DNA of 64,000 nucleotides. It comes from Escherichia coli. Its GTDB lineage: Bacteria > Pseudomonadota > Gammaproteobacteria > Enterobacterales > Enterobacteriaceae. The DNA is taken from assembly GCF_030013595.1 (NCBI RefSeq), contig NZ_CP122768.1, one strand, 5' to 3'. The position numbers and the translations under genes are program-made. How positions within the stretch are numbered: the stretch's first letter is position 1; the number at the start of each line of letters is the position of its first letter. The notes under the pieces were generated by a model. The model was not told the origin of the DNA, ran no database searches, and saw only the letters and a program-made list of their open reading frames with translations. Shown piece after piece: positions 1-64,000 of this stretch.

Positions 1-171
1 CTTCATAAAGAATACCGACTCGGCCGTAACATCTGATTCTTTTAAAAATTGATTCTTTTTCATAAGCCATCACACTTTTTTGTCGTTAGCCAGCAAGAGC
101 CGTTTACTGTTAATCTGTCAGGGAGCCACCTCCCTAACAGTAGCAGAGATCTGCTTTTATATATTTATGCA

Positions 172-585
172 TTAACTGCCACGATAGGTTGAATACCCAT
201 ATTGGCTAAGTAATAAAGGCACATGATAATGCTCGTTCACTTTATTGATATGAAATTCAACGGGGATCTCAGGGAAGAAACTTTCAAGATTTTGTTTCTT
301 GAAATAGTCCCCGGTTTTAAATACGACACGGTAATCGCCCGTAGTTGCAGTTTGCTCGGGCCACAGTGCCTTAATTCGTCCATCCTTATCTGTTTTGGCG
401 GTATTAAGTTGTAACCAGCCGTTATCCGCTTTCTTTTCAAGAGTGACTGTCACGTCGGCAGCGGGTTTTCCTGTTTGCTGGTTCAAAATGTGCACGCTAA
501 GAATGTTTTGTTGTGCAGCATAGACCAAAGAAGGTAATGAAAATGCAGCCGTTACTACGGAGAGTACTAAATAACGCTTTAACAT
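172..585 (-). CDS. hiuH: 5-hydroxyisourate hydrolase (transthyretin-like periplasmic protein)
   Basis: 137-aa ORF with signal peptide and transthyretin-like C-terminal YRGS; K-12 synteny next to hprR. Confidence 0.85.
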
Positions 586-717
586 GTTTATATCCTTGTC
601 ATGTGAATGAGTTTTGAGGATAGCGAAAAAGCGTCCAGGGTAACCTTACAGAAGCATTACAATTTTGTAATGAACCAGGCTGTTTCTATAACATATGATT
701 TATGGCATATTATTTTC

Positions 718-1389
718 ATGAAGATTTTACTTATTGAAGATAATCAAAGGACCCAGGAATGGGTAACGCAGGGGCTTTCCGAAGCGGGTTATGTCATTGA
801 TGCCGTTTCTGATGGCAGAGATGGGCTTTATCTTGCGCTGAAGGATGATTATGCATTGATCATTCTGGATATTATGCTTCCGGGTATGGATGGCTGGCAG
901 ATCTTACAAACGTTAAGAACAGCAAAGCAAACCCCTGTTATTTGCCTTACTGCAAGGGATTCTGTCGATGACAGAGTCAGAGGGCTGGAGAGTGGAGCAA
1001 ATGATTATCTGGTAAAACCTTTTTCATTTTCTGAGTTGCTGGCAAGGGTTCGGGCACAATTAAGGCAACATCACGCTTTGAATTCAACATTAGAAATCAG
1101 TGGCTTAAGAATGGACTCTGTTAGTCAAAGTGTGAGCAGGGACAATATCAGTATTACACTGACGCGCAAGGAGTTTCAGCTACTTTGGCTACTGGCCTCC
1201 AGAGCTGGCGAAATTATACCCAGAACGGTTATTGCGAGTGAAATTTGGGGAATCAACTTTGATAGTGATACCAATACGGTGGATGTCGCCATTCGCAGGC
1301 TCCGCGCAAAAGTTGATGATCCTTTTCCTGAAAAGCTAATCGCCACAATCCGGGGGATGGGCTATTCATTCGTAGCGGTAAAAAAATAA
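718..1389 (+). CDS. hprR: OmpR-family response regulator HprR (YedW); start taken at MKILLIEDN inside the longer 607..1389 ORF
   Basis: Receiver-domain N-terminus MKILLIEDN..., winged-helix C-terminus, 223 aa, stop overlaps hprS start (ATGA). Confidence 0.85.
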   Translation: MKILLIEDNQRTQEWVTQGLSEAGYVIDAVSDGRDGLYLALKDDYALIILDIMLPGMDGWQILQTLRTAKQTPVICLTARDSVDDRVRGLESGANDYLVKPFSFSELLARVRAQLRQHHALNSTLEISGLRMDSVSQSVSRDNISITLTRKEFQLLWLLASRAGEIIPRTVIASEIWGINFDSDTNTVDVAIRRLRAKVDDPFPEKLIATIRGMGYSFVAVKK

Positions 1390-2747
1390 TGAAAAGATTA
1401 TCTATAACCGTCCGTTTAACCTTGCTTTTTATATTGCTGCTGTCTGTTGCTGGCGCTGGAATTGTATGGACTCTCTATAATGGCCTGGCAAGTGAGTTGA
1501 AATGGCGCGATGATACAACACTCATTAACCGGACAGCGCAGATCAAGCAGTTGTTAATTGATGGGGTAAATCCAGATACGTTACCTGTGTACTTTAACCG
1601 GATGATGGATGTTAGTCAGGATATCTTGATCATTCATGGTGATGGCATCAATAAAATTGTTAACCGGACAAATGTCAGTGATGGCATGTTAAATAACATA
1701 CCTGCTAGTGAGACAATCAGCGCAGCTGGCATTTACAGAAGCATTATTAATGACACAGAGATAGATGCTTTACGAATTAATATTGATGAAGTTTCGCCAT
1801 CATTAACGGTTACTGTGGCTAAATTGGCTTCAGCCAGACATAACATGCTTGAACAGTATAAAATCAATAGCATTATAATTTGCATTGTCGCCATTATACT
1901 GTGCTCAGTATTAAGTCCGTTGTTAATCAGAACGGGGTTACGAGAGATCAAAAAGTTGAGTGGTGTAACGGAAGCGCTGAATTATAACGATAGCCGAGAG
2001 CCTGTTGAAGTTAGCGCATTACCGAGAGAACTAAAACCTCTTGGGCAGGCGTTGAATAAAATGCACCAAGCCTTAGTCAAAGATTTTGAACGCCTTAGTC
2101 AATTTGCTGACGATCTCGCTCATGAACTTAGAACGCCAATTAATGCATTACTGGGTCAGAATCAGGTTACGCTCAGTCAAACCAGAAGTATCGCTGAATA
2201 TCAAAAAACAATTGCCGGAAACATTGAAGAGCTGGAAAATATTTCGCGGTTAACAGAGAACATACTGTTTCTTGCCAGGGCAGATAAAAACAATGTTTTG
2301 GTGAAACTGGATTCGCTTTCTCTCAATAAGGAAGTCGAAAATTTGTTGGACTATCTTGAATACCTTTCAGACGAGAAAGAGATTTGCTTTAAGGTCGAGT
2401 GCAATCAGCAAATTTTTGCGGATAAAATTTTACTGCAACGAATGTTATCGAATCTTATTGTTAACGCTATTCGATATTCACCAGAAAAATCGCGCATTCT
2501 TATAACCAGTTTTCTTGATACCAACGGTTCTCTTAATATTGATATCGCCAGTCCTGGAACGAAAATTCATGAGCCTGAAAAACTCTTCCGTAGATTTTGG
2601 CGGGGAGATAATTCGCGTCATTCCGTAGGTCAGGGACTTGGTCTTTCTTTAGTCAAAGCGATTGCCGAATTGCATGGGGGAAGTGCTACGTATCACTATC
2701 TCAATAAGCATAATGTGTTCCGGATTACGTTACCGCAAAGAAATTAA
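1389..2747 (+). CDS. hprS: sensor histidine kinase HprS (YedV)
   Basis: 452 aa with TM segments, H-box ELRTPIN and HATPase motifs; coupled to hprR. Confidence 0.85.
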   Translation: MKRLSITVRLTLLFILLLSVAGAGIVWTLYNGLASELKWRDDTTLINRTAQIKQLLIDGVNPDTLPVYFNRMMDVSQDILIIHGDGINKIVNRTNVSDGMLNNIPASETISAAGIYRSIINDTEIDALRINIDEVSPSLTVTVAKLASARHNMLEQYKINSIIICIVAIILCSVLSPLLIRTGLREIKKLSGVTEALNYNDSREPVEVSALPRELKPLGQALNKMHQALVKDFERLSQFADDLAHELRTPINALLGQNQVTLSQTRSIAEYQKTIAGNIEELENISRLTENILFLARADKNNVLVKLDSLSLNKEVENLLDYLEYLSDEKEICFKVECNQQIFADKILLQRMLSNLIVNAIRYSPEKSRILITSFLDTNGSLNIDIASPGTKIHEPEKLFRRFWRGDNSRHSVGQGLGLSLVKAIAELHGGSATYHYLNKHNVFRITLPQRN

Positions 2748-2853
2748 CATAGGGCTTCAGTACGCCATAAATTAACCGTGAAAAACGCAGCCACGTCGTG
2801 AGTACTAACGCGGCTGCGATTGATTATGCGCTTACATTCAAACGTAACAGGGA

Positions 2854-3705
2854 TTAACCCGCGTAAGCTGCCAGCATTTCCTGCGCCGCCAGTTTACCCA
2901 ACGCATTCGCTGCGAAAGGACTGTCGCCGGTGAGAACTTTACGGTCCTTATGTACTCGCCCGGTGATGTCGTCATTAATGATGTTCATGCCCATTTTCTT
3001 CAGCTCTTCGCCAAAGTACCAGGTGAGATGACCCGGCATATAGCCTATCTCTGGTGTTTGTTTGTCTGCGGCGTCTGGGAATGCGCAAATGGAATAACCA
3101 TTCAGTGGGTTATCGCCGTGGCGAAGTGCCAGAAAAGCCGCCGGGCCGTGGCAAAGGGAGATAACAAAACGGTCATTTTTGATTGCCCACTGTAAAGCGG
3201 CAGCTACGTCCTGGCTTTCAGGTAAACCAATAAGTGCGCCATGACCACCAGGAACAAAGATTGCTGCATATTCGCTGTCAGCGTTGAGGCTGGCGACAAC
3301 ATCCGCGAGTTTCTTCGGATTGCGGAACAAAGATTTATGCTGCTCAAAGAATGGCATTACTTTTTCATCTTTGTGCGGCATAGCCCAGTATTCAAACTTG
3401 GTCATCAGACCGGAAATGGTCGCCACTTCGAATTCGAAACCTGCAGCGTGGAGATGATACAACGGCAGCAATGTTTCAATCGGATGGTTACCGGTCGAGA
3501 ACAGTTTTCCGTTATCGGTCGGCAAATAACGTTCGTCCGCGGCGATCACCAGAATTTTATGTTTACCGCGATACGGTTTTGGATAGTCCACGCCATCAAG
3601 ATCAGAGACAGGACTGGTATATTGGCTAAGCGAATATTCTGAAGGGAAGAATGCATTATCTTCAGCAATATCGACCTGCGGATTTTTACTTGTTTGAACA
3701 GTCAT
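2854..3705 (-). CDS. hchA: Hsp31 glyoxalase III / chaperone (DJ-1/PfpI family)
   Basis: 283-aa ORF matching the HchA sequence (MTVQTSKNPQVDIAED...). Confidence 0.9.
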   Translation of the reverse strand: MTVQTSKNPQVDIAEDNAFFPSEYSLSQYTSPVSDLDGVDYPKPYRGKHKILVIAADERYLPTDNGKLFSTGNHPIETLLPLYHLHAAGFEFEVATISGLMTKFEYWAMPHKDEKVMPFFEQHKSLFRNPKKLADVVASLNADSEYAAIFVPGGHGALIGLPESQDVAAALQWAIKNDRFVISLCHGPAAFLALRHGDNPLNGYSICAFPDAADKQTPEIGYMPGHLTWYFGEELKKMGMNIINDDITGRVHKDRKVLTGDSPFAANALGKLAAQEMLAAYAG

Positions 3706-4295
3706 AGTGTATTCCTTATTGTTGCTTAGTTAGGGTAGTCACTATATTTGCGACTGAGCTGGTCGCTATTTTTAACCAGGCTGGAAAATTGAGTCAATAT
3801 ATCGAAAGCGGTAGTCGTGGGTGTAAGTATGTAATGATGATGCTGCACTGGTGTTGAATATTATTCACGCCAAATTTTCCTTATTGAGCTACGTCGTCGC
3901 AAGTGGCCTCAATGATTTTAGACCATTATCAGAGGTACGGGGCGGCGGGGAGAGATTTAGTGCTGTGGAATATCGTGGTGCTGATGAATATTTATATCCC
4001 GGATTGGCAGAGAAAAAGCTTTTTTCATGCACTATTTTTGCAAATATTTCTATATGGGGGGCGGTTTTGTTGCAGATTAATTCATAAAGAAATGCATTTG
4101 GGTGTTGGCTGGAAGAGACGCTGGTAGATTTTATTGAGCCAGGAGGGGCGGGGTAATGTGCTGTATCGATATGCTTTGGCAAATGCGTGTGCCGCAGATG
4201 GAGATGAAATGCCAATAAAAAAGCCTGAGTTCGATGAGGGACGAACTCAGGCTATTGTTAAGTTTTACAGTAACACGCCGCGGCGCGTTGGCTGA

Positions 4296-5483
4296 TTAGA
4301 ACTGGTAGACTAAGCCCACAGCTACGATATCATCGGTAGCGATGCCGTTTTCTTTGTAGAAGTCGTCGTCGTTGTCCAGCAGGTTGATTTTGTAATCAAC
4401 GTAGGTGGACATGTTTTTGTTGAAGTAGTAGGTCATACCAATATCAACATATTTAACCAGATCTTTGTTGGTGTAATGATGATTGCCCTGGCTGTCGAAG
4501 TTATCACTATTTACACCGCCTAAATCCTTACCTTTAGATTGCAGGTAAGCGATGGACGGGCGCAGACCGAAGTCGAACTGATACTGAGCAACCACTTCAA
4601 AGTTTTGGGTTTTGTTAGCGATCGCATCAGCATCACCGTAACCAGTCATGTTACGGGTTTCAGCATACATAGCTGCTAAGTAAACGTTATTAGCGTCGTA
4701 TTTAGCACCAACGGTCCATGCTTCTGCTGTTTCACCGCCAGCAGTTGCATCGAAGCGATCTCCATAACGAGTGTTATGAGTACCTTTGTGAACCTGATTG
4801 TCGGTACGGTCAGAGTTAGAGTAAGCAGCGCCCAGACTTAAACCAAAGTCAAAGTCATAGGAAGTGGACATACCGAAGCCGTCGCCGTTCTCTTTAGCTA
4901 ACTTACGGCCATTACCGTTACCAGAACCTTCCTGACCGAATAATCCATCATCTTCATTATTACCCTGATATTGCAGAGCAAAGTTCAGGCCATCGACCTG
5001 GCCAAAGAAGCCATTGTTACGGTAGGTTGCAACACCATTAGCACGACCGTTCATGAAGTTGTCGGCACCAGCATAGGTATCGCCACCAAATTCTGGCAGC
5101 ATATCGGTCCATGCTTCGATGTCATATACGACACCGTAGTTACGACCATAGTCGAAAGTACCATTCTGACCAAAGCCTAAACCTGCAAATGCCAGACGCG
5201 TTGCGGTATTACCTTTGTCGCTTTCAGGACCGTTTGCGCCAATGTTAAATTCCCACTGACCATAACCAGTGAATTGGTCAGCGATCTGAGTTTCACCTTT
5301 GAAACCGATACGGGCATATGACATGTCGCCATCGCTGCCAGCATCATCAGAGAAGTAGTGCAGGCCCGCTACTTTTCCGTACAAATCCAGTTTATTACCA
5401 TCTTTATTATAGACTTCAGCCGCATTTGCTGCGCCAGCAACTAATAACGCCGGGACCAGCATTGCCAGAACTTTTCTTTTCAT
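4296..5483 (-). CDS. yedS: OmpC/OmpN-family general porin, intact (yedS-like; yedS is a pseudogene in K-12)
   Basis: Signal peptide [21 protein letters not shown], porin beta-barrel with C-terminal ...GLVYQF; start trimmed from the 5513 ORF. Confidence 0.8.
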
Positions 5484-6030
5484 TATGTATTCCCTTGTGA
5501 TTATAATCTTCATGAATATATCAATAAGTGCTGTTATCCAAAAAAAAGCACATTTGGATACTATTCTATGAAGTTCATTTTATTTTAAAGATTACATGTA
5601 ACAAATGTATTTAAAAGATTTCAAAATGTTTCCAATCTGTTTAATATAATTCAGAATTATGAATTCTGAATATAAATATTCACGAATATTATGAATGCAT
5701 ATCAATATGTTATGAGTTGAGCGGAAACATAGGGAGTATCAATGATTGTTGTGCTAAACGGCTGGTGTGATCTCGCGCACATTAATGAAGGCATAAAAAA
5801 AGCCGGCATCATGCCGGCCCAAAAAATATAAACAAGACGATAAAAGGCTAATAACGGAAGCATCATGACACAGAATAATAAAAAGGGATAATTGTAATCA
5901 GTGCTAATATATTGATTGAATGAATTAATAAAGCCGATATCAAAGATAAATAAAATCGCTCAAAACGATTTTTCCTGTATTCACTGCCATTGCGCAAAAA
6001 TTATCTATTTGTTCAAAAAATGATTGAGTC

Positions 6031-6414
6031 TTGACTGGCTCATCCAATGTGGAAAAATGTGACTTTTATCACATAATAGTACTAAGTCTGAATTTTCCGG
6101 GTTATCTCAAAATGGAATACGGTTCGACAAAGATGGAAGAGAGACTCACTCGCAGCCCTGGTGGCAAATTGGCTTTGTGGGCTTTCTATACATGGTGTGG
6201 CTATTTTGTCTGGGCAATGGCGCGTTACATCTGGGTGATGAGCCGGATCCCCGATGCCCCCGTGTCGGGATTTGAAAGCGATTTAGGCTCTACCGCGGGA
6301 AAGTGGTTAGGGGCACTGGTTGGCTTTTTATTTATGGCTCTGGTCGGGGCATTGTTAGGCAGCATTGCCTGGTACACCCGACCTCGTCCCGCACGTAGCA
6401 GACGCTATGAATAA
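6031..6414 (+). CDS. yedR: small inner-membrane protein YedR (start uncertain: TTG 6031, GTG 6049 or ATG 6112)
   Basis: Two predicted TM helices, K-12 synteny between yedS and yedJ. Confidence 0.6.
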
Positions 6415-6452
6415 AAACTGCTAAGGTTGCGACCCTTGGCAACGGAGCGCGT

Positions 6453-7148
6453 ATGGACGTACAACACTGGCAGGTACAGTTCGAAAACTGGTTGAAAAAC
6501 CATCATCAGCACCAGGACGCGGCCCATGACGTGTGTCATTTTCGCCGCGTCTGGGCTACGGCACAGAAGCTGGCGGCAGATGACGATGTCGATATGCTGG
6601 TGATTTTAACCGCCTGTTATTTTCACGATATTGTGAGCCTGGCGAAAGATCATCCGCAACGGCAGCGTTCTTCAATCCTGGCGGCAGAAGAGACGCGTCG
6701 CCTGCTCCGTGAAGAGTTCGTGCAATTTCCGGCGGAGAAAATTGAGGCCGTTTGTCATGCCATTGCCGCGCACAGTTTCAGCGCGCAAATCGCCCCCTTA
6801 ACAACGGAAGCTAAAATCGTCCAGGATGCGGATCGGCTGGAAGCCCTGGGGGCGATTGGCCTGGCGCGCGTGTTTGCCGTTTCAGGGGCATTGGGCGTGG
6901 CGCTGTTTGATGGCGAAGATCCGTTCGCACAGCATCGCCCGCTGGATGATAAACGCTACGCGCTGGATCATTTCCAGACTAAGTTGCTGAAGCTACCGCA
7001 AACCATGCAAACCGCAAGAGGCAAGCAGCTGGCGCAGCACAACGCGCAATTTTTAGTCGAGTTTATGGCGAAGCTCAGTGCCGAACTGGCGGGGGAGAAT
7101 GAAGGTGTCGATCACAAGGTGATAGATGCGTTTTCACCCGCGGGCTGA
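6453..7148 (+). CDS. yedJ: HD-domain phosphohydrolase YedJ
   Basis: 231 aa with HD motif (CYFHDI); synteny upstream of dcm. Confidence 0.8.
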
Positions 7149-7214
7149 GCGCGTGGCCCTAAATGGCTGTAATTATGTTAACCTGTCGGCCATCTCAGAT
7201 GGCCGGTTAAATCT

Positions 7215-8633
7215 ATGCAGGAAAATATATCAGTAACCGATTTATACAGCACCGGGAATGCCGCACAGGCAATGCTGGAGAAACTGCTGCAAATTTATGA
7301 TGTTAAAACGCTGGTGGCGCAGCTTAATGGTGTGGGTGAGAATCACTGGAGCGCGGCAATTTTAAAACGTGCGCTGGCGAATGACTCGGCATGGCATCGT
7401 TTAAGTGAGAAAGAGTTCGCCCATCTGCAAACGTTGTTACCCAAACCACCGGCACATCATCCGCATTATGCGTTTCGCTTTATCGATCTATTTGCCGGAA
7501 TTGGCGGCATCCGTCGCGGTTTTGAATCGATTGGCGGACAGTGCGTGTTTACCAGCGAATGGAACAAACATGCGGTACGCACTTATAAAGCCAATCATTA
7601 TTGCGACCCGGCGACGCATCATTTTAATGAAGATATCCGCGACATCACCCTCAGCCATAAAGACGGCGTGAGTGATGAGGCGGCGGCGGAACATATTCGT
7701 CAACACATTCCTGAACACGATGTATTACTGGCGGGTTTTCCTTGTCAGCCATTTTCGCTGGCTGGCGTATCGAAAAAGAACTCGCTCGGGCGGGCGCATG
7801 GTTTTGCCTGCGATACCCAGGGCACGCTGTTCTTTGATGTGGTGCGCATTATCGACGCGCGTCGTCCGGCGATGTTTGTGCTCGAAAACGTCAAAAACCT
7901 GAAAAGTCACGATAAAGGAAAAACGTTCCGCATCATCATGCAGACGCTGGAGGAACTGGGCTATGACGTGGCTGATGCAGAAGATAACGGGCCGGACGAT
8001 CCGAAAATCATCGATGGTAAACATTTCCTGCCGCAGCACCGTGAACGCATCGTGCTGGTGGGGTTTCGTCGCGATCTGAATCTGAAAGCCGATTTTACCC
8101 TGCGTGATATCAGCGAATGTTTCCCTGCGCAGCGAGTGACGCTGGCCCAGCTGCTGGACCCGATGGTCGAGGCGAAATATATCCTGACGCCGGTGTTGTG
8201 GAAGTACCTCTATCGTTATGCGAAAAAACATCAGGCACGCGGTAACGGCTTCGGTTATGGAATGGTTTATCCGAACAATCCGCAAAGCGTCACGCGTACG
8301 CTGTCTGCGCGTTATTACAAAGATGGCGCGGAAATTTTAATCGATCGCGGTTGGGATATGGCCACGGGTGAGAAAGACTTTGACGATCCGCTGAATCATC
8401 AACATCGTCCACGTCGGTTAACGCCTCGGGAATGCGCGCGCTTAATGGGTTTTGAAGCGCCGGGAGAAGCGAAATTCCGCATTCCGGTTTCGGACACTCA
8501 GGCCTATCGCCAGTTCGGTAACTCGGTGGTCGTACCGGTCTTTGCCGCGGTGGCAAAACTGCTTGAGCCAAAAATCAAACAGGCGGTGGCGTTGCGTCAG
8601 CAAGAGGCACAACATGGCCGACGTTCACGATAA
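7215..8633 (+). CDS. dcm: DNA-cytosine C5 methyltransferase Dcm (CCWGG)
   Basis: 472 aa; motifs FAGIGG, PCQPFS, ENV. Confidence 0.9.
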
Positions 8634-9084
8634 GGCCACACGCAGCAAAAATATGCGCGCAATTGCCACGCGTGATACGGCGATTGAGAAGCGTCTCGCC
8701 AGTTTGTTAACCGGGCAGGGACTGGCGTTTCGCGTTCAGGACGCCAGTCTGCCCGGACGCCCGGATTTTGTCGTTGATGAATATCGCTGCGTGATATTTA
8801 CCCACGGCTGCTTCTGGCATCATCATCACTGCTATCTGTTTAAAGTGCCTGCGACTCGAACCGAGTTCTGGCTGGAGAAGATAGGTAAAAATGTTGAGCG
8901 GGATCGCCGTGATATCAGTCGCTTGCAGGAGCTTGACTGGCGTGTACTGATTGTCTGGGAGTGTGCGTTACGTGGGCGCGAGAAGCTGACGGATGAAGCG
9001 CTTACCGAGCGTCTGGAAGAGTGGATCTGCGGCGAAGGTGCCAGCGCGCAGATCGACACGCAGGGGATTCATTTACTCGCTTGA
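8614..9084 (+). CDS. vsr: very-short-patch repair endonuclease Vsr; 5' end overlaps dcm 3' end in a different frame
   Basis: ATG at 8614 gives [17 protein letters not shown]... 156 aa; ORF-track entry 8452..9084 is the extended frame. Confidence 0.85.
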
Positions 9085-9993
9085 TGCGTCCTGAATAACT
9101 GGCGCAACTACGGGTTTGGCCGGGAAGAGATATTTTCCCAACGTGACCAGTACCACTGCGAAGACAATTACGCCGAGCGCCAGCCATTCAATCTTCGACA
9201 GCGTCTCTCCGCCCAGTCCCGTACCCAGCAAGACCGCGACCACCGGGTTAACGTAGGCGTAGCTGGTGGCGAGAGCCGGACTGACGTTGCGGATTAAATA
9301 CATATAAGCGTTAATGGCGATAATCGAACCAAACAGCGCCAGATAGCCGACCGCAAGGAAGCCTGAAAGGGAAGGGAGCGCCGTCAGTTTTTCACCCGCA
9401 ATTATCGACGCGATCATTAACACCACGCCTGCCGCCAGCATCTCAATCGCACCCGCCATCATCCCTACAGGTAAGGTAATGCGCGAGCCATAAACCGAGC
9501 CAAACGCCCAGCTAATCGAGCCGATTAAAATCAGAATCGCGCCCCACGGATTGCCGCTTAAATTTCCACCGCTATTGAGCATGATGATTCCGGCAAGCCC
9601 AATGGCGATACCCACCCATTCCAGTTTGCGCGTTTTAATGCCAAACAGGCGGCTGAAGCACAGGGTAAAGAGGGGCACGGTTGCAACCACTACGGCGGCG
9701 ATGCCGGAAGGAACATTTTGATGTTCGGCAACCGTCACCATGCCATTACCGACAGCCAGCAATAACAGGCCAATCAGCGCGGCATTGAGCAACGGACGTA
9801 GCGGGGGGAGTTTGTGTCCGCGCAGTAGCAAAAATGCCAGCAATAAAATACCGGCTGCCAGGAATCGAACGCCCGCCATCATTAACGGAGGCCAGCTTTC
9901 CACGCCAATCCGAATGACAAAATAGGTTGAGCCCCAAATGATATACAACGCAAACAGCGCGCCAAAAAGCGGTAACAACTGGCGGAAACGCAT
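9073..9993 (-). CDS. yedA: EamA/DMT-family inner-membrane transporter YedA
   Basis: 306 aa, 10 TM, tandem EamA domains. Confidence 0.85.
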   Translation of the reverse strand: MRFRQLLPLFGALFALYIIWGSTYFVIRIGVESWPPLMMAGVRFLAAGILLLAFLLLRGHKLPPLRPLLNAALIGLLLLAVGNGMVTVAEHQNVPSGIAAVVVATVPLFTLCFSRLFGIKTRKLEWVGIAIGLAGIIMLNSGGNLSGNPWGAILILIGSISWAFGSVYGSRITLPVGMMAGAIEMLAAGVVLMIASIIAGEKLTALPSLSGFLAVGYLALFGSIIAINAYMYLIRNVSPALATSYAYVNPVVAVLLGTGLGGETLSKIEWLALGVIVFAVVLVTLGKYLFPAKPVVAPVIQDASSE

Positions 9994-10165
9994 AATCCCT
10001 CACGGTGGAAATAAAAAGGTGGGTCATAGTAAACGTGAAAATCATTCTGCTGGCGAGAGATATAATTGCACTTGATTGTTAAAAAAATGTTGACCTGTGA
10101 AGCAAGTATCAGAGCTGCCGTTTTTGCTTCATACTTACACCCTTCAACAATAAAAATGAGAGGGA

Positions 10166-11083
10166 ATGCTTTTGGCCGGGAGTAGTTTACTGACGTTGCT
10201 CGATGATATCGCCACACTGCTGGACGATATTTCCGTGATGGGCAAACTGGCGGCGAAGAAAACCGCCGGTGTATTAGGGGATGACTTATCGCTCAATGCG
10301 CAACAAGTTTCAGGCGTGCGGGCCAACCGGGAACTTCCCGTGGTCTGGGGCGTGGCGAAAGGATCGCTGATCAATAAAGTGATTCTGGTGCCGCTGGCGC
10401 TGATCATCAGTGCGTTTATCCCGTGGGCGATTACGCCACTGTTGATGATTGGCGGCGCGTTTCTCTGCTTTGAAGGGGTAGAGAAAGTGCTGCATATGCT
10501 GGAGGCGCGTAAACATAAAGAAGATCCGGCGCAGAGTCAGCAACGTCTGGAGAAGCTGGCGGCGCAGGATCCGCTGAAGTTTGAAAAGGACAAAATAAAA
10601 GGGGCGATTCGTACCGATTTTATATTGTCTGCGGAAATTGTCGCCATCACGCTGGGGATTGTGGCCGAAGCGCCGTTGCTTAATCAGGTGCTGGTGCTTT
10701 CAGGCATCGCGCTGGTAGTGACCGTGGGCGTCTACGGTCTGGTAGGGGTTATCGTTAAGATTGATGACCTGGGGTATTGGCTGGCGGAAAAATCCAGCGC
10801 ACTGATGCAGGCATTAGGTAAAGGGTTATTGATCATTGCGCCCTGGCTGATGAAAGCGTTATCGATTGTCGGCACGCTGGCGATGTTCCTCGTCGGCGGT
10901 GGGATTGTGGTACATGGAATTGCGCCGCTGCATCACGCCATTGAACATTTCGCCGGGCAGCAAAGTGCAGTGGTGGCGATGATATTACCGACTGTTTTAA
11001 ATCTGATTCTTGGTTTTATCATCGGCGGCATCGTGGTGCTGGGAGTGAAAGCAGTAGCGAAAATGCGTGGTCAGGCACATTAA
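10166..11083 (+). CDS. yedI: DUF808 inner-membrane protein YedI
   Basis: 305 aa, multi-TM, synteny. Confidence 0.8.
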
Positions 11084-11161
11084 TACTCGCACTGGCTATT
11101 ATGCAAAATTCGCCATCTTCAACTAAGGTGAACAAGTTTCACTCGAAAAAAGGAGGCGAGT

Positions 11162-11404
11162 ATGAGCTTTATGGTTAGTGAGGAAGTTACGGTTAAAGAG
11201 GGCGGCCCGCGGATGATTGTCACTGGATACTCCAGCGGTATGGTTGAGTGTCGTTGGTATGACGGTTACGGGGTCAAGCGGGAAGCTTTTCATGAAACCG
11301 AGCTTGTTCCGGGGAGGGGAGTCGTCCTGCGGAAGAAGTTTGAAAGGGTATCATTAACACCAGGCCGGATCACATCCGGCCTGGTGTACCAATGCCTGCA
11401 ATGA
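11162..11404 (+). CDS. yodC: small DUF2158 protein YodC (80-aa form; the 3' end runs through a REP-like hairpin)
   Basis: MSFMVSEEVTVKEGGPRMIVTGY... ; perfect hairpin caggccggat-cacat-atccggcctg at 11361-11385 lies inside the ORF 3' end. Confidence 0.55.
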   Translation: MSFMVSEEVTVKEGGPRMIVTGYSSGMVECRWYDGYGVKREAFHETELVPGRGVVLRKKFERVSLTPGRITSGLVYQCLQ

Positions 11405-11498
11405 ATGATAGTCGCGTCTTATCATGCCACCATTATAAAATTATCGCTGTTTTGCGGTACGTTATCGCCGGGTTATGCCAGAATCATAAAAAAGCAGG

Positions 11499-14038
<2,540 letters not shown>

Positions 14039-14288
14039 TTACCAGGATGATTCTCAAAACAGCACAAATTATCAAAGATGATTTTTTCGGGAGCGATCCC
14101 GTTGACGCCAGAGCCACCAAGGGGTGACGCGCGTCACATTTCTATTCATAAGTAGCGTTAATCATTCATATCACGAATATTTTCTTGTCAGCGAAAAAAA
14201 TTGCGGATAAGGTGATGAACACATCAGATTTCCTGGTGTAACGAATTTTTTAAGTGCTTCTTGCTTAAGCAAGTTTCATCCCGACCCC

Positions 14289-14319
14289 CTCAGGGTCGGG
14301 ATTTTTTTATTGTGCATTC
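14289..14319 (+). terminator. rho-independent terminator (cccgaccc-cctca-gggtcggg + T7), possibly bidirectional
   Basis: GC stem followed by TTTTTTT on the + strand; lies at the 3' end of yodD (minus), which sees it as an A-tract before the stem. Confidence 0.5.
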
Positions 14320-14545
14320 AACGATTCACTTCAGAGACGCTGAAGTCATGAATATCCAGTTCGAAGGCATCCGCCAATTCACGCCATGTATGATATTCAC
14401 GTCCATCGACGCTAACGTGTTCAGAATCGTTCTGGCTGCGATGAACTTCGCTTTCGCTAATTTCATTGATCGCCGCCAGCAGGGCATCGACATCGACGCT
14501 GACCTCACGTTTTGCGGTATCGCTGTACTCTTTTGCGGTTTTCAT
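14318..14545 (-). CDS. yodD: stress-induced small protein YodD
   Basis: MKTAKEYSDTAKREVSVDVDALLAAINEI...; 75 aa, trimmed from the 80-aa ORF. Confidence 0.8.
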   Translation of the reverse strand: MKTAKEYSDTAKREVSVDVDALLAAINEISESEVHRSQNDSEHVSVDGREYHTWRELADAFELDIHDFSVSEVNR

Positions 14546-14617
14546 CATCTTTCCTCGCAACCGTTACTCTGTTGTTGCCGCCAGTCGTTAAGTCCGCCTG
14601 GCATCTCTTAAGTATAG

Positions 14618-14896
<279 letters not shown>

Positions 14897-14907
14897 TTTA
14901 ATTCAGC

Positions 14908-14933
14908 CTGACTGGTGGGAAACCACCAGTCAG
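14908..14933. terminator. bidirectional hairpin between dsrB and rcsA (ctgactggtgg-gaaa-ccaccagtcag)
   Basis: Perfect 11-bp stem between convergent genes; weak U-tracts on both strands. Confidence 0.45.
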
Positions 14934-14939
14934 AATGTG

Positions 14940-15563
14940 TTAGCGCATGTTGACAAAAATACCATTAGTCACATTATCCGTCAGTCGGACGACATGGTAG
15001 ATAACCTGTTTATTATGCGTTTTGATCTTACGTTTAATATTACCTTTATGCGATGAAACGGTCTTGGCTTTGATATTCATTTGGTCGGAGATTTGAATGG
15101 TTCCCTGACCTGCCATCCACATTCGCAACATACTCGATTCGGTTCGGCTCAATGATAACGTCGGCATATTTAAAAACGAGGTTATCGTTGTCTCTTTTTT
15201 CAGAATATCGCCAAGGATATCGTCGAGAGATTCCGGTTTAATCGATTTAGAACTGATCAATAAATTTTTTCTGACCAATAGATATTCATCAAAATGAACA
15301 TTGGCTATTGCCATAAAAACGATAAATAACGTATTGGGATGTTGATTAATGATGAGCTTGATACGCTGACTGTTAGAAGCATCGTGGATGAAACAGTCCT
15401 CATTAATAAACACCACTGAAGGGCGCTGTGAATCACAAGCTATGGCAAGGTCATCAACGGTTTCAATGTCGTTGATTTCTCTTTTTTTAACCCCTCTACT
15501 CAACAGATACCCGGTTAAACCTAGTCGGGTGTAACTACATAAATCCATAATAATCGTTGACAT
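14940..15563 (-). CDS. rcsA: capsule-synthesis co-activator RcsA (LuxR-type HTH)
   Basis: 207 aa matching RcsA; C-terminal LuxR HTH. Confidence 0.9.
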
Positions 15564-15805
15564 GGCATACCCTCACTCAATGCGTAACGATAATTCCCCT
15601 TACCTGAATATTTCATCATGACTAAACGGAACAACATGGGTCACCTAATGCGCCACTCTCGCGATTTTTCAGGCGGACTTACTATCCCGTAAAGTGTTGT
15701 ATAATTTGCCTGGAATTGTCTTAAAGTAAAGTAAATGTTGCGATATGTGAGTGAGCTTAAAACAAATATTTCGCCGCAGGAGTATCCTGGAAGATGTTCG
15801 TAGGT

Positions 15806-15841
15806 ATTATTTTTCGGATAATCCTTAGGATAACATGATAA
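15806..15841 (-). promoter_or_regulatory. putative RcsAB box upstream of rcsA (TAAGGATTATCCGAAAAATAATACC on minus strand)
   Basis: Minus-strand motif resembling the RcsAB-box consensus TaAGaatatTCctA about 250 bp upstream of the rcsA start. Confidence 0.3.
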
Positions 15842-15852
15842 ACGTTACGGAA

Positions 15853-16638
15853 TTATATTAATGGCAATTCACTAATAATATCAGCCAGCAAATTAAAAAT
15901 TTCACTGAATAAATGTTCGCAAAAAGGCGCAATTAACGGCATTAATGCCGCCATTAAAGAGATGCCGACAGTCAGAGTTAATGGAAATCCAATAACAAAA
16001 ATGGATAATTGCGGGGCCATACGATTAAGTAAACCTAATGCCAGATTCAGTGTCAGCAGCAGAGTAATGAGCGGTAACGCCAGCATCAGCCCGTTAAGGA
16101 AAATCAAACTCCCTGCTTTGGTGAGTGCCAGAAACGCATTGCTGTTCAACGGTTCGCCACCAATCGGCAGGGTGTGAAAGGTATCGACCAGCAGTGAAAT
16201 CAACCATAAATGACCGTTAAATGTCAGGAACAGCAGTAACGCCAGCATATCCATGATACGCGCTAAAACGGGCATATTAAGATGGCTGGCCGGATCGACA
16301 AATGTCGCAAATGACAGCCCCATTTGCAGACCGATAATTTCGCCAGCGGTTCGCACAGCGGCAAAGGCAAATTGCATGGTAAAACCAAGCGCAATGCCGA
16401 TCAGGATCTGCTGCACGGCCAGCCACAGAGCAAAGAACGAAAAAACAGGAACATCGTTGGCAGGTAATGATGGGGCAATGGCGAACGTGATCATCATTGC
16501 CAGACCCAGTTTTACCCGTTTCGGTACGCTACGTTCGCTCAGAATTGGCGCGGTAGAAATGAGCGCCAGCACGCGCAGTAACGGCCAGAAGTACAGACTT
16601 AGCCAGGATAGCCATTGATCGCTTGTCACCTGCAACAT
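15853..16638 (-). CDS. fliR: flagellar export apparatus protein FliR
   Basis: 261 aa multi-TM; last gene of the fliL operon. Confidence 0.9.
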
Positions 16639-16646
16639 TGTACGGG

Positions 16647-16916
16647 CTACCCGATGATATACGGCAGGTTAGTGAACAAGGTGCGGACGTAATCCAGCAA
16701 CAGATTGAGCATCCACGGTCCGGCAATAATAATGGCGATAAATACGGCGATGATTTTCGGAATAAACGACAGCGTCATTTCGTTAATCTGCGTGGCGGCC
16801 TGCAAAATACTGATGATAAGGCCCGTGACCAACGCTACCAACAATAGCGGGGCAGCCAGTGCCAGCGCGACTTTCATCGCTTCAGTCCCCATCATCATGA
16901 CCGATTCAGGTGTCAT
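16647..16916 (-). CDS. fliQ: flagellar export apparatus protein FliQ
   Basis: 89 aa, two TM. Confidence 0.9.
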
Positions 16917-16925
16917 TTTGCCTCT

Positions 16926-17663
16926 CTAGCTGTAAAAGCTCTGCGCCAGCGAACCGACCAGCAATTGCCAGCCATCCACCAGTACAAACAGCATCAGTTT
17001 AAAGGGCAGAGCAATGGTGGCTGGGGGAACCATCATCATCCCCAATGCCATCAACACGCTGGCAATCACCAGGTCGATAATCAAAAAAGGAATGAAAATC
17101 GTGAAGCCTATCTGAAATGCGGTTTTCAACTCGCTGGTCACGTAGGCCGGGAGCAAAATGCGCATCGGCACGGCTTCAGGTCCCTGCAACGGGCCAGTAT
17201 TTGCCAGTCTGGCAAACAACCCTAAATCCGCCTCACGGGTCTGACGCAGCATAAACTCACGCAGCGGCTGCGCCCCTTTTTCCAGCGCCTCCTGCATTGA
17301 TATTTTCTCTTCGCTGAATGGCTGGTACGCATCGACATAAATTTTATCGATCACCGGCGACATAATAAAAAAGGTCAAAAACAGCGCCAGCCCCAGCAAT
17401 ACCTAGTTAGGTGGTGCGGAGGGCGTTCCCAGCGCGTTACGCAATAAACCAAAAACAATGATGATGCGAGTGAAACTGGTCATCATCAGTAAAATTGCCG
17501 GAATAAACGTCAACGAGGTGATGAACACCAGCGTCTGCACCGGGAGCGACCAGCTTTGTCCACCGCCAGGCAGCGGCTGGCTGGTGATACCCGGCAGTTG
17601 CGCGAAGGCGAGGGGCGTAACCAGCCAGAGAAGGACAGGTGCGACAGACAACAAACGACGCAT
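16926..17663 (-). pseudogene. fliP: fliP interrupted by an in-frame amber codon (TAG at 17403..17405, where the K-12 FliP sequence has Gln87); otherwise full-length 245-codon FliP
   Basis: ORF track splits FliP into 17403..17663 (...SAPPN*) and 16926..17399; the intervening reading is TAG-GTA-TTG = stop-V-L where FliP has N-Q-V-L-L-G. Confidence 0.7.
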
Positions 17664-18031
17664 CAGGATCTCCCGCTACGCTTAAGCAAGTTTTTCATGA
17701 CCGACTGAAAATCGGTCTGCGGTATCTCTTCCGTTGGTGCTGAAGGGGGAAGTTTATGCAGCAGATTGATTTGCCCAGCGGTAACGCCGAGCACCAGCCG
17801 TGCATCTTCTACATCGACCACCACGACCCGTTCACGCGCGCCCAGCGAAGCACTGGCGCTAATTTTCAGACCGTTAACGCCAGTGCGTTTCGGGGCAAAT
17901 CCCAGCCGTTTTACCAACCAGGCAGCAGCGAGGATCAGGGCAATAATGGCGATGAGTGCGCCGCTCACCTGCAGCAGTGGCGCAGCAGAAACCGGCGCGG
18001 AAGATTGCACAGTAGCGTGGTTATTCATCAC
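17663..18031 (-). CDS. fliO: flagellar protein FliO
   Basis: 122 aa, single TM, position between fliN and fliP. Confidence 0.85.
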
Positions 18032-18444
18032 TAACGGCTCAGGCGACGCATCCGCTCAGACGGAGTAATGATATCGGTGATCCGCACGCCATATTTATCA
18101 GCGACTACGACAACTTCGCCCTGAGCAATTAAATAACCGTTGATCAGAATATCCAGCGGTTCGCCCGCCAGACCGTCCAGCGCCACGACGGACCCTTGCG
18201 TCAGACGCAACAGCTCTTTGATGGTCATCCGCGTACGGCCCAGCTCGACGGTCAGCTTGACCGGAATATCCATAATCAGGTCGATATCCTGCAACGTTCC
18301 GCTGACATCACCACCGCCAAATTGCTGGAACACCGCGTCGGCAGCGCTTTTGCTGCTGGTTGATTTTTGTTCGCTCAACGCTTCAGCCCACAGATCGTCC
18401 ATTGCGCCGTTGTTGTCATCGGCCGGATTATTCATGTCACTCAT
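18031..18444 (-). CDS. fliN: flagellar motor switch protein FliN
   Basis: 137 aa, SpoA domain. Confidence 0.9.
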   Translation of the reverse strand: MSDMNNPADDNNGAMDDLWAEALSEQKSTSSKSAADAVFQQFGGGDVSGTLQDIDLIMDIPVKLTVELGRTRMTIKELLRLTQGSVVALDGLAGEPLDILINGYLIAQGEVVVVADKYGVRITDIITPSERMRRLSR

Positions 18445-19445
18445 TTGGGCTGTTCCTCGTTCAGAGAATTTAAAATCGGGTTAATCAAATGTTCTATCCG
18501 TAACGCATACTGGCCGTTGAGAGTGCCGTACTGACTGGTCAGCACCGGGACGCCGTCAACATGGGCGATGATGCGATCGGGTTTTTCTATCGGCAGGACG
18601 TCGCCGGGTTTCAGTTTTAAAATCTGCGACAGGCGTAGCGAGATATCGGCAAAGTTGGCGACCAGCTCCAGCTGCGAATGCTGCACCTGGCGCACCAGGT
18701 TATCGCGCCAGTTCTGATCTTCATTACGCGAGTTTTCCAGCGGCGGGTTAACCAACAATTCCCGTAGCGGCTCGATCATGCTGAATGGCAGGCAGATATT
18801 AAATTCGCCTGTCAGGTTGCCAATCTCCACATGGAACGGCGTGTTAACCACGATGTCGTTCGGCGAGGTGGTGATATTGGTAAATTTCACCTGCATTTCC
18901 GAACGCACGTACTCAACTTCCAGCGGATTAATCGCCTTCCAGGCGTCGCTATAGCCTTCAAGCGCCAGCTTTAACATGCGGTTGATGACGCGCTGTTCGG
19001 TATGGGTAAACTCGCGACCTTCCACTTTGGTCGGGAAGCGTCCATCGCCGCCAAACAGGTTATCCACGGCGATAAACACCAGACTCGGTGAGAACACCAC
19101 CAGCCCTGTGCCGCGCAGCGGTTTCAGATGGATAAGGTTCAGGTTGGTCGGCACCGGCAGGTTGCGGGCAAATTCATGGTACGGCTGAATGCGGATGGCC
19201 CCGACGGTAATGTCCGGGCTACGGCGCAGCAGGTTGAACAGCCCCATACGAAAATGGCGGGCAAAGCGCTCATTAATGATTTCCAGCGCCTGCAAACGTT
19301 CGCGCACAACCCGTCGTTGGGTATTCGGATCGTACGGACGAATGTCACTTTCGCCGCTAACACTGGCTGTCGGTTCGTCTTTGACTTCGCTGTCACCATT
19401 CAACAGCGCATCAATTTCAGCTTGAGAAAGAATACTATCGCCCAT
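18441..19445 (-). CDS. fliM: flagellar motor switch protein FliM (start at MGDSILSQAEIDALL)
   Basis: 334 aa after trimming the 368-aa ORF; CheY-binding N-terminus. Confidence 0.9.
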   Translation of the reverse strand: MGDSILSQAEIDALLNGDSEVKDEPTASVSGESDIRPYDPNTQRRVVRERLQALEIINERFARHFRMGLFNLLRRSPDITVGAIRIQPYHEFARNLPVPTNLNLIHLKPLRGTGLVVFSPSLVFIAVDNLFGGDGRFPTKVEGREFTHTEQRVINRMLKLALEGYSDAWKAINPLEVEYVRSEMQVKFTNITTSPNDIVVNTPFHVEIGNLTGEFNICLPFSMIEPLRELLVNPPLENSRNEDQNWRDNLVRQVQHSQLELVANFADISLRLSQILKLKPGDVLPIEKPDRIIAHVDGVPVLTSQYGTLNGQYALRIEHLINPILNSLNEEQPK

Positions 19446-19449
19446 GTCG

Positions 19450-19914
19450 TTATCGCAGAATAAAAGCGGTATACAGCACGTCGGTGACATCCTGTTTCGG
19501 TTGCCCGGCAACAAGCGGGGTGGAAAGTGTGGTTTTAATCTCGGCAATCAGTTTTTTCTTGCCTTCTTCTGTCGCCAGTACGGCAGCATCCTGACGCGAA
19601 AACAGTAACAGCAAACGGCTACGGACTTCCGGCAAATACTCACTCAGCCGCGAGCGGGTAGCTTCATCTTTCAGGCGCAGGGTTATGCCGATATAAAGCA
19701 CGCGATCCGCATCGCCCAAATTGACCGTAAAGGTATCCAGCGCATAGAAGACCGGTGAGGGCACGACGCGTTGCTGCGCTTTGTCTTCAGCGGCAACCTG
19801 ATGCGAATGCCAGTAGCTGTAACCTGCGCTGGCACAGGCCGCGAGGGTAATGAATACCAGAATCGGGATCCAAAGCGATCGCTTGCTTTTCTTGCTTATC
19901 GCGTAATCAGTCAT
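19450..19914 (-). CDS. fliL: flagellar basal-body-associated protein FliL
   Basis: 154 aa, N-terminal TM. Confidence 0.9.
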
Positions 19915-20018
19915 GTGTTGCGGTCTTCCTGTGTCGCTACTGCTTATCGGCTAATTATCCTGCGTCTTGAGCGCAACAAAGCGGGGAAAAGACGCGGATT
20001 ACGGTGCTACCTCTGACG

Positions 20019-21146
20019 TTAGGCGAAAATATCAACGCCGCTGTTGCCTGTTACACGCCCTTGTAAAGAGACGGGAACCGGAAGCGTATCGTCGTCTTCC
20101 CCCGCCAGAGGTTCATGGTTTTCTGTGCGTTGGCTTTGCTGTTGTTGGGAAGCAGCCTGCTGCTGACCACTAAAGCTTTCGCCACTGATGTTGCTTTGCC
20201 CTAACTGAATGCCACTTTCGGCCAGCTGCGTACGCAGTACCGGAAGCGCTGCTTCCAGGGCGGCGCGTACGTGTTGATGCGGTGAAACCATCTGGATTTG
20301 CGCCTGGTTATCATCCACTTTGAGGGAGATTTGCACTTCACCTAAATCCTGTGGGTGCAGACGCAACTCTGCACTTTGTTGCCCCTGGCGGGTGAACAGC
20401 GAAATATGCTGGCTTAATGATTGTTGCCATTCGTGAGAACCCAGCGGTGCACTCAAAACAGGCGCGGCGACGGTAGGCAGTGGCTGTGTCTGGTGTGGAG
20501 TGATTAGCGGGCTGGCGGCAGCAGTCACCGGCGAAGGTGTGCTGATGACTTCCGCTTTACTCTGGGCTTCTGCTACCAGCGGTGTTAATGGCTGAGCTGG
20601 TGTGCTGGGGGCGTCATCAGGCTGTGCTGTTGTGAGTTGCGCAGAAGTCAGTTTTGTGAAGAGCGTTGGTTTCTCTGTCGGTAACACGGTTGACGGCACA
20701 TCAGTCACTTTGGGCGTATTGTCAAAACCCGGCAACATCGCAAAAAGAGCGCTCAGGCTTGCGGTGACGTCTTCATTAAGATCATCCGCTTTTTCGTCTT
20801 TTGTCGTATTGTTGTCAGCCGCCGCAGCCAACGTTATCGTCTGAGCGGTGGTTAACGGTGTTGATGTGGATTGTTCGTCGTTGATGACAGGCGGTGTTTC
20901 ATCCACAGGGATCAGTAAATCCGCTTGTTGCGCGTCTGAAAGAATATCGCTGACCAGCGGCTCGCCTTTTGTCGTGGGCTTATCTGTTGCCACCAGCAAC
21001 TGGGGAGTCGCTTTGTCGGTTGTTGCCTCGCCTGTTAATGCTTCGCTCAACAACGCGAGAAAATCTTGTGCAGCATCGCTGGCTTTGCCGCCAGGCAATG
21101 TGGCGTTATCAACGTCAGCGGTAATCAAGGGCGCTATGCGAATCAT
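20019..21146 (-). CDS. fliK: flagellar hook-length control protein FliK
   Basis: 375 aa, Pro/Thr/Ala-rich, C-terminal FliK domain. Confidence 0.9.
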
Positions 21147-21586
21147 TCAGGTTTCCTCATGGCGGCGCGCTGGGCGAACTCATCCATCTTTTTCTGATCG
21201 AGGCGGTTTTCTGCAAGCAGTGCCGCCGTGGATTGCCGTTCCTGCAGTGTCTGCCAGGCCTGCAAACGTTGTTTCTTTTCTCGCCAGCTGTTCAGGGCAA
21301 TGTCAACTTTCTGCGTCCACTGATTAAGTTGCTGGCGATGCTGAGTAATGGCTTTTTCCAGCGTCTGGATAAACTGCTGATAGTTGATCCAGCGGTTGCT
21401 GGTCATCCCGGCACTCATATCGCTATTGAGGTTATTGCGATATTCATTCTGATAATCGATCAGCATTTTGAGCTGTTCTTCCGCCTGCTGACATCCGCGA
21501 CGCATTTCACCCAGCAGGCGCGCGGCATCCTCTACCTCTTTTTCTGCCAGATCTTTCAGGGTCGCCAGCGCGCCATGTTCTGCCAT
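21143..21586 (-). CDS. fliJ: flagellar export chaperone/stalk FliJ
   Basis: 147 aa coiled-coil. Confidence 0.9.
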
Positions 21587-21604
21587 CTGCCGTTATCTCC
21601 TGGG

Positions 21605-22977
21605 TTATGACACTGTCGGGAAAATACGCTCCAGCCCCTGGAGAGACGCTTCCCAGTCCGCGCGTTCAAAAATGCCTTGTTGCAAATAGCCCTCCAGCTG
21701 CGGCCACAGGGCGATGGCTTTGTCGAGCATCGGATCGCTGCCTTTGGCATACGCGCCGACGCTAACCAGATCGCGGTTACGCTGAAAACTCGACAACAGC
21801 TGTTTGAAGGTGCGCACTCGCGCGTAATGTTGCTCACTGATCAACGCCGTCATTGCGCGGCTGATCGACGCTTCAATATCGATAGCCGGATAGTGCCCGG
21901 CTTCCGCCAGTCGGCGAGACAGCACAATGTGACCGTCGAGGATGGCCCGCGCGGAGTCGGCAATGGGGTCCTGCTGGTCATCGCCCTCGGTGAGCACGGT
22001 ATAAAACGCGGTAATCGATCCGCCGCCGCTAATGCCATTTCCGGCACGCTCGACCAGTGCCGGTAATTTGGCAAACACCGACGGTGGATAGCCTTTAGTG
22101 GCAGGTGGTTCGCCAATCGCCAGCGCAATCTCACGCTGGGCCATCGCGTAGCGGGTGAGGGAGTCCATAATCAGCAACACATGCTGACCACGATCGCGAA
22201 AATCTTCGGCAATGCGTGTGGCATAGGCGGCACCCTGCATTCGCAGGAGCGGAGAAACATCCGCCGGAGCGGCAATCACCACGGAGCGTGCACGCCCTTC
22301 GGCACCGAGGATATTCTCAATAAAATCTTTTACTTCGCGCCCACGTTCACCAATCAAACCCACGACAATGACATCGGCGCGGGTGTAACGTGCCATCATC
22401 CCCAGCAGCACACTTTTACCAACGCCGGACCCGGCAAACAGCCCCATACGCTGCCCGCGCCCGACGGTAAGCAGGGCATTGATTGGGCGCACGCCGGTGT
22501 CCAGCACATGTTCAATCGGTGTACGTTGCAACGGGTTAAATGGCGGGGTGATCAGCGCACCGGTTTCCGTCGTATCGGGGGAGGGGAGGCCATCGAGCGG
22601 TTTACCGCTGCCATCCAGAACGCGACCTAATAACGCCGGACCGAGCGGCAACTGCTTGCCGCTTTGCAGTCCTTCAGTCGAAATGTTTTTGGCATAAACA
22701 CGCGCGCCGGGCAGGACACCTTCCACTTCCTCCAGCGGCATTAAAAACAGCCGTTGACCGTTAAAGCCAACGACTTCGCTTTCTACTTCGTGAGTTTCGC
22801 TGCCGTTCTGGCGCTCAATCACACAGGTTGCGCCGAGCGGCAATTGTAATCCGGTGGCTTCCAGCACCAGCCCGGTAGCGCGAGTTAATCGCCCGTAGCG
22901 ACGTACCGCAGGCAACTGCGCCATTTTAGCTTCGAAGTTATCCAGCGTGGTTAGCCAGCGAGTCAGGCGCGTGGTCA

Positions 22978-22978
<1 letters not shown>
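21605..22978 (-). CDS. fliI: flagellum-specific ATPase FliI
   Basis: 457 aa, Walker A GSGVGKS. Confidence 0.9.
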
Positions 22979-26303
<3,325 letters not shown>

Positions 26304-26517
26304 CGCGCACCTCGTGGCTGATTATGGACGGCGTTATTGGCAAAGTGGAACAAGACTCACTCCCGGGTCAGCAAACTCGAAAAATTGACGCTCCCATTAT
26401 TTGTGCTTTCGTTTTTTTCTATCCGCCAATAAACCCGTTTTTTTGTTGCTATTTAGCGCCTTTGTCTTATTGACTTACTGGTAGGCTTTGCTACCAGAAA
26501 TTATCCGGGAGATGAAA
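26304..26517. promoter_or_regulatory. divergent fliF / fliE class-2 (FlhDC-dependent) promoter region
   Basis: Intergenic space between divergently oriented fliF and fliE. Confidence 0.5.
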
Positions 26518-26832
26518 ATGTCAGCGATACAGGGGATTGAAGGGGTTATCAGCCAGTTACAGGCTACGGCGATGAGTGCGCGTGCACAGGAATCACTGCC
26601 GCACCCGACCATTAGTTTTGCCGGGCAGCTGCACGCCGCGCTCGATCGCATAAGCGATACACAAACAGCCGCCCGCACGCAGGCAGAAAAATTCACCCTC
26701 GGTGAACCCGGCGTGGCGTTAAACGATGTGATGACCGATATGCAAAAAGCCTCAGTTTCTATGCAAATGGGGATTCAGGTGCGTAATAAGCTGGTGGCGG
26801 CGTATCAGGAAGTGATGAGCATGCAGGTGTAG
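26518..26832 (+). CDS. fliE: flagellar hook-basal body protein FliE (start [10 protein letters not shown])
   Basis: 104 aa. Confidence 0.9.
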
Positions 26833-27236
26833 GTTTTGTAACCTGTTGTTAATTACATCCGATCTCACCGCGTGGGGCATGGATGGGGCAAACTCACTCA
26901 ATTTCTGGTTTAAAATGGAAACCTGATTCTGAAAGTTTTCTGCCATCCACGATCCGTAAACGCGATAAACCCTCTGTTCATCAGAGTGTCTCATTTGACA
27001 CATCACCACGTCGGATGTTGTTACGACCACAGACGCAACAGTAACGTTTGGATAATTTAATCTTTGTTGATGTTTTTATTCATATTCCGGGCAATGGAAA
27101 TAATTAGGCATAATTGTGTCACTGGAATAGAGGTTTCTTGTGGCGCATGTGGAAGGAGCGTCTAAGGACAAGACATATGCGGCTGGTGATGAATAAAGGC
27201 GTAGCACGTCGAATGCAAGAATGTGCTGCGTCTGGC

Positions 27237-27716
27237 TCATGGCAATTCATTATTTTCGCATAGCGTCAATGACAAAAATCGACTGTGTGGATCAAGTTGA
27301 TAATCAGCAAACGGTTCGCAATCAACGAAACCATGCTTCAAATAAAGTTGATGGCAGGCCGTAAATCCAGCCTGTGTACCCGTTTCTAAGCTCAGGCGAT
27401 GAAGGCATCTGTCATGGGCGACCTGCAAAATGTGGCGTAAAATCAGACTGGCGACACCTCGACGTAAATAATTTGGCGCGGTACGCATTGATTTCAGTTC
27501 GCCATGTTTATCATCCAGCAACTTCAGCGCACCAATTCCTGCGAGTTGTTCGCCTTCCCATACTGACCAGAATGTCACTGTCGGGTTACGTAATTTTTGC
27601 ACATCTAAAGCATGACTGCTTTCGGGGGGAGACTGCTGCAGCATGCCGGAAATATGGTAAGCCACTAATGCTTGCACTGCTGGATGGGTGAGATCATCTG
27701 TTTTAATCGTGAACAT
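27237..27716 (-). CDS. yedL: GNAT-family N-acetyltransferase YedL
   Basis: 159 aa, GNAT motifs. Confidence 0.75.
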   Translation of the reverse strand: MFTIKTDDLTHPAVQALVAYHISGMLQQSPPESSHALDVQKLRNPTVTFWSVWEGEQLAGIGALKLLDDKHGELKSMRTAPNYLRRGVASLILRHILQVAHDRCLHRLSLETGTQAGFTACHQLYLKHGFVDCEPFADYQLDPHSRFLSLTLCENNELP

Positions 27717-27892
27717 GACGATTCCGTATTGGTGTTATTTTTGCAATATGCCAACAGGTACTGAAATCTTTGTCTAATAGAGATTTCTTATGACGCAGTA
27801 TTGTTGATCAATAATCTCCAGGCTTATCAGATAGGTTGAATTAACTCCGCTCCCTGGTTTTTAACATTACCCACCGCGCGCGATACCGGGTG

Positions 27893-28495
27893 CTAGGTGA
27901 ACTGGTTTGCTGGCACACAGCCACTGGTAGCGATTTCTGAGGCTTCTTTACCGCCAATATCTTGCCGCATCCATTCCCGCGCAGCTTCTGGCGACAGTAC
28001 CAGTGGGCGGCGGTCATGAATATCTACCAGACCCTGGTCTGCTGCTGCAGTGACAATCAAAAATCCTTCGGCTTCGTCACCGCGCTCGAACGGTGTGCTG
28101 CCTATCGCGGCCATAAAAACAGGTTGTCCGTCAGCGCGATAGATAAAATAAGGCTGTTTTTTGTCGCCTTCTTTTTTCCACTCAAACCAGCCGTCGGCAA
28201 AACAGATTGCCCGACCGTGTTGCCAGAGCGGTTTAAACATGCGACTGGTTGCGGCAGTTTCTACGCGGGCGTTAATCAGCGGCGGTTTATCCCACCATCC
28301 GGGAGCATATCCCCAGAAAACCGGATCCAGATGAAGGTGTTCATCACGTTCACTGAGCAGAAGAACTTTGGTTCCCGGCGCGACGTTGTATCTGCCAATG
28401 GGTTCGGGATCGTAGGGAATATCGCGTTCAATATCTTCCGCGAGAAGCGCAAGGTAATCTTCACGCGTTTGGGATTGGGCAAAGCGTCCACACAT
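27893..28495 (-). CDS. yedK: SRAP-domain abasic-site processing protein YedK
   Basis: N-terminal MCGRF (catalytic Cys2), SOS-response-associated peptidase family. Confidence 0.8.
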   Translation of the reverse strand: MCGRFAQSQTREDYLALLAEDIERDIPYDPEPIGRYNVAPGTKVLLLSERDEHLHLDPVFWGYAPGWWDKPPLINARVETAATSRMFKPLWQHGRAICFADGWFEWKKEGDKKQPYFIYRADGQPVFMAAIGSTPFERGDEAEGFLIVTAAADQGLVDIHDRRPLVLSPEAAREWMRQDIGGKEASEIATSGCVPANQFT

Positions 28496-28601
28496 AGCAA
28501 CCTCCTGAGATCATACTGAAAAGAATAGGAGAGGGGGCGGGTAAAATCTATGTGTCAGAGGCAACGATGTTCCCGCTGTGGGCCACAGCGGGAATGAGGG
28601 A

Positions 28602-28835
28602 TTACTTCTGAATTAAATAACGAATGGTCGGCCCGTCTTGCTGAATATCCAGCACCGTATAGCCGTGATTACGCGCATCCAGTGGAATATTATTGATCGA
28701 CTGCGGACAGTCGCTCACCACTTCCAGGATCTCACCTTTTTTTAATTGCGGCATCGCCTCAAGGGTTGCGACTGCCGGATAAGGGCAGGGTTCACCCACC
28801 ATATCAAGGCGGTAATCAGGAACGATATTTTTCAT
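28602..28835 (-). CDS. yedF: TusA-like sulfurtransferase YedF
   Basis: 77 aa, CPxP motif (EPCPYP). Confidence 0.8.
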   Translation of the reverse strand: MKNIVPDYRLDMVGEPCPYPAVATLEAMPQLKKGEILEVVSDCPQSINNIPLDARNHGYTVLDIQQDGPTIRYLIQK

Positions 28836-30037
28836 GCGATCTCCTTAGCAGTCTGCGGTGCCGCACGGAGGAAGAAGCGTTTTTCCCAGCCGATAATCAA
28901 CATCAGCGCAGCAAACAACAGCAAATATGTCACCAGCAGGCCACCCATCGGACCAAAGGTTTTCAGTAGGTTGATTTTGTCCCAGTCGGTGGCCAGCGCC
29001 GGAGCGAAATCATCCCAGTAGTACGCCAGAATCGTTGAGCCGATCACGTTGCCCAGACCGACCCACCAGTAGTGCACCTGGCCTTCTACCGCGCGGTACA
29101 TCCAGCCGGTTTCGCAGCCGCCTGCCAGCACGATGCCAAAACCAAACAGTAAACCACCAATTACCGCGTTTGGTCCTGCCCACATGATTTTGGGTTCAAC
29201 GCCTAACTGTACGTAACTGAAGATCCCGATGGCACTTACCGCCATACCGATAATGATTGCTTTCGCCATATGGGTACGTCCGGTGATCCACATATCGCGG
29301 AACGCCGAAGTAAAGCAGATTTGCGCACGTTCAATCAGTAAACCAAAGCCGACGCCAAACAGCATTGCCAGCCCCAGTTTGGGCTGGTTCATCGCCGTCA
29401 GCAGCGCCCAGCCCAGCATGCCGAAAAAGACCAGCATCCCGAGACGAAAACGACGCCGCGCCTGATCCGGTTTTTGCGTCAGCGGCGAGGCGGCAGAAAC
29501 TTTCTGCATTTTCACGGGAATACGGAAGATGGGCAGCAGGGTAAAGCGCGCGCCAAACCATGAACCAATGGCAGTGGCGATGGCAAAGAACCAGGCGTGC
29601 AGCGAGAACTGAGGAATGCCGGTAAAGAACGCCGCCAGGTTACAGCCCATTGCCAGACGCGCGCCAAAACCGGCGATAATGCCGCCAATGATGGCCTGCA
29701 TAATGCGGATACGGCTGCGCGGCATGCGTAGTTTGATATTGTTGGCCCACAGCGCTGCGGCAAAGCAGCCGCCAAACATACCGAGGATCATCATCCCGTC
29801 GATGCGGGTTAATGGCGATCCTTCCAGATGGATAATTTTAAAGTAACCCCACTCTTCAGCATGGACGCCAAACAGCTGCAGGAGCTGACCGCCCCAACGG
29901 GTAAATTCACCCGTGACAGCCCAAAAGGTGCCAGTAATGCCAAAATAGTAAGTGGAGAGAATACCCGCCGCGATGACCGCAGGGATGGGTGCCCAGAATT
30001 TAATCAACCAGGCGTGTTTGAATTGCTGCCATGACAT
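28832..30037 (-). CDS. yedE: YeeE/YedE-family inner-membrane transporter YedE (selenium/thiosulfate-related)
   Basis: 401 aa multi-TM; coupled to yedF. Confidence 0.8.
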   Translation of the reverse strand: MSWQQFKHAWLIKFWAPIPAVIAAGILSTYYFGITGTFWAVTGEFTRWGGQLLQLFGVHAEEWGYFKIIHLEGSPLTRIDGMMILGMFGGCFAAALWANNIKLRMPRSRIRIMQAIIGGIIAGFGARLAMGCNLAAFFTGIPQFSLHAWFFAIATAIGSWFGARFTLLPIFRIPVKMQKVSAASPLTQKPDQARRRFRLGMLVFFGMLGWALLTAMNQPKLGLAMLFGVGFGLLIERAQICFTSAFRDMWITGRTHMAKAIIIGMAVSAIGIFSYVQLGVEPKIMWAGPNAVIGGLLFGFGIVLAGGCETGWMYRAVEGQVHYWWVGLGNVIGSTILAYYWDDFAPALATDWDKINLLKTFGPMGGLLVTYLLLFAALMLIIGWEKRFFLRAAPQTAKEIA

Positions 30038-30220
30038 GAATGTAGCCTCTGAACTCAGAAGGTTTGAAACAAGAGTCGCGAATCATACATCATGCACATT
30101 TATTTTCGGGGTAATAATTCACAAAAATAATAGTTAGATCAAATTTCTCTCTGAACCTGGAAAGGCTGGCGACATCAGGGCTTTAATGCCACAATCCTCT
30201 TTTCTTCTCATGCAGGACGA

Positions 30221-30637
30221 ATGATGAAAAAACTCGCAATTGCAGGCGCGCTCATGTTGCTGGCGGGCTGTGCCGAAGTCGAAAACTATAACAATGTCGT
30301 GAAAACCCCCGCGCCGGACTGGCTGGCGGGCTACTGGCAGACCAAAGGGCCGCAACGTGCGCTGGTCAGTCCGGAAGCGATAGGCAGCCTGATTGTCACT
30401 AAAGAGGGCGATACCCTCGATTGCCGTCAGTGGCAGCGGGTGATTGCCGTGCCGGGTAAATTGACATTGATGTCTGATGATCTCACTAACGTTACCGTAA
30501 AACGTGAGCTGTACGAGGTTGAGCGTGACGGTAACACCATTGAGTACGATGGTATGACGATGGAGCGTGTGGATCGCCCGACGGCAGAGTGTGCCGCCGC
30601 GCTGGATAAAGCGCCGTTACCGACGCCACTGCCGTAA
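30221..30637 (+). CDS. yedD: lipoprotein YedD
   Basis: Lipobox LLAGC. Confidence 0.75.
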   Translation: MMKKLAIAGALMLLAGCAEVENYNNVVKTPAPDWLAGYWQTKGPQRALVSPEAIGSLIVTKEGDTLDCRQWQRVIAVPGKLTLMSDDLTNVTVKRELYEVERDGNTIEYDGMTMERVDRPTAECAAALDKAPLPTPLP

Positions 30638-30644
30638 TGAAATC

Positions 30645-30665
30645 TCCCCGGCTTGCCGCCGGGGA
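30645..30665. terminator. bidirectional hairpin between yedD and amyA (tccccggc-ttgcc-gccgggga)
   Basis: 8-bp GC stem between convergent genes. Confidence 0.4.
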
Positions 30666-30670
30666 TGAAT

Positions 30671-32158
30671 TTAAATCACCTCTTCGATAACCCACACGCT
30701 GACGCTGCCGCCGTTGCAAAAGAAGGTCGCTTCGCCGTTTTCGTCAGTCACTACGCTCTCTTGCCGGTTCCCCAGAAAATCACGCCAGGTTTTATTGCCG
30801 TAATTCTCTCCCAGATGAATGGTTTTTTCGCCATCATCCCCGTTCGACATGACCACCACGCAGCCGGGATATTCGTCAGTGCCACTGCGGCTAAAGGCAA
30901 TGCAGTTCGGATGGTCGAAAAATAACGTCTGTACACCGTGGGCGAAACGCTGACGGGCGAGAATTAACTCATCAAGCTGTTCGATTATTGGCATATCTAT
31001 CGGATAGGTTTGCCCGTCACCACCGACATCTTCGTAATGCGCACCGTAGAGGTCCGGATAGAACACCGAAGGAACGCCATTTTCCCGCAACAAAATTAGA
31101 GCATACGCCAGCGGTTTAAACCACGGTTCGACCGGCGCTTCGAGGGCTTGCAACGGTTGGGTGTCATGATTGGCAACGAGGGTTACGGCGTGGAAAGGAT
31201 CGGCTTCCACTAATGTACCCGTGAAAATCTGCGTCATGTCGTAGTCGCGCCCCATGCGCGATGCTTCATGGAATTTCATCTGCAGCGGCGCATCAAACAG
31301 CATGGTTTTGCCTTCCACCTGATCAATATACGTTTGCAGTTTATCGACTTCATGCGACCAGTATTCAGCCACAATAAATAGCGGCTTTGGTGCAACTTCC
31401 TGTACGTGTTCGATCCACTCTTTATAAAACCACGCCGGAATATGTTTGACCGCATCAAGACGAAAACCGTCGCATTGCGTTTGTTCCATCACCCAGCGCG
31501 CCCAGTATTTAATCTCTTCCGTCACGGCATGATTGCGGAAATCGATATTCTCGCCCATCAGGTAATCGAAATTACCGAGTTCATCATCAACCTGATCGTT
31601 CCAGCCTTCGCCGGTGTAGTCGTTAACAATTTTAAAAATGCCATCTTCATCAGGGTTTTCGATATGGTCGATACCGCTAAAACATTTAAAATCCCAGATA
31701 AACTGCGAGTATTGCCCGGCACGTGCGGGGAAGGTGTAACGCGTCCAGCCTTCGCACTCAATGATTTCTTCGTCAATTTGCGTACGATCGTCAGCATTTA
31801 CACGCTGCACGCGAATAGCTTCTTTTTCATCCGCGCCCATTTTGTGATTGACTACCACGTCCAGCAGCACCGCAATGTCATTACGTTTCAGAGCGTCAAT
31901 GGCGGCCAGCAGTTGTGTTTTATCGCCATATTTAGTAGGGATGCTGCCTTTCTGATCAAACTCGCCTAAATCAAATAAATCATAGGAGTCGTAGCCGACC
32001 GAATACCCGCCCGATGCGCCTTTATAGGCGGGCGGCAACCAGACCATATTGATACCAATATCATTAAAACCGTCGGCGCGCTCGGCCAGTTCAGGCCAGA
32101 GCTTACCGCCTTCCGGGTAATACCAGTGAAAACATTGTAACAGCGTGGGATTACGCAT
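30671..32158 (-). CDS. amyA: cytoplasmic alpha-amylase AmyA (GH13)
   Basis: 495 aa. Confidence 0.9.
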
Positions 32159-32235
32159 TCTTCGACTCCATTCAAGGGGAACATTAGAAGCGTAGCCGTA
32201 ATCGGATTATTCGCGAGCCATCGGCTCGTTAAGAT

Positions 32236-32601
32236 TCAAAAGAGGTTATCCTGCGGAGCCAGCACAAAGCCGCCCTGATCGCCATAGGCACTTAACACCG
32301 ATTTTTGCATCGATGACTGACCGACCAGTTTCGCCAGTTCATCCATCCGAATCTGTAATAACTGCTTCACCTTGCTTTCGTTATCGAGAATCAGGCGCAG
32401 CATCGGGCGGAGTTGCTCCTGCATCGTGGTGGACGGCTCAACCTCTTCAGTCAGGTGTGCAATCTCCTGCACCGCATTCACATACGCCATTTCGCTGGCG
32501 ATGAGTTCGTCCCACTGTTCTTCCGTTGCCAGGCGTAACATGAGCTGGCTTTTTTCGACGAGTTGTTGCCAGGCGAAATACAAATGCGGTGCGTGGTTCA
32601 T
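32236..32601 (-). CDS. fliT: flagellar chaperone / FlhDC antagonist FliT
   Basis: 121 aa. Confidence 0.9.
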
Positions 32602-33011
32602 CAGACTGGGTCCTGAATCAAAGAAGGGGAGAGTAACGACTCTTTCCAGGCATCGGCAATATTGCGCATTAATGCTTCCACTTCTTCGACTGCGGAGACA
32701 TCGTTGCGTAAATTGGCTTGCAGCAAGCGCCTGACCATATAGCTATAAAGAGCAATCAAGTTTTGGGTTAATTCGTCTTTGCTCTCTTCATCAAGACTCA
32801 CCCGCAGCCCGTTCTCAATGATGTTGATCGCTTTTGACAAAGAGACGCCTTTGCCTTGCTGATTGTTGTCCTGCATAAACAGGCGCGCTCTAACCAGTGC
32901 GCTCAGCACTCCATCAAATAGCATGGTGACCAGCTGTTGCTGGCTGGCGCTCATTACGGCGCTTTCGACGCCAATTTGTGCATAGGCCTGGGTGCCTTTT
33001 GCCGCGTACAT
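32601..33011 (-). CDS. fliS: flagellin chaperone FliS
   Basis: 136 aa. Confidence 0.9.
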
Positions 33012-33035
33012 GACCTGTCTCCCGATAAATAATGA

Positions 33036-34442
33036 TTACTTGGAATTACTGTTGTTTTCGAACTGCTGCGTTAAGTAGCTGCTGGTGCTATTTAACGAGG
33101 TCATTAAAACGTCCAGTTGGGTAAATTGTTCTTTGTAGCGAGCGACCTGCGCATCAATGCGATCGCTGGCGGCGTTGTAGTCTTTAGTTAACTTATTCAG
33201 GGTCTTACTAACGCCATCGGTAGCGGCTTTAATAATGCCCGTTGTCGAAAGCCAACTGGTCAGGTTGCTGCCGATGGTGGTCGTGATGCCGGTTTTTTTA
33301 CCATCGCCAACAATCAATGCACCTACGCCGCTGGCATCTTTTTTCAATGCAGCGGTGAGTTTGTCGGCATCCAGCTCCAGTTTGCCATCGCTGGGATCGG
33401 TCGTGATACCAATCTGCGCCAACGTTTTATAGTTGGAAGAACTAACGGTATTACTCAGCATCGACTTCAACTGCGTCTGAATCGTCCGCAACGTGGAGTC
33501 GCCGAGCAGTGCGCCATTGCTAGAACTCTGGCTATCAGCTCCCGCATCTACGGCGGTGTATTTGGTCAGGCTGCTGAAGGTATCTATTAGCGAGTTATAG
33601 GCATTCACCCAGTCTTTAATCGCCGTTTGCGCTTTGGAGGTGTCCTGAGTGATGGTCAGCGTCTGGTTGCCCGTGGTGACATCGTTCAGGTTCAGGGTGA
33701 TGTTTTCCAGCGCGTCGCTGATGGTGTTGCTGCTGTTCTCGATGGCGACGTTGTTGACCGTCAGCTGCGCATTCTGGGCGGCGACCGAGACCTCCATGCC
33801 GTTGCTGCTGGCACTGGCGTCATAGCCTATAAAACTTTGTAGCGCATCATCACCGCTAACCGAGAGCGTCATCGCATTGTCAAGGCCGGTGTCATTTGAT
33901 GTGACTGACAGACGATATTCACCGTTACCCACGTTAATGATGCTCGCGCTAACACCCGATTTTGCGTTGTTGATGGCATCACGGATCCCGCTTAACGACG
34001 AGTTAGCCGCGCTGATATCAATGGTAATCGGATCTTTGTCGCCGCCTTGTTGAATGGTGAGTTTGCTGTCGCTGGTGGCGATCGCCGTTTTCGTATCGTC
34101 TCTGGTGGTACGCGTGGTCAGGGTTTGCGCCTGCGCCAGATGGGTGACGCTGATGGTGTATTTCCCGGCGATGGCGTTACCTGCGGTGGTGGCACTGAAC
34201 GCGGTGGTGCTGCTGGTGGTGCTGGTGGCGGAAAAAAGATCGGCTTTAGACAATGCAGTATTGGCGGTCTGGAAAGTCGTCAGCGCGCTTTTCAGCGTAC
34301 CGTAGGCGCTAAGTTTAGCGGTAAACGACGATTGCTGATTTGAAATAGGGGTTAGCGTCGCTTTTTGCGCGGCGGTGAGGCTATCAAGGATTGAACTTAA
34401 ATCCAGGCCTGACCCGACTCCCAGCGATGAAATACTTGCCAT
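33036..34442 (-). CDS. fliD: flagellar filament cap protein FliD
   Basis: 468 aa. Confidence 0.9.
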   Translation of the reverse strand: MASISSLGVGSGLDLSSILDSLTAAQKATLTPISNQQSSFTAKLSAYGTLKSALTTFQTANTALSKADLFSATSTTSSTTAFSATTAGNAIAGKYTISVTHLAQAQTLTTRTTRDDTKTAIATSDSKLTIQQGGDKDPITIDISAANSSLSGIRDAINNAKSGVSASIINVGNGEYRLSVTSNDTGLDNAMTLSVSGDDALQSFIGYDASASSNGMEVSVAAQNAQLTVNNVAIENSSNTISDALENITLNLNDVTTGNQTLTITQDTSKAQTAIKDWVNAYNSLIDTFSSLTKYTAVDAGADSQSSSNGALLGDSTLRTIQTQLKSMLSNTVSSSNYKTLAQIGITTDPSDGKLELDADKLTAALKKDASGVGALIVGDGKKTGITTTIGSNLTSWLSTTGIIKAATDGVSKTLNKLTKDYNAASDRIDAQVARYKEQFTQLDVLMTSLNSTSSYLTQQFENNSNSK

Positions 34443-34485
34443 GCGATTTCCTTTTATCTTTCGACACGTAAAACGAATACCGGGG

Positions 34486-34512
34486 TTATCGGCCTGAATT
34501 GCGCAAAGTTTA
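34486..34512 (-). promoter_or_regulatory. sigma-28 promoter of fliDST (minus-strand TAAA-N15-GCCGATAA)
   Basis: Plus-strand TTATCGGC-ctgaattgcgcaaag-TTTA read on the minus strand. Confidence 0.55.
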
Positions 34513-34604
34513 CGTTTAATTGTTTTTTTTAATAGCGGGAATAAGGGGCAGAGAAAAGAGTATTTCGGCGACTAACAAAAAATGGCTGTTTGTGAAAAAA
34601 ATTC

Positions 34605-34631
34605 TAAAGGTTGTTTTACGACAGACGATAA
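34605..34631 (+). promoter_or_regulatory. sigma-28 promoter of fliC (TAAA-N15-GACGATAA)
   Basis: TAAAggttgttttacgacaGACGATAAcagg about 75 bp upstream of the fliC ATG. Confidence 0.6.
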
Positions 34632-34707
34632 CAGGGTTGACGGCGATTGAGCCGACGGGTGGAAACCCAATACGTAATCAACGACTTGCAATATAGGATA
34701 ACGAATC

Positions 34708-36360
34708 ATGGCACAAGTCATTAATACCAACAGCCTCTCGCTGATCACTCAAAATAATATCAACAAGAACCAGTCTGCGCTGTCGAGTTCTATCGAGCGT
34801 CTGTCTTCTGGCTTGCGTATTAACAGCGCGAAGGATGACGCCGCAGGTCAGGCGATTGCTAACCGTTTTACTTCTAATATTAAAGGCCTGACTCAGGCTG
34901 CACGTAACGCCAACGACGGTATTTCTGTTGCACAGACCACCGAAGGCGCGCTGTCCGAAATCAACAACAACTTACAGCGTATTCGTGAACTGACGGTTCA
35001 GGCTTCTACCGGGACTAACTCTGATTCGGATCTGGACTCCATTCAGGACGAAATCAAATCCCGTCTGGACGAAATTGACCGCGTATCCGGTCAAACCCAG
35101 TTCAACGGTGTGAACGTACTGGCGAAAGACGGTTCGATGAAAATTCAGGTTGGTGCGAACGATGGCCAGACTATCACTATCGACCTGAAAAAAATTGACT
35201 CTGATACGCTGGGGCTGAGTGGGTTTAATGTGAATGGTGGCGGTTCTGTCGCTAACACTGCTGCATCTAAAGCTGACTTGGTAGCTGCTAATGCAACTGT
35301 GGTCGGCAACAAATATACTGTGAGTGCGGGTTACGATGCTGCTAAAGCGTCTGATTTGCTGGCTGGAGTTAGTGATGGTGATACTGTTCAGGCAACCATT
35401 AATAACGGCTTCGGAACGGCGGCTAGTGCAACGAATTACAAGTATGATAGTGCAAGTAAGTCTTACTCTTTTGATACCACAACGGCTTCAGCTGCCGATG
35501 TTCAGAAATATTTGACCCCAGGTGTTGGTGATACCGCTAAGGGCACTATTACTATCGATGGTTCTGCACAGGATGTTCAGATCAGTAGTGATGGTAAAAT
35601 TACGGCAAGCAATGGAGATAAACTCTACATTGATACAACTGGGCGCTTAACGAAAAACGGCTCTGGTGCATCTTTGACTGAGGCTAGTCTGTCCACACTT
35701 GCAGCCAATGATACCAAAGCGACAACCATTGACATCGGCGGTACCTCTATCTCCTTTACCGGTAATAGTACTACGCCGGACACTATTACTTATTCAGTAA
35801 CAGGTGCAAAAGTTGATCAGGCAGCTTTCGATAAAGCTGTATCAACCTCTGGAAACAATGTTGATTTCACTACCGCAGGTTATAGCGTAAACGGCACAAC
35901 TGGCGCTGTAACAAAAGGTGGTAATTCGGTTTATGTTGATAACAACGGGGCGTTGACCACATCTGATACTGTAGATTTTTACCTACAGGATGATGGTTCA
36001 GTGACTAACGGCAGCGGTAAGGCAGTTTATAAAGATGCTGACGGTAAATTGACGACAGATGCTGAAACAAAAGCAGCTACGACAGCCGATCCCCTGAAAG
36101 CTCTGGACGAAGCCATCAGCTCCATCGACAAATTCCGCTCCTCCCTCGGTGCCGTTCAAAACCGTCTGGATTCTGCGGTGACCAACCTGAACAACACCAC
36201 TACCAACCTGTCTGAAGCGCAGTCCCGTATTCAGGACGCCGACTATGCGACCGAAGTGTCCAATATGTCGAAAGCGCAGATCATTCAGCAGGCCGGTAAC
36301 TCCGTGCTGGCAAAAGCTAACCAGGTACCGCAGCAGGTTCTGTCTCTGCTGCAGGGTTAA
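34708..36360 (+). CDS. fliC: flagellin FliC, 550-aa allele with a long divergent central domain (K-12 H48 flagellin is 498 aa)
   Basis: Conserved N terminus ([22 protein letters not shown]...) and C terminus (...[12 protein letters not shown]); Thr/Ser/Gly-rich variable middle. Confidence 0.9.
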
Positions 36361-36402
36361 TCGTCGTACCTGATTAACTGAGACTGACGGCAACGCCAAA
36401 TT

Positions 36403-36503
<101 letters not shown>

Positions 36504-36532
36504 CTTGAATGGTAATTTGTCAGCAACGTGCT

Positions 36533-36557
36533 TCCCCGCCACCGGCGGGGTTTTTTC
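36533..36557 (+). terminator. fliC rho-independent terminator (ccccgcc-accg-gcgggg-tttttt)
   Basis: GC hairpin plus U-run. Confidence 0.7.
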
Positions 36558-36617
36558 TGTCCGCAATTTACCGGTAACCCCCAAATAACCCCTCATTTCA
36601 CCCACTAATCGTCCGAT

Positions 36618-36653
36618 TAAAAACCCTGCAGAAACGGATAATCATGCCGATAA
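36618..36653 (+). promoter_or_regulatory. fliA promoter region with sigma-28 -10 element GCCGATAA (36646..36653)
   Basis: tcatGCCGATAActcat 25 bp upstream of the fliA start; the -35 could not be assigned unambiguously. Confidence 0.35.
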
Positions 36654-36678
36654 CTCATATAACGCAGGGCTGTTTATC

Positions 36679-37398
36679 GTGAATTCACTCTATACCGCTG
36701 AAGGTGTAATGGATAAACACTCGCTGTGGCAGCGTTATGTCCCGCTGGTGCGTCACGAAGCATTGCGCCTGCAGGTTCGACTGCCCGCGAGCGTGGAACT
36801 AGACGATCTGCTACAGGCGGGCGGCATTGGGTTACTTAATGCCGTCGAACGCTATGACGCCCTACAAGGAACGGCATTTACAACTTACGCAGTGCAGCGT
36901 ATCCGTGGCGCTATGCTGGATGAACTTCGCAGCCGTGACTGGGTGCCGCGCAGCGTGCGACGCAACGCGCGTGAAGTGGCACAGGCAATAGGGCAACTGG
37001 AGCAGGAACTTGGCCGCAACGCCACGGAAACTGAGGTAGCGGAACGTTTAGGGATCGATATTGCCGATTATCGCCAAATGTTGCTCGACACCAATAACAG
37101 CCAGCTCTTCTCCTACGATGAGTGGCGCGAAGAGCACGGCGATAGCATCGAACTGGTTACTGATGATCATCAGCGAGAAAACCCGCTACAACAACTGCTG
37201 GACAGTAATCTGCGCCAGCGGGTGATGGAAGCCATCGAAACGTTGCCGGAGCGCGAAAAACTGGTATTAACCCTCTATTACCAGGAAGAGCTGAATCTCA
37301 AAGAGATTGGCGCGGTGCTGGAGGTCGGGGAGTCGCGGGTCAGTCAGTTACACAGCCAGGCCATTAAACGGTTACGCACTAAACTGGGTAAGTTATAA
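36679..37398 (+). CDS. fliA: flagellar sigma factor sigma-28 FliA
   Basis: 239 aa, sigma-70 regions 2/3/4. Confidence 0.9.
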   Translation: MNSLYTAEGVMDKHSLWQRYVPLVRHEALRLQVRLPASVELDDLLQAGGIGLLNAVERYDALQGTAFTTYAVQRIRGAMLDELRSRDWVPRSVRRNAREVAQAIGQLEQELGRNATETEVAERLGIDIADYRQMLLDTNNSQLFSYDEWREEHGDSIELVTDDHQRENPLQQLLDSNLRQRVMEAIETLPEREKLVLTLYYQEELNLKEIGAVLEVGESRVSQLHSQAIKRLRTKLGKL

Positions 37399-37443
37399 CG
37401 TCAGTAAATGCCGCACTTTAACTTTGACTACCAGGAGTTCTTA

Positions 37444-37995
37444 ATGATGGTGCAGCACCTGAAAAGACGGCCATTAAGCCGCTATCTTAAAGACTTTAAA
37501 CACAGCCAGACCCATTGCGCGCATTGCCGTAAATTACTCGATCGTATTACCCTCGTTCGCGATGGCAAAATAGTGAATAAAATCGAGATTTCCCGCCTGG
37601 ACATGCTTCTTGATGAAAATAGCTGGCAAGTGGAACAAAAATCATGGGCGGCATTGTGCCGATTTTGCGGTGATTTACATTGTAAAACGCAGAGTGATTT
37701 TTTCGATATTATCGGCTTTAAGCAATTTCTTTTTGAGCAAACTGAAATGAGCCCTGGTACGGTGCGTGAATATGTCGTTCGTCTGCGCCGTTTGGGGAAT
37801 CATCTTCACGAGCAAAATATTACCCTCGATCAGCTGCAGGACGGTTTCCTTGATGAAATCCTCGCCCCGTGGCTGCCCACCACCAGCACCAACAATTACC
37901 GCATCGCGTTACGGAAGTATCAACACTATCAGCGTCAAACGTGTACCGGACTTGTGCAGAAATCCTCCAGCCTGCCTGCTTCTGATATATATTAA
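37444..37995 (+). CDS. fliZ: regulator FliZ (start MMVQHLKRRPL)
   Basis: 183 aa after trimming the 195-aa ORF. Confidence 0.85.
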   Translation: MMVQHLKRRPLSRYLKDFKHSQTHCAHCRKLLDRITLVRDGKIVNKIEISRLDMLLDENSWQVEQKSWAALCRFCGDLHCKTQSDFFDIIGFKQFLFEQTEMSPGTVREYVVRLRRLGNHLHEQNITLDQLQDGFLDEILAPWLPTTSTNNYRIALRKYQHYQRQTCTGLVQKSSSLPASDIY

Positions 37996-38082
37996 ATAAG
38001 AATAAGATGTAGCGGAGTTGTTTTTGTGTTTACAAACAATGGCTCTACACTGCAAACAGACATAACAACATTCGGGGTGAAT

Positions 38083-39974
<1,892 letters not shown>

Positions 39975-39988
39975 CTCCGGAAACGCTC

Positions 39989-40657
39989 ATGCAAGAAAGT
40001 ATACAACTGGTTATTGATTCCTTGCCGTTCCTGCTGAAAGGGGCTGGGTATACGCTGCAACTCAGTATCGGCGGCATGTTTTTTGGCTTACTGCTAGGGT
40101 TTATTCTCGCGCTGATGCGCCTTTCACCAATCTGGCCCGTGCGCTGGCTGGCGCGTTTTTATATCTCTATTTTTCGTGGTACGCCACTCATCGCACAACT
40201 GTTTATGATCTATTACGGCTTGCCGCAGTTTGGCATCGAACTAGATCCCATTCCGTCAGCAATGATTGGTCTGTCGCTAAACACTGCCGCCTATGCTGCC
40301 GAAACGCTGCGTGCCGCCATTTCTTCTATTGATAAAGGTCAGTGGGAAGCTGCTGCCAGTATTGGTATGACGCCGTGGCAGACCATGCGTCGCGCGATTT
40401 TGCCACAGGCGGCGCGGGTGGCGTTGCCGCCGCTGTCGAACAGCTTTATCAGCCTGGTAAAAGATACGTCGCTGGCCGCGACAATCCAGGTGCCGGAGCT
40501 GTTCCGTCAGGCGCAGTTGATTACCTCGCGCACGCTGGAAGTGTTCACCATGTACCTGGCGGCTTCGCTCATCTACTGGATCATGGCGACAGTATTATCG
40601 ACGTTGCAGAACCATTTTGAGAATCAACTTAATCGCCAGGAGAGAGAACCAAAATGA
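39989..40657 (+). CDS. tcyL: cystine ABC transporter permease TcyL (YecS)
   Basis: 222 aa, EAA-type permease. Confidence 0.85.
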   Translation: MQESIQLVIDSLPFLLKGAGYTLQLSIGGMFFGLLLGFILALMRLSPIWPVRWLARFYISIFRGTPLIAQLFMIYYGLPQFGIELDPIPSAMIGLSLNTAAYAAETLRAAISSIDKGQWEAAASIGMTPWQTMRRAILPQAARVALPPLSNSFISLVKDTSLAATIQVPELFRQAQLITSRTLEVFTMYLAASLIYWIMATVLSTLQNHFENQLNRQEREPK

Positions 40658-41406
40658 GTGCCATTGAAGTCAAGAACCTGGTGAAAAAATTCCACGGTCA
40701 GACGGTGCTGCACGGTATCGACCTTGAGGTGAAGCCTGGCGAAGTAGTGGCAATTATCGGTCCAAGTGGTTCCGGCAAAACCACGTTGCTACGCAGCATA
40801 AATCTGCTGGAACAACCGGAAGCGGGAACCATCACCGTTGGCGATATCACCATTGATACTGCACGTTCATTAAGTCAGCAAAAATCGCTGATTCGCCAGT
40901 TGCGTCAGCACGTCGGGTTTGTCTTCCAGAACTTTAATTTGTTTCCGCATCGTACGGTGCTGGAAAACATTATTGAAGGGCCGGTGATCGTCAAAGGTGA
41001 ACCGAAAGAAGAGGCCACGGCGCGCGCTCGCGAGCTGTTGGCGAAAGTTGGGCTGGCAGGTAAAGAAACCAGCTATCCACGTCGTTTGTCTGGCGGTCAA
41101 CAGCAGCGTGTCGCGATTGCGCGAGCGCTGGCAATGCGTCCTGAAGTGATTTTGTTTGACGAGCCAACGTCGGCGCTGGATCCAGAGCTGGTGGGCGAAG
41201 TCCTGAACACCATCCGCCAGCTGGCGCAGGAAAAGCGCACCATGGTGATTGTGACGCACGAAATGAGCTTTGCCCGGGATGTTGCGGACCGGGCGATCTT
41301 TATGGACCAGGGGCGGATAGTCGAGCAGGGGGCCGCAAAAGCGTTATTTGCCGATCCCGAGCAGCCTCGCACCCGCCAGTTCCTCGAGAAGTTTCTGCTG
41401 CAATAA
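40654..41406 (+). CDS. tcyN: cystine ABC transporter ATPase TcyN (YecC)
   Basis: 250 aa, Walker A GPSGSGKTT, LSGGQQQRV signature. Confidence 0.85.
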   Translation: MSAIEVKNLVKKFHGQTVLHGIDLEVKPGEVVAIIGPSGSGKTTLLRSINLLEQPEAGTITVGDITIDTARSLSQQKSLIRQLRQHVGFVFQNFNLFPHRTVLENIIEGPVIVKGEPKEEATARARELLAKVGLAGKETSYPRRLSGGQQQRVAIARALAMRPEVILFDEPTSALDPELVGEVLNTIRQLAQEKRTMVIVTHEMSFARDVADRAIFMDQGRIVEQGAAKALFADPEQPRTRQFLEKFLLQ

Positions 41407-41635
41407 TAAGAAAAAATCAGCCCCGACGATTCACCTGTCGGGGCGGGACGCCATTTCAAGCGTAATAAAAGTGCTTAACAAATCAGCATAACTCATTAAT
41501 AACATAAGAGAATACGATAGCTTGCAAAAGTAATTCATTGCCTGAATAATATAAATTATATATAAATCTTATTTATGTGATAGTTTGAATTATCATTATA
41601 AATGATACTCACTCTCAGGGGCGTTGCGGTTTACT

Positions 41636-42358
41636 ATGCAGGATACGGATTTTTTCAGCTGGCGTCGCACGATGCTGTTGCGTTTTCAGAGGATGGAGGC
41701 CGCAGAAGAGGTCTACCATGAAATAGAGCTTCAGGCTCAGCAGCTGGAGTACGATTACTATTCGTTATGTGTTCGCCACCCGGTACCATTCACGCGACCT
41801 AAAGTGGCTTTCTACACCAATTACCCTGAGGCGTGGGTTAGTTATTATCAGGCAAAAAATTTTCTCGCAATTGATCCGGTGCTGAACCCTGAAAACTTTA
41901 GTCAGGGCCATTTAATGTGGAATGATGACTTATTCAGCGAAGCACAGCCGTTATGGGAAGCTGCGCGCGCACATGGTTTACGCCGCGGTGTCACTCAGTA
42001 TTTAATGCTGCCAAATCGGGCGCTGGGCTTTTTGTCCTTTTCCCGTTGCAGCACGCGCGAAATACCCATTCTTAGTGATGAACTGCAATTAAAAATGCAG
42101 TTACTGGTGCGCGAAAGTCTGATGGCTCTGATGCGTTTAAATGATGAAATAGTGATGACGCCAGAGATGAATTTCAGCAAGCGCGAAAAAGAAATTCTGA
42201 AATGGACGGCGGAAGGGAAGACATCAGCAGAGATAGCGATGATTTTGTCAATCTCTGAGAATACGGTCAATTTCCATCAGAAAAACATGCAGAAAAAAAT
42301 CAATGCACCAAATAAGACCCAGGTGGCCTGTTACGCGGCCGCTACTGGCTTAATTTGA
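41636..42358 (+). CDS. sdiA: LuxR-type quorum-sensing regulator SdiA (start MQDTDFFSWRR)
   Basis: 240 aa; autoinducer-binding domain plus C-terminal LuxR HTH. Confidence 0.85.
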   Translation: MQDTDFFSWRRTMLLRFQRMEAAEEVYHEIELQAQQLEYDYYSLCVRHPVPFTRPKVAFYTNYPEAWVSYYQAKNFLAIDPVLNPENFSQGHLMWNDDLFSEAQPLWEAARAHGLRRGVTQYLMLPNRALGFLSFSRCSTREIPILSDELQLKMQLLVRESLMALMRLNDEIVMTPEMNFSKREKEILKWTAEGKTSAEIAMILSISENTVNFHQKNMQKKINAPNKTQVACYAAATGLI

Positions 42359-42385
42359 GCGCTTTTCTTTCTGCGTGCCAGATGC

Positions 42386-42422
42386 AAAAACCGGCTGAAA
42401 GGCACGCTCTCAGCCGGTTTTA
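42386..42422. terminator. bidirectional terminator between sdiA and yecF (aaaaaccggctga...tcagccggtttta)
   Basis: 9-bp stem flanked by an A-run and a T-run. Confidence 0.55.
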
Positions 42423-42424
42423 TA

Positions 42425-42649
42425 TTACTGACGGTAGGCTTGTTTAATTTGCTTAACCGTTTTGGAAAATACTGCAGCCTGGGTTTCGTCTTCGATCAGC
42501 GCAAGCTGTTTTTCCATCTTTAACATCACGCGGCCCGCGTCAGCTTGTCCCATCGCCTGCAGCATCAGCGTCAGCATCGCTTTCAGGCAGGAGACTTCAT
42601 TTGCCAGTTCTTGATTATTCTCGGCAGTAGAAAAATCAGGCGTACTCAT
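42425..42649 (-). CDS. yecF: DUF2594 small protein YecF
   Basis: 74 aa, synteny. Confidence 0.8.
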
Positions 42650-43107
42650 TTATTTTCCTCGTCATGTTGCAATGAAAATTTGCGGTGAAAAATGTTAAGG
42701 CGGCGGAGTATACCATAAGCTTCGCTAAAAATAGCAGTGGTTGTTTTTTGAGCGTGATATCGGCAGTGCTATAAAATACGTTAATATAATGACCAATAAA
42801 TATTTTTATCATGAATGTTTTTTGCCCGTATTGTTCGGGTTAATTAATGTTACATATTCAGCGGGCTGATTTTCATTTTTGCTGAATAAAGTCAATTTTT
42901 GTCACATTTCATCGCAGGGCTTACAGTGAAACGATCCCGGAAGCCGTTGGTGACGGGCGTGACCATAACTGTGGACAATCGAATTTACAAAAACGAGAGA
43001 AAAATCGAATACCCACCATTTTTAACGTTTCAAAGTTGCAATAAAAACCGCTAATATACGAATGACTAACTATCAGTAGCGTTATCCCTATTTCTGGAGA
43101 TATTCCT

Positions 43108-43764
43108 TTGATCAACGTTCTACTTGTTGATGACCACGAACTGGTGCGCGCAGGGATACGACGCATTCTGGAAGATATAAAGGGTATAAAAGTCGTCGGT
43201 GAGGCATCGTGCGGTGAAGACGCCGTTAAGTGGTGCCGGGCAAATGCCGTTGACGTGGTGCTAATGGACATGAGTATGCCGGGCATTGGCGGTCTTGAGG
43301 CGACGCGTAAAATCGCGCGTTCCACAGCTGATGTCAAAATCATCATGCTTACCGTCCATACAGAAAACCCTTTACCAGCGAAAGTCATGCAGGCCGGTGC
43401 TGCGGGCTACCTCAGCAAAGGCGCGGCTCCGCAGGAAGTCGTGAGTGCGATCCGTTCTGTCTATTCAGGGCAGCGTTACATTGCTTCTGACATCGCTCAA
43501 CAAATGGCGTTAAGCCAGATCGAACCAGAAAAAACAGAAAGCCCATTTGCCAGTTTGTCTGAACGTGAATTGCAGATTATGCTGATGATCACCAAGGGCC
43601 AGAAGGTCAATGAGATCTCAGAACAGCTCAATCTCAGTCCGAAAACGGTGAACAGCTACCGCTATCGTATGTTCAGTAAACTAAACATTCATGGCGATGT
43701 TGAGCTGACTCACCTGGCAATTCGCCATGGTCTGTGTAATGCGGAGACATTATCAAGTCAGTGA
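43108..43764 (+). CDS. uvrY: response regulator UvrY (BarA partner; TTG start)
   Basis: 218 aa [21 protein letters not shown]... Confidence 0.9.
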
Positions 43765-45593
43765 GTGATCAGTTTGACGCAAAAGCGTTTTTAAAAACCG
43801 TAACCAGCCAGCCAGGCGTTTATCGCATGTATGATGCTGGTGGTACGGTTATCTATGTCGGCAAAGCGAAAGACCTGAAAAAACGGCTTTCCAGCTATTT
43901 CCGTAGCAACCTCGCTTCGCGCAAAACCGAAGCGCTGGTCGCCCAGATCCAGCAAATTGATGTAACGGTTACTCATACAGAAACCGAAGCGCTGTTGCTG
44001 GAACACAACTACATCAAACTCTATCAGCCGCGTTACAACGTTTTGCTACGCGATGATAAATCTTATCCTTTTATCTTCCTGAGTGGCGATACTCACCCGC
44101 GTCTGGCGATGCATCGTGGTGCGAAGCATGCCAAAGGTGAATATTTCGGCCCGTTCCCGAATGGCTATGCCGTACGTGAAACACTGGCGCTACTGCAAAA
44201 GATATTCCCCATTCGCCAGTGCGAAAATAGTGTTTATCGCAATCGCTCGCGTCCGTGTCTGCAATATCAGATAGGGCGCTGTCTGGGACCGTGCGTTGAA
44301 GGACTGGTGAGTGAAGAAGAATACGCTCAGCAGGTCGAGTATGTGCGCCTGTTTTTGTCTGGCAAAGATGATCAGGTGCTTACGCAACTCATTAGCCGTA
44401 TGGAAACTGCCAGCCAGAATCTGGAGTTTGAAGAAGCGGCACGTATTCGCGACCAAATTCAGGCGGTGCGACGCGTCACCGAAAAACAGTTTGTGTCCAA
44501 TACCGGCGACGACCTTGACGTTATTGGTGTGGCGTTCGATGCGGGCATGGCTTGTGTCCACGTATTGTTCATTCGTCAGGGTAAAGTGCTCGGCAGCCGC
44601 AGCTATTTCCCGAAAGTGCCTGGCGGTACGGAACTGAGCGAGGTGGTGGAAACCTTCGTAGGTCAGTTCTATTTACAAGGCAGCCAGATGCGCACCTTAC
44701 CGGGTGAGATCCTGCTCGATTTTAATCTTAGCGATAAAACGCTGCTCGCCGATTCCCTTTCAGAACTGGCGGGACGCAAGATTAATGTTCAAACTAAACC
44801 TCGCGGCGATCGGGCGCGTTATCTGAAACTCGCGCGCACCAATGCGGCGACGGCCTTAACCAGCAAACTTTCGCAGCAATCTACCGTTCACCAGCGACTG
44901 ACCGCACTTGCCAGCGTGTTGAAATTGCCGGAAGTGAAGCGGATGGAGTGCTTTGACATCAGCCATACCATGGGTGAACAAACCGTCGCTTCCTGTGTGG
45001 TGTTTGATGCTAACGGCCCGCTGCGTGCGGAGTATCGGCGCTATAACATTACTGGCATTACGCCGGGCGATGATTATGCGGCGATGAATCAGGTGCTGCG
45101 TCGGCGTTATGGTAAAGCCATCGACGACAGTAAGATCCCGGATGTGATCCTTATTGACGGCGGCAAAGGCCAGCTTGCGCAGGCGAAAAATGTCTTCGCC
45201 GAACTGGATGTCTCATGGGATAAAAATCATCCGCTGCTACTTGGCGTTGCCAAAGGAGCAGATAGGAAGGCTGGGCTGGAAACGCTGTTCTTTGAGCCGG
45301 AAGGTGAGGGATTCAGTTTGCCGCCAGATTCTCCCGCGCTGCATGTTATCCAGCATATTCGCGACGAATCACACGATCACGCGATTGGTGGGCACCGTAA
45401 AAAACGGGCGAAGGTCAAAAATACCAGTTCCCTGGAAACCATTGAAGGCGTCGGGCCAAAACGTCGGCAAATGTTGTTGAAATATATGGGCGGTTTGCAA
45501 GGTTTACGTAACGCCAGCGTTGAGGAAATTGCAAAAGTGCCGGGTATTTCGCAAGGTCTGGCAGAAAAGATCTTCTGGTCGTTGAAACATTGA
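43761..45593 (+). CDS. uvrC: excinuclease ABC subunit C (GTG start)
   Basis: 610 aa; GIY-YIG N-terminus, C-terminal HhH. Confidence 0.9.
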
Positions 45594-45649
45594 TGTCTCT
45601 GTAGCAACATAGGGGTAATCTTACTGACAACAGATAGTTACCCGTCATT

Positions 45650-46198
45650 ATGCAATTTAATATCCCTACGTTGCTTACACTGTTCCGTGTCATCCTTATC
45701 CCATTCTTTGTATTGGTCTTTTATCTGCCTGTCACCTGGTCGCCGTTTGCCGCCGCGCTCATTTTCTGCGTCGCGGCGGTGACTGACTGGTTCGATGGTT
45801 TTCTGGCACGCCGCTGGAACCAGAGTACCCGGTTTGGTGCTTTCCTTGACCCTGTAGCAGATAAAGTTCTCGTGGCTATCGCCATGGTGCTGGTAACCGA
45901 GCATTATCACAGCTGGTGGGTGACCTTACCGGCAGCAACGATGATCGCCCGTGAAATTATTATTTCTGCGCTACGCGAATGGATGGCGGAGTTGGGTAAA
46001 CGCAGTAGCGTGGCTGTCTCCTGGATTGGGAAAGTGAAAACCACTGCCCAGATGGTGGCGCTGGCCTGGCTGCTGTGGCGTCCGAACATTTGGGTTGAGT
46101 ACGCCGGTATTGCACTTTTCTTTGTGGCTGCGGTACTGACTCTGTGGTCAATGTTGCAATATTTGAGCGCTGCGCGTGCAGATTTGCTTGATCAGTGA
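45650..46198 (+). CDS. pgsA: CDP-diacylglycerol--glycerol-3-phosphate 3-phosphatidyltransferase PgsA
   Basis: 182 aa. Confidence 0.9.
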
Positions 46199-46248
46199 TC
46201 GTTTCGGCGCAATTTTCAGCAAACGATCAAAAGTGGTGAAAAATATCG

Positions 46249-46276
46249 TTGACTCATCGCGCCAGGTAAGTAGAAT
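46249..46276 (+). promoter_or_regulatory. putative sigma-70 promoter of the glyW-cysT-leuZ operon (TTGACT-16 nt-TAGAAT)
   Basis: Hexamers read directly about 75 bp upstream of glyW. Confidence 0.45.
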
Positions 46277-46349
46277 GCAACGCATCGAACGGCGGCACTG
46301 ATTGCCAGACGATAATAAAATCAAGTTATTAACTGATTGCTTGATGAAT

Positions 46350-46425
<76 letters not shown>

Positions 46426-46479
46426 GTTTAAAAGGCATCGGCGTCAAGCGGATGTCTGGCTGAAAGGCCTGAAGAATTT

Positions 46480-46553
46480 GGCGCGTTAACAAAGCGGTTA
46501 TGTAGCGGATTGCAAATCCGTCTAGTCCGGTTCGACTCCGGAACGCGCCTCCA
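46480..46553 (+). tRNA. cysT: tRNA-Cys(GCA)
   Basis: GGCGCGTTAACAAAGCGG...TTGCAAATCC...GGTTCGACTCCGGAACGCGCCTCCA, 74 nt. Confidence 0.9.
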
Positions 46554-46565
46554 CTTTCTTCCCGA

Positions 46566-46652
46566 GCCCGGATGGTGGAATCGGTAGACACAAGGGATTT
46601 AAAATCCCTCGGCGTTCGCGCTGTGCGGGTTCAAGTCCCGCTCCGGGTACCA
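46566..46652 (+). tRNA. leuZ: tRNA-Leu(UAA)
   Basis: GCCCGGATGGTGGAATCGGTAGACAC...TTTAAAATCC... long variable arm ...GGTTCAAGTCCCGCTCCGGGTACCA, 87 nt. Confidence 0.9.
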
Positions 46653-46695
46653 TGGGAAAGATGAGAATAAAATCAAAGCAATAAGCAGTGTCGTG

Positions 46696-46720
46696 AAACC
46701 ACCTTCGGGTGGTTTTTTTG
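46696..46720 (+). terminator. leuZ operon terminator (aaccacc-ttcg-ggtggtt-tttttt)
   Basis: Hairpin plus T6. Confidence 0.75.
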
Positions 46721-46782
46721 TGTCTTCTTTCTCATTTCCGAAGATGCGTCCGAAGATGATTTTTCTCTGGACGCATCATCAT

Positions 46783-47826
46783 TCATTTTCTCTGGCCACC
46801 AACTACGGGCACTACTTTAACTTTTCGGTCATATGCTGCTGTCTGTCGTGGGTTCTTATGCCCGGAAATTGCTTGCTTCTCTTCCAGGCTGCCTTCCAGA
46901 TCAGAGATACCTTTTGCTTTCAGATCATGAAATGTGAAGTCTATTTGCAGATGAGGATATTTTTCCTGTGCTGCCGCTTTGACATCACGCCAACGAGAGT
47001 TAAAACCATCACGGGTGTACTTGCCTCCGGTAGTTTGATGAATCACAAACAGGCTACTGATTCCCGGTTTTAATGGCAGAGAACGAGCCAGAGCTATCGC
47101 TTTCTGCAGACGAGGCGACCAGGCTTTGATTTGCTTAACGCCGGTTTTTCCCTGACGAATGTAGATCCCGGAATCGAACAGCTGGTCTTTCTGTAATGAA
47201 AGTACATCACTCTGTCTGGCCACACATAAGTAGGCAATCTCCATTGCCACGCGAACAACATCAGGAGACACTTCATAAACGGCCTGATATTCTTCATCCG
47301 TAATATAACGTTCGCGTGCTGTCTCTTTAAACTGCTTAACTCCCTGACAAGGATTCCTCTGGACATAACCTCGTTCATAACCCCAACGGAATACCCTGGA
47401 CATAAAGCTTTTTTCCCTATTTGCCTGAGTTCGGCTTGATAAACCGCGTTGATCCATATAGCGCCGAATATGTTCAGGTTTGATTTTATCCGGGTCGATC
47501 TTCCCGAAGACAGGCAGAACTTTTCCGGAATATTTTGTGTAGTCTTTCCTGGTTTCGACTGCCAAATCCATAAAATCAGGGGAGGTCATGAATTGTTCCG
47601 CGAGCGCCTGAAAAGTATTTCTTTCTTTTTCGTCACCGACCGCTTTTTCATATGCCAGCCATACGGCTGATCGTGGCGCATCCAATGCGCACAGGCGTAT
47701 CGCTTTGTTATCTTTATTCCTGAATTCGTAGGCCGCTTTGCCCTGGTAAACACGAGGCGGCATCCAGTTATCTGCTGGGTTCTTTCTCTTTCCGGCCATT
47801 AAATATTGCTCCAAAATCAGGTTCAT
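46783..47826 (-). CDS. int: phage tyrosine integrase (likely start at MAGKRKNP or MPPRVYQ, overlapping the upstream xis-like gene)
   Basis: C-terminal catalytic region (...HDLKAKGISDLEGSLEEKQAISGHKNPRQTAAYDRK), tRNA-adjacent. Confidence 0.85.
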   Translation of the reverse strand: MNLILEQYLMAGKRKNPADNWMPPRVYQGKAAYEFRNKDNKAIRLCALDAPRSAVWLAYEKAVGDEKERNTFQALAEQFMTSPDFMDLAVETRKDYTKYSGKVLPVFGKIDPDKIKPEHIRRYMDQRGLSSRTQANREKSFMSRVFRWGYERGYVQRNPCQGVKQFKETARERYITDEEYQAVYEVSPDVVRVAMEIAYLCVARQSDVLSLQKDQLFDSGIYIRQGKTGVKQIKAWSPRLQKAIALARSLPLKPGISSLFVIHQTTGGKYTRDGFNSRWRDVKAAAQEKYPHLQIDFTFHDLKAKGISDLEGSLEEKQAISGHKNPRQTAAYDRKVKVVPVVGGQRK

Positions 47827-48031
47827 CTTCTTTTCGCGTCGTCACCTCCTGTAAATTGCGAAATTTTATTGGGTTCAAGAAATGGCCCCAGGTTGTTTTT
47901 GGGTGCCCGTCAGCCCTTTCCATGAAGAAAATTCCAGCCCGGCGAAGAGCCTCACATTGCTTTGATTTAAGTGGGCTTCCCGTCAGCTCGACCATTTCTT
48001 CTCTGGTGATTATGTCGTGATCGCTTTTCAT
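47768..48031 (-). CDS. putative excisionase / small DNA-binding protein
   Basis: 87 aa, immediately upstream of and overlapping int; SD aggaaagacc before the ATG. Confidence 0.4.
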   Translation of the reverse strand: MKSDHDIITREEMVELTGSPLKSKQCEALRRAGIFFMERADGHPKTTWGHFLNPIKFRNLQEVTTRKEDEPDFGAIFNGRKEKEPSR

Positions 48032-48422
48032 GGTCTTTCCTCATTATGTAGCTTATTGCGTCATCTGCCTTCTGGCAGGCACGGGCAATATCAGACTCGG
48101 TCAAAGTCTGTTTCCTGACGCTGGCCGACAGTCGGCCAATTTTGATATCAAATGCGGAGAGCAGAGTTGCTCCCGGTTGCCATCGCAGCATTGTGATCCT
48201 CCGGTTACTGGTGAAACGCAATGCTAGCGATGGTGAGTTTTTATTTCTGATTAGGCGTAATCAGTTCTGGTGGGGGGAATGCCGATTTCTCCCGCGTGAC
48301 CTTAATGTTTTCTGGCAGGTGTAGCCCAAGTTCGCAGCGACTCCGTGCTTCAATAATGCCATTGGTACCATCGGCAAGTACCAGGTGAACCGCGTCACCA
48401 CGCTTTAATGTGAGTTTAAGCA

Positions 48423-48992
48423 TTAGCGTACCCTCAGCGAACGTTCGCCGCGTTCCAGATGTGCGCCTGGTACCGGGTTTAATAACTCGGCTGGTGGTGT
48501 TTCTCCACGCGCCAGTATTTCGGCGGCAACCGCCTCCGCAGATTCAATCACTTCTTTAATGGCTCGCTTGTTTGGTGTAATAACCGTTTCTACATCAACA
48601 AGTGACACGCCTTCATACTCATCCGGGATCTTATCTTTGCTATCGATAATTACCCGGATAGCCCCCTGTGCATCAGTAAATGTGTTTTTTGCGGTTTTTA
48701 GTTTATCCAGGCCAGCAGCTTGCAGGCAGGCGAGCATATGCTTCCGAATTGCTTTTTCCTTGCCTTCAAAGGACGTCTTACGGGTAGCCAGGCGAGACAT
48801 TTCTTCAGCGCAGGTACTGGCATTGCCCTGTAAATTACGGCAGATGACCATCATGGCGTCCAGTTTGTCTCCCAGTTCTCCTTCCATACCTTCAAGCGTG
48901 TCGGCGATCATCTCTGGCGTCAGTTCGTCGGAGGTTTCTAACAGGTCAATCAGACTGGCATATTCTTTTGCAATAGCGATAGCAGTGCTCAT
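48423..48992 (-). CDS. Siphovirus Gp157-family protein (accessory to phage recombinases)
   Basis: Pattern Y..L..LLE...E...DTLEGMEGE...NL...E..RL..RK...E...R..L..L..AG..K.KT..FT......I.D...IP.EY matches the Gp157 family; stop overlaps the recombinase-like gene. Confidence 0.55.
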   Translation of the reverse strand: MSTAIAIAKEYASLIDLLETSDELTPEMIADTLEGMEGELGDKLDAMMVICRNLQGNASTCAEEMSRLATRKTSFEGKEKAIRKHMLACLQAAGLDKLKTAKNTFTDAQGAIRVIIDSKDKIPDEYEGVSLVDVETVITPNKRAIKEVIESAEAVAAEILARGETPPAELLNPVPGAHLERGERSLRVR

Positions 48993-51214
48993 GCTGTTTG
49001 CTCCTGTGCTGCGGTGAGGGCGGTGAGGCGTTCGGTTTTGATTTCATTCAAACGGCGCAGGCGCGAACCAAGATAAGTTGAATACTCCTTATCACCTTTG
49101 GATTCTGCGGCCTTGCGGTGAACTTCTACTTCCCGCGCAATAAGGCCATAGACTTTATTAACTTCATTGGGGGTTACGGCTGCAGCCAGTGTTTTGGCAA
49201 CACCTGAGAGTCGTTCATCCAGTTCTTCACGCAGTCGGGTAGCATCCTCTGCTTTCTCGCTTGCCTTCTTAATACTGTATTCTGTATTCAGCTCGGCGGT
49301 GTAGGCACTATCGTTATGCATATCCATATAAACATCTGCCGCAAATCCCAGATGAGATAGTGCTTTGACGGTGGCATCAGTAAGAGACTTTTTGGAGGCC
49401 TCTTTTTCCATTACCAGTGCCCCTTTGTTATTTTTTGATATGTAATCCGTGTGGCCATATGACGGAATAAATCCTTTCACTCCGTTCCAGATGTACCAGA
49501 GATCTATCCGGATGGTGTGTACTGACAGGCAGAACAGGGAACCGTCAGCATCCCTGACAGGTTTTTGTCCAATAATTTTCCCTGTCTGATCCTGTATAGG
49601 TTCAAGTAATGGCACACCGCGATCCACTCGCTCCTCCTTGATTTCAACTCCCCAACCAATGCCTTCCATTCCCAGCACTTCAGTCGCACGCATCAAAATA
49701 TATTGTGCGCGTATGGAGTGCAGTCCTGCACCGTAATCATTATGTGTGACATACGCAGGATCGGTCCGCTGAACGCGATTCCAGATAGCCAAATTTGCTT
49801 TGCTCTGGTCATCATTCATTGCTGACAGATAATGCTCCATGCGAATTGATGCAGTTTTTTCCTCGGCATGGGGCGGCTCAACCAGCGCGTCAACGTTCTG
49901 CACCAGGTCTTTTACCTGCTCGCTAAGTTTTTCTTGTGGAGGAGTCTCTTCTGCCGGGGTAATAGCTGCAGGTTCCCTCTGTGATACGGCGTTATTTTCA
50001 GGTACGTCATACACATGGCGAGGCGTGACAAACTGCTCACGCAACTGCTGCAAACTACGTTCTCCAGCATTTGCTGCTTCGCTTTTTTCGCCCTGATTTG
50101 AGGGTGTTTCTGACATCATTCCATCAATTGAGAATCGCCCGCCGCCGTGGTTGGTGACTTTTACATCATCCTTTGGTGCTGTTTCCTTTGGCTTCTCTTC
50201 AACAGCATTTGCATCACGCTGCCCGTTAGCTTGCAGCCAGTTGTCGATGTGACTGCGCAGGGATTGCGGGAAGTGGTACGTGTCTTTTGCGGGGGCGCTC
50301 TGAATAACACCGAATACTGATGCGCGGTCATAGGCAAGGATCTGATCCGTTGTGCGCAAGGCCATTGACCAGCGTTTAAAATCCTCCCGATCCTGGCTGA
50401 TTATTTCGTCTGCCGCTTTCAGGACGCTGGGGGTGATTTTTTCCGGGCCAACGGGTAACAGGGCGCAGGCAATTTCACGATCCAGTGTGGCGTGAGTCTG
50501 TTGGTAAGGACGTGCGGATGCTGTTTCTGGTTTTACCTCCGGCAGCATTTCATCGCGTTTACCGGGATTCTCTACCCATTTTTTTATAAATTTGGAGATA
50601 GTCCAACTGGTCGGGTTTTGTTCCTGGGTATCGCAACTTGCCAAAATTGCATGTACCAGATTATTCAATCCAGCAATATGCATGTACTCGATGGGCTTAC
50701 ACGCCACCATGGCATCAAGAACGATGCGGTTAAACGCGTCAACCTCATCCTCACTGTCAGTATCACTGTTGTCGAGCATCTCCAGGTATTCACGCGTCTG
50801 CGCAAGCAATTCACTGTCGACTTCGTTGGCGTCGTGGCTGAACAGCAGGACGGCGGCGAAGCGTTCACGAGCCGGCAGTTTCATCAGGTCGTTAACCTGT
50901 GCGATATCTGCTGAACCGCTATCTGAATCAGCGGGGGTGTTAACTACCCATTTTTCGCCATCAAAACTGTGTTCTGTGGCAAACGTCTCATCAAACTCAC
51001 CGACGCCAGGGCGCGGTTGGCCCGGGGCATCTTCCCAGATTTTAGGTTTGAAATAGTTGTCGCCGTGGTCAGGGTAGGCTTCCCACAATTTGCCGATGAT
51101 GATGTTCTCGGCAACTTTTTTGTTAGGGGCGTCGATGGCGATGGCCAGCGCCGGGATCGCGCCGTTTTTGAGCGCGCCTTTTTTCGCTTCTAACAAGCCG
51201 TTAAAGATGGTCAT
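48989..51214 (-). CDS. large phage recombination-module protein: ~470-aa acidic N-terminal region fused to an ERF/Sak(Rad52-like) single-strand-annealing-like C-terminal domain
   Basis: C-terminal segment ...LFCLSVHTIRIDLWYIWNGVKGFIPSYGHTDYISKNNKGALVMEKEASKKSLTDATVKALSHLGFAADVY resembles ERF/Sak cores; operon partner is Gp157. Confidence 0.4.
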   Translation of the reverse strand: MTIFNGLLEAKKGALKNGAIPALAIAIDAPNKKVAENIIIGKLWEAYPDHGDNYFKPKIWEDAPGQPRPGVGEFDETFATEHSFDGEKWVVNTPADSDSGSADIAQVNDLMKLPARERFAAVLLFSHDANEVDSELLAQTREYLEMLDNSDTDSEDEVDAFNRIVLDAMVACKPIEYMHIAGLNNLVHAILASCDTQEQNPTSWTISKFIKKWVENPGKRDEMLPEVKPETASARPYQQTHATLDREIACALLPVGPEKITPSVLKAADEIISQDREDFKRWSMALRTTDQILAYDRASVFGVIQSAPAKDTYHFPQSLRSHIDNWLQANGQRDANAVEEKPKETAPKDDVKVTNHGGGRFSIDGMMSETPSNQGEKSEAANAGERSLQQLREQFVTPRHVYDVPENNAVSQREPAAITPAEETPPQEKLSEQVKDLVQNVDALVEPPHAEEKTASIRMEHYLSAMNDDQSKANLAIWNRVQRTDPAYVTHNDYGAGLHSIRAQYILMRATEVLGMEGIGWGVEIKEERVDRGVPLLEPIQDQTGKIIGQKPVRDADGSLFCLSVHTIRIDLWYIWNGVKGFIPSYGHTDYISKNNKGALVMEKEASKKSLTDATVKALSHLGFAADVYMDMHNDSAYTAELNTEYSIKKASEKAEDATRLREELDERLSGVAKTLAAAVTPNEVNKVYGLIAREVEVHRKAAESKGDKEYSTYLGSRLRRLNEIKTERLTALTAAQEQTA

Positions 51215-51244
51215 TGGTCTTTCCTCATTACAGGTCAGTGGTCT

Positions 51245-51565
51245 TTAGTAGGGGATTTCATCAGTATCTGGCGTGTATTCGATGCAAAGTAACTGCTGGA
51301 TTTTGTCATCGATAGCAGCAATACGCTGTTGGGCGTCGGCGACTGTTTTCTGTTTTTGCTCATACAGCTGCTCGACCTGCAAACCGATGATGTCGATTGG
51401 CTGGGGCTGGTTGACGGTAATTTCAATTTCGCGGCTTTCCAGAAGGATGTACCTGTCTGGAAAATTTTTTGACATATCAACAGTCGCAACAAGCAGCTTT
51501 TCGTGGCTGAAAGTTGAAGTTGCATAATTAATAAAGAGTGTTACTGGGATGGTGCGCGCTTCCAT
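51245..51565 (-). CDS. hypothetical phage protein
   Basis: 106-aa ORF with SD aaggag 7 nt upstream, first gene after the leader. Confidence 0.4.
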   Translation of the reverse strand: MEARTIPVTLFINYATSTFSHEKLLVATVDMSKNFPDRYILLESREIEITVNQPQPIDIIGLQVEQLYEQKQKTVADAQQRIAAIDDKIQQLLCIEYTPDTDEIPY

Positions 51566-52413
51566 AGCGACTCCTTGGTGATGTATACTCGGGACCGATC
51601 AGCGAATATTGATCAGCTTCCATAGCGTCAGTGTCGTTGGTCTTTCCTCATCACAAGTTTGGTCACTTGTGATAAATCCGAATGGTTTGGTCGCCGTTCG
51701 GGGTAACTGGCCCGCCTTGTGCGGGTCTTTTGCTATCTAAAGGGTGCCGGTTACGTTTCCGGCGTCGTTATGTTTCCATCACGACCGTACGGGGCTGGTC
51801 TTTCCTGTTTTGAGCTGGTCAGGCTCATGGTCAACGCTGGTCAGGCGTGGTACTTCCTCCGGTCTTTCCCTGGTGTCACGCTGCGGGTTTGGCCTCTCCT
51901 GTTGGGGACTCAGGCACAGCGATAAAACCTGGCTGTGTGAAAAAATGGCCCATCGTGCGGACTGGGCAAAGGCTAAACACAGCAAATTGATGATGGGCGC
52001 CCGGAATCGAACCGGGTAACGGGCAGGGAGTTCCCGTTAAACACCTGTTCACCACAACCGGGAGCGCACTCCGCCATTTCAAAATTTAACGACAAAGCTC
52101 AAAGTTGAGTCGATGAAGTGCGCTCTCGTGTTGTAGCCAGGACTCTTCCCTGGTGGTCACACCGTATCGCCTTGATGGTGAATCAATCGCTCATACCTGG
52201 CTGTGGCTTGCACATTCCGGCTAGCTGCTATGGAGACAACGCGTTAAGGCTCCGCTTCCATCCAGACCGCTTCGACACATGTGCCATATGCCGGCGAAGT
52301 CTTTCCCTCTGTCATCGTGTTGGCGCCGACGCGCAAAATTTGATGCCGTCTTTCCGGCTGTCAGAACGTGTTTCTGAACAACTGCCGCTGGGTAAGCGTT
52401 GTTGATGAAAGTG

Positions 52414-52442
52414 ACTTTACAATTTGTATTTGTAATGGTCAA
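52414..52442 (-). promoter_or_regulatory. candidate PL-like leftward promoter (minus strand TTGACC-17 nt-TAAAGT) overlapped by palindromic operator TACAATTTGTA (52418..52428)
   Basis: Hexamers and palindrome read on the minus strand about 120 bp beyond the 3' end of the repressor gene, facing the leader and recombination genes. Confidence 0.35.
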
Positions 52443-52561
52443 CGTATTTTTAAAAAATAATTTGTAGTTAGGGGCAAAAAAATATTCACTGTGTAAAGGT
52501 GTTTTTGTGTTAGGGGGAAAGTTGCATGCCAGCAGCGGCTGGCCTGGAAATTTGAACTGAA

Positions 52562-52990
52562 CTATTTTGTCTGGTTTTTGGCTTCAAGTAGTTCTTTTAG
52601 CAGTAGATCGAAGTGCTCTCTTTTTTCTTTTAGCTCATTGATTAATTTATTTTTTTCGCTCTCAGGCAGTCCTCTGAATAGTTGCAGTAGAGCCTGTTCT
52701 TGCGGGGTTAGTTCTTGATTGTAATTACCCGGGTGTAGCGTGGATTCATCCAAATATTCACCTTCATTCATGAAGAAAAAATGAACAGGGTATCCGGTCA
52801 CTTTTGCTAGCTTGTCTAATTTATCTTTTCTTGGAGTTACCCCATTACACCATGCCTGAACTGATTGAGCCGTAACCCCAATATGGCGAGCTAACTCAGA
52901 TTGAGACCAGCCTAAGTCTTTTAGAATCCGTTGTAGTCGGCTAGCAAAAGCCATGTTTTTCGTTTTTGTGTTCATACCGTAAGGATACAA
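52562..52990 (-). CDS. cI-like prophage repressor (XRE-family HTH, no S24 peptidase domain)
   Basis: HTH WSQSELARHIGVTAQSVQAWCNG; divergent from the cro-like gene. Confidence 0.7.
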   Translation of the reverse strand: MYPYGMNTKTKNMAFASRLQRILKDLGWSQSELARHIGVTAQSVQAWCNGVTPRKDKLDKLAKVTGYPVHFFFMNEGEYLDESTLHPGNYNQELTPQEQALLQLFRGLPESEKNKLINELKEKREHFDLLLKELLEAKNQTK

Positions 52991-53074
52991 GGTTTAATTG
53001 TAGGGAGCATTGCAAATATAATTTGTAATTACAGTTATGATTTGTAATGATGGCGCGGACACAAGGAGTCCATA
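52991..53074. promoter_or_regulatory. OR-like operator/promoter region between the divergent repressor and cro-like genes
   Basis: Perfect palindrome TGTAATTACA (53024..53033), near-palindrome CAAATATAATTTG, repeated ATTTGTAAT; SD aaggag for cro. Confidence 0.45.
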
Positions 53075-53304
53075 TGGATAAACAACTGCAAGACAAAATT
53101 CTTTCCGTAATGAGTCAATCCGAGTTAGGGCGGCGATTAGGGAAAAAACCACAAACGGTAAGCCTCTGGTTCAAAGGAAGGGTTCCCGGTGAAGAGGTTT
53201 TGCGCACATCTGAAGCTCTTGAATGGCGCGTGACCCCCCATGATCTTAGACCGGATCTTTACCCAAACCCAGATGACAGCTTGCCTAAAACGAAAGCAGC
53301 TTAA
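53075..53304 (+). CDS. Cro/YdaS-like HTH protein (start MDKQLQDKIL)
   Basis: HTH SQSELGRRLGKKPQTVSLWFKG; SD aaggag 5 nt upstream. Confidence 0.65.
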
Positions 53305-53362
53305 CTGTTGGTGAGCCCCAAATCTGATTAAGCGTAATCAATTTTTAGCGACAGGAGACGCT

Positions 53363-53839
53363 ATGGAAAACCAAGAGGAATTACAAAAAGAGATTTTGAC
53401 CTGGGCGGCAAGGGCAGGGCAGGAACTCGTCACGATTGAAATCTGCCGGGCCTGGTTCAGTCAGGGACGCAATGATGAGTTGAGACTACATGAATTTGAG
53501 GACGCGGACGGCAATGTGGACTGGAGAGCCATCAACAACAATCGGCAGAAAATCTTTCGCTGGTTACGTGGCGAGACAACGGCGGCGCGCCGAAAAACTC
53601 AGGTGCTGGCCAGTGTGATGAAAGCCGTGCTACCCGCAGAACGGCGGGCGCGTCTGGAGTCGCCGGGCGATCCCGTTTTGCTGGCAACGCTGGCGGCAAA
53701 AGAAGGGGTGGAAGCGATTAACGCTGTACATCTCCACTTCGCGCCAGAGATAACTATTCAGGAAATTGACGAAGCAATAGCGGCGCTGGTAGCGACGCGA
53801 GGGGCAGTGATAAGCACTGCGCAAGGCCATCATGCATGA
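53363..53839 (+). CDS. YdaT-family (CII-like) regulator
   Basis: KIFRWLRGETTAARRKTQVLASVMKAVLP resembles Rac YdaT IYHRWLKGETKTQREKIQKLIPAILAILP. Confidence 0.6.
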   Translation: MENQEELQKEILTWAARAGQELVTIEICRAWFSQGRNDELRLHEFEDADGNVDWRAINNNRQKIFRWLRGETTAARRKTQVLASVMKAVLPAERRARLESPGDPVLLATLAAKEGVEAINAVHLHFAPEITIQEIDEAIAALVATRGAVISTAQGHHA

Positions 53840-53878
53840 GCGCCTGACCAGCGTTTAACTTATACCGAGGAAAGACCG

Positions 53879-54103
53879 ATGTTAAGACATATTGACCGCA
53901 TTACCTGGCGTAACGGCTGGCACCTGAATGGACGCCCGGCACATGTTGCAGAGATCCAACCTATTTTTGATGGGCGTATGGCTGCCGCGCTTTCGGTGTG
54001 GGAGCAGTATGAATCCAGGAAGGTCGAGTTGCGCGACAAAGGGCTGAGCAATGCGGACTATGAAGCCGGTTGTCGTCAGATAGCCGAAGCTCTGGAGATC
54101 TGA
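53879..54103 (+). CDS. hypothetical phage protein
   Basis: 74-aa ORF; stop 2 nt before the O-like start. Confidence 0.4.
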   Translation: MLRHIDRITWRNGWHLNGRPAHVAEIQPIFDGRMAAALSVWEQYESRKVELRDKGLSNADYEAGCRQIAEALEI

Positions 54104-54105
54104 GT

Positions 54106-55182
54106 ATGAGTCGTTTGCTGATTAACGAAAACCCCCTTCAGGTCCTGCCCACGTTGGCATGCACTATAGGGTTGAATGAAGCCATCGTTCTACAGCAAAT
54201 CCACTACTGGCTGAATTCATCTCAAAATTTCTTCGAAAATCGCCACTGGGTGTACAACAGTGTGACCGATTGGCAAGAACAATTCCCGTTCTGGAGCGAG
54301 TCGACAATAAAACGCGTGCTGGCCAATCTGGAAAAATTGAATGTGGTATTTACTGGGAACTTTAACAGTGATGCCTGGGATAAAACCAAGTGGTATTCAA
54401 TCAATTATGCCCAGTTATGTAAGATTGAAGAGACAACATTCCCTGTGGCCAATCGATTAGGTCAAGTTGACCCAATCGAAGAGGTCAATGTGACCCAAGC
54501 ATCAGGTCAAGTTGACCCATGCGCTAAGGTCAAAATGACCCAATCTCTTACAGAGAATACAACAGAGAGTACTACAGAGAGTACTACAGAGATAAAAGAT
54601 CCCCCTTACCCCCAAAAGGGGGAGGGCGAGGAAATCATTCTCGCTGACGCTCAAAAAGCTCTGAACTACTACAACGAGAAAGTCGGTACACGCTGCCGCG
54701 ACGTTAAACCGTTTGTCATGCTGCTGACTGCCACCACCACCCGCGCTGGTTACAGCGTGGCTGAGATTCAGTTAGTAATTCGTTGGGTTATTGCGACATG
54801 GCGCCGTCGTAGCGGAAGCGTGCCGAAACCTGCGAACATTTGCCGCGTAAACCGGTTTGACGGATATCTGGCTGACGCTGAGGCGTGGGCCACTGCTGAG
54901 GCTGCCGTTGACCCTGCTGAAGTTGTGAAGGGCTACAACGAGATTCTGGGCGACCTGCTACCTATAGCTGAAATTGATACTGACCGCCGTCGGGCAATCC
55001 TGCGCCTGCTGGCACATATGCGCACGCAAACTCTTGGCGCATTTATCGGCTACTTCGAAAAATTCCGCGATAACGCCCCAGACTTCTATTTCGGCGGCGA
55101 ATATCGCACCGGCTGGCGGGCAGGGTTTGATTACCTGATGAAGCCAGAAACACTGCGTAAAACCAGGGAAGGGGCATTATGA
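54106..55182 (+). CDS. replication initiator, lambda O-like (replisome-organiser N-terminal domain, Thr/Glu-rich linker, C-terminal domain)
   Basis: Contains internal ori iterons; followed and overlapped by a DnaB-type helicase gene. Confidence 0.65.
   Translation: MSRLLINENPLQVLPTLACTIGLNEAIVLQQIHYWLNSSQNFFENRHWVYNSVTDWQEQFPFWSESTIKRVLANLEKLNVVFTGNFNSDAWDKTKWYSINYAQLCKIEETTFPVANRLGQVDPIEEVNVTQASGQVDPCAKVKMTQSLTENTTESTTESTTEIKDPPYPQKGEGEEIILADAQKALNYYNEKVGTRCRDVKPFVMLLTATTTRAGYSVAEIQLVIRWVIATWRRRSGSVPKPANICRVNRFDGYLADAEAWATAEAAVDPAEVVKGYNEILGDLLPIAEIDTDRRRAILRLLAHMRTQTLGAFIGYFEKFRDNAPDFYFGGEYRTGWRAGFDYLMKPETLRKTREGAL
54460..54542. repeat. origin iterons: 4 x GGTCAA-NN-TGACCCA (15 bp, each an inverted repeat) at 22-23 bp spacing inside the O-like gene
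   Basis: Copies at 54460, 54483, 54505, 54528; followed by an AT-richer segment with 2 x ACAGAGAGTACT tandem repeats (54558..54595). Confidence 0.65.
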
Positions 55183-56570
55183 ATCCAGAAGAACTGGAAG
55201 CGATCGTTCTCGCTGGTCTGATTAACGGTGGCGCGACGCCTGACGCGTTTGATGTGATTGCCACTACTCCGGAGGAAGCCTTCAGCATCGTGTTTCACCG
55301 TCGCGCTTTCAGCGAAATCAAAAAGCAGGCACTGGCGAACGGCATGATCGACATGTTGTTTATCAGCGAAGCGCTGGGCGGTTCCAGCCTTGCGGATCTG
55401 TCTCAAATATCCCGGATCCCGGCAACGGTACCGAATCTGAAAGGCTATGCCGGGAAAATGGTGCGGGCATGGCGGAGCCGCAAAATGGCGGCATTGTTGC
55501 AATCTGGCGCGGATGGTATCCGTAACGCTGTAAACCAGAGTCAGCGTGATGAGGTTATTGAATCTCATGTTGCTCAGGTGCTGGATATGAGCGCCGCTAC
55601 CGGCACAGTCCAGCCGGTACACATCAAAGAGCTGTTACCGCTCTACATTGACACCGTTGATAAACGGATGTCTGGCGACGCGCAGGAAATGATGCTGAAA
55701 ACCGGAGTCGAGGATCTGGATGTCGCCCTGGGCGGTATCAACATGACCGACCTTGTTGTGGTTGCCGGTCGTCCAGGCATGGGGAAAACGGAATTTACCC
55801 TGAAGATTATCGATGGCGTTACCGCAGATGGCGGCGGCGCACTGTTTTTCAGCATGGAAATGGGCGCTCAGCAGATTGTTGAACGTACCGTTGCCGGGGC
55901 TGGGAATATGTCCACGTCGCGTCTGCGTAATCCAAAAGAAATGGACGATGAGGATTTGACCAGATTAACCGCCGCGCTTGCAATCATGCAGGATCGCGAT
56001 ATCTGGATTGTTGATGCCACTGATTTGACGATTGAGCAGATCCGCGCCATTGCAGAGACTCATAAACGCCGTTATCCGCACCTGAAGTTGATTGGTGTTG
56101 ATTACATGGGCCTGATCAAAAAACCGAAGGCCGAGCGCCACGATCTCGCTGTCGGGCATATCTCCCGCAACATGAAGACTATGGCCATGCGTCTGCATAC
56201 CCCTGTTTTTGCTCTTAGCCAGCTTTCCCGCCAGGTGGATTCTCGACCTGCTGGCCAGCGTCGCCCGGTGATGTCGGACCTGCGCGATTCCGGCAGTGTT
56301 GAGCAGGACGCTGACAGCATTTTGTTTTTGTACCGCGATGAAGTTTACACACCTGATTCACCTGCAAAGGGTATCGCCGAGGTGATTATCGGTAAAAACC
56401 GTTCTGGCGGGGCAGGTGAAATTATTTATCAGGAATTCCGGAATGGGCATTTCCTGCCAATTGATCAACACGTAGCACGCGAAAAATTACGCATCCAGAA
56501 GGAGGCAGAGCAACCGAGAAAACGTGAAAAACGGTATTCAAACAAAAACTTTAATACGGACCCATTTTAA
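55179..56570 (+). CDS. phage replicative DNA helicase (DnaB family)
   Basis: 463 aa, Walker A GRPGMGKT, DnaB C-terminal motifs. Confidence 0.8.
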   Translation: MNPEELEAIVLAGLINGGATPDAFDVIATTPEEAFSIVFHRRAFSEIKKQALANGMIDMLFISEALGGSSLADLSQISRIPATVPNLKGYAGKMVRAWRSRKMAALLQSGADGIRNAVNQSQRDEVIESHVAQVLDMSAATGTVQPVHIKELLPLYIDTVDKRMSGDAQEMMLKTGVEDLDVALGGINMTDLVVVAGRPGMGKTEFTLKIIDGVTADGGGALFFSMEMGAQQIVERTVAGAGNMSTSRLRNPKEMDDEDLTRLTAALAIMQDRDIWIVDATDLTIEQIRAIAETHKRRYPHLKLIGVDYMGLIKKPKAERHDLAVGHISRNMKTMAMRLHTPVFALSQLSRQVDSRPAGQRRPVMSDLRDSGSVEQDADSILFLYRDEVYTPDSPAKGIAEVIIGKNRSGGAGEIIYQEFRNGHFLPIDQHVAREKLRIQKEAEQPRKREKRYSNKNFNTDPF

Positions 56571-56608
56571 CCACGCATGACCAGCGTGAAATAACCGAGG
56601 AAAGACCA

Positions 56609-57019
56609 ATGACCACCATTTCAGGCAAATTAGAGTACCCGTCGGACAAAGGACACATAGACGACGGTAAAAACTATCTCGACGTCATTTTGTGGAATAT
56701 GAACGCCGGGCCACGTGCGCGCACTCGTGCGGTTTTTGTACCAAGACCCAAAGCAGGCAATTTTTCAACACCAGCTCAGCCTGCCCGTCAGGCATCCGTA
56801 GCCGCAGCGCCAGCAGTGAAATGTAAGGGTAAAACGCACATCGGGATCGCGATTCGCAGAAATGGTGAGCGGCAAGTGAAACTCCACGAAACAGCGACAA
56901 CCTGGTGTGCTTCACCGCATGAAACTTACGACAAGATAACCGGGCAGCGCATTGGTGCGCCTGGTCGCTGTCGCCTGCTGTTGAGCTCCATCACTCCGAT
57001 AGAAAAGAAAGGGGCGTGA
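56609..57019 (+). CDS. hypothetical phage protein
   Basis: 136-aa ORF with SD gaggaaag. Confidence 0.4.
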   Translation: MTTISGKLEYPSDKGHIDDGKNYLDVILWNMNAGPRARTRAVFVPRPKAGNFSTPAQPARQASVAAAPAVKCKGKTHIGIAIRRNGERQVKLHETATTWCASPHETYDKITGQRIGAPGRCRLLLSSITPIEKKGA

Positions 57020-57020
57020 T

Positions 57021-57257
57021 ATGACCGGGCAATCAGATTACCTGCCGCCCGGCTTACCACACAACCGCGCCAAATGGCCCCAGGAATACCAGCTTAAAGA
57101 GCACTACGACATGCGAGCGGCGGCGCTGATCCGCCAACTCTTTGAGAAACGTATTCCGAGGGGAAGCGTGATTGAGCAAATCGGAATGACGCCGGATACA
57201 TACCGGGAATTTTTCAGAGAGCGTCTGAACTACTGGAGAGGGGTGATGGAACAATGA
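57021..57257 (+). CDS. hypothetical phage protein
   Basis: 78-aa ORF tightly packed in the operon. Confidence 0.35.
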   Translation: MTGQSDYLPPGLPHNRAKWPQEYQLKEHYDMRAAALIRQLFEKRIPRGSVIEQIGMTPDTYREFFRERLNYWRGVMEQ

Positions 57258-57565
57258 AATACAAACGGTGGGTGCGTGCGGAAGTCGTAATCATCAAACA
57301 ATGTGCAGGCAGCATGACAGTTGAACGTATAGGGCAGCTTATTGGCAGAACCGGTGCAGCGGTACGCACAAAAGCGCGCGAGCTGAAAATCTGTATGTAT
57401 CTGCGGGGTAATTATCATCAGTCAGCGAAATACTGCCAGGAGGATATCGAGCTGGCAAGGGAATTACATCAGTCGGGTATTAATCGCCAGGATATCGCGG
57501 AAAAACTCGAAATGCCGATCGGAGCGGTGAATCAGTTTGTTTATTTTGAGCGGAGGATTTCATGA
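57254..57565 (+). CDS. hypothetical phage protein, possible HTH
   Basis: 103 aa, overlapping start/stop with neighbours. Confidence 0.4.
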   Translation: MKYKRWVRAEVVIIKQCAGSMTVERIGQLIGRTGAAVRTKARELKICMYLRGNYHQSAKYCQEDIELARELHQSGINRQDIAEKLEMPIGAVNQFVYFERRIS

Positions 57566-57786
57566 AAGAACTTTTTCTGGCATTTGTGCCCCGGTTTATT
57601 AATGACCAGATCGCACTGACTAATAATGGTGAACAATATGAAATTGCCTGCAGCATGGTGGATGTGAATCCTGGCGAACGGTATGACGCGATGTGTGACC
57701 TGAAAATATTTACCTGGCTGGGTTGGGCTATTCCGTGTGGAGAACCAACCAATATTCGCCCATTTGAGAGCAGGGAGGCTGTATGA
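57562..57786 (+). CDS. hypothetical phage protein
   Basis: 74-aa ORF, ATGA overlap. Confidence 0.3.
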   Translation: MKELFLAFVPRFINDQIALTNNGEQYEIACSMVDVNPGERYDAMCDLKIFTWLGWAIPCGEPTNIRPFESREAV

Positions 57787-57949
57787 GTGAATTGAAAATA
57801 CGAATGAACCCAAGTCGCAAGGCGATCAAATTTGCGCAGTGTGTCTTGCAGATGGCTGAAGGTGAATGTTATATAAAAGAGTGTCATGGATAACAAGGCA
57901 CTCACTATCAATGATTATCTGTTAAAAAAGCAATCGACAAGGAGTTGAA

Positions 57950-58207
57950 ATGCAGACTCAATTAAAGGTTAAAGGCGGTTATAGTCATTTTTTCTTCGCC
58001 AATATTGAAGTCTCACAAAGAGAGTCAAATGGCGGTTTGGTTGTCGTTAGGGATGTTAATATACCTATTACAACAACAACTCTCTCTCTGTTAGAGAATT
58101 ACGCTGTAGGGCAGGTGTTGACGTTAGAACAAAAGAATGGCGATTTTTTTGATGTGTATTACGTTGGAACTGATGGGAATAACTTTCAGTTTTCAACGCA
58201 CTGCTAA
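57950..58207 (+). CDS. hypothetical phage protein; its 3' end and downstream hairpin are duplicated at 63186..63420
   Basis: 85 aa with SD aaggag; followed by hairpin ggccctg-tgagc-agggcc. Confidence 0.4.
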   Translation: MQTQLKVKGGYSHFFFANIEVSQRESNGGLVVVRDVNIPITTTTLSLLENYAVGQVLTLEQKNGDFFDVYYVGTDGNNFQFSTHC

Positions 58208-58355
58208 TTTATCAAGGCCCTGTGAGCAGGGCCTTCGAAAGCCTACTAAAGTCTGTTTCATAGAGAGAGTTATTTGCGATTAAAAAGGTATTTGGTCACG
58301 ACCAGCACGATAGAGAATACATCTTTCAAAGTACCGCCCATATAAAACAGTTACA
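58118..58355 (+). repeat. direct repeat copy A (~235 bp, roughly 80-85% identical to 63186..63420) bracketing the cargo segment
   Basis: Shared blocks ttgacgttagaacaaaa...atttttttg.gatgt.tattacgttgga..tgatggga...ctaaagtctgtttcatagagagagtta.ttgcg.ttaaaaaggtatttggtcacgacca.cacga. Confidence 0.6.
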
Positions 58356-58479
58356 TATGCACTTGATGACTAAGCTGGCACCAGGTTAACACCATGCGCC
58401 AGCTTGAAGGAGACTTCAGTTATTGGTTTCTGAGGAAAGCGATTCTTGAAAGGGTCATTTGCGTCTGGCAGTCGACCAT

Positions 58480-58527
58480 TTTCTTGACTTCAGCATCTGT
58501 TCCTTTCTTGACTTCAGCATCTGTTCC
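58480..58527. repeat. perfect 24-bp tandem duplication (tttcttgacttcagcatctgttcc x2), encoding GTDAEVKK x2 in the lipoprotein
   Basis: Read directly from the sequence. Confidence 0.8.
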
Positions 58528-58649
58528 CTGCATTGAAACTTTACCGCACATAGCATCCTTAGTTTTGATCCACTGGCGCTGAGAAGGCAGCAACTTGAAC
58601 CGCCCCGGAAATCCTGGAGACTAAACTCCCTGAGAAAGAGGTAAACAGG

Positions 58650-58976
58650 ATGACTAAAAATACTCGTTTTTCCCCCGAAGTCCGTCAGCGGGCGATTCGT
58701 ATGGTTCTGGAAAGTCAGGATGAATATGACTCACAGTGGGCGGCAATTTGTTCCATTGCCCCAAAGATTGGCTGTACGCCGGAGACTCTGCGTGTCTGGG
58801 TTCGCCAGCATGAGCGGGATACCGGGGGCGGTGATGGTGGGCTCACCAGCGCTGAACGTCAGCGTCTGAAAGAGCTGGAACGTGAAAATCGTGAACTGCG
58901 CCGCAGTAACGATATCCTTCGCCAGGCTTCCGCTTATTTTGCGAAGGCGGAGTTCGACCGCCTCTGGAAAAAATGA
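58650..58976 (+). CDS. IS629 OrfA (HTH transposase accessory)
   Basis: 108 aa, leucine-zipper/HTH typical of IS3 OrfA. Confidence 0.85.
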
Positions 58977-59863
58977 TGCCACTGCTGGATAAGCTGCGTG
59001 AGCAGTACGGGGTCGGACCGGTATGTAGCGAACTGCATATTGCCCCGTCAACGTATTACCATTGTCAGCAACAGCGACATCATCCGGATAAACGCAGTGC
59101 CCGTGCGCAGCACGATGACTGGCTGAAGAAAGAGATACAGCGCGTATACGATGAAAATCACCAGGTATACGGTGTGCGTAAAGTCTGGCGTCAGTTGTTA
59201 CGGGAAGGTATCAGAGTGGCCAGATGCACTGTGGCACGTCTCATGGCAGTTATGGGACTTGCCGGTGTTCTCCGGGGTAAAAAGGTCCGCACTACCGTCA
59301 GCCGGAAAGCCGTTGCCGCAGGCGACCGCGTAAACCGTCAGTTCGTGGCAGAACGACCTGACCAGCTGTGGGTGGCTGATTTTACTTACGTCAGCACATG
59401 GCAGGGCTTCGTCTATGTGGCGTTTATCATTGATGTGTTTGCCGGATACATCGTGGGGTGGCGGGTCTCATCGTCTATGGAAACGACATTCGTGCTGGAT
59501 GCGCTGGAGCAGGCGTTGTGGGCCCGTCGTCCGTCTGGCACCATCCATCACAGCGATAAAGGCTCTCAGTATGTGTCACTGGCCTATACGGAGCGACTAA
59601 AAGAAGCCGGATTACTGGCATCAACAGGGAGTACAGGCGACTCGTATGACAACGCGATGGCTGAGAGCATCAATGGTCTTTACAAAGCGGAGGTAATACA
59701 CCGTAAGAGCTGGAAAAAACGTGCAGAAGTGGAACTGGCCACACTAACGTGGGTGGACTGGTATAACAATCGACGATTGCTGGGAAGGCTGGGCCATACT
59801 CCTCCGGCAGAAGCAGAAAAAGCTTATTATGCTTCCATCGGAAACGATGATCTGGCAGCCTGA
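58973..59863 (+). CDS. IS629 OrfB transposase (DDE; expressed by -1 frameshift with OrfA in IS3 family)
   Basis: 296 aa with DDE residues and rve integrase core. Confidence 0.85.
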
Positions 59864-60939
59864 GTTCACAGATAAAACACTCTCCAGGAAACCCGGGGCG
59901 GTTCAACTCTTTTTTCTTCGCCGGGGTTAACTTGCTCCAGACGGTATTCAAATCAGAGTCAGCATTTGCAAATGCCATTCGGGACTGATCAAGGCTTTCA
60001 GATTTTTGCGGCTGAAGTTGTGCCTGCCTCTCTTTTTGCTTCTCCGCCTCATACCTGGCCTGTTCCTGTGCCCTGAGTTGCACCTGTTGTTCCGCTTCAA
60101 TTTGACTCTGTTGGGCATCCTTAGCCTGCTGGATTTTCTGCTGCTCAACGATCGGGTTGATAATGGAAAGCGATGTCAGTAAAGCGGCGCCCACTGATAT
60201 CGGATTATCAGAAGAGGTTTTTACAAAAACGTTTTTCTGATCGTCGGTCGCCTGCACGGTGTAGGTGATACGCCTTGAAAAGGCGTTTGCGTTGTTCTCC
60301 AAAAACAGATTTTCCATTTGCTTATCGAGATTACGATTAAAATTCTTTCTGTAAGCATCTGAAAGCTGGACGTACTCGTTCGCAGGTAGAGTCATCGTCA
60401 CGGTCCCTTCACAAGTTTTCATTGTGCTGCCCGTGTCACTTGATGTTGTGGAGATTTCAGAGACGGCTAGTTTGATCTTGTCCAGTGTGCTTCGTTTGGT
60501 CTGATTAGTGACATCAGGGTATTTATCGACCTGTTCAGAGAGTCCTTCATAAGCAGATTTTTTTAATAAATCCATGAGAGCTGATTGGGTCATTTCCGAA
60601 GAACAACCGATCTCATCTTTTTTGTTATCACAGCCTGTAAGGGCAATGGCGAGTAAGAGTACTGAGTATTTTAATCTCATGAATTCCCTTTAGAGTAAGG
60701 ATTGGTTTTTAAGACGCGGTCTGTAATCAGTTCCGAGAGCTACAGTAAACAACGCTGAGCACTGAACGCATCACAGGCAAGGTAAAAGGTGATATCGGCA
60801 AAGGCTGTGAAACCTTTAATTCAACAGATGGGAACGGTATGCACAGGATCCTGTAACGACGCTCCCAAAACTGGAAACCTGTAAGGCATGTTTTCGCTGC
60901 TGAACTTAATATACGAACCTGCACTATCATGAACATATT

Positions 60940-61436
60940 TTATATCGTTATACCCCGAGTGATTGTGCCCGGCAATGGATAGTGTCCTGGAGGAATTATT
61001 TCTAATGTAAAAGGAAGATATTTAATTTCGATGTGGGATTATTACCTGTCTATAAGAACAATGACTTTATCTGGCAGTAAGCAGACATCTATTAGCTTAC
61101 TGAAGGGGGGCTGTGATTTGACCATTAACGGCATGAGATATATTGTCTATTGGTGATTGTTCTGAGGCCGATATCACGTTAACGACCAAGTAAAATAACA
61201 TGAAAAATTATTTATTAATGATTGCCAGCATTAAATGTAGTGATACCTCATTAGCAGGGTGCTCCGCAATGACTGCGATGAACTAAAAAATCAGTCATAA
61301 CCATGAAAAAAACAAGTGTATCAGCGAAATTAAATCTGGTGAAAGCATTTAATTACTTGTTAATGACGCAATAAAAACATACTATGGAAATGTAACAGCT
61401 AATCTACAGTTCTTGTCAATAGGGGCGCACAAGAAA
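60940..61436. promoter_or_regulatory. ~500-bp AT-rich non-coding spacer carrying divergent promoters for the lipoprotein gene and the NTase/DUF262 cassette
   Basis: No ORF of 60 aa or more; strongly AT-rich. Confidence 0.35.
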
Positions 61437-62027
61437 ATGTTAAATGAATTTAAGGAAAAGCTACTATCCGACGATATCCGCGATGTCTACCAACGATACC
61501 TTTTAGGACATGACATCTGGTATTTTCGGGAACAAAAAAAATCAATAACCTTTGCTAAAGATTATGATGAGTTTAAGCTATATATGTCTAAGAAGCTTGA
61601 AATTCATGTAAATAATATTGCAATTGTTGGAAGTGCTAAGATGGGATTCAGCTTGAGCCCTGATAAAAATTATCGAACATTTAACGATGAGTCAGATATA
61701 GACTTGGTTTTAGTATCCGACAGAATTTATAAATCTTCCTGGATGGCATTTATTGAATTACAATCAAAGAATTATTTGCCTGTATATGCTCCTGTAGCTA
61801 AAAATATTTTCAAAGGATTCGTGTCATTGAAGGAGTTAGATATTAGAGTCGATTTTTTTAATAAATGGTCCCGTAACGTTGAACCATTAAAAAAAGACAT
61901 TCAAACTATTTTTGGAATACCTAACGACATCAACTACAGAATTTATGACTCTTGGGAGTCCGTTGAACGCTATCACATAGCTGGGTTGAATAGTCTAAAA
62001 GATAAGTTACAAGGACAATTGATATGA
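61437..62027 (+). CDS. minimal nucleotidyltransferase-fold protein (Pol-beta superfamily; MNT/SMODS-like), 196 aa from ATG 61437 (ORF track begins at TTG 61413)
   Basis: Motif IAIVGSAKMGFSLSPDKNYRTFNDESDIDLVLV = hhhhGS...SDhDhhhh; low-GC gene. Confidence 0.55.
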   Translation: MLNEFKEKLLSDDIRDVYQRYLLGHDIWYFREQKKSITFAKDYDEFKLYMSKKLEIHVNNIAIVGSAKMGFSLSPDKNYRTFNDESDIDLVLVSDRIYKSSWMAFIELQSKNYLPVYAPVAKNIFKGFVSLKELDIRVDFFNKWSRNVEPLKKDIQTIFGIPNDINYRIYDSWESVERYHIAGLNSLKDKLQGQLI

Positions 62028-63082
62028 GAGCTATTGATCTAATTAAAGTTGAATCGAAAGACATTAAATGGTTGACGGATAATTTGAAATCAGGTGTTAT
62101 TACAGTTGATAATTCATATCAGAGAAAATATATCTGGCAGCAAAAAGACCAAGTGGCCTTAATTGAGACAATATTAATTGGCTACCCAATCCCTGAGATT
62201 TACCTTTGGGCAAATAATACTGATCCTGACACTGGAGATACTAAATATTCAATTGTAGATGGACAGCAAAGGCTAACCACAATCCAGCGATATTTAAATG
62301 ATGAGTTTAAGTTAAGCAAAGCAGCTATAGATGATAAAGAAGCCGACTATAGTGGGAAAATTTTTTCAGAATTGTCGGCAGATAACAAACGTGATTTTTG
62401 GCGATACCAATTCTCATCCAGATTTATTAATGAATCATTGAGATATGATGAGATTGCAAAGTTATTTTTACGTCTAAATAGAACAAATACTACGTTAAAT
62501 CCTCAAGAACTTCGTAATGCTGAATTTAATGGCGAGTTTTTAAGATTAGCCGAAGAAATTGCACAAAATGAATTTTGGGATAATTATAAGATATTTACTC
62601 AGTCAGATATCCGTCGGATGCAAGACATTCAATTCATCAGCACATTATTGATTTTCTTACGAATGGGTATTGAGCAGGATAATACACAAAAATCAATTAA
62701 TCGAGTGTATGATCAATACAATGAGAATTACCCTGAGGCGACTGAGGACAGAATTATCTTTAACGAAGTGTTAAGGATCATATCTCAAATTATCAACAAT
62801 AAACAAGTATTAGAATCAGTTGTAAAGAAAAAAGGCCATTTGTATTTTATATTTGTGCTGGCATACTATTATTTACAGCTTAGTAAATCTAAGCTTGTTG
62901 ATATGAATGTTATTAGTTCAAAGCTCGAGGATTTTTTTAATATTTATGAGTTAAATGAACAAGATAACCCCCATCCACTGGTTGAGGAATATAGATTCCT
63001 CAGCCAAGAGGGTTCAAAGAAGAGTCATAACAGACAGCGTAGATTTGATATTTTGAAAGAATTTTGCTCTTTACATGATTAA
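62024..63082 (+). CDS. DUF262 (ParB/Srx-like, GmrS/SspE/DndB-type N-terminal domain) protein with an uncharacterised ~120-aa C-terminal region
   Basis: Hallmark motif YSIVDGQQRLTTIQRYL; ATGA start/stop overlap with the NTase-fold gene. Confidence 0.7.
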   Translation: MRAIDLIKVESKDIKWLTDNLKSGVITVDNSYQRKYIWQQKDQVALIETILIGYPIPEIYLWANNTDPDTGDTKYSIVDGQQRLTTIQRYLNDEFKLSKAAIDDKEADYSGKIFSELSADNKRDFWRYQFSSRFINESLRYDEIAKLFLRLNRTNTTLNPQELRNAEFNGEFLRLAEEIAQNEFWDNYKIFTQSDIRRMQDIQFISTLLIFLRMGIEQDNTQKSINRVYDQYNENYPEATEDRIIFNEVLRIISQIINNKQVLESVVKKKGHLYFIFVLAYYYLQLSKSKLVDMNVISSKLEDFFNIYELNEQDNPHPLVEEYRFLSQEGSKKSHNRQRRFDILKEFCSLHD

Positions 63083-63185
63083 ATGACGAAAGTGGGTTGT
63101 TTATAAGAATTGAATAAACAACCCATCATTTTAATGTACTCTGAATCCTCTCATTCTTAGTGAAATATTGTTTTTAGAACACGTA

Positions 63186-63420
63186 TTGACGTTAGAACAA
63201 AAAATAGATTTTTTTGTGATGTATTACGTTGGAGTTGATGGGATAATTATATGTTTTCAATACATTGTTAATTTATCAAGACCCTGCGACTAAGGTGTTC
63301 GAAAATCGACTAAAGTCTGTTTCATAGAGAGAGTTACTTGCGTTTAAAAAGGTATTTGGTCACGACCAACACGAGGCCGAATACCTCAGTTTAAGTACCG
63401 CTCATGTACAACAGTAACGT
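63186..63420 (+). repeat. direct repeat copy B (degenerate copy of the 3' end of the 57950 gene plus downstream region)
   Basis: See copy A. Confidence 0.6.
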
Positions 63421-63603
63421 TTGCTGATAGTGTCGCATTATCTTGCAGAGGACGCAGGTTAAATAGAACAAGCATATGTACCTGGTTTTTGTAATATTGG
63501 GTATAACATATGCTTTATAGGAGCGCGCTCAATGACCAACCGAGAAAGAATCTCCTGACAGATACAGTTATTTTCACCCTCTCCATAACATAAGGGAGTT
63601 TTT

Positions 63604-64000
63604 ATGTCGGAAGTGAGTATCGTAGAAGACGCCCCACGCCCAGTAGTCGCCGAATTGGCAGATCTGTTACAAGCACAACCATTTCATCAGAATCAATATG
63701 ATAACTTATGTCGCTTTATGATTTATTTTTCCCTGGCTGAATCAAAGTTAACATCAATGGCTGCTGGCCTTGGTAGAACTGACGCACTGGCACAGGAACT
63801 GGTTGTGCATAACGGCATGGACAGTCAGACCATAGATGATTGCTATCGTTATTTTATACGACGCTATCGAGACAGCCCTGATAGCGATTACCGCTTCAAT
63901 AAACTGGCCCCGCCTGAGTATGTTAAGAATGCAATCAGAGAACGCTTTGTTACGCTACTTCAGATACAGTCTCCAACAATTGAAGATAAAATCAGCTTTG
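63604..64000 (+). CDS. phage protein, 5' partial view (ORF runs off the window end)
   Basis: ATG at 63604 preceded by aagggag SD; open to 64000. Confidence 0.4.
   Translation, partial: MSEVSIVEDAPRPVVAELADLLQAQPFHQNQYDNLCRFMIYFSLAESKLTSMAAGLGRTDALAQELVVHNGMDSQTIDDCYRYFIRRYRDSPDSDYRFNKLAPPEYVKNAIRERFVTLLQIQSPTIEDKISF

Follow-up and report, generated by a model that had tools for sequence, protein, structure and literature searches.

Amber hotspots at CCAGG sites in lacI were reportedly described by Coulondre, Miller, Farabaugh, and Gilbert in 1978, and M. Lieb is said to have studied Vsr repair with amber mutations in lambda cI. A different precedent comes from flagellar decay: sorbitol-fermenting O157:H- strains, with a flhC deletion, and Shigella, with its flagellar operon defects, are non-motile and retain an intact but silent fliC. 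At the level of mechanism, CCWGG is a known hotspot for G:C to A:T changes at the methylated base (PMC13250602). A review that summarizes Cherry (2018) gives, for natural E. coli, an ~8-fold higher rate of C to T change at the inner C (PMC9520237), and the Vsr pathway normally corrects the T:G mismatch (PMC9520237).

The locus described here is a fliP gene in a 64,000-nt stretch of Escherichia coli DNA (hereafter, the window). As in the lacI ambers, a CAG codon has been converted to TAG through the inner C of a Dcm site, turning CCAGG into CTAGG. The lacI ambers came from laboratory selection in a reporter gene, whereas the fliP amber is natural, affects a flagellar gene, and is fixed in a circulating clone; the rate excess at the fliP site is modest. 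The clone displays the same excess of inner-C C to T changes (3 of 13 substitutions) that has been attributed to Dcm-site hypermutation in closely related natural isolates of E. coli and Salmonella (Cherry 2018, as summarized in PMC9520237 and cited in PMC13250602). With respect to Vsr repair (PMC9520237), the CTAGG now present in fliP is the product that the system normally prevents, and vsr is intact in the window; the fliP site differs in that neither repair nor reversion has been observed there, and in a heteroduplex with wild-type DNA Vsr would be expected to favor CAG. The clone resembles O157:H- and Shigella in combining a single early-gene lesion and an intact fliC with later lesions. 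In this clone, however, a nonsense point mutation has struck fliP, which encodes part of the export gate, instead of a master regulator, and there is no IS expansion in the window. The fliP features, in window coordinates, are the following.

16926..17663, minus strand: fliP pseudogene of 245 codons and its natural stop, broken by a premature stop at codon 87 (from its translation).
17403..17405, minus strand: in-frame amber TAG at codon 87 (ancestral CAG, Gln87), by comparison with intact alleles.
17402..17406, strand unassigned: CTAGG, what is left of a CCAGG Dcm site after mutation; window 17405 is the position of the inner C, the one that Dcm would methylate.
17403..17663, minus strand: remaining translatable fliP ORF of 86 residues, comprising the signal peptide and the first hydrophobic helix.
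16926..17402, minus strand: untranslated remainder of fliP, codons 88-245, with the LGMMMVPP stretch and the C-terminal helices, 100% wild type.

Translation of the 245-residue FliP frame reveals a single internal stop, which lies inside the interval 17397..17411 of the original prediction. In the list of window ORFs, the gene appears as two frames, one of 86 codons (17403..17663) and, after it, one of 157 codons that begins at a TTG (16926..17399); gene callers sometimes predict a fragment of 145 or 157 aa in the remainder at 16926..17402, and in public annotation both fragments match PF00813. The prediction of a single CAG to TAG change in an otherwise full-length and conserved gene is borne out, as the only difference in 738 nt from the alleles of strains C4 and HCP5S3_I2 is at gene position 259 (T here, C in both of them), that is, window 17405 (C to T on the coding strand, G to A on the plus strand). 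The intact FliP of these two strains is annotated as full-length WP_001253450.1, and fliP occupies the same place between fliO and fliQ as in their annotated gene order. With Gln at codon 87, the protein can be aligned over residues 1-245 with Salmonella FliP (PDB 6F2D/6R69; E = 4.7e-138), which also has Gln87 (PDB 6F2D); the sequence around this residue is identical in the two species. A functional FliP calls for an uninterrupted reading frame, and here the frame is interrupted; fliP at this locus is a pseudogene and is to be filed as such.

The amber is genuine and is fixed in a whole E. coli clone. Complete genomes do not contain the allele: none of the 5,426 complete RefSeq E. coli genomes has a 100% match to this fliP (the best six are 99.9% identical), and TAG-centered 30-mers representing two haplotype groups (with the 274T group left out) had 0 matches in complete E. 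coli genomes. The CAG control 30-mer was found in 3,084 of them. In public assemblies, the exact 86-residue product is encoded on 113 contigs, and 127 blocks of the collection contain the Dcm variant of the clone; each look-up covered the 24 longest contigs. All four deduplicated places with this Dcm variant (L079 to L082, representing 24 long contigs from different NCBI assemblies) have a fliP identical to that of the window, TAG included, and every examined place with this exact Dcm protein also carries the fliP TAG. Two further loci (L003 and L006) match the window at 99.98% identity, and their fliP is again identical, including the TAG. Examination of other isolates of the lineage, which had been proposed together with the original prediction, has turned up the same TAG allele in clone assemblies from several submitters. 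The records of the clone differ in their annotation: some split fliP into fragments of 86 and 145 aa, and several list no fliP product. Some annotation pipelines list no product for pseudogenes.

A close sister strain, the UK pig isolate HCP5S3_I2, has an intact fliP with CAG and an identical fliC. It differs from the window by 25 substitutions and 2 indels over 37.6 kb, with 6 differing sites in the 8.9 kb upstream. The stop codon is not conserved in the way that programmed readthrough or recoding would require: relatives have CAG, and TAG is derived on each background. Nor does the site look like a phase-variable locus, as it is a single substitution in non-repetitive sequence for which no reversion was seen.

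The origin of the amber is best considered together with two genes located elsewhere in the window.

7215..8633, plus strand: dcm, CCWGG cytosine methyltransferase, full length, 472 aa, with the clone-specific Q395H.
8614..9084, plus strand: vsr, very-short-patch repair endonuclease, full length, 156 aa, identical to that of the sister strain.

Within the ancestral AAC-CAG-GTA, gene positions 258-262 read CCAGG, and codon 87 begins with the inner C of this motif (position 259). The site shows several marks of a CCWGG hotspot mutation, namely an ancestral CCAGG, a mutated inner C, a C to T transition, and a full-length dcm. There are 19 possible single-transition nonsense changes in fliP, and Q87* alone falls at a Dcm inner C. 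We consider it likely that the fliP amber arose by deamination of a Dcm-generated 5-methylcytosine and became fixed in the clone, leaving a fliP pseudogene and a probably non-motile organism. In this sequence of events, Dcm would methylate the inner C of the fliP CCAGG, as suggested by the motif and the intact dcm; spontaneous deamination of the 5-methylcytosine would produce thymine; the T:G mismatch would escape very-short-patch repair; and replication would then fix CTAGG, to be read as TAG. The original prediction missed this Dcm-site cause, which is a new example of a known mechanism and an ordinary route to the loss of motility; it also missed the recurrence of the change on many E. coli backgrounds and a second Dcm-site amber, in yedK.

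The other substitutions of the clone also bear on this assignment. Differences between the window and the sister strain were polarized with C4 as the outgroup, which placed 8 substitutions on the branch of the window: yedE R390L, yedK W201*, fliK A342E (window 20122, derived), fliP Q87*, dcm Q395H (window 8399, derived), a synonymous change in dcm (codon 61, window 7397), and two intergenic changes. Dcm target positions account for two of these 8, the ambers in fliP and in yedK.

27827..28495, minus strand: yedK (SRAP family, annotated as SOS response-associated peptidase), with an amber at 27893..27895.

The yedK W201* change is TGG to TAG, i.e., CCTGG to CCTAG, at window 27894, and leaves an ORF of 200 aa versus 222. 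It lies ~10.5 kb from the fliP amber, is derived, and is common to the clone (L017); the same yedK amber is also found on a divergent background (L016) that has 20 differences within the gene. There are, in addition, five credible substitutions within the clone, one of which is a CCAGG to CTAGG change in L003 (window 20256, synonymous at fliK L297). Dcm targets make up 0.47% of positions, so that 3 of 13 substitutions at such targets correspond to P = 2.8e-5 if mutation is uniform. As this window was chosen on account of its fliP site, the fairer test omits that site, giving 2 of 12 substitutions at Dcm targets (P = 1.4e-3). Under a model with an 8-fold hotspot for G:C to A:T transitions, the corresponding probability is 0.03-0.10.

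The same codon has been hit on other backgrounds. Searches for the truncated FliP products expected from Q87* and from ten other transition-nonsense changes gave the following contig counts.

Q87*: 113 contigs on the V15 background and 36 on the I15 background.
Ten other transition-nonsense products: 1-54 contigs on V15 and 0-21 on I15.

Nearly all ten control products are thus present in the collection. As a measure of recurrence, raw contig counts were partly rejected, because clonal copies and contigs ending at the codon distort them; two Q87* matches (L014 and L015) and most control matches are such contig ends, not stops. Contigs that end inside fliP, often at or beside polymorphic sites, are common in this material (L014, L015, L020-L027, L030-L037, and L041-L047), and most of L049-L077 are likewise contigs of this kind and not nonsense alleles. 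Recurrence was therefore recounted as DNA-verified stops on distinct haplotypes.

Q87*: 9 verified haplotypes (V15 and I15 look-ups).
W232*: 5 verified haplotypes (two mutational targets, TAG and TGA).
Q124*: 3 verified haplotypes (V15 and I15 look-ups).
Q43*: 2 verified haplotypes (V15 look-up only).
Q233*: 1 verified haplotype (I15 look-up only).

The 11 TAG loci confirmed at the DNA level represent at least 9 different fliP haplotypes with Q87*. In verified haplotypes, the excess of Q87* over the best controls is ~2-4 fold, these controls having been picked as the most frequent ones. Every C to T nonsense allele that was checked recurs in this very large collection, and recurrence alone is therefore no proof of a hotspot. 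A 30-mer with CAG to CAA, the selection-free partner change expected from 5-methylcytosine on the opposite strand, had 0 matches in complete genomes, which argues against an extreme hotspot at codon 87. On this evidence, fliP codon 87 is probably a modest hotspot, the allele is not at high frequency species-wide, and CAG87 can be seen as a standing pre-amber codon that probably mutates at a somewhat higher rate.

These data frame the alternative that the C to T change was a replication error or the deamination of an unmethylated C, with the CCAGG context coincidental and methylation playing no causal part. The recurrence of non-Dcm fliP nonsense alleles on 1-5 haplotypes and the absence of the synonymous CAA partner from complete genomes speak for it, as does the fact that methylation at the fliP site is deduced from the motif and the intact dcm. 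Nevertheless, we regard this as unlikely: on either background, none of the 11 nonsense products is as frequent as that of Q87*, two other Dcm-target transitions are found among the 12 other substitutions of the clone (the test with P = 1.4e-3 above), and, if the ~8-fold rate of Cherry (2018), as summarized in the review (PMC9520237), applies, some 7/8 of C to T changes at such a site would be caused by methylation.

Two more elaborate proposals, which we hold to be improbable, accept deamination at the Dcm site and add to it. Codon 87 might act as a partly reversible motility switch, alternating between CCAGG and CTAGG species-wide; it might be turned off by 5-methylcytosine deamination and on by Vsr acting on T:G to give C:G at CTAGG, a step for which replication errors or heteroduplexes with wild-type DNA might provide the occasion. 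Alternatively, the rate at Dcm sites might be raised specifically in this clone. The point estimate of its Dcm-site enrichment is 27-65 fold, derived from three events only, one of them being the reason for choosing the window, against a published value of ~8-fold. Such a rise might be linked to Dcm Q395H. Both the switch and the raised rate rest on very few events and have a low probability.

Deamination at the Dcm site remains our preferred origin. According to the original prediction, the rest of the fli regulon looked intact, and in the window this is the case: all 19 other fli genes, i.e., fliA, fliZ, fliC, fliD, fliS, fliT, fliE to fliO, fliQ, and fliR, are full length. This survey covers the window; the flg, flh, mot, and che genes are located outside it. 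The gene cluster that includes fliP has the following composition.

15853..19914, minus strand: fliL-fliM-fliN-fliO-fliP-fliQ-fliR cluster, all intact except fliP.
19450..19914, minus strand: fliL.
18441..19445, minus strand: fliM.
18031..18444, minus strand: fliN.
17663..18028, minus strand: fliO.
16647..16916, minus strand: fliQ.
15853..16638, minus strand: fliR.

The flagellin gene fliC (34708..36360) is intact and encodes a 550-aa protein that is 100% identical to those of two UK pig isolates and 96.6-98.4% identical to the other full-length matches listed.

The flagellar export gate is formed by FliP5-FliQ4-FliR1. Release factor 1 would end translation of the mutated fliP after residue 86, without the remaining 158 residues, including LGMMMVPP. 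With FliP truncated in this way, no export gate would be expected to form, and hence no rod, hook, or filament; in the absence of export, FlgM would be retained, keeping class 3 genes off and the intact fliC silent. Rho-dependent polarity on fliQ and fliR may add to the effect. Judging from the sequence, the clone is probably non-motile and H-negative.

Further lesions are present in some carriers of the allele. A second fli lesion is found in 3 of 10 Q87* backgrounds: fliF Q316* (CAA to TAA) in L002, a 1-bp deletion in fliJ (equivalent to window 21388) that truncates FliJ to 97 aa in L003, and fliR W12* (TGG to TGA, at the outer position of CCTGG) in L009. In addition, L010 carries dgcQ Q312* (GCAGG to GTAGG). 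None of these secondary lesions of Q87* genomes (in fliF, fliJ, fliR, and dgcQ) bears the Dcm inner-C signature. The second fli lesions would fit decay after the system was lost and are consistent with loss of function.

A motile clone would require that the amber be rescued, either by a supE-type suppressor tRNA encoded elsewhere or by near-cognate readthrough with Gln. There is some logic to this: suppression by a tRNA-Gln would restore the exact wild-type FliP, the demand for FliP is low (five molecules per basal body, as established by structural work), and the remaining 158 fliP codons as well as all other fli genes of the window are intact. Even so, we give it only a slim chance. Suppressors are rare among natural isolates, and the window contains none: its tRNA genes are Gly-GCC, Cys-GCA, and Leu-TAA only, with no CUA anticodon among them, and glnV and glnX lie outside. 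The further fli lesions of sub-lineages and of other Q87* backgrounds are what would be expected of a dead system. Finally, TAG readthrough in wild-type E. coli averages only ~0.03% at 37 C and <1% at 18-25 C (PMC11126739). Searching the literature for non-motile E. coli with a nonsense allele of fliP yielded nothing relevant. We also considered a FliP made in two pieces, with the second initiated at the TTG one codon past the stop or at the ATG of codon 101, and judged it unlikely: on reading by eye, no Shine-Dalgarno-like sequence was noted upstream of the candidate starts, and the break would fall within the first helical hairpin.

It is very improbable that the TAG arose just once and was then spread by homologous recombination between E. 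coli backgrounds. E. coli does recombine, its fli region is a known mosaic, and the flanks of the TAG loci are diverse, differing by 52-200 sites per 8.9 kb. However, the nearest synonymous sites that distinguish the 9 haplotypes are located 10 nt upstream (position 249) and 14-20 nt downstream (positions 273, 274, and 279) of the mutation, which means that an imported tract would have to be shorter than ~25-30 nt, and the haplotype of the window is otherwise identical to intact CAG alleles. As recombination would need tracts of less than ~30 nt, repeated mutation offers a simpler account. A sequencing or assembly error in one record, an option left open by the original prediction, has nothing in its favor beyond the general prior for single-base errors and is practically excluded by the identical TAG in many independent assemblies of the clone (at least 8 loci from different NCBI assemblies and SRA runs, representing dozens of contigs) at a site outside any homopolymer.

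Several other features of the window deserve mention. The absence of a 100% fliP match raised the suspicion of a Shigella-like, IS-ridden genome, which was rejected, given the ordinary E. coli gene order and the lack of IS expansion in the window. A lambdoid prophage occupies approximately 46700..64000, adjoins the tRNA-Leu gene (46566..46652), and contains no tRNA genes; it starts with a tyrosine integrase (46783..47826, minus strand) and, per the annotation of the sister strain, encodes an exonuclease, cI/Cro-like regulators, a YdaT-family protein, and a replicative helicase. The sister-strain stretch that matches window 40000..64000 is ~2.7 kb longer, and its annotation lists IS3 copies in the prophage and ISVsa5 in yecU. 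A porin gene (4296..5513, minus strand) is an intact ORF of 405 codons in the window, while the annotation of the sister strain has it as an ompC pseudogene with a frameshift; the sister strain lacks 11 bp at the site of this indel (window 4477..4487).

For annotation, the finding means that curators should mark fliP of this clone as a pseudogene. Its H type can be predicted in silico from the intact fliC even though the clone is probably non-flagellate, and typing based on fliC only would mislead. In large assembly collections, most apparent truncated proteins represent contigs that end at polymorphic sites and not nonsense alleles; with contigs ending inside fliP, counts of truncated products overstate pseudogenes unless the DNA is checked. 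The current understanding of flagella and of Dcm mutagenesis is unchanged. More generally, any CAG or TGG codon inside CCWGG can be regarded as a standing pre-amber codon. The one in fliP, an essential flagellar gene, is found in at least 3,084 complete E. coli genomes, and with the pre-amber codon so common, one route to the loss of motility in this species is foreseeable.

Follow-up and report, generated by a model that had tools for sequence, protein, structure and literature searches.

Organisation of the leuZ locus

The stretch of DNA analysed here (the window, 64,000 nucleotides of an Escherichia coli chromosome) carries the left 17 kb of a prophage, from position 46597 to the window end. 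Its features are collected in Table 1. All gene calls of an earlier sequence-only reading hold, with each item lying at or close to where it had been placed, and its core proposal, that a temperate prophage whose early region is lambdoid sits at leuZ, proved right. It is likely (probability roughly 0.85, a figure covering integration, immunity, both operons, RNA modules and cargo jointly) that 46597-64000 represents the left arm of a temperate tailed phage of ~48 kb overall.

Table 1 Features of the prophage left arm and its integration site.
Feature	Position	Strand	Evidence
glyW-cysT-leuZ tRNA operon	46350..46652	+	ARAGORN; Rfam tRNA matches
leuZ, integration target	46566-46652	+	ARAGORN
attL identity block	46597..46722	.	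126 bp, 99.2% identical to attR of relative
3'ETS-leuZ regulatory RNA copy	46653..46719	+	K-12 annotation b4759; alignment
Tyrosine integrase	46783..47826	-	Pfam Phage_integrase and Phage_int_M
DUF4224 protein, probable excisionase	47768..48031	-	Pfam DUF4224, 1e-14
60-aa conserved phage protein	48241..48423	-	phrog_2482 5e-35
Sipho_Gp157 protein	48423..48992	-	Pfam 2.5e-28; phrog_253 4e-46
741-aa recombination protein	48989..51214	-	
106-aa conserved phage protein, first ORF of leftward operon	51245..51565	-	phrog_2479 2e-50
RprA-like sRNA segment	51938..52048	-	Rfam RF00034 match; terminator scan; alignment
Tentative tRNA-like segment, T arm CCCGG-UUCGAUU-CCGGG	51992..52072	-	Weak tRNA-Sec match, 19 bits, E=0.55
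Conserved structured RNA element, ~175 nt	52118..52293	-	nhmmer E=1.3e-34, single copy
Two boxB-like hairpins, GAAAGA loops	52296..52358	-	
PL-like promoter, TTGACC-17-TAAAGT	52414..52442	-	Overlapped by operator OL, 52417-52435
cI-type repressor, DicA/RacR-like HTH	52562..52990	-	Pfam HTH_3 2e-12; NCBIfam DicA 3e-20, below the model's cutoff
Two adjacent 19-bp operator palindromes, between repressor and cro	53010..53047	.	
Cro-type regulator, YdaS family	53047..53304	+	Pfam YdaS_toxin, 35.3 bits (cutoff 30)
YdaT, functional equivalent of CII	53363..53839	+	Pfam YdaT_toxin 2e-15; PMC9986795
O-like replication initiator	54070..55182	+	phrog_428 3e-73; further O-like PHROGs
Phage-encoded DnaB-type replicative helicase	55179..56570	+	Pfam DnaB_C 2e-69, DnaB
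Small nin-region-like genes	56609..58207	+	
DNA polymerase III theta subunit homologue	57021..57257	+	phrog_1105 2e-29
IS3-family insertion sequence (IS629-like), ALIL frameshift pseudoknot	58593..59905	+	
LprI-family gene, 3' end truncated by IS	59904..60680	-	RefSeq annotation of intact copy; junction mapping
Low-GC cargo, 32-34% GC	61413..64000	+	

Integration within leuZ

The attL block comprises the leuZ 3' half from the anticodon loop onwards, 3'ETS-leuZ and its terminator. Hence, the prophage had been assigned to the correct site, but lies inside the leuZ 3' half as opposed to immediately downstream of the gene. In K-12, leuZ is followed by 3'ETS-leuZ and yecA with no insert between, confirming that this strain has no prophage here. 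A three-way alignment including the empty K-12 site reveals a single attL difference from attB and attR, a G at 46663, and the 3'ETS-leuZ copy is phage-derived from at least this position onwards. 3'ETS-leuZ is a sponge for RyhB (PMC6191717), and the phage-derived copy is predicted to be the one now expressed from the tRNA operon.

The integration genes start 60 nt past the leuZ terminator, and the integrase and Xis-like genes were thus correctly recognised beside it. The closest named match of the integrase is that of Pectobacterium phage ZF40 (64% identity over 98%), and the adjoining gene carries an excisionase annotation in phages ZF40 and mEp390. We propose that the tyrosine integrase recombined leuZ with an attP carrying a 126-bp copy of the leuZ 3' half and 3'ETS-leuZ. 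After this exchange, leuZ and 3'ETS at attL would be intact and in part of phage origin, with an orphan copy expected at attR, beside yecA.

Immunity switch and rightward operon

The DicA-like HTH repressor faces a YdaS-type Cro and YdaT, the divergent switch that had been read from the sequence. YdaT is a functional equivalent of CII (PMC9986795), in agreement with its earlier description as CII-like. The operator palindromes noted previously are 19 bp long (TTRCA-N..-TTTGTAA) and occur at 52417, 53010 and 53029; these three copies compare with 0.07 expected by chance, and three were reached in none of 100 shuffles. The repressor would hold lysogeny by occupying all three palindromes, two located between its own gene and the YdaS-type cro and one over the leftward PL-like promoter, with YdaT presumably acting in the CII-equivalent role.

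In the rightward operon, the predicted initiator and its iterons were recovered as four TTGACC-N9/10-GGTCAA repeats (54444-54533, spacing 22-23 bp) inside the initiator gene, followed by 12-bp repeats at 54549-54592 that complete an origin region within the same gene. The O-like initiator would bind the four iterons within its own gene, with the phage DnaB helicase, likewise anticipated, encoded alongside. Further right, the IS3-family element has entered the LprI-family gene at its 3' end. The cargo expected on this side stands out against the ~50% GC found across the phage, and encodes a 204-aa protein, a 352-aa DUF262/GmrSD_N protein (NsnA-like) and the start of a 182-aa gene (63604-). The low-GC DUF262 gene is a candidate defence gene.

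RNA modules in the leftward leader

No credible ORF was found in 51566-52561, as the description of this region as a 1-kb leader implied. It is not a plain leader or spacer, as it consists of a chain of RNA modules following the PL-like promoter, which the repressor would control. On induction, transcription from this promoter would produce, in order, the two boxB-like hairpins, the ~175-nt pseudoknotted element and the RprA-like sRNA ending in a terminator. The leftward operon would thus begin with ~840 nt of RNA modules, before the recombination and integration module.

The upstream hairpin reads GCCG-GAAAGA-CGGC (52358->52345) and the second GAGG-GAAAGA-CUUC (52309->52296); the corresponding BUCT708 stems, GCCCG..CGGGC and GCGG..CUGC, show compensatory changes. 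In its 3' half, the RprA-like segment is similar to the corresponding half of the Rfam RprA consensus, and an intrinsic terminator (51962->51948) closes it. Against RF00034 the window segment scores 34 bits and that of BUCT708 50 bits, neither reaching the gathering score of 70. The tentative tRNA-like segment was not called by ARAGORN and is missing from BUCT708.

The ~175-nt element matches no Rfam family and carries no annotation. Covariation supports helices H1, inner H3, H4 and H6, and a pseudoknot, H5, is probable. Paired cells amount to 97.9%, compared to 90.0% in shuffles (0/500) and 26-47% when slid, and 11 pairs are doubly changed. Over 162 unique copies the pair types include GC94/AU66, CG97/UA62, AU100/UG33/CG26 and CG95/GC47, and the G-U pairs fix the strand of the element. 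Proposed helix H2 and outer H3 display only uncompensated changes, and, folded singly, the sequence gains no stability over shuffles (z=-0.17). The element is present in 625 of 5,426 E. coli genomes as well as in unrelated phages, and it often abuts phage tRNAs.

Two functions for the element can be considered. Our preference, tentative and at somewhat less than even odds, is that it works in trans as a stable non-coding RNA partnered by a protein or ligand, putatively after excision from its precursor by tRNA-processing enzymes. This is compatible with the overall prophage model and competes solely with the antitermination role described below. In 27 of 127 loci the core is followed after 164 nt by the start of a tRNA-Arg(UCU), while 17 P1-like loci have a tRNA(CAU) whose end lies ~170 nt ahead of the core, and such neighbouring tRNAs are always on the same strand as the element, never the opposite. 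In the window, the element is followed by the tRNA-like T arm and the sRNA-like 3' end. Furthermore, ~50 invariant nucleotides lie outside the helices, suggesting a binding surface. Most loci, however, have no adjoining tRNA.

Alternatively, the element could be a cis-acting antitermination RNA, akin to HK022 put or a nut-site substitute. By modifying RNA polymerase, it would allow PL transcripts to continue beyond the RprA-like terminator and reach the genes for recombination and integration, which would explain the missing N gene: no N-like arginine-rich ORF was found. The location is consistent with such a role, ~114 nt downstream of the PL-like promoter and upstream of the intrinsic terminator that precedes all leftward genes, and in other phages the element typically heads a transcription unit, 30-120 nt after a promoter-like site. 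Purine loops resembling boxB are present in H6 and in the two upstream hairpins. We nevertheless consider this role improbable. HK022 possesses both putL and putR, whereas each phage has the element just once, with none following PR; in P1-like phage-plasmids the element follows a tRNA and not directly a promoter; and its 175 nt with ~50 invariant positions far exceed the ~70 nt of put RNAs.

Closest relative, prevalence and integrity

The closest relative is found in E. coli HCP5S3_I2, ~99.9% identical over 45001-64000 save for three IS differences. Its 126-bp attR lies directly before yecA, and its 48.4-kb prophage carries Q, holins, endolysin, terminase, portal, capsid and tail genes. The sequence-only reading had correctly put attR outside the window, and held that a lack of attR or late genes downstream would indicate a degraded remnant; both are present in this near-identical relative, where alone they are visible, the window itself ending at 64000. 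In its virion module, a head of lambda type is joined to a contractile tail of P2 type, and the phage is thus neither Rac-type nor a classical lambdoid siphovirus. The label Rac-like applies to the YdaS/YdaT immunity type and to a ~100-aa RecE N-terminus-like stretch, and not to the rest.

An int/xis pair 95-100% identical to that of the window is present in 439 of 5,426 complete E. coli genomes. For only 2 of these 5,426 does the match reach 80% or more of the 17-kb query; most related genomes match just ~60% of it, which indicates mosaic turnover. leuZ has been listed as a conserved prophage site, with prophages at leuZ in STEC O121:H19 (PMC8767318). Given this published site and the frequency of int/xis, the prophage is not new. 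It is an ordinary, already common E. coli type, whose leader contains an RprA look-alike and a structured RNA that is widely shared and unannotated.

It is possible, if on balance unlikely, that the prophage is a decaying, non-inducible remnant, inactivated by IS insertions and deletions and retaining only cargo and regulatory genes. The IS3-family element in the cargo region of the window copy and the mosaic turnover are in line with this. In HCP5S3_I2, which has three IS, an IS4-family element splits the large terminase, a frameshift affects the small terminase and a further IS sits in the annealase gene; that copy is hence probably defective. In contrast, every early gene in the window is an intact ORF, including the 741-aa gene interrupted in the relative. 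The large terminase (1863 nt) is intact in related records, which also have a full head and tail set, one deposited prophage record ends in yecA with its terminase intact, and the conservation of int/xis across the 439 genomes also argues against decay.

The 741-aa protein contains a Rad52/Sak-type annealase domain

Downstream of the RNA modules, the recombination and integration module would express the 106-aa protein, the 741-aa annealase-domain protein, the Gp157 protein, xis and int. The Gp157 gene had been identified previously, and its PHROG family, phrog_253, is annotated as Mu Gam-like end protection. The N-terminal ~470 aa of the 741-aa protein include a RecE N-terminus-like stretch (residues 232-336), while residues ~470-640 (DNA ~49295-49807) correspond to a Rad52/Sak-type annealing domain, followed by a helical tail.

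Pfam Rad52_Rad22 (PF04098) is matched by 40 of 92 diverse family members (best 3e-6), the window's own protein being below Pfam detection, and any other Pfam family is matched by at most 3 of the 92. An hhalign comparison of the family profile aligned it with RAD52 residues 46-176 (E=9.5e-5), with the profile motif KKSLTDAxKKxLSxLGF on RAD52 KEAVTDGLKRALRSFG. Among the BFVD structural matches, those that are named and informative are without exception Rad52, ERF or SSAP proteins, and standalone homologues adjoin Gp157, DEDD exonuclease, SSB and RdgC genes. These comparisons support the assignment of the C-terminal domain as a putative Rad52/Sak-type single-strand annealase, and with it the earlier description as ERF/Sak-like against the RefSeq/PHROG label of exonuclease.

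That the protein is instead a RecE-type exonuclease, as phrog_2489 and phrog_7838 are annotated and as a match of residues 232-336 to positions 261-370 of NCBIfam exodeoxyribonuclease VIII (E=9e-13) might indicate, is highly unlikely, since that match reaches 47 bits against a cutoff of 1269 and falls outside the C-terminal nuclease domain of RecE, no Pfam nuclease family is detected in the protein even at E<=10, Rad52_Rad22 is the sole family recurring across homologues, and the named structural matches are annealases, not nucleases.

Comparison with known systems

Prophages located between leuZ and yecA (GenBank vB_EcoM-705R4, -720R5 and similar; STEC O121:H19) share the integration site of the window and have a tail and head region ~93% identical to that of HCP5S3_I2, whereas the IS pattern and the cargo of the window copy are its own. 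The temperate phage ZF40 (48,454 bp) is similar in genome size and provides the closest named integrase, with a gene annotated as excisionase beside it, but infects a different host genus, and nucleotide similarity to it does not extend beyond short pieces.

The Rac and CP-933P cryptic prophages (RacR-YdaS-YdaT, RecE/RecT) have the repressor, YdaS-type Cro and YdaT in the same divergent layout (PMC9986795), and the ~100-aa stretch of the 741-aa protein has its counterpart in the N-terminal half of RecE. Unlike these, the window lacks the RecE nuclease domain and RecT, with a Rad52/Sak-type annealase domain instead; the att site also differs, a phage DnaB helicase is present, and the relative has contractile-tail genes. 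With Rad52/Sak annealing proteins (PF04098; lactococcal phage Sak; the human RAD52 N-terminal domain) the 741-aa protein shares the profile alignment and a recombination-module gene context, but here the domain is C-terminal, behind ~470 aa.

Resemblance to lambda extends to the divergent repressor/cro switch with multiple operators and OL over PL, the O-type initiator whose gene contains four iterons and, in HCP5S3_I2, Q and the head set (gpA terminase, gpW, portal, S49 protease, gpD-like, gpE and FI). In contrast to lambda, this prophage has no N gene, DnaB in place of the P loader, a P2-type sheath, tube and baseplate (known from the relative), an annealase and Gp157 where lambda carries exo, bet and gam, and the RNA-rich PL leader.

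Lambda nut boxB hairpins and HK022 put RNAs are located just after PL, the same place as the leader RNAs described here. The boxB-like hairpins also have short G+C stems and purine loops (GAAAGA or GAAGAG), but there is no N protein and the loops are 6-7 nt, not 5; with respect to put, the 175-nt element is single-copy and far larger. Similarity to RprA lies in the 3' half, close to the consensus with AUUUGCUGUGUUUAGCCUUUGCCC, the terminator hairpin and a U-tail, and RprA and BUCT708 have 18 identical nucleotides (AUUGCUGUGUGUAGUCUU). The 5' half is not conserved, the scores are sub-threshold, and the phage copy lies inside an operon leader, whereas RprA is a free-standing host gene.

Integration within leuZ

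A tyrosine integrase gene was found 60 nt away from a 126-bp att block at the end of a three-gene tRNA operon, with a DUF4224 gene beside it, as expected from the integrase and Xis-like genes that the sequence-only reading had placed next to leuZ. This block is duplicated at the attR of a near-identical prophage in E. coli HCP5S3_I2 (NZ_CM149870.1; 126 bp, 99.2% identity), and comprises leuZ from its anticodon loop to its 3' end plus the whole of the 3'ETS, including the terminator of the latter. In K-12 MG1655, leuZ, the annotated sRNA 3'ETS-leuZ and yecA are contiguous and hence represent the empty site, confirming that K-12 has no prophage at this position. The element of the relative extends over 48.4 kb, up to a feature annotated 'tRNA-OTHER' that directly precedes yecA. 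Both the attR and the late genes that had been sought downstream are present in this 99.9%-identical relative, and would lie beyond the window in the studied strain.

A three-way alignment reveals GATAAGA in both K-12 attB and attR, versus GATGAGA in the attL of the window (G at 46663). Since attL alone carries this G, the sequence rightwards from at least 46663 is phage-derived, and strand exchange occurred within 46597-46662, inside leuZ or the first 10 nt after it. The phage thus sits inside leuZ, rebuilding the gene. The tRNA site was therefore correctly recognised by the sequence-only reading, but not the start of the element 'immediately downstream' of leuZ at 46723, which is the right-hand end of the identity block.

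The 3'ETS-leuZ copy expressed from the tRNA operon is now at least partly the phage's, with one A-to-G change relative to K-12 (at 46663). We take the RyhB-pairing region of this sRNA to be AAGCAAUAAGCAGUGUCGUG, which would place the change outside it. The native copy would be orphaned at attR in the lysogen. 3'ETS-leuZ acts as a RyhB-pairing sponge (PMC6191717), and a phage copy in place of the host sponge offers a concrete, testable link between prophage carriage and host sRNA networks.

A common prophage type, with a lambda-type head and a P2-type tail in the relative

Positions 45001-64000 are ~99.9% identical to HCP5S3_I2, bar three IS differences. Beyond the window, the relative encodes Q, two holins and an endolysin, a lambda-type head set (terminase, gpW, portal, S49 protease, decoration protein, major capsid protein and FI) and, after the head, a P2-type contractile tail (baseplate V, W, J and I, sheath, tube, tape measure, X and D). 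This copy is damaged: its large terminase is split by an IS4-family element, its small terminase is frameshifted, and its gene for a 741-aa protein carries an IS3. GenBank vB_EcoM-705R4 and similar records are ~93% identical over the tail region, and one vB_EcoM-type record terminates in yecA with its large terminase intact. The nearest integrases are those of Pectobacterium phage ZF40 (64%) and mEp390 (63%). IS excepted, no close nucleotide match to the early region was found in 50,697 deposited phage records.

Among 5,426 complete E. coli genomes, 439 carry the int/xis pair at 95-100% identity, ST131 strains included, and a study of STEC O121:H19 counts leuZ among the conserved prophage sites (PMC8767318). 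Given this prevalence, the related GenBank records and the listed site, the element belongs to a common prophage type that is already catalogued, at a tRNA site known for integration, and its identification is correct and ordinary. The prophage itself is of little weight, as yet another representative of a common family; of more value are three by-products, namely an annealase family that is probably mis-annotated, a structured RNA not described before and an RprA look-alike carried by the phage.

Features of the left part of the leuZ prophage (window coordinates)
Feature	Position	Strand	Remark
tRNA-Gly(GCC), tRNA-Cys(GCA), tRNA-Leu(UAA)	46350-46652		ARAGORN
att block	46597-46722		126 bp
3'ETS-leuZ copy	46653-46719	+	G at 46663
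Tyrosine integrase	46783..47826	-	leftward operon
DUF4224 gene	47768..48031	-	leftward operon
60-aa gene		-	leftward operon
Sipho_Gp157	48423..48992	-	leftward operon
741-aa protein	48989..51214	-	leftward operon
106-aa gene	51245..51565	-	leftward operon
GGAAAGAC copies	52355, 52306, 51869, 51805, 51647	-	first two are loops of short hairpins
RprA-like segment	52048-51938	-	intrinsic terminator at end
tRNA-like segment	51992-52072	-	window only
RNA element	52293-52118	-	~175 nt
PL-like promoter	52442->52414	-	TTGACC-17-TAAAGT
Third 19-bp palindrome	52417-52435		overlaps PL-like promoter
DicA-like HTH repressor	52562..52990	-	
Adjoining 19-bp palindromes	53010, 53029		between repressor and cro genes
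YdaS-family Cro	53047..53304	+	
YdaT	53363..53839	+	
74-aa gene		+	between YdaT and O-like gene
O-like initiator	54070..55182	+	
TTGACC-N9/10-GGTCAA units	54444-54533		four, in O-like gene
12-bp tandem repeats	54549-54592	+	three, TACAGAGAGTAC-like
DnaB helicase	55179..56570	+	
Theta subunit homologue	57021..57257	+	DNA polymerase III
IS3-family element	58593-59905		IS629-like
LprI-family gene	59904-60680		
Fused ORF	59670..60680		made by IS insertion
Low-GC block	61413-64000	+	32-34% GC

Immunity and replication

The divergent cI-like/Cro(YdaS)-YdaT switch with operator palindromes proposed from the sequence was recovered, with the families confirmed; YdaT is the CII equivalent (PMC9986795). 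A 19-bp palindrome (TTRCA..TTTGTAA) occurs exactly three times in the 64 kb, versus 0.07 expected, and 0 of 100 shuffles reached three. Two copies adjoin each other between the repressor and cro genes, and the third is located 130 bp past the repressor stop codon, overlapping the only sigma-70-like candidate detected there in a promoter scan. On the strength of these motifs, the palindrome-overlapped leftward promoter is a predicted OL/PL arrangement.

The anticipated O-like initiator with iterons, followed by a DnaB helicase, was likewise found. The four TTGACC-N9/10-GGTCAA units are spaced at 22-23 bp, and are succeeded by the 12-bp repeats. Located just past the iterons, these tandem repeats also encode a TESTTESTTE linker of the initiator.

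A predicted Rad52/Sak-type annealase labelled as an exonuclease

The 741-aa protein encoded in the leftward operon is labelled 'exonuclease family protein' in the annotation of the relative and 'exonuclease' in phrog_2489. This label could be traced to a single match, in which residues 232-336 align with positions 261-370 of the model for exodeoxyribonuclease VIII at 47 bits versus a cutoff of 1269. The matched region lies outside the C-terminal nuclease domain of RecE. No nuclease family was detected for the 741-aa protein in Pfam, even at E<=10.

Residues ~470-706 also exist as standalone proteins of 240-290 aa, in phages of Pseudomonas and Vibrio among others. A Gp157 gene again comes directly after the standalone gene in PMG1, and in phiC725A and VvAW1 the standalone gene is grouped with DUF1351, DEDD/epsilon exonuclease, SSB and RdgC genes. 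Sub-threshold Rad52_Rad22 matches were obtained for two of three standalone proteins. A search of 1.84 billion cluster representatives retrieved 2,349 relatives of this C-terminal domain, and Pfam Rad52_Rad22 (PF04098) was matched by 40 of 92 diverse relatives (best 3e-6), with any other family matched by at most three. Neither the 741-aa protein nor its C-terminal domain itself matched PF04098 in Pfam, even at E<=10. Alignment of the family profile by hhalign to a hand-entered sequence of the human RAD52 N-terminal domain covered 129 columns on residues 46-176 (E=9.5e-5, probability 58.6%), and placed the signature KKSLTDAxKKxLSxLGF on KEAVTDGLKRALRSFG of that RAD52 sequence. When a model of the C-terminal domain was compared to viral structures (BFVD) using Foldseek, the informative named matches were Rad52/59/22, ERF ('Essential recombination function'), ERF superfamily, single-strand annealing and RAD52-like recombinase. 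The structural matches to ERF are weak (E about 1e-2), and the ERF profile (PF04404) had no match in Pfam scans of the 741-aa protein or the 92 relatives. PDB sequence searches with the 741-aa protein and two family profiles returned nothing relevant, and PDB-based fold searches with weak predicted models yielded no informative match.

These profile and model comparisons make it very likely that the C-terminal domain is an annealase of the Rad52/Sak type. The 'ERF/Sak-like' assignment made in the sequence-only reading, as opposed to the database 'exonuclease', is thus upheld by the relatives and by hhalign for its Sak/Rad52 part, but finds no sequence match for ERF. A large family (2,349 representatives) labelled exonuclease in RefSeq and PHROGs hence appears to consist of Rad52/Sak-type annealases, an annotation error that can be corrected, and the relabelling is relevant for recombineering tools and models of phage mosaicism.

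The N-terminal 470 aa have no family assignment beyond the ~100-aa stretch common to the N-terminal half of RecE, and a helical domain is predicted at residues 110-330 (pLDDT 60-84). The PHROG family of Gp157 (phrog_253) is annotated 'Mu Gam-like end protection', and the putative annealase and Gp157 together are the predicted recombination module of the phage.

A leader composed of RNA modules

The stretch to the left of the repressor gene, previously described as a 1-kb leader, is free of credible ORFs and contains several RNA modules. A coding role was discarded, with no ORF having a plausible start or adequate length; the minus-strand A-rich skew is the same as that of the flanking minus-strand genes. 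An equivalent gap, with 71% nucleotide identity and in the same module order, is present in phage vB_SmeS_BUCT708 (OM816834.1). This phage is labelled a Stenotrophomonas phage and shares the enterobacterial early module (Gp157, annealase, RNA leader, switch, O-like gene and DnaB); its host assignment may deserve a second look.

Two small GAAAGA-loop hairpins are located next after PL (GCCG-GAAAGA-CGGC and GAGG-GAAAGA-CUUC), and the corresponding BUCT708 stems (GCCCG..CGGGC and GCGG..CUGC) represent compensatory changes. GGAAAGAC occurs five times in the 855-nt leader, versus eight times on the whole minus strand and twice on the plus strand. The hairpin loops are similar to those of lambda boxB. 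A survey of the small ORFs gave no candidate for an N-like protein.

Further along the leader are a hairpin and a weak tRNA-like segment. The latter has a T arm of canonical form (CCCGG-UUCGAUU-CCGGG) and scores 19 bits against tRNA-Sec; ARAGORN does not call it, and BUCT708 lacks it. An RprA-like segment follows, scoring 34 bits against RprA (RF00034) in the window and 50.2 bits in BUCT708 (3358-3477, minus strand), both under the gathering threshold of 70. The 3' half of this segment and its terminator come near the Rfam consensus, with 18 identical nucleotides in BUCT708. The last ~370 nt of the leader carry three more GGAAAGACC motifs, and are followed by the 106-aa gene. As PL carries an operator, the leader RNAs would be made on induction. 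The phage-borne RprA look-alike provides a second concrete, testable link from prophage carriage to host sRNA networks.

A recurrent structured RNA in temperate phages

Between the two small hairpins and the tRNA-like segment lies an element of ~175 nt, the core of which is 70-76% identical to unannotated gaps of unrelated temperate phages. In the epsilon15-like Uetakeviruses SPN1S, Tyrion and PAT1 it is located between terminase and portal, antisense to both; it is also present in the Klebsiella phages SopranoGao and ST512-KPC3phi13.3, and in SJ46, a P1-like phage, it is flanked by a tRNA and ban. A 19-mer core matches at least 120 IMG/VR contigs and, in species-representative genomes, 25 stretches, all but three of which belong to Enterobacterales. 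These three are metagenome-assembled genomes, labelled Oscillospiraceae, Pirellulales and Bacillota (loci L141, L144 and L154), in which the core is exact; they are probably mis-binned enterobacterial phage contigs. Among the 5,426 complete E. coli genomes, 625 (~11%) carry the element, with 154 copies plasmid-borne.

Most of the phage copies examined are unannotated, and no annotated feature was present at the copies among the E. coli matches listed. Rfam 15 contains no family at E<=1 for 52118-52293 or its homologues, and at E<=10 gave one partial overlap, a noise-level Zeta-pan match (17.5 bits, E=2.3). A literature search by core sequence returned only unrelated C. elegans papers, and the region goes unmentioned in a preprint on the P1 transcriptome. 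ARAGORN ruled out a tRNA or tmRNA; an ERIC/REP repeat was ruled out by eye alone, against the consensus. The element is single-copy both in the window and in the whole prophage of the relative. The sole two-copy locus is an IMG/VR contig (2791355294_000005, L026; 3940-4165 and 4764-4992), the second copy of which is degenerate, with several broken pairs.

An alignment of 34 copies <90% identical was made with MAFFT using no structure input. A six-helix model (H1-H6) places 97.9% of cells in pairs, versus 90.0% in column shuffles (0/500) and 26-47% with the partners slid, and 11 pairs are changed on both sides (0/500 shuffles). RNAalifold independently recovered three of the helices. Because the 19-mer used for fishing included the 3' strands of two helices, copies were fished again by a 3'-domain anchor, and 162 unique copies were added to the same alignment columns for a recount.

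Helices of the RNA element after the recount (alignment columns)
Helix	Pairs	Outcome
H1	91/103: GC 94, AU 66, GU 2 (162 unique copies)	supported
Inner H3	117/176: CG 97, UA 62 (162 unique copies)	supported
H4	226/234: AU 100, UG 33, CG 26, UA 2; 224/236: CG 122, GC 33	supported
H6	259/269: CG 95, GC 47; 258/270: UA 114, CG 32	supported
H5 (loop CACC with GGUG)	one covarying pair: CG 139, AU 23, probably single lineage	probable
H2 and outer H3	uncompensated changes alone	withdrawn

The H2 pseudoknot, in which the H1 loop (GCACAU) would pair with AUGUGC of the 19-mer core, was rejected: its invariance was an artefact of fishing, and all five changes seen on re-fishing are uncompensated. Frequent G-U pairs place the RNA on the minus strand of the window. 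Folding of the single sequence shows no excess stability (z=-0.17), so the evidence for structure is comparative. Approximately 50 positions are invariant, many of them outside the helices.

Possible roles of the element

A promoter-like site, often TTGACA-17-TACCTT, typically precedes the element by 30-120 nt. In 27 of 127 loci the core is followed, at a distance of 164 nt, by the start of a tRNA-Arg(UCU), and a tRNA(CAU) ends ~170 nt before it in 17 P1-like loci; adjacent tRNAs are never on the opposite strand from the element. We tentatively favour, at somewhat below even odds, a putative stable non-coding RNA that would be released by tRNA-processing enzymes and would have a partner. The main alternative, an N-independent antitermination device, is considered less likely; it would explain the missing N gene, as well as the presence of a terminator ahead of all leftward genes. 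A put-like PL/PR pair of the HK022 type is ruled out by the single copy, with none at the second early promoter.

Overall, we assign a probability of about 0.5 to the proposal that the element represents a new family of structured RNA in temperate enterobacterial phages, spread over prophages of this kind, Uetakeviruses, P1-like phage-plasmids and Klebsiella phages. In this proposal it is promoter-proximal and often tRNA-fused, would serve either as a processed RNA with a partner from host or phage or as an N-independent antiterminator, and would here be co-expressed on induction with an RprA mimic that would tap the RpoS/biofilm network. If it is a real functional RNA, it has so far escaped notice in phages as well studied as the P1-like and epsilon15-like groups. 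Furthermore, it may explain the read-through of early terminators in N-less lambdoid phages.

Cargo genes

The cargo expected to the right of DnaB was found, comprising an IS, an LprI-family gene and a low-GC DUF262 block. A DNA polymerase III theta subunit homologue (phrog_1105, 2e-29; Pfam match under cutoff) is also encoded, and recalls the hot gene of phage P1. The IS3-family element, with an ALIL pseudoknot, is inserted inside the 3' end of the LprI-family gene, and the insertion creates a fused ORF. The relative does not have this insertion; its two further IS3 copies correspond in position to 49913-49918 and 63178-63184 of the window.

Within the low-GC block, genes for a 204-aa protein and a DUF262/GmrSD_N protein are followed by the first part of a 182-aa gene. 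The DUF262 protein matches PADLOC NsnA (4e-41) and PD-T4-2_A (2.5e-19). The Menshen partners (NsnB, NsnC) or a PD-T4-2 B partner were not found, the flanking 204-aa and 182-aa proteins having no PADLOC match, and PADLOC reports no complete defence system around the gene. The DUF262 gene is hence a candidate defence gene only, and the set may be new or partial.

Comparison with lambda and Rac

The label 'lambdoid/Rac-like' given by the sequence-only reading is appropriate in part: lambdoid applies to the early region and head but not to the tail, and Rac-like to the YdaS/YdaT switch only. With lambda the prophage shares the divergent repressor/cro pair, the repeated operators and an operator over PL, as well as an O-type initiator with iterons inside its own gene, mirroring the lambda origin inside O; a phage DnaB is present where lambda has P. 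Unlike lambda, the relative has a contractile tail, encoding a sheath, a tube and a P2-type baseplate (V, W, J and I), and an N antiterminator with nut sites was not found, only boxB-like hairpins. Unlike Rac, a RecE nuclease and RecT pair was not found: RecE is matched at positions 261-370 alone, far under the cutoff (47 bits vs 1269), and Pfam and PHROG scans gave no RecT family match among the prophage proteins. The likeness to Rac resides in the RacR/YdaS/YdaT immunity, with Pfam YdaS_toxin and YdaT_toxin both matched above their cutoffs.

Follow-up and report, generated by a model that had tools for sequence, protein, structure and literature searches.

A doubly pseudoknotted RNA family heading the early-left leader of an Escherichia coli prophage: a candidate put-like anti-termination element of temperate enterobacterial phages

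What a temperate phage keeps in almost a kilobase of DNA without genes is the question raised by positions 51566-52561 of the stretch of Escherichia coli DNA analysed here (the window, 64,000 nucleotides). The original prediction, made from the letters alone, described this region as an ORF-poor, highly structured leader with a tRNA-like fragment, and proposed a nutL or antitermination leader, a phage sRNA or the scar of an older attachment site. The features that it listed are all real, although their coordinates need shifting by 2-7 nt. It makes no mention of 52135-52295, the element with the strongest conservation in the region.

The region is indeed poor in ORFs. No PHROG family matches the longest of its mechanical ORFs, which have 95, 91 and 73 aa, and in hundreds of near-identical E. 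coli prophages the NCBI annotation carries neither a CDS nor an RNA here. Confident protein homology was looked for in PHROG and none was found, and the lengths of the elements differ between relatives by non-multiples of three, on which grounds protein coding was rejected. Where mEp460, Tyrion and JL22 have ORFs annotated over the conserved element, the frame varies or the strand is the opposite one. A promoter scan places a sigma-70 type PL promoter, TTGACC-17-TAAAGT, on the minus strand at 52442-52414, just 3' of the repressor gene. It is overlapped by three operator-like ATTTGTA repeats found by motif search (52421-52467), the promoter and repeats together occupying 52414-52467, and the 64-kb window has four matches to WATTTGTAD in all, each of them flanking the repressor gene. 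Transcription would start near 52406 on the minus strand, and the first ORF of the leftward operon begins at 51565, approximately 840 nt beyond that point; the early-left proteins are classed by PHROG as 'unknown' and 'exonuclease'. In relatives with differing promoter and operator sequences conservation begins directly after the -10 hexamer. At the level of sequence these observations identify the gene-free kilobase as the untranslated leader, ~840 nt long, of the leftward early (PL) transcript under repressor control, in line with the original description of a leader set between immunity and recombination genes.

Comparison with homologous prophages resolves this leader into a chain of conserved RNA modules, whose helices are kept by compensatory changes. 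The thermodynamic side of the 'highly structured' description is weak (fold z-scores of -1.35 for 52300-52050 and -2.57 for 52050-51566), and the short repeats alone are within chance expectation; three of those originally listed, a 9-bp hairpin, a terminator-like hairpin and a long-range pairing, are nevertheless conserved helices with compensatory changes in relatives. The chain opens on the minus strand with a 5' leader (52296-52406) in which four short hairpins can be read from the sequence (CAACAAC/GTTGTT, TCAGAA/TTCTGA, GCCG-gaaaga-CGGC and GCGC-gtcg-GCGC), conserved in the relatives L001, L044 and L135.

The conserved element, referred to here as the core, follows at 52135-52295 and is read on the minus strand from 52295 to 52135. 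Covariance modelling and covariation point to a structured RNA of ~160 nt with five helices and two pseudoknots. Helix P1 pairs 52293-52289 with 52277-52273 around an 11-nt loop, UAUGGCACAUG, part of which (52284-52279) is predicted to pair with 52215-52210 to form pseudoknot PK1. P2 occupies about 52265-52225 and P3 is variable. The core also holds a 17-mer (52223-52207) that is invariant in the homologue set by construction, since it was the search seed. P4 pairs 52186-52183 with 52175-52172 and presents the loop UUCACCA, from which PK2 would form between 52180-52177 and 52163-52160. P5 (52153-52149 with 52141-52137) closes the element with the loop GAAGAGU. Many unpaired bases of the core never vary.

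The window copy matches the covariance model, R1, with 129.4 bits (E = 1.4e-38) and is the sole match in the 64-kb window; 101 matches at other loci score 111-158 bits. In the alignment 96.5% of cells are paired, and the covariation score of 0.288 compares with 0.126 for shuffles, 0 of 500 of which reach 0.288, and with 0.02-0.06 for slid partners. Twelve base pairs change on both sides, and PK2, which lies outside the model, changes from C-G to A-U in 15 of 84 sequences with zero mispairs. PK1 is invariant and therefore unproven. The strand is fixed by the frequent G-U pairs. A nested long-helix alternative to P1 and PK1, proposed by RNAalifold, was set aside as covariation favours the P1 hairpin. 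This comparative evidence identifies 52295-52135 as a member of a previously unannotated family of predicted doubly pseudoknotted RNAs of ~160 nt.

More than 150 homologues of the core were found. It is present in 1832 of 5426 complete E. coli genomes, about a third, and also in P1/P7, Stx2 phages, mEp460-type lambdoid phages and epsilon15-like phages, with at least 95% identity in hundreds of genomes and 70-80% across genera, which marks the predicted family as widespread in temperate enterobacterial phages. Non-enterobacterial matches to the 5' pattern (Novosphingobium, Nocardia and others) were rejected as chance, scoring at most 20 bits with R1. Rfam 15, searched with the window at E <= 10, gives nothing that overlaps the core body; a chance-level Zeta-pan match (52259-52360, 17.5 bits, E = 7.8) touches only the 5' end. 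The copies of P1, mEp460, SPN1S and SJ46 likewise match no Rfam family at threshold, a CC0196 match on the opposite strand of mEp460 being at chance level, and permissive thresholds add chance-level matches only, apart from the RprA 3' half (see below). No record examined annotates the core. A literature search covering the core sequence, P1 trnI-ban RNAs, RprA-like prophage RNAs and put-like elements found no description of it, and the core is taken as undescribed on account of the annotation of HK639 (see below) and of the model searches. The paper of King et al. of 2011 (J Bacteriol), which reportedly lists put-like RNAs, lies outside this coverage.

Next after the core, here as at nearly all loci, comes a long stem module (52055-52133) in which CAAC..GAGAGCGCACUUC (52133-52114) pairs with GGAGUGCGCUC..GUUG (52072-52055). 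The long-range 9-bp pairing noticed originally, GAGCGCACT/AGTGCGCTC at 52063-52071 and 52118-52126, is the base of this ~18-bp stem. Up to 18 of 18 positions are paired across 50 sequence variants, with fully compensated versions (L011 and L175, for example), and GTTGTGG lies within 250 nt 3' of the core in 114 of the 157 loci.

The tRNA-like fragment belongs to the following module (51988-52055, minus strand), which is closed by pairing of GUGGUGA (52055-52049) with UCAUCA (51993-51988) and contains a hairpin (52038-52018) and a T-arm-like hairpin, CCCGG-UUCGAUU-CCGGG (52016-52000). The minus-strand sequence CCGGTTCGATTCCGGGCGCCCA is present as described, at 52015-51994 rather than 52001-52022, and it is neither a tRNA nor the relic of an E. 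coli tRNA. Within the region ARAGORN finds no tRNA, its only calls in the window being three host tRNAs at 46.3-46.7 kb, and Rfam offers only tRNA-Sec at 19 bits (E = 1.9), which bears out that no full cloverleaf can be drawn. A blastn search of 52062-51985 against the 5426 E. coli genomes matched no tRNA gene and found the module only in this prophage leader, in 447 genomes, with E. coli SE11 and EC958 among the strains that carry the prophage; on these results tRNA, tmRNA and Y-RNA identities were ruled out. Sister leaders carry another hairpin in its place, and T-loop hairpins recur in modules of other arrays. By sequence comparison the T-arm-like piece is thus part of a predicted closed, lineage-specific module, and the proposal of an attachment-site scar or tRNA fragment is not supported.

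The next module (51940-51987, minus strand) consists of single-stranded UUGCUGUGUUUAGCCUUU (51985-51968), a terminator hairpin (51967-51948) and six U residues (51945-51940). An intrinsic-terminator scan finds a stem at 51962-51948 on the minus strand with CATTTTTT behind it, and the full hairpin, 51967-51948, can be read as GCCCAgtccgcacgaTGGGC; 51967-51940 thus has the G+C-rich hairpin and the U-run on the transcribed strand that define an intrinsic terminator. In relatives the stem changes compensatorily while UGCUGUGUGUAGUCUU and the U-run are kept. Rfam RprA (RF00034) matches the 3' half only, at 34 bits (E = 0.15), below the gathering score of 70. The last ~50 nt are near base-for-base those of K-12 rprA (UUGCUGUGUKUAGYCUUUGCCCA..CACGAUGGGC and the U-run), and on this alignment the terminator module is homologous to the 3' half of RprA. 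Unlike that Hfq-dependent E. coli sRNA it has no 5' half, and it is embedded in the leader rather than forming a separate gene; of the phage sRNA once suggested, this module is the part that survives.

An alignment of nine relatives describes the distal leader (51566-51939, minus strand; z-score -2.57), in which the repeats GGAAAGACC and CUGACCAGC vary in copy number through insertions and deletions. It holds two hairpins with compensatory changes among the nine relatives. One, read on the minus strand at 51727-51709, is the terminator-like hairpin of the original prediction, 51709-51727 followed by TTTT on the plus strand. The other, at 51673-51650 with a conserved GACCAA loop, is the 9-bp inverted repeat ATCACAAGT/ACTTGTGAT, whose true coordinates are 51650-51658 and 51665-51673 (51648-51671 originally). 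A small upstream ORF (51623-51528, minus strand) overlaps the start of the 106-aa ORF. Some ribosome-binding-site-like copies of GGAAAGACC are orphans, with no ORF behind them. A CsrA sponge was considered for the GGAAAGAC repeats and rejected, the motif being this phage's usual ribosome-binding-site context, which precedes the real starts at 51214 and 53879. As a whole, the leader around the core looks like an exchangeable "RNA array" in which RNase III-like stems, tRNA-like modules and a homologue of the RprA 3' half are strung together.

At about 90 of 157 loci, in a hand tally whose unclassified loci were counted from inspection of a few, the core directly follows a cI-type repressor gene on the same strand, ahead of the early-left genes, and does so across several immunity types. 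In mEp460 as in the window, a PL-type promoter is found 45-110 nt 5' of the core and terminator hairpins come after it; the order in the window is PL (52442-52414), core (52295-52135) and terminator (51967-51940), and the layout of mEp460 is alike. The rightward operon of this prophage has no copy. Elsewhere the same core sequence occurs in other surroundings: ~2.3 kb into the ban operon of P1, directly after tRNA-Ile2 and immediately before ban, with no terminator behind it; in a small leftward RNA cassette of epsilon15-like phages, with a weak promoter match; and in the lysis region of SopranoGao. Same-strand tRNA genes lie 10-100 nt away in 44 of 132 loci, without exception co-oriented, and the neighbouring phage tRNAs end in CACCA. 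The core always heads, or sits within, a long untranslated RNA array, with tRNA genes at those 44 loci, and further RNA or genes invariably lie downstream of it in the same orientation; an isolated promoter-to-terminator unit was never seen. Its downstream cargo varies between loci, and the sequence after P5 differs between contexts, the nearest terminator being 150-400 nt off, beyond other modules. Terminators within 300 nt downstream were counted at 51% versus 24%, a difference that is suggestive only because the loci are redundant and the crude detector missed the window's own terminator.

The reading that we tentatively prefer, at slightly less than an even chance, is that the core is a put-like anti-termination RNA acting in cis on the PL transcript, so that an antitermination leader is still the best functional guess for the region, through an RNA element other than those first listed. 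The core would fold on the nascent transcript shortly after initiation and act in cis on the transcribing RNA polymerase, like put of HK022 and HK639, with resistance to termination as the result. The modified polymerase could then pass the intrinsic terminator at 51967-51940, would probably resist Rho over the long untranslated stretch, and may thereby reach the 106-aa ORF and the exonuclease gene. Array transcripts are long and untranslated and would therefore be exposed to Rho. On this view the first hairpin of the core, CGGCR / CAUG / YGYCG, would correspond to the lower helix of putL stem I together with its CAUG bulge, the contact with the beta' zinc-binding domain. More broadly, and again with a probability just under one half, the core may belong to a new RNA class whose target is a central machine of the host, RNA polymerase being the likeliest. 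It would then be related to put, or analogous to it in function, but enlarged and pseudoknotted, and many unrelated temperate phages (P1, Stx2, mEp460-type and epsilon15-like) would employ it to carry transcription across long untranslated arrays into early genes. Against the put-like reading stand the P1 copy without a terminator behind it and the weak promoter match of the epsilon15-like copies. One locus, moreover, carries two cores in tandem, where a persistent modification of polymerase would need no second copy.

Its main rival holds that the core is a stand-alone, stable, trans-acting non-coding RNA with a conserved host component as its target, freed by RNase III at the ~18-bp stem and, near tRNAs, by RNase P or other tRNA-processing enzymes. 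This is rather unlikely in our estimate, but it would account for the same core sequence in unrelated transcription contexts with varied cargo, for the bracketing of the core by a long, perfectly paired stem and genuine tRNAs, and for the many invariant unpaired bases, as for a binding surface. No phage protein is evidently common to the core-bearing phage types, which suggests a host partner; however, neither partner nor target was found, the core was never seen as a transcription unit of its own, and this model gives no account of why the core resembles putL and trades places with it (see below). The perfect stem after the core has the look of an RNase III site and is just as compatible with a free RNA being released, but put RNA is active also without a tether (PMC9378689) and processing therefore does not separate the trans and cis models. 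A device for RNA processing or stability, either a self-cleaving ribozyme or a 5' cap-like structure protecting downstream tRNAs, ban mRNA or early mRNAs after the array is cut, is improbable: the size, the double pseudoknot and the invariant unpaired nucleotides are ribozyme-like, same-strand tRNA genes adjoin a third of the loci and the P1 core lies directly between tRNA-Ile2 and ban, but no ribozyme family was matched, no cleavage site can be inferred, and at least 17 consecutive invariant bases are not needed for a plain protective structure.

Still less probable is a riboswitch-type sensor of a ligand or of uncharged tRNA that controls the downstream terminator, with the P4 loop UUCACCA mimicking a tRNA 3' end and pairing with GGUG. 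Such a sensor would suit a 5' leader whose complex, conserved and pseudoknotted fold precedes a terminator, and likewise the mutual exclusion of P1 and the extended nested helix and the CACCA ends of the neighbouring tRNAs; there is, however, no conserved expression platform, given the variable sequence after P5 and the distant terminators, the P1 copy lacks a terminator, and no riboswitch family was matched. A last reading, which we regard as scarcely tenable, sees here only decaying DNA without present function, namely dead genes plus what is left of an attachment site or a tRNA. It would explain a T-arm-like fragment without a cloverleaf, the orphan GGAAAGACC motifs and the variable numbers of distal repeats, but compensatory changes have kept the helices intact in different phage families, no E. 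coli tRNA is matched by the T-arm piece, and the degree of identity within E. coli and across genera speaks against decay; for 52295-52055 this reading is already contradicted.

To our knowledge, RNA-only processive antitermination consists of essentially one family, put, with one solved structure. If the put-like reading is correct, the core would be a second and much more widespread antitermination RNA, showing the diversity of RNA folds that reprogramme RNA polymerase whether it is related to put or merely analogous; it would have gone unnoticed in phage genomes that rank among the best studied, and it would account for early-gene expression in lambdoid phages without N, including Shiga-toxin phages. 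Whatever the mechanism, a fold supported by covariation in about one third of complete E. coli genomes and in P1, absent from Rfam 15 and from the annotations examined, is a target for structural and genetic work. The family also corrects spurious ORF calls over the core, and the exchangeable array around it suggests that the RNA biology of phage and host has a layer that has received little study.

Among known systems, GOLLD and ROOL are large, ornate prophage RNAs that neighbour tRNA genes, and both are in Rfam. The core resembles them as a phage-borne structured RNA often next to same-strand tRNA genes, but is much smaller, restricted to Enterobacterales and without an Rfam match to either. 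A further comparison is with lambda-type nut sites, served by N protein, and the rrn boxB-boxA-boxC antitermination leaders. With lambda nut the core shares a place at the head of the leftward early transcript, and P5 (CCNNG-GAAGAGW-CNNGG) loosely recalls what we take to be the GAAGA loop of nutL boxB, as the 3' strand of the stem module (AGUGCUCUUUCCGUUGUGG) loosely recalls boxA and boxC. Unlike in nut, this boxA-like stretch is paired in a stem. No boxA consensus lies within 1 kb 3' of the core in any locus but one, the minus strand of the leader has no match to boxA (CGCUCUUA-like), and no N-like protein was found by PHROG in the first early-left genes; a lambda-type nutL is not supported. 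Attempts to read the core and stem as RfaH ops or rrn boxA were likewise rejected, as only partial by-eye matches were obtained and canonical boxA is essentially absent near the core.

The closest comparison is with put. In size and shape the two differ: put is ~70 nt with two stem-loops, the first with a pseudoknot/triplex, the core ~160 nt with five helices and two pseudoknots. Termination is suppressed by put without further factors and in dependence on the beta' zinc-binding domain, where certain rpoC mutations abolish the activity. The put stem II signature (GGCGGG..CGGCAAU) was not found in the leader, and the R1 search of HK022 and HK639 gave no match and blastn no similarity. Nothing conserved stands in for G35, which is essential in put: P1 is followed by A, C, U or two bases. 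The loop of the core pairs with a 3' segment whereas that of put pairs with a 5' segment. In sequence the first hairpins nevertheless resemble each other, with the same 5-bp helix, CGGCG:CGUCG, and CAUG immediately 5' of its 3' strand. The putL of HK022 and HK639 reads CGGCG-N11-CAUG-CGUCG-G and the core CGGCR-N7-CAUG-YGYCG, so that the same 14 bases stand in the same order in putL stem I and in P1, in a pattern derived after the sequences had been seen. HK022-type putL contacts the beta' zinc-binding domain through its CAUG bulge, with U28, and cannot do without that bulge (PMC9378689); in the core the CAU is predicted to pair in PK1 and may therefore not be a free bulge. In position the core, as a putative cis RNA, agrees with put: both lie just 3' of an early promoter, PL in lambdoid phages without N there, and upstream of terminators. 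HK639 as annotated has, like this phage, a single left-operon site, and a 'putL-like antiterminator RNA' is annotated at the very position of the core. The core 17-mer occurs in 0 of 120 putL loci, and common leader modules lie downstream of either element: the module right after putL in L219, L184 and L299 is the one that follows the core and stem in L007, L061 and L152, with 88-94% identity, and the closing stems of the exchanged modules differ by compensatory changes.

The intergenic region at 51566–52561 lies between the gene for a helix–turn–helix repressor (52562–52990, minus strand) and the genes that open the leftward early operon, which encode a 106-aa protein of unknown function (51245–51565, minus strand) and a 741-aa exonuclease. 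Genes for Cro-like and CII-like proteins lie divergently beyond the repressor gene. A promoter scan finds a sigma-70 match, TTGACC-17-TAAAGT, at 52442–52414 on the minus strand, where it overlaps three repeats of ATTTGTA; elsewhere in the 64-kb window this motif occurs just once, in the divergent promoter region across the repressor gene. In nine related prophages with differing promoter and operator sequences, conservation starts right after the -10 hexamer. The region is therefore the ~840-nt untranslated leader of a repressor-controlled transcript from the leftward early promoter PL, and the minus strand is the relevant one. A near-identical copy is present in 479 E. coli genomes. NCBI annotation calls no gene there in any near-identical copy examined, and no phage protein family is matched by the mechanical ORFs found in it. 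The original prediction of an ORF-poor leader between the immunity region and the recombination genes is thereby upheld, and the sequences it quoted are all present, displaced by 2–7 nt. Its description as highly structured holds only in part: the predicted folds are only modestly more stable than those of shuffled sequence (z = -1.35 and -2.57), and the real features are identified by comparative data and not by energy.

The main finding, not flagged in the original prediction, is a ~160-nt doubly pseudoknotted RNA (52295–52135, minus strand), referred to here as the core. When phage genomes were searched with blastn, only 52122–52293 was conserved in otherwise unrelated phages. Homologues were gathered via the invariant 17-mer TAGCCGGAATGTGCAAG, which recovered more than 120 viral contigs. 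A second pattern gave 26 true matches in species-representative genomes, 25 in Enterobacterales and one in a short, probably mis-binned contig labelled Bacillota; its remaining matches there were due to chance. The window copy, the only one in the window, scores 129 bits (E = 1e-38) with a covariance model derived from 36 diverse homologues.

Helix P1 (CGGCR/YGYCG) closes an invariant loop, UAUGGCACAUG, which pairs with AUGUGC to form the pseudoknot PK1; as PK1 is itself invariant, it is unproven. P2 is a long variable hairpin, P3 is also variable, P4 has the loop YUCACCA, the second pseudoknot (PK2) pairs CACC with GGUG, and P5 has the form CCNNG-GAAGAGW-CNNGG. In 91 distinct sequences, standard pairs fill 96.5% of cells and twelve pairs show changes on both sides. 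The covariation score of 0.288 compares with 0.126 for column shuffles, none of 500 of which reaches it, and with 0.02–0.06 for slid partners. PK2 switches to AACC:GGUU in 15 sequences, though it lies outside the covariance model. From the abundance of G–U pairs, the RNA can be assigned to the window's minus strand. The copies of the window, phage P1, mEp460 and SPN1S have no Rfam 15 match, and the family appears to be undescribed in the literature searched, which did not extend to the King et al. (2011) list of put-like RNAs.

Of 5426 complete E. coli genomes, 1832 carry the core; a single genome has as many as four copies, and 554 copies reside on plasmids. The core is also present in 80 GenBank phage records, which fall into three groups. 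In P1, P7, D6, RCS47 and SJ46 its place is within the C1-controlled ban operon, with tRNA-Ile2 on one side and ban on the other. The lambdoid group includes mEp460 and the cdtI, Stx2c and Stx2a_WGPS2 phages. In the epsilon15-like group (for example phiV10, SPN1S, Tyrion and PAT1) the terminase and portal genes flank a leftward RNA cassette that contains the core, and tRNA-Arg(UCU) often comes after it. The lambdoid layout, with repressor gene, core and early-left genes on one strand, accounts for about 90 of 157 loci and spans several immunity types; this tally is our own and includes 31 unclassified loci, few of them inspected. The epsilon15-like and P1 layouts account for ~49 and ~14 loci. 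A tRNA gene directly adjoins the core in 44 of 132 loci, always on the same strand. None of the records examined annotates an RNA on the core, and a few place a hypothetical protein or ribosome-binding site over it. The ORFs annotated across it in mEp460 (gp37, L178 3456–3824, opposite strand), Tyrion (gp54, L007) and JL22 are very likely spurious calls.

Several loci are unusual. Viral contig L029 carries two copies (4805–4959 and 3998–4154, minus strand) about 650 nt apart, with a 166-aa ORF between them on the opposite strand. 'Stenotrophomonas phage vB_SmeS_BUCT708' (OM816834, L001), which is 71% identical to the window over the whole leader, and a 'Bacillota MAG' contig (L172) combine the core with an enterobacterial-prophage-type gene order, and their stated host and bin are doubtful. 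In the P1 record, a 'dicF-like region' (L177 282–383; P1 68791–68892) is annotated at the head of the core-bearing ban operon, so the P1 early operon, too, may consist of host-sRNA-like modules in a string.

Within 250 nt after the core, 114 of 157 loci have a long stem, CAACGAUGAGAGCAUUNN / NNAGUGCUCUCAGCGUUG(UGG), with pairing at up to 18 of 18 positions and full compensation in some variants; it encloses 52–400 nt (52133–52055, minus strand, in the window). The long-range GAGCGCACT/AGTGCGCTC pairing of the original prediction is the base of this stem. We infer that the stem resembles an RNase III substrate. A closed tRNA-like module follows (52055–51988, minus strand) and holds the T-arm-like hairpin noted previously. 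A tRNA search was negative, in agreement with the absence of a full cloverleaf. The hairpin is not an E. coli tRNA relic. The module is lineage-specific, sister leaders having a different hairpin at that place, and no tRNA gene of E. coli matches it. Equivalent modules of other arrays contain T-loop hairpins, in some cases together with acceptor-like stems that end in ACCA. In L152 and L299 (after GUUGUGG) and in L007 and L219, ~170-nt modules have a 9-bp acceptor-like closing stem, a canonical T-arm (GCUGG-UUCGACU-CCAGC) adjoining its 3' strand and an ACCA end; judged by these motifs they are tRNA-like or tmRNA-TLD-like RNAs, and ARAGORN calls none of them. The same modules are also found behind putL, the antiterminator RNA downstream of PL in phages HK022 and HK639.

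The next module (51987–51940, minus strand; also in L099, L016, L018 and L001) shares homology with the host sRNA RprA over the latter's 3' ~50 nt, which include the terminator. UUGCUGUGUKUAGYCUUUGCCC and the terminator are near-identical to K-12 rprA; relatives keep UGCUGUGUGUAGUCUU and change the hairpin. An RprA-like 3' fragment might therefore arise from the early transcript of the phage, or an RNA that competes for Hfq or for RprA targets.

The distal leader contains GGAAAGACC and CUGACCAGC repeats in variable copy number and two co-varying hairpins. One is the predicted 9-bp inverted repeat, whose stem is wholly swapped for compensating sequences in relatives while the GACCAA loop is kept. 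The other is the predicted plus-strand terminator (51709–51731); because its T-run is retained on the plus strand, the transcripts it would stop are those antisense to the early-left operon. About 120 nt upstream on that strand is a conserved TATACT (about 51584–51589); the two could represent an oop-like antisense RNA or an insulator, and no promoter there passed the scan. The 8-mer GGAAAGAC is strongly over-represented and clustered in the early operons (16 GGRAAGAS matches against 5.2 expected), with copies at 51217, 51640, 51798, 51862, 52299 and 52348 on the minus strand and 53869 and 56599 on the plus strand. Some are ribosome-binding sites of real genes, four leader copies have no ORF behind them, and together with CUGACCAGC the 8-mer forms repeats that differ in number between relatives. 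A small upstream ORF (51528–51623, minus strand; L001 4085–4198, minus strand) overlaps the start codon of the 106-aa ORF. It has 37 aa and is annotated in BUCT708, and relatives have a good ribosome-binding site, GAGGAAAGACCAATG; in the window their ATG is ACG, and a different, more downstream ATG gives 31 aa.

Core-bearing lambdoid phages lack an N-like protein at the usual place, and there is no boxA in the neighbourhood of the core. Terminator hairpins nonetheless lie between PL and the first gene: at 51967–51940 (minus strand) in the window, as a 10-bp stem with UCUUUUU plus a second long hairpin in mEp460, and as a bidirectional terminator in L091. The fold, conservation and position of the core, like the absence of N and boxA, are established; its action on RNA polymerase is inferred. 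As the head of an untranslated RNA array, the core would act in cis on the polymerase, keeping it elongating through intrinsic terminators and against Rho. The main rival is a trans-acting stable RNA, since a free RNA released by processing would account equally well for the flanking stem and tRNAs. A processing device or ribozyme, or a riboswitch, is less likely, and decayed DNA, or the attachment-site scar once suggested, is contradicted by the covariation. Antitermination by a put-like RNA also meets difficulties: the CAU of the core may be paired in PK1, the need is less obvious inside the P1 ban operon and in the epsilon15-like cassette, and one locus has two copies. Were the core to act otherwise than on polymerase, it would perhaps be new in kind. 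It is ubiquitous, present in model phages and strongly supported in structure, and experiments are immediately possible.

The put RNA of HK022 and HK639, made just after PL, binds the zinc-binding domain of β' and, with no protein factors involved, allows RNA polymerase to resist termination (PMC9378689); the HK639 record annotates it in this arrangement. The core is outside the put family by every global test run, and put stem II and G35 have no counterpart in it. The core nonetheless occupies the same position, just after PL with terminators beyond. Its helix P1 shares with putL of both phages the helix CGGCG:CGUCG and a CAUG right before the 3' strand; in putL this CAUG forms the bulge from which U28 inserts into the zinc-binding domain (PMC9378689). 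Furthermore, the module behind putL in some phages follows the core and stem in others, with 88–94% identity, and the closing stems of the modules common to both co-vary; none of 120 putL loci has the core. On the basis of this shared position, local identity and common modules, the core is therefore proposed to be a cis-acting antitermination RNA.

Follow-up and report, generated by a model that had tools for sequence, protein, structure and literature searches.

Diverged relics of a convergent-gene junction mark module borders in an accessory locus of an Escherichia coli leuZ prophage

Gene content of the prophage locus

The window, by which we mean the whole 64,000-nt stretch of Escherichia coli DNA that was analysed, carries a prophage integrated at tRNA-Leu(taa) (leuZ) that combines lambdoid early genes with P2-like tail genes. 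A pair of direct repeats and the accessory genes around it lie between the genes for a DnaB-type helicase and the Q antiterminator, where the following features were identified (positions counted from the first nucleotide of the window).

57803-58270: X cassette, alternating in relatives with an ORF6N gene (breakpoints against the ORF6N type at 57802/57803 and 58270/58271)
57950-58207, plus strand: gene X, 85 aa, from the ORF list; its last ~30 codons (58112-58207) supply the left-hand third of copy A
58112-58360, no strand assigned: repeat copy A (X 3' end, intact hairpin, Y' tail), with weak similarity over 58090-58388
58214-58235, no strand assigned: hairpin AAGGCCCTG-TGAG-CAGGGCCTT with a 9-bp GC-rich stem, between the convergent X and Y' ends
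58270-58350, minus strand: Y' tail LFYMGGTLKDVFSIVLVVTKYLFNRK, the relic last 26 codons of gene Y plus the stop, preceded by an in-frame stop
58271-61116: conserved LprI block, found in almost all relatives at 89-100% identity
58420-60680, minus strand: lipoprotein gene of the LprI family, interrupted by an insertion sequence; the intact product has 315 aa and an LTGC lipobox (Pfam LprI 2e-8, phrog_5094 3e-181)
58596-59905, plus strand: insertion sequence of the IS3 family, 1310 bp long and ending in inverted repeats of 26 nt (88%)
61117-63148, plus strand: variable slot 2, GC 0.31-0.34
61437-62027, plus strand: NTase-like gene, 196 aa, in slot 2
62024-63082, plus strand: DUF262/GmrSD_N gene, 352 aa, overlapping the NTase-like gene
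about 63149-63271: frameshifted X' remnant of copy B
63180-63424, no strand assigned: repeat copy B, with weak similarity over 63149-63462
63334-63414, minus strand: Y' remnant of copy B, with an internal stop
63605-64000, plus strand: start of the 182-aa gene h182, which runs past the window end and is always 3' of copy B

Between the two repeat copies lie the IS-disrupted LprI lipoprotein gene, the NTase-like gene and the DUF262/GmrSD_N gene, and GC content, which is 0.52-0.56 in the replication genes, falls to 0.31-0.34 over 61000-63400. The content originally predicted for this segment (a split lipoprotein gene, an NTase/DUF262 pair and a drop in GC) is thus present, but not as one cassette, the LprI gene being conserved and slot 2 variable. 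The LprI gene holds a perfect 24-nt tandem duplication (58480-58527, repeat family D4) and is uninterrupted in L001 and L018, the L018 allele being IS-free and otherwise 100% identical. The element within it has the features of the IS3 family (IS629-like): a length of ~1.3 kb, inverted repeats, a 3-bp target duplication (ACT, 58593-58595 and 59906-59908), two ORFs (OrfA, 108 aa; OrfB, 296 aa) and a frameshift signal, a pseudoknot at 58931-59047 matching Rfam ALIL (2.4e-31). Its size and ORFs would fit IS629.

The 352-aa protein matches PADLOC NsnA (4e-41, residues 9-348) and Pfam GmrSD_N (1e-24). Its conserved ~196-aa partner, labelled NTase in the original prediction (61413-62027 gene), carries a GS...DxD motif and weakly matches the minimal-nucleotidyltransferase fold. 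A promoter-like site is found at 61118-61146, though such sites are rarer than in shuffled sequence. The two genes form a transferable unit (about 61409-63103) that moves elsewhere as a bare pair without the repeats, contrary to a cassette gain bounded by them; the pair occurs in P2-like prophages, in the gpA/portal gene interval and in the gpS/gpV interval, and is also seen in Bacteroidota.

A diverged pair of junction repeats

With blastn, 58112-58360 aligns to 63180-63424 over 249 columns (80.7% identity, E 2e-60); this alignment, MAFFT and a repeat search all recover the repeat to within a few bases of 58118-58355 and 63186-63420. The ~235-bp direct repeats of 80-85% identity that had been predicted at those positions are therefore confirmed by three alignment methods. 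The repeat search resolves them into families D1 (185 nt at 80%) and D2 and D3 (86%) at a spacing of 5064-5068; 4819 bp separate the copies, and fainter similarity extends leftward to ~58090/63150 and rightward to ~58388/63462. Either copy, searched by blastn against the whole 64-kb window, identifies two copies and no third. Identity between copies A and B is ~78% in the X remnant and hairpin, ~95% in a 66-nt core (58245-58310) and ~74% rightward of the core.

As judged from its sequence, the repeat unit is a relic junction of convergent genes, in which the 3' end of X on the plus strand and the 3' end of a second gene, Y, on the minus strand meet at a hairpin; the ~250-bp repeats are old diverged copies of this junction between two phage genes. 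Its pieces are the last ~30 codons of the 85-aa X, the GC-rich hairpin and the last ~27 codons of Y. In a translation comparison, the repeat halves yielded the C-termini of X and of the intact Y of relatives, and the reading frames of the relic copies were interrupted by stops and frameshifts. The original prediction had placed in copy A the 57950-58207 gene's 3' end and a hairpin downstream of it; both are there, and the hairpin is strong (-17 kcal/mol). It had also cast the repeats as two paralogous genes, a description that gives way to that of a relic convergent junction, both gene pieces being pseudogene fragments in copy B.

No match to X was found in Pfam, PADLOC, NCBIfam or PHROG; the exact protein occurs in 1564 blocks of the assembly collection, and of 5426 complete E. 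coli genomes only 3 carry X intact. The intact form of Y (201 aa, phrog_5346; L002, 8205-8810, minus strand) is found in ST131-type relatives, and only in related prophages, where it adjoins an ImmA/IrrE (CapP-like) peptidase gene (PADLOC CapP-like ImmA, 2e-25). Copy B is 79% identical to the junction beside intact Y in L002, L013 and L015 and has indels in common with it. None of the 5426 complete genomes contains X and Y both intact in one arrangement, and a synthetic X-T-Y query reached a best coverage of 84% among them, so that the ancestral convergent pair is something we infer rather than observe.

The copy A hairpin folds at -17 kcal/mol on the plus strand and -18.5 kcal/mol on the minus strand (z -1.75 and -2.17) and, while having no T run, probably acts as a bidirectional transcription stop. 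A simple terminator scan called neither this hairpin nor any terminator at either repeat. The corresponding copy B hairpin (63278-63299) is degenerate (-6.5 kcal/mol), at best equal to shuffled sequence.

Variation among related prophages

The relatives compared (L001-L005, L007, L016-L021; metagenomic or viral contigs) have in common the backbone up to 57802, from the helicase through a 74-aa gene, and, further downstream, DUF1367 and Q. The window ceases to be homologous to its relatives at four places: 57802/57803, 58270/58271 (precisely the stop codon of Y'), ~60850-61116 and 63148/63149. Three slots vary. X or ORF6N occupies slot 1. In slot 2 are found the NTase-like/DUF262 pair, a 232-aa protein, GIY-YIG with a 134-aa protein, HNH with PD-T4-3 and others, or PD-T7-3. 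Slot 3 contains h182 (L001, 9128-9676; L007, 9739-10287; also L020 and L041), or Y with ImmA. Related prophages thus carry alternative cargo at the same place, and the original prediction of an accessory-gene exchange site stands; a single 4.8-kb cassette does not, since only 61117-63148 varies and this stretch is bounded on the left by the region upstream of LprI rather than by copy A. The variable locus is enriched in known anti-phage systems, as expected of a defence hotspot, with PADLOC matches in the slots to PD-T4-3 (6e-138), PD-T7-3 (4e-165), PDC-S39 (4e-265), PDC-S31 (1e-19) and NsnA (4e-41, NsnA-like). It also shows the marks of mosaic boundaries, namely a fixed backbone position, unrelated alternative content and traces of homology at the exchange borders.

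Slots 1 and 2 assort freely around LprI, both slot 1 states being found with three slot 2 cargoes. NTase/DUF262 accompanies X in the window, L018 and L021 and ORF6N in L009; PD-T7-3 accompanies X in L016 and L019 and ORF6N in L037; HNH with PD-T4-3 accompanies X in L017 and L033 and ORF6N in L029 and L036. The repeat alleles are similarly distributed. L016-L019, L021 and L033 carry copy A at 100% identity whatever the cargo downstream, and four of these (L016, L017, L019 and L033) lack copy B. L009, L010, L018 and L021 carry copy B at 100% identity; in L009 it occurs with ORF6N and an only partial left copy, and the left side of L010 lies outside coverage. Mapping of mismatches shows the window to resemble L016/L017 as far as 60800 or beyond and L009 from 58400 or earlier, with no mismatches from 60900 onward, all types being ~98-100% identical across LprI.

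The empty-site variant foreseen in the original prediction exists as a cargo-free single copy with a chimeric A/B junction. In three genomes or contigs (L007, L020 and L041), X is followed directly by h182, and the junction equals A up to 58250 and B from 63344 on, which places the switch between presence and absence of cargo inside the repeat. Between these parts lies a patch of 29 nt (58251-58279) that has 10 positions matching neither A nor B and partly fits a third allele, TTGGACCGAGAGAG, as in L002. The single-copy junction hence requires a third parent or a different history, and the present copies could not have given the hybrid in one simple step. A second, independent chimera is the LprI-side junction of Escherichia whittamii (L025), which resembles the full L002 type on the left and the partial L009 type on the right, with the switch point within TTAAAAAGGTATTT.

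Origin of the repeat pair

We think it likely that the whole is best explained by a scaffold element, a hotspot of slots and an exchange of modules by homologous recombination in shared landmarks. Both repeats would be diverged alleles of one scaffold element of the leuZ prophage family with lambdoid early and P2-like tail genes. The junction and the LprI block would serve as fixed landmarks of an accessory/defence hotspot with three variable slots, extending from the replication genes to Q. Earlier illegitimate events may have truncated X and Y, leaving their 3' ends as border relics, and co-infecting or co-resident relatives would since have exchanged modules by divergence-tolerant homologous recombination in the conserved landmarks. 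Counting against this, a Pfam search of the prophage identified no Rad52-like recombinase, and yielded only a 741-aa exonuclease-family protein. The simplest origin of the order X, copy A, LprI, NTase/DUF262, copy B, h182 would be one crossover in near-identical LprI between an 'X-A-LprI' phage and an 'LprI-NTase/DUF262-B-h182' phage; since either copy is found elsewhere at 100% conservation in the absence of its partner, the two were probably united in this way and not by local insertion. Unequal recombination between the directly oriented junction copies could then remove or add everything between them. The single-copy junction, whose chimerism is itself observed, may be either a product or a substrate of such an event. 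The IS3-family insertion into LprI came later, as shown by the IS-free, otherwise identical allele.

Part of this evidence would also suit a gain in place, the strict form of the original prediction, in which a single cassette from LprI through DUF262 entered this lineage by Campbell-type integration of a circle, or by an unequal exchange, bringing one junction copy and so making both flanking repeats. The ends have the pattern of a single crossover (an intact X and truncated Y' in the left copy, a truncated X' in the right copy, which has an intact Y in ST131-type relatives), the cargo-free single-copy variant has a left half equal to A and a right half equal to B, and the 29-nt middle that A and B have in common is absent from the single copy, as expected if the tract came from the donor or from conversion at the crossover. 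We nevertheless consider such a gain unlikely. Modules assort independently, with LprI in nearly all relatives and slot 2 varying; copy A and LprI are 100% conserved where copy B is never nearby, as is copy B with ORF6N to its left; and the NTase-like/DUF262 unit moves free of repeats. Copies that are 19% diverged and yet invariant across contexts are old alleles, not a recent duplication. Of the cassette gain by homologous recombination originally put forward, the exchange site and its chimeric empty form therefore hold, and the generation of the repeats in place does not.

Less likely still is that selection has kept the repeat as a functional non-coding or small-ORF element travelling with cassettes, whether as an sRNA, as a terminator or insulator acting in both directions, or as the source of a small hydrophobic peptide encoded by the Y' tail. 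The ~95% identity of the core between flanks of 74-78%, the strong copy A hairpin and the copy A Y' tail, which starts with ATG and could encode a 23-aa hydrophobic peptide, all point that way. However, copy B has lost the hairpin and has an internal stop in its Y' frame, Rfam gives no match at E<=1 besides the IS pseudoknot, the hairpin is missed by the terminator scan, and the cassette moves elsewhere without the repeat; moreover, the core lies where relatives encode the C-terminus of intact Y and where the observed crossover points fall, which accounts for its conservation. Least credible, and in our view very improbable, is that the repeats are site-specific or transposition sites (att-like, or ends of a composite element) mobilizing the 4.8-kb segment. 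Direct repeats do bracket accessory genes, with a presence/absence polymorphism at the repeat, but the segment encodes no recombinase except the transposase of the later IS, which has its own ends and duplication; the repeats are 81% identical gene relics with neither inverted termini nor target duplications; and the breakpoints of relatives (58271, 63149 and 63303) differ, giving no single core. A composite transposon was rejected because the repeats are direct gene relics and the sole transposase sits in the 1310-bp IS, absent from the otherwise identical L018, and an att-type duplication because no integrase lies in the segment and those breakpoints differ.

Comparison with known systems

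Exchange of modules in shared landmarks agrees with the relaxed homologous recombination by which lambdoid phage mosaicism arises (De Paepe et al. 2014, PMC3945230). Like lambdoid mosaic and moron loci, to which the modular genome hypothesis applies, the locus holds unrelated gene sets at one backbone position, with breakpoints at gene borders, short diverged homology at fragment edges and cargo of deviant GC, and its place between the replication genes and Q is equivalent to the lambdoid nin region. It differs in that the border is a recognizable relic of the convergent 3' ends of two genes with a hairpin, present twice in a single genome at 81% identity and documented as a chimeric single-copy allele, and in that the prophage joins lambdoid early to P2-like tail genes at leuZ. 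As in the loss of prophages or islands by unequal recombination between direct repeats, 4.8 kb are bracketed and a natural variant has one hybrid copy without the intervening DNA; unlike in such cases, the repeats are 19% diverged and the hybrid bears a 29-nt third-allele patch.

The concept of defence hotspots in prophages is well established (PMC9519451), and PD-T4-3 and PD-T7-3 have been validated as anti-phage systems (Vassallo et al. 2022, PMC9519451). With the P2 and P4 hotspots the locus has in common a fixed position, conserved phage flanks and a changing anti-phage repertoire, with PD-T4-3 and PD-T7-3 in slot 2; its phage backbone and position are different, and several slots surround a conserved LprI gene. 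Those P2 and P4 prophage hotspots were reportedly described by Rousset et al. in 2022. In the literature searched, no description of a leuZ-prophage LprI hotspot was found.

The Menshen system consists of NsnA, the NsnB ABC ATPase and the NsnC effector in the same operon (PMC12065111). The 352-aa protein matches NsnA (a ParB-DUF262 protein) over its full length, but the pair lacks NsnB and NsnC and has the ~196-aa protein as partner instead; no ATPase or PIN/BECR gene was found in 61117-63148 or with the conserved pair elsewhere. PD-T4-2, GmrSD and SspE are other DUF262/GmrSD_N defence proteins for comparison, and the protein here is without the DUF1524 nuclease domain of GmrSD.

Taken together, the repeats mark module borders at which this prophage would swap anti-phage and other accessory genes by recombination. 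It is conceivable, though we would not count on it, that the core at 58245-58310 (~45-66 nt, including the Y stop codon) and LprI are preferred crossover anchors organizing an undescribed multi-slot leuZ-prophage defence hotspot in Escherichia, and that the NTase-like and NsnA-like DUF262 pair is an uncharacterized two-gene defence system. Overall, the locus is a new and well-documented example of phage mosaicism, an ordinary process, and of a defence hotspot.

Repeat structure and gene relics

The two direct repeats, copy A (58112-58360) and copy B (63180-63424), align over 249 columns at 80.7% identity with three small gaps (blastn, E 2e-60). MAFFT alignment and a repeat finder also recovered the pair, and by these methods the coordinates, length and identity of the original prediction were accurate. 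The copies are spaced 5064-5068 nt apart and share a 66-nt core that is ~95% identical, with flanks of 74-78% identity and fainter similarity reaching ~58090/63150 to the left and ~58388/63462 to the right. No further copies of A or B were found in the 64-kb window by blastn; an E value of 2e-60 with just two copies present rules out chance or low-complexity similarity as the source of the repeat. Copy A takes in the 3' end of the 85-aa gene at 57950-58207 (plus strand; hereafter X) together with a hairpin, and the 4819 bp between the copies hold an IS-split lipoprotein gene (LprI) and a DUF262 gene with its upstream, NTase-like partner, both as predicted from the sequence. The sharp drop in GC content was likewise confirmed, from 0.52-0.56 over the replication genes to 0.31-0.34 over 61000-63400. 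A 26-nt imperfect inverted repeat (58075-58100/58249-58274, 77% complementary, CTCTCT/AGAGAG-rich) flanks the X end and hairpin, and may be chance low-complexity sequence.

Translation on both strands resolved each copy into the C-terminal ends of two convergent genes. The plus strand encodes the end of X in copy A (...VLTLEQKNGDFFDVYYVGTDGNNFQFSTHC*) and a frameshifted X remnant in copy B, and the minus strand reads ...LFYMGGTLKDVFSIVLVVTKYLFNRK* with a stop before it in copy A and ...LYMSGT*TEVFGLVLVVTKYLFKRK* in copy B. The minus-strand pieces of both copies correspond to the C-terminal end of Y (phrog_5346), a membrane-type protein of 201 aa whose intact gene is confined to related prophages, mostly of ST131 type, and lies there after a gene for an ImmA/IrrE (CapP-like) peptidase. 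Therefore, the repeat unit is a relic of a convergent-gene junction comprising the X 3' end, the hairpin and the Y 3' end, rather than the paralogous phage genes originally proposed as the recombining units. Similarity to intact Y ends at the same codon (~174) in both Y remnants; the next ~13-20 nt are common to the two remnants and to the LprI-adjacent copies in relatives, indicating that both derive from one truncation event. A small ORF in the Y remnant is excluded by the internal stop in copy B. A synthetic query representing the ancestral "empty" arrangement of X, hairpin and intact Y reached at most 84% coverage at any place in the 5426 complete E. coli genomes searched, and X plus copy A had no match in the phage GenBank collection, distant mode included. 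Among GTDB species representatives, the junction core pattern was present in Escherichia whittamii only.

Prophage setting and modular layout

The window runs from uvrC, pgsA and the tRNA-Gly/Cys/Leu(taa) genes through a tyrosine integrase and lambdoid-type early genes (cI/cro-like, YdaT, replication initiator and DnaB-type helicase) to the repeat region. A 99%-identical E. coli chromosome shows what follows in the prophage, namely DUF1367, YbcO-like, antiterminator Q, lysis, lambda-like head and P2-like tail genes. This places the repeats between replication and Q, in the equivalent of the nin region. Pairwise comparison of the window with related prophages (loci designated by L numbers) gave the following layout.

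Modules of the repeat region, in window coordinates
Up to 57802: conserved backbone
57803-58270: slot 1; X and hairpin in the window, ORF6N gene in the ST131 type
58271-61116: conserved LprI block, 89-100% identity in every relative compared
58596-59905: IS3-family element in LprI, 1310 bp, 3-bp duplication ACT, ALIL frameshift pseudoknot
61117-63148: slot 2
63149-63416: junction copy B, 79% identical to the intact-Y junction in L002, L013 and L015, with indels in common
Right of copy B: slot 3; 182-aa gene (from 63605, plus strand) in the window, Y and ImmA in the ST131 type

Contents of slot 2
NTase-like/DUF262 pair: window, L009, L010, L018, L021
232-aa protein: L002 and many ST131 genomes
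GIY-YIG protein and 134-aa protein: L004, L024, L026
HNH and PD-T4-3: L017 (with PDC-S31 and PDC-S39 besides), L029, L033; L036 shows the HNH end only
PD-T7-3: L016, L019, L037

The right breakpoint of slot 1 falls exactly on the stop codon of the Y remnant. The flanked DNA is modular, and the expectation of other cargo at the same place in related prophages was upheld by the contents of slot 2. PD-T4-3 and PD-T7-3 are validated systems (PMC9519451), and the locus behaves as a prophage defence hotspot. The 232-aa slot-2 protein (L002 7044-7742) has a weak PADLOC match to RTasTM (DRT-associated transmembrane protein, 1.8e-5) and no match in Pfam, and may be another defence-related cargo. Intact Y (L002 8205-9308, minus strand; L008, L011-L015, L024, L026-L028, L031 and L035) is charged in its N-terminal part and hydrophobic at its C-terminal end, and is always paired with an ImmA/IrrE metallopeptidase matching PADLOC CapP (2e-25). 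Some 410-450 complete E. coli genomes, for the most part ST131-like, have this pair in slot 3, and it may be a regulated membrane effector module.

The modules reassort between relatives. NTase/DUF262, PD-T7-3 and the HNH/PD-T4-3 set were each seen both with X and with ORF6N, indicative of free assortment of the two sides of LprI. A 100-nt mismatch map shows LprI to be near-identical across all types and the window to be L016/L017-like from copy A to at least 60800 and L009-like from 58400 or before, with zero mismatches to the latter from 60900 onward. One crossover in LprI between a phage carrying X, copy A and LprI and another carrying LprI, NTase/DUF262, copy B and the 182-aa gene would be enough to give the window arrangement. 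Copy A is 100% identical in L016, L017, L019 and L033, none of which has copy B, and copy B is 100% identical in L009, whose left copy is a 110-nt partial. As each copy is found without the other, the 19% divergence between them is old and the pair was not made by duplication or insertion in this lineage.

The IS element in LprI is a secondary, late insertion, since L018 lacks it and matches the window at 100% to either side of it. Differing insertions occur at differing points of the hotspot by strain (L001 7373-8701; L021 9513-10721 and 13271-14499; L003 6355-7568; L005 5063-7479). IS3-family elements lie within LprI in the window, within the X remnant of copy B in L001 and L021, and between LprI and slot 2 in L003; in L005 LprI is split by an IS66 element, and L021 has an IS4-type element after LprI. 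Insertions seem to be tolerated in, or attracted to, this region. LprI also contains a perfect 24-nt tandem duplication (58480-58527; TTTCTTGACTTCAGCATCTGTTCC x2), which accounts for the 315-aa and 307-aa alleles among relatives.

Single-copy variant and chimeric junctions

Intact X was found in only three of the 5426 complete E. coli genomes, two of them clonal pig isolates of the window type. In the third, JNE151685 (L007), X is followed directly by the 182-aa gene and LprI and the NTase-like and DUF262 genes are absent, an arrangement also present in GCA_013159505.1 (L020) and a food-metagenome contig (L041). The empty site that had been predicted thus exists as a cargo-free, single-copy variant, and its junction is chimeric: up to 58250 it is identical to copy A, and from 63344 on, the 182-aa gene included, it is identical to the copy B side. 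The change from A to B falls between diagnostic sites 58244 (the last for A) and 58273 (the first for B), a signature of recombination within the repeat. A and B agree across a 29-nt patch (58251-58279), in which the single-copy junction departs from them at 10 positions and in part matches a third allele adjoining intact Y (TTGGACCGAGAGAG). Given this patch, a simple one-step deletion between A and B is not fully consistent with the origin of the variant; the patch is common to all three sequences, which therefore represent one event. The right arm of the 26-nt inverted repeat also sits in this patch. X is carried by 1564 blocks of the assembly collection, and the single-copy type is rare in a sample of 25 X-bearing contigs, which mildly favours it being derived. 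The LprI-side copy of E. whittamii is a second, independent chimera, resembling the full copy of L002 on the left and the partial copy of L009 on the right with the switch inside TTAAAAAGGTATTT. That two independent switches fall within ~45 nt agrees with the strong conservation of the 66-nt core.

Mechanism of exchange

The region had been proposed to record cassette gain by homologous recombination between paralogous phage genes. The repeat is indeed an exchange site, as the chimeric junction attests, and strict gain of one cassette in place would agree with the end pattern and the single-copy variant, but the modular make-up of the flanked segment and the independent, 100% conservation of each copy contradict it. 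The copy A hairpin is strong (58214-58235; 9-bp GC-rich stem, -17 kcal/mol by folding), but retention of the repeat by selection as a functional RNA, terminator or peptide is contradicted by decay of both hairpin and reading frame in copy B, where the counterpart (-6.5 kcal/mol) folds no better than shuffled sequence. A terminator scan called neither copy as an intrinsic terminator, and the sole Rfam match at E<=1 over 57000-64000 was the IS3 ALIL pseudoknot. Site-specific or transpositional mobilisation via the repeats is contradicted in turn, as no recombinase other than the IS transposase was found in the segment, breakpoints vary and the repeats are gene relics.

The exchanges would come about through homologous recombination among related phages or prophages, acting at the LprI block and the junction relics, and earlier illegitimate events presumably truncated X and Y. 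With two junction copies in direct orientation, the 4.8 kb between them would be prone to loss or gain by unequal recombination. Temperate-phage mosaics arise mainly from homologous recombination that tolerates high divergence and leaves traces at fragment borders, as supported experimentally (PMC3945230), and the exchange pattern of the hotspot agrees with this process. A Rad52-like recombinase was not found in the early-left operon of the prophage by Pfam search; only a 741-aa protein of the exonuclease family is a candidate for a recombination function.

The NTase-like/DUF262 pair

The DUF262 protein matches Pfam GmrSD_N (1e-24), PADLOC NsnA (4e-41) and PD-T4-2_A (2.5e-19). Although NsnA-like, it is not part of a Menshen system, which needs NsnB and NsnC (PMC12065111), both missing from the pair. 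Its 196-aa partner, starting from the ATG at 61437, has no match in Pfam, NCBIfam, PADLOC or PDB sequences. Residues G65, S86, D87 and D89 are invariant and S66 nearly so, forming a GS...DxD pattern, and the AlphaFold model is confident (pLDDT 91.6). Fold comparison gave weak NTase support, and the original "NTase" label is plausible. The pair recurs as a conserved operon, its genes usually overlapping, in Gammaproteobacteria and Bacteroidota (window 61437-63082; L043, L045, L046-L052). Its settings include Teredinibacter, Ferruginibacter (with Band_7 and TIR genes nearby) and two different variable sites of P2-like prophages, one between gpA and the portal gene (in Yersinia) and the other between gpS and gpV (in prophage remnants). 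DNA similarity to the copies in P2-like prophages and other genomes is limited to 61409-63103, so the cassette moves without the repeats, which are thereby ruled out as part of it. The pair looks like a candidate for an uncharacterised anti-phage system.

Significance

The locus is a clear, well-documented case of phenomena already known, namely mosaic borders in phages and defence hotspots in prophages, and represents neither a new kind of element nor a new mechanism. Modestly novel are the anatomy of the border relics, the LprI-anchored, multi-slot layout of this leuZ prophage hotspot and the candidate two-gene system. It provides an unusually readable record of the rebuilding of a temperate-phage accessory and defence region, in which border relics can be assigned to named genes, the flanking modules occur naturally in every combination and a chimeric single-copy junction resolves the exchange to within ~30 nt of a diverged repeat. 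The hotspot anchors, LprI and the X/Y junction, are usable for mining E. coli prophages for new defence cargo, for which the locus already flags the NTase-like/DUF262 pair as a candidate.

Follow-up and report, generated by a model that had tools for sequence, protein, structure and literature searches.

A recent insertion of IS629 (IS1203 isoform) has almost certainly split a prophage gene for an LprI/DUF1311 lipoprotein, and cut off the C-terminal domain of its product, in the 64 000-nucleotide stretch of Escherichia coli DNA analysed here (the window). One IS629 (IS1203 isoform) copy would have transposed into the coding sequence of the lipoprotein gene by a copy-out/paste-in route, with the OrfAB transposase supplied by −1 programmed frameshifting; this mechanism is taken over from what is known for the IS3 family. 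Integration at the triplet ACT (AGT in the orientation of the gene; codons 258/259) duplicated these 3 bp. The 5′ part of the gene keeps the start codon, the lipoprotein signal peptide and the N-terminal domain, enters the IS and stops after 77 foreign residues, and the 3′ part, which encodes two invariant cysteines and the greater part of the LprI domain, is left without a translation start.

The element is complete, occupies positions 58596–59905 (1310 bp) with its transposase genes on the plus strand and is the only IS629 copy in the window. Its left terminal inverted repeat (58596–58620, plus strand, starting TGAACCGCCCCGG…) pairs with the right repeat (59881–59905, plus strand, ending in the reverse complement …CCGGGGCGGTTCA) without a mismatch over 13 positions, and over the extended repeat in 22 of 25. 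The element starts with TG and ends with CA, as IS629/IS1203 elements do. The triplet ACT directly adjoins both ends (left copy 58593–58595, right copy 59906–59908). The original prediction had described a 1310 bp IS629 with exact ends and ACT on both sides, and each of these descriptive statements was correct.

Two transposase genes were identified on the plus strand. The first, orfA (58650–58976, 108 residues), encodes the helix–turn–helix part of the transposase (Pfam HTH_Tnp_1, E = 2.4e-12) and recurs with exactly this sequence in a public collection, on at least 1000 contigs. The second, orfB (58973–59863, 296 residues), lies in the −1 frame relative to orfA and encodes the DDE (rve) catalytic part (Pfam rve, E = 8.5e-28), with further Pfam matches to HTH_21 and rve_3 and a score of 315.9 bits against the NCBIfam model transpos_IS3 (cut-off 160). 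An A6 slippery run in the OrfA/OrfB overlap (58968–58973, plus strand) is the predicted −1 frameshift site; a simulated −1 shift at this run yielded an open OrfAB transposase of 404 residues, and the closest IS copies carry the annotation 'programmed frameshift'. The frameshift-stimulating ALIL pseudoknot (58931–59047, plus strand) was matched over its full length (Rfam RF01497, 119.2 bits against a gathering score of 50, E = 8.6e-32).

Matches to the element were present in 4252 of the 5426 complete E. coli genomes. The best genome copies were 99.9% identical and are annotated 'IS3-like element IS1203 family transposase'; a plasmid copy, also 99.9% identical, is annotated 'Transposase for insertion sequence element IS629', and the copies of O157:H7, in which the element is found in at least about 40 places per genome, were 98.9–99.0% identical. 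The usual criterion for isoforms of an IS is at least 95% nucleotide identity, a level that this copy reaches. IS1203 and IS3411 are isoforms of IS629, the sub-types of which are 4–5% divergent (PMC3271280). Because of these identities and the published isoforms and sub-types, the name IS629 given in the original prediction is right, and the copy belongs to the IS1203-like sub-type. Other IS629 sub-types were about 95–96% identical to it (95.2% for a copy in the same prophage of E. coli HCP5S3_I2 and 96.3% for a Shigella flexneri plasmid copy), in agreement with the published divergence.

IS629, IS1203 and IS1203v (from Shigella sonnei, E. coli O111 and O157:H7) have the same length of 1310 bp and share with the present element the terminal repeats, the orfA/orfB layout, the A6 frameshift site, the ALIL pseudoknot, the 3 bp duplication and the preference for prophage targets; every testable defining feature of IS629/IS1203 was found in the element. 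Target duplications of IS629 are 3–4 bp long, no sequence-specific target is recognized, and prophages and prophage-like elements hold 62% of the IS629 copies of O157 (PMC3271280). The event fits this published behaviour in its 3 bp duplication, its prophage target and its strain-specific location; it is an ordinary one, of a kind already known and seen by the hundred in E. coli, and nothing was found that speaks against the IS629 insertion itself. The copy differs from known IS629/IS1203 in one private nucleotide, an A at 59719 that is not shared by its closest relatives and changes OrfB by N249K, and in its site, which was found in no other searched assembly; only this particular site and the private N249K change are new here. 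The Asn249 form of OrfB is present in a collection of 15 billion proteins, from which the Lys249 form is absent. As judged by eye, N249K lies outside the D, D, E residues, and both orfA and orfB are open.

The interrupted gene lies on the minus strand. Its 5′ part (59906–60680; codons 1–258 and the first base of codon 259) shares 99.6–100% identity with uninterrupted genes that carry the annotation 'lysozyme inhibitor LprI family protein', and its orphaned 3′ part (58420–58595, minus strand) holds most of the LprI domain, the invariant Cys274 and Cys300 and the stop codon. A minus-strand lipoprotein ORF with the lipobox LTGC enters the IS, as had been described; it spans 59670–60680, starts with MRLKYSVLLLAIALTGC and encodes 336 residues, 259 of them native and 77 derived from the antisense of the right end of the IS. 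Codon 259 is broken behind its first base, and Leu259 is kept because the IS end supplies TG.

Deletion of the IS and one ACT, which joins 60680–59906 to 58592–58420, restored an in-frame sequence of 948 nt (315 codons plus stop) ending …QWIKTKDAMCGKV…VKKMVDCQTQMTLSRIAFLRNQ. This reproduces the 315-codon ORF reconstructed in the original prediction, including its quoted C-terminus, and no error of frame was found in the reconstruction. A search for homologues of the reconstructed ORF located the exact protein in public assemblies: the 315-residue sequence has an exact counterpart in a public collection, and IS-free contigs encode it. This intact E. coli allele (EFB2392121.1 type) is identical to the restored protein over all 315 residues and occupies the same position in the same prophage, and a second intact allele, WP_112024906.1, is one residue apart from it (E29D). 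Both alleles are uninterrupted, whereas the gene in the window is split by the IS.

The signal peptide of the restored protein, MRLKYSVLLLAIA-LTGC, fits the lipobox [LVI][ASTVI][GAS]C when read directly from the sequence. Cys17, the lipid-attachment site, is invariant among 26 aligned homologues, and Cys26, Cys90, Cys274 and Cys300 are invariant in the same alignment. Asp at position +2 suggests that the restored lipoprotein would be retained in the inner membrane (Lol sorting). The Pfam LprI family (PF07007) matched residues 230–312 with 34.9 bits (cut-off 22, E = 2.1e-8). The AlphaFold model of the restored protein (mean pLDDT 83.2) consists of a confidently modelled α+β domain (residues 29–155), a 60-residue Gln/Glu-rich helix (160–221) and a helical C-terminal domain (230–313). 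Full-length homologues are found in Citrobacter, Enterobacter, Yersinia, Pantoea, Erwinia, Proteus, Morganella and Mannheimia. A sequence search of the PDB with the restored protein gave nothing below E = 0.35, and a Foldseek search of the PDB with the AlphaFold model gave nothing below E = 0.18; the weak Foldseek matches to the N-terminal domain were mostly to NTF2-like folds, which is a lead rather than a result. PADLOC returned no match for the lipoprotein and hence no sign of a known defence protein.

The 3′ fragment contains a perfect 24 bp tandem duplication (58480–58527; Tandem Repeats Finder: period 24, 2.0 copies, 100% matches), which adds the residues GTDAEVKK, present twice, between the two C-terminal cysteines. 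The duplication is absent from the 25 other aligned sequences; most homologues are 307 residues long and this allele has 315. Many genomes matched the 3′ fragment at 89% identity, and a recombination breakpoint at the IS was considered on this ground; it was rejected, the drop being mostly the 24 bp duplication scored as a gap.

The restored protein had been likened in the original prediction to LprI/DUF1311 lipoproteins of the lysozyme-inhibitor type. The LprI/DUF1311 assignment stands, with its Pfam score above the cut-off, and the lysozyme-inhibitor part holds as a name only. A Pfam scan of the restored protein gave only LprI and a sub-threshold FliP match, with no MliC domain (PF09864). 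LprI of M. tuberculosis (Rv1541c), a lysozyme inhibitor, is also a lipoprotein with a Pfam LprI (DUF1311) domain, but it has an additional MliC domain, of which none was detected in the protein described here; this MliC domain is the part that was shown to be sufficient for lysozyme resistance (PMC7933661). ScwA, which contains the LprI domain only, has no effect on lysozyme sensitivity and raises the levels of the lytic transglycosylase MltD (PMC7933661). The LprI domain itself is without a demonstrated anti-lysozyme role. Because MliC is absent here and the LprI-only ScwA gives no lysozyme protection, 'lysozyme inhibitor' should be read as a domain label and not as a function.

ScwA (SL1344_0490) is a periplasmic protein of Salmonella Typhimurium that resembles the restored protein in size, in its C-terminal Pfam LprI domain, in having no MliC domain and in its four conserved cysteines, one pair close to the N-terminus and the other pair within the LprI domain. 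It differs in being a soluble periplasmic protein of 275 residues and not a lipoprotein, and the likeness is an analogy that was used only to judge the effect of the truncation; no Salmonella proteins were among the 113 hits of a single-sequence search or the 127 hits of a profile search, and ScwA was not reached. The four conserved cysteines of ScwA form two N-to-C disulfide bridges that are needed for stability and function (PMC7933661), and by this analogy the truncated protein in the window should be unstable or inactive. The restored protein gives the Pfam LprI match and the 336-residue fusion does not; Cys274 and Cys300, encoded downstream of the break, are likewise lost from the fusion. 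Because the fusion lacks the LprI domain together with two invariant cysteines, the insertion can soundly be regarded as probably inactivating. The minus strand has no co-oriented gene downstream of the LprI gene that could suffer a polar effect, and none is expected.

It is conceivable, although unlikely, that a real insertion has remodelled the gene rather than killed it, leaving a stable truncated lipoprotein that keeps or changes the activity of its N-terminal domain. The 259 N-terminal residues that are still encoded could retain some activity, the domain at 29–155 and the helix at 160–221, both of them high-confidence parts of the model, end before the break, and independent lesions in homologues stop at the same point (an IS911-like insertion, and an A6-to-A5 change in Citrobacter and Pantoea). 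Against such a stable product stand the four invariant cysteines (26, 90, 274 and 300), both bridges of which would be lost by analogy with ScwA, and the unrelated 77-residue tail, an addition that usually destabilizes a periplasmic protein. We infer that the truncated protein is non-functional.

The empty site was found in near-identical prophages. An uninterrupted site with a single ACT (…GGCAGCA ACT CTTTTTT…) is present in two complete genomes and one draft contig, which identifies ACT as a true target duplication. The two flanks overlap by 3 bp in E. coli HCP5S3_I2 (NZ_CM149870.1), where the left one extends to 2154621 and the right one begins at 2154619, and their junction lies inside an intact 948 nt CDS (WP_112024906.1, 'lysozyme inhibitor LprI family protein'). 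The IS-free contig of GCA_053639475.1, with a single ACT at the empty site, shows no difference from positions 59904–64000 of the window (4.1 kb) and zero substitutions against positions 49847–58595 (8.7 kb), where a single 12 bp indel lies far from the site. A 400 bp query covering the restored junction was uninterrupted in 440 of the 451 matching complete E. coli genomes; an IS629 insertion at this site was seen in none of the 451, and an exact look-up of the 336-residue fusion product in public assemblies returned no record. Together, the identity at the empty site, the 440 intact genomes and the absence of the fusion product from the record show a simple insertion with a 3 bp duplication, one that is derived, not ancestral, and young in comparison with the divergence of the prophage. 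The insertion had been called recent in the original prediction, and the flanks free of substitutions relative to the IS-free allele, together with a junction seen in no other searched assembly, agree with this. The recency is relative, as the private N249K change means that the copy or its donor had time to mutate.

An old insertion, with the window preserving the ancestral state and the empty sites of the relatives produced by precise excision (IS-excision enhancer, IEE), is very improbable. Excision of IS629/IS1203v that is precise, depends on the transposase and restores the target gene has been documented (bioRxiv 10.1101/2023.06.07.543989), but the junction occurs in no other searched assembly, its flanks are identical to the IS-free allele, and intact homologues are present in about 440 complete E. 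coli genomes as well as in Citrobacter, Enterobacter, Pantoea, Yersinia and Proteus; a single gain explains this pattern far more economically than repeated precise excision would. An assembly artefact, in which the IS was misplaced while collapsed reads of a multi-copy IS were resolved, can be dismissed as exceedingly improbable. Many E. coli do have several copies of IS629, and repeats of this kind interrupt short-read assemblies (four contigs end at an IS border), but duplication of the exact triplet of the empty site and both junctions at the exact IS termini are the signature of true transposition and not of mis-joining.

The prophage of HCP5S3_I2 has two other IS3-family insertions, both absent from the window, one of which is the IS629 copy of 95.2% identity; an ISVsa5 element lies nearby in the HCP5S3_I2 chromosome. 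IS elements in this region therefore turn over fast.

Insertions of IS629 in prophages are a well documented source of variation among E. coli strains, and the present one is of little importance beyond strain typing; it is a clean strain-specific marker that could serve in IS-based typing of the lineage. It also provides a natural mutant of an uncharacterized prophage lipoprotein of the LprI/DUF1311 family, to be compared with a near-isogenic intact allele, and could inform on the role of a widespread family.

Lesions of other kinds were observed in homologous genes close to the IS629 target. E. coli CP088658.1 and several short-read assemblies carry a 1250 bp IS911-like element with a TTG duplication, inserted 2 bp from the IS629 target and leaving a product of 259 residues. 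An A6 run on the minus strand (59910–59915; T6 on the plus strand) precedes the IS629 target triplet by one base and has undergone slippage in homologues: it is A5 in frameshifted Citrobacter variants (four short-read assemblies) and A6 in intact alleles, and a Pantoea variant has the same frameshifted tail as the Citrobacter A5 variants. Three independent kinds of lesion (IS629, IS911-like and A6-to-A5), from a small sample, fall within about 10 bp and truncate the protein before the cysteine-bearing part of LprI. It is doubtful that the 10 bp around codons 256–259 (GAAGAAAAAAGAGTTG) form a site of recurrent lesions that acts as a crude on/off or domain-removal switch. Such a hot spot, if true, might arise from selection for loss of the C-terminal domain or from a preference shared by IS3-family elements for the A-tract junction; the cluster is a small curiosity, and population data would be needed to make more of it.

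The window from position 1 to approximately 46 700 is E. coli backbone, with fli genes, tcy, sdiA, uvrY, uvrC, pgsA and the Gly-Cys-Leu tRNA genes. A lambdoid prophage adjoins tRNA-Leu from approximately 46 780 and comprises an integrase, an exonuclease, repressor-type regulators and a DnaB-like helicase, after which follow the LprI gene on the opposite strand and a two-gene DUF262 module; the Q antiterminator, holins and a CHAP lysin lie beyond the window. The gene had been assigned to a prophage in the original prediction and does sit in a lambdoid one, between the replication genes and the Q/lysis modules, where it is transcribed against the neighbouring phage genes. It matched phrog_5094 (function unknown) with E = 3e-181, its status as a phage gene being given by the prophage context and this PHROG match only; a tblastn search with the restored protein gave no match in 50 697 GenBank phage records. 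A homologue of 85% identity in Citrobacter freundii is a common chromosomal gene, flanked on one side by an iron ABC-transport cluster and on the other by a gene for an MFS transporter. From its position and orientation, the LprI gene in E. coli looks like prophage cargo (a moron).

The neighbouring DUF262 protein (62024–63082) matched the PADLOC model NsnA with 4e-41 and is a possible defence gene. A type I-E CRISPR array of E. coli strain 1943 contains a 32 nt spacer that is identical to positions 60063–60094 of the window, within the lipoprotein gene, and the CTT beside the match reads, on the opposite strand, as the canonical PAM AAG.

The run of six A residues in the lipoprotein gene (gene orientation; T6 on the plus strand, window 59910-59915) lies one base before the ACT target of IS629. 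In the frameshifted Citrobacter freundii variants (L013-L016, four short-read assemblies encoding the frameshifted homologue P0113) this run was A5 in place of A6, as judged by comparison with the C. freundii loci carrying the intact allele (L017-L019), and the Pantoea variant P0127 carried the same frameshifted tail as C. freundii P0113. From the A6-to-A5 change in Citrobacter and the shared tail in Pantoea it was therefore concluded that independent lesions are grouped at codons 256-259.

An IS911-like element of the IS3 family (1250 bp) was also observed in the homologous lipoprotein gene of E. coli CP088658.1 (L004 4778-6027). It is inserted 2 bp from the IS629 target (window equivalent 59904-59906), is flanked by a TTG target duplication and leads to a 259-residue product (P0100). 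Contigs break at this insertion point in several short-read assemblies.

The C. freundii homologue (6001-6942 in L017-L019) is 85% identical to the lipoprotein gene and is a common chromosomal gene, with an MFS transporter gene on one side and a TonB-receptor/FecCD iron ABC cluster on the other. In E. coli the gene lies inside a prophage. A tblastn search of GenBank phage records with the lipoprotein gave no match. The 315-residue allele, found in the window, in HCP5S3_I2 and in the IS-free contig L002 (GCA_053639475.1), contains a perfect 24-bp tandem duplication (window 58480-58527) encoding a second GTDAEVKK. The LprI domain has two invariant C-terminal cysteines, and the extra copy sits between them. 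The duplication was missing from all 25 of the other aligned sequences, the E. coli members of which are 307 residues in length.

A 32-nt spacer in a type I-E CRISPR array of E. coli strain 1943 (NZ_CP023359.1) was identical to window 60063-60094, within the lipoprotein gene (array side, L010 401-433; window region noted, 60063-60097). Read on the opposite strand, the CTT adjoining the protospacer corresponds to the canonical AAG PAM. The same 33-nt match was listed for a second genome, NZ_CM170158.1, in an annotated CRISPR.

Adjoining the lipoprotein gene is a two-gene module (window 61413-63082) encoding a 204-residue protein, to which no function was assigned, followed by a 352-residue DUF262/GmrSD_N protein that matched the PADLOC model NsnA (E = 4e-41). 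The module is probably prophage-borne anti-phage defence cargo.

The sole private base of the IS629 copy is an A at window 59719, a position at which its nearest copies carry C; the substitution replaces Asn249 of OrfB with Lys. OrfB with Asn249 was found in a collection of ∼15 billion proteins and OrfB with Lys249 was not.

The HCP5S3_I2 prophage (L001) contains two further IS3-family insertions missing from the window (L001 4630-5939 and 17899-19227; window sites ∼49914-49918 and 63178-63184), one of them belonging to a different IS629 sub-type (95.2% identity), and is otherwise 99.9% identical to the window prophage. Upstream, an ISVsa5 element is present in yecU of HCP5S3_I2. The window and HCP5S3_I2 differ in IS content at four sites in near-identical regions. 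Across 8.7 kb the window and L002 differed only by a 12-bp indel (GTACTACAGAGA, window 54581-54592), present in the window and missing from L002, which falls in a prophage replication-region gene without an assigned function.
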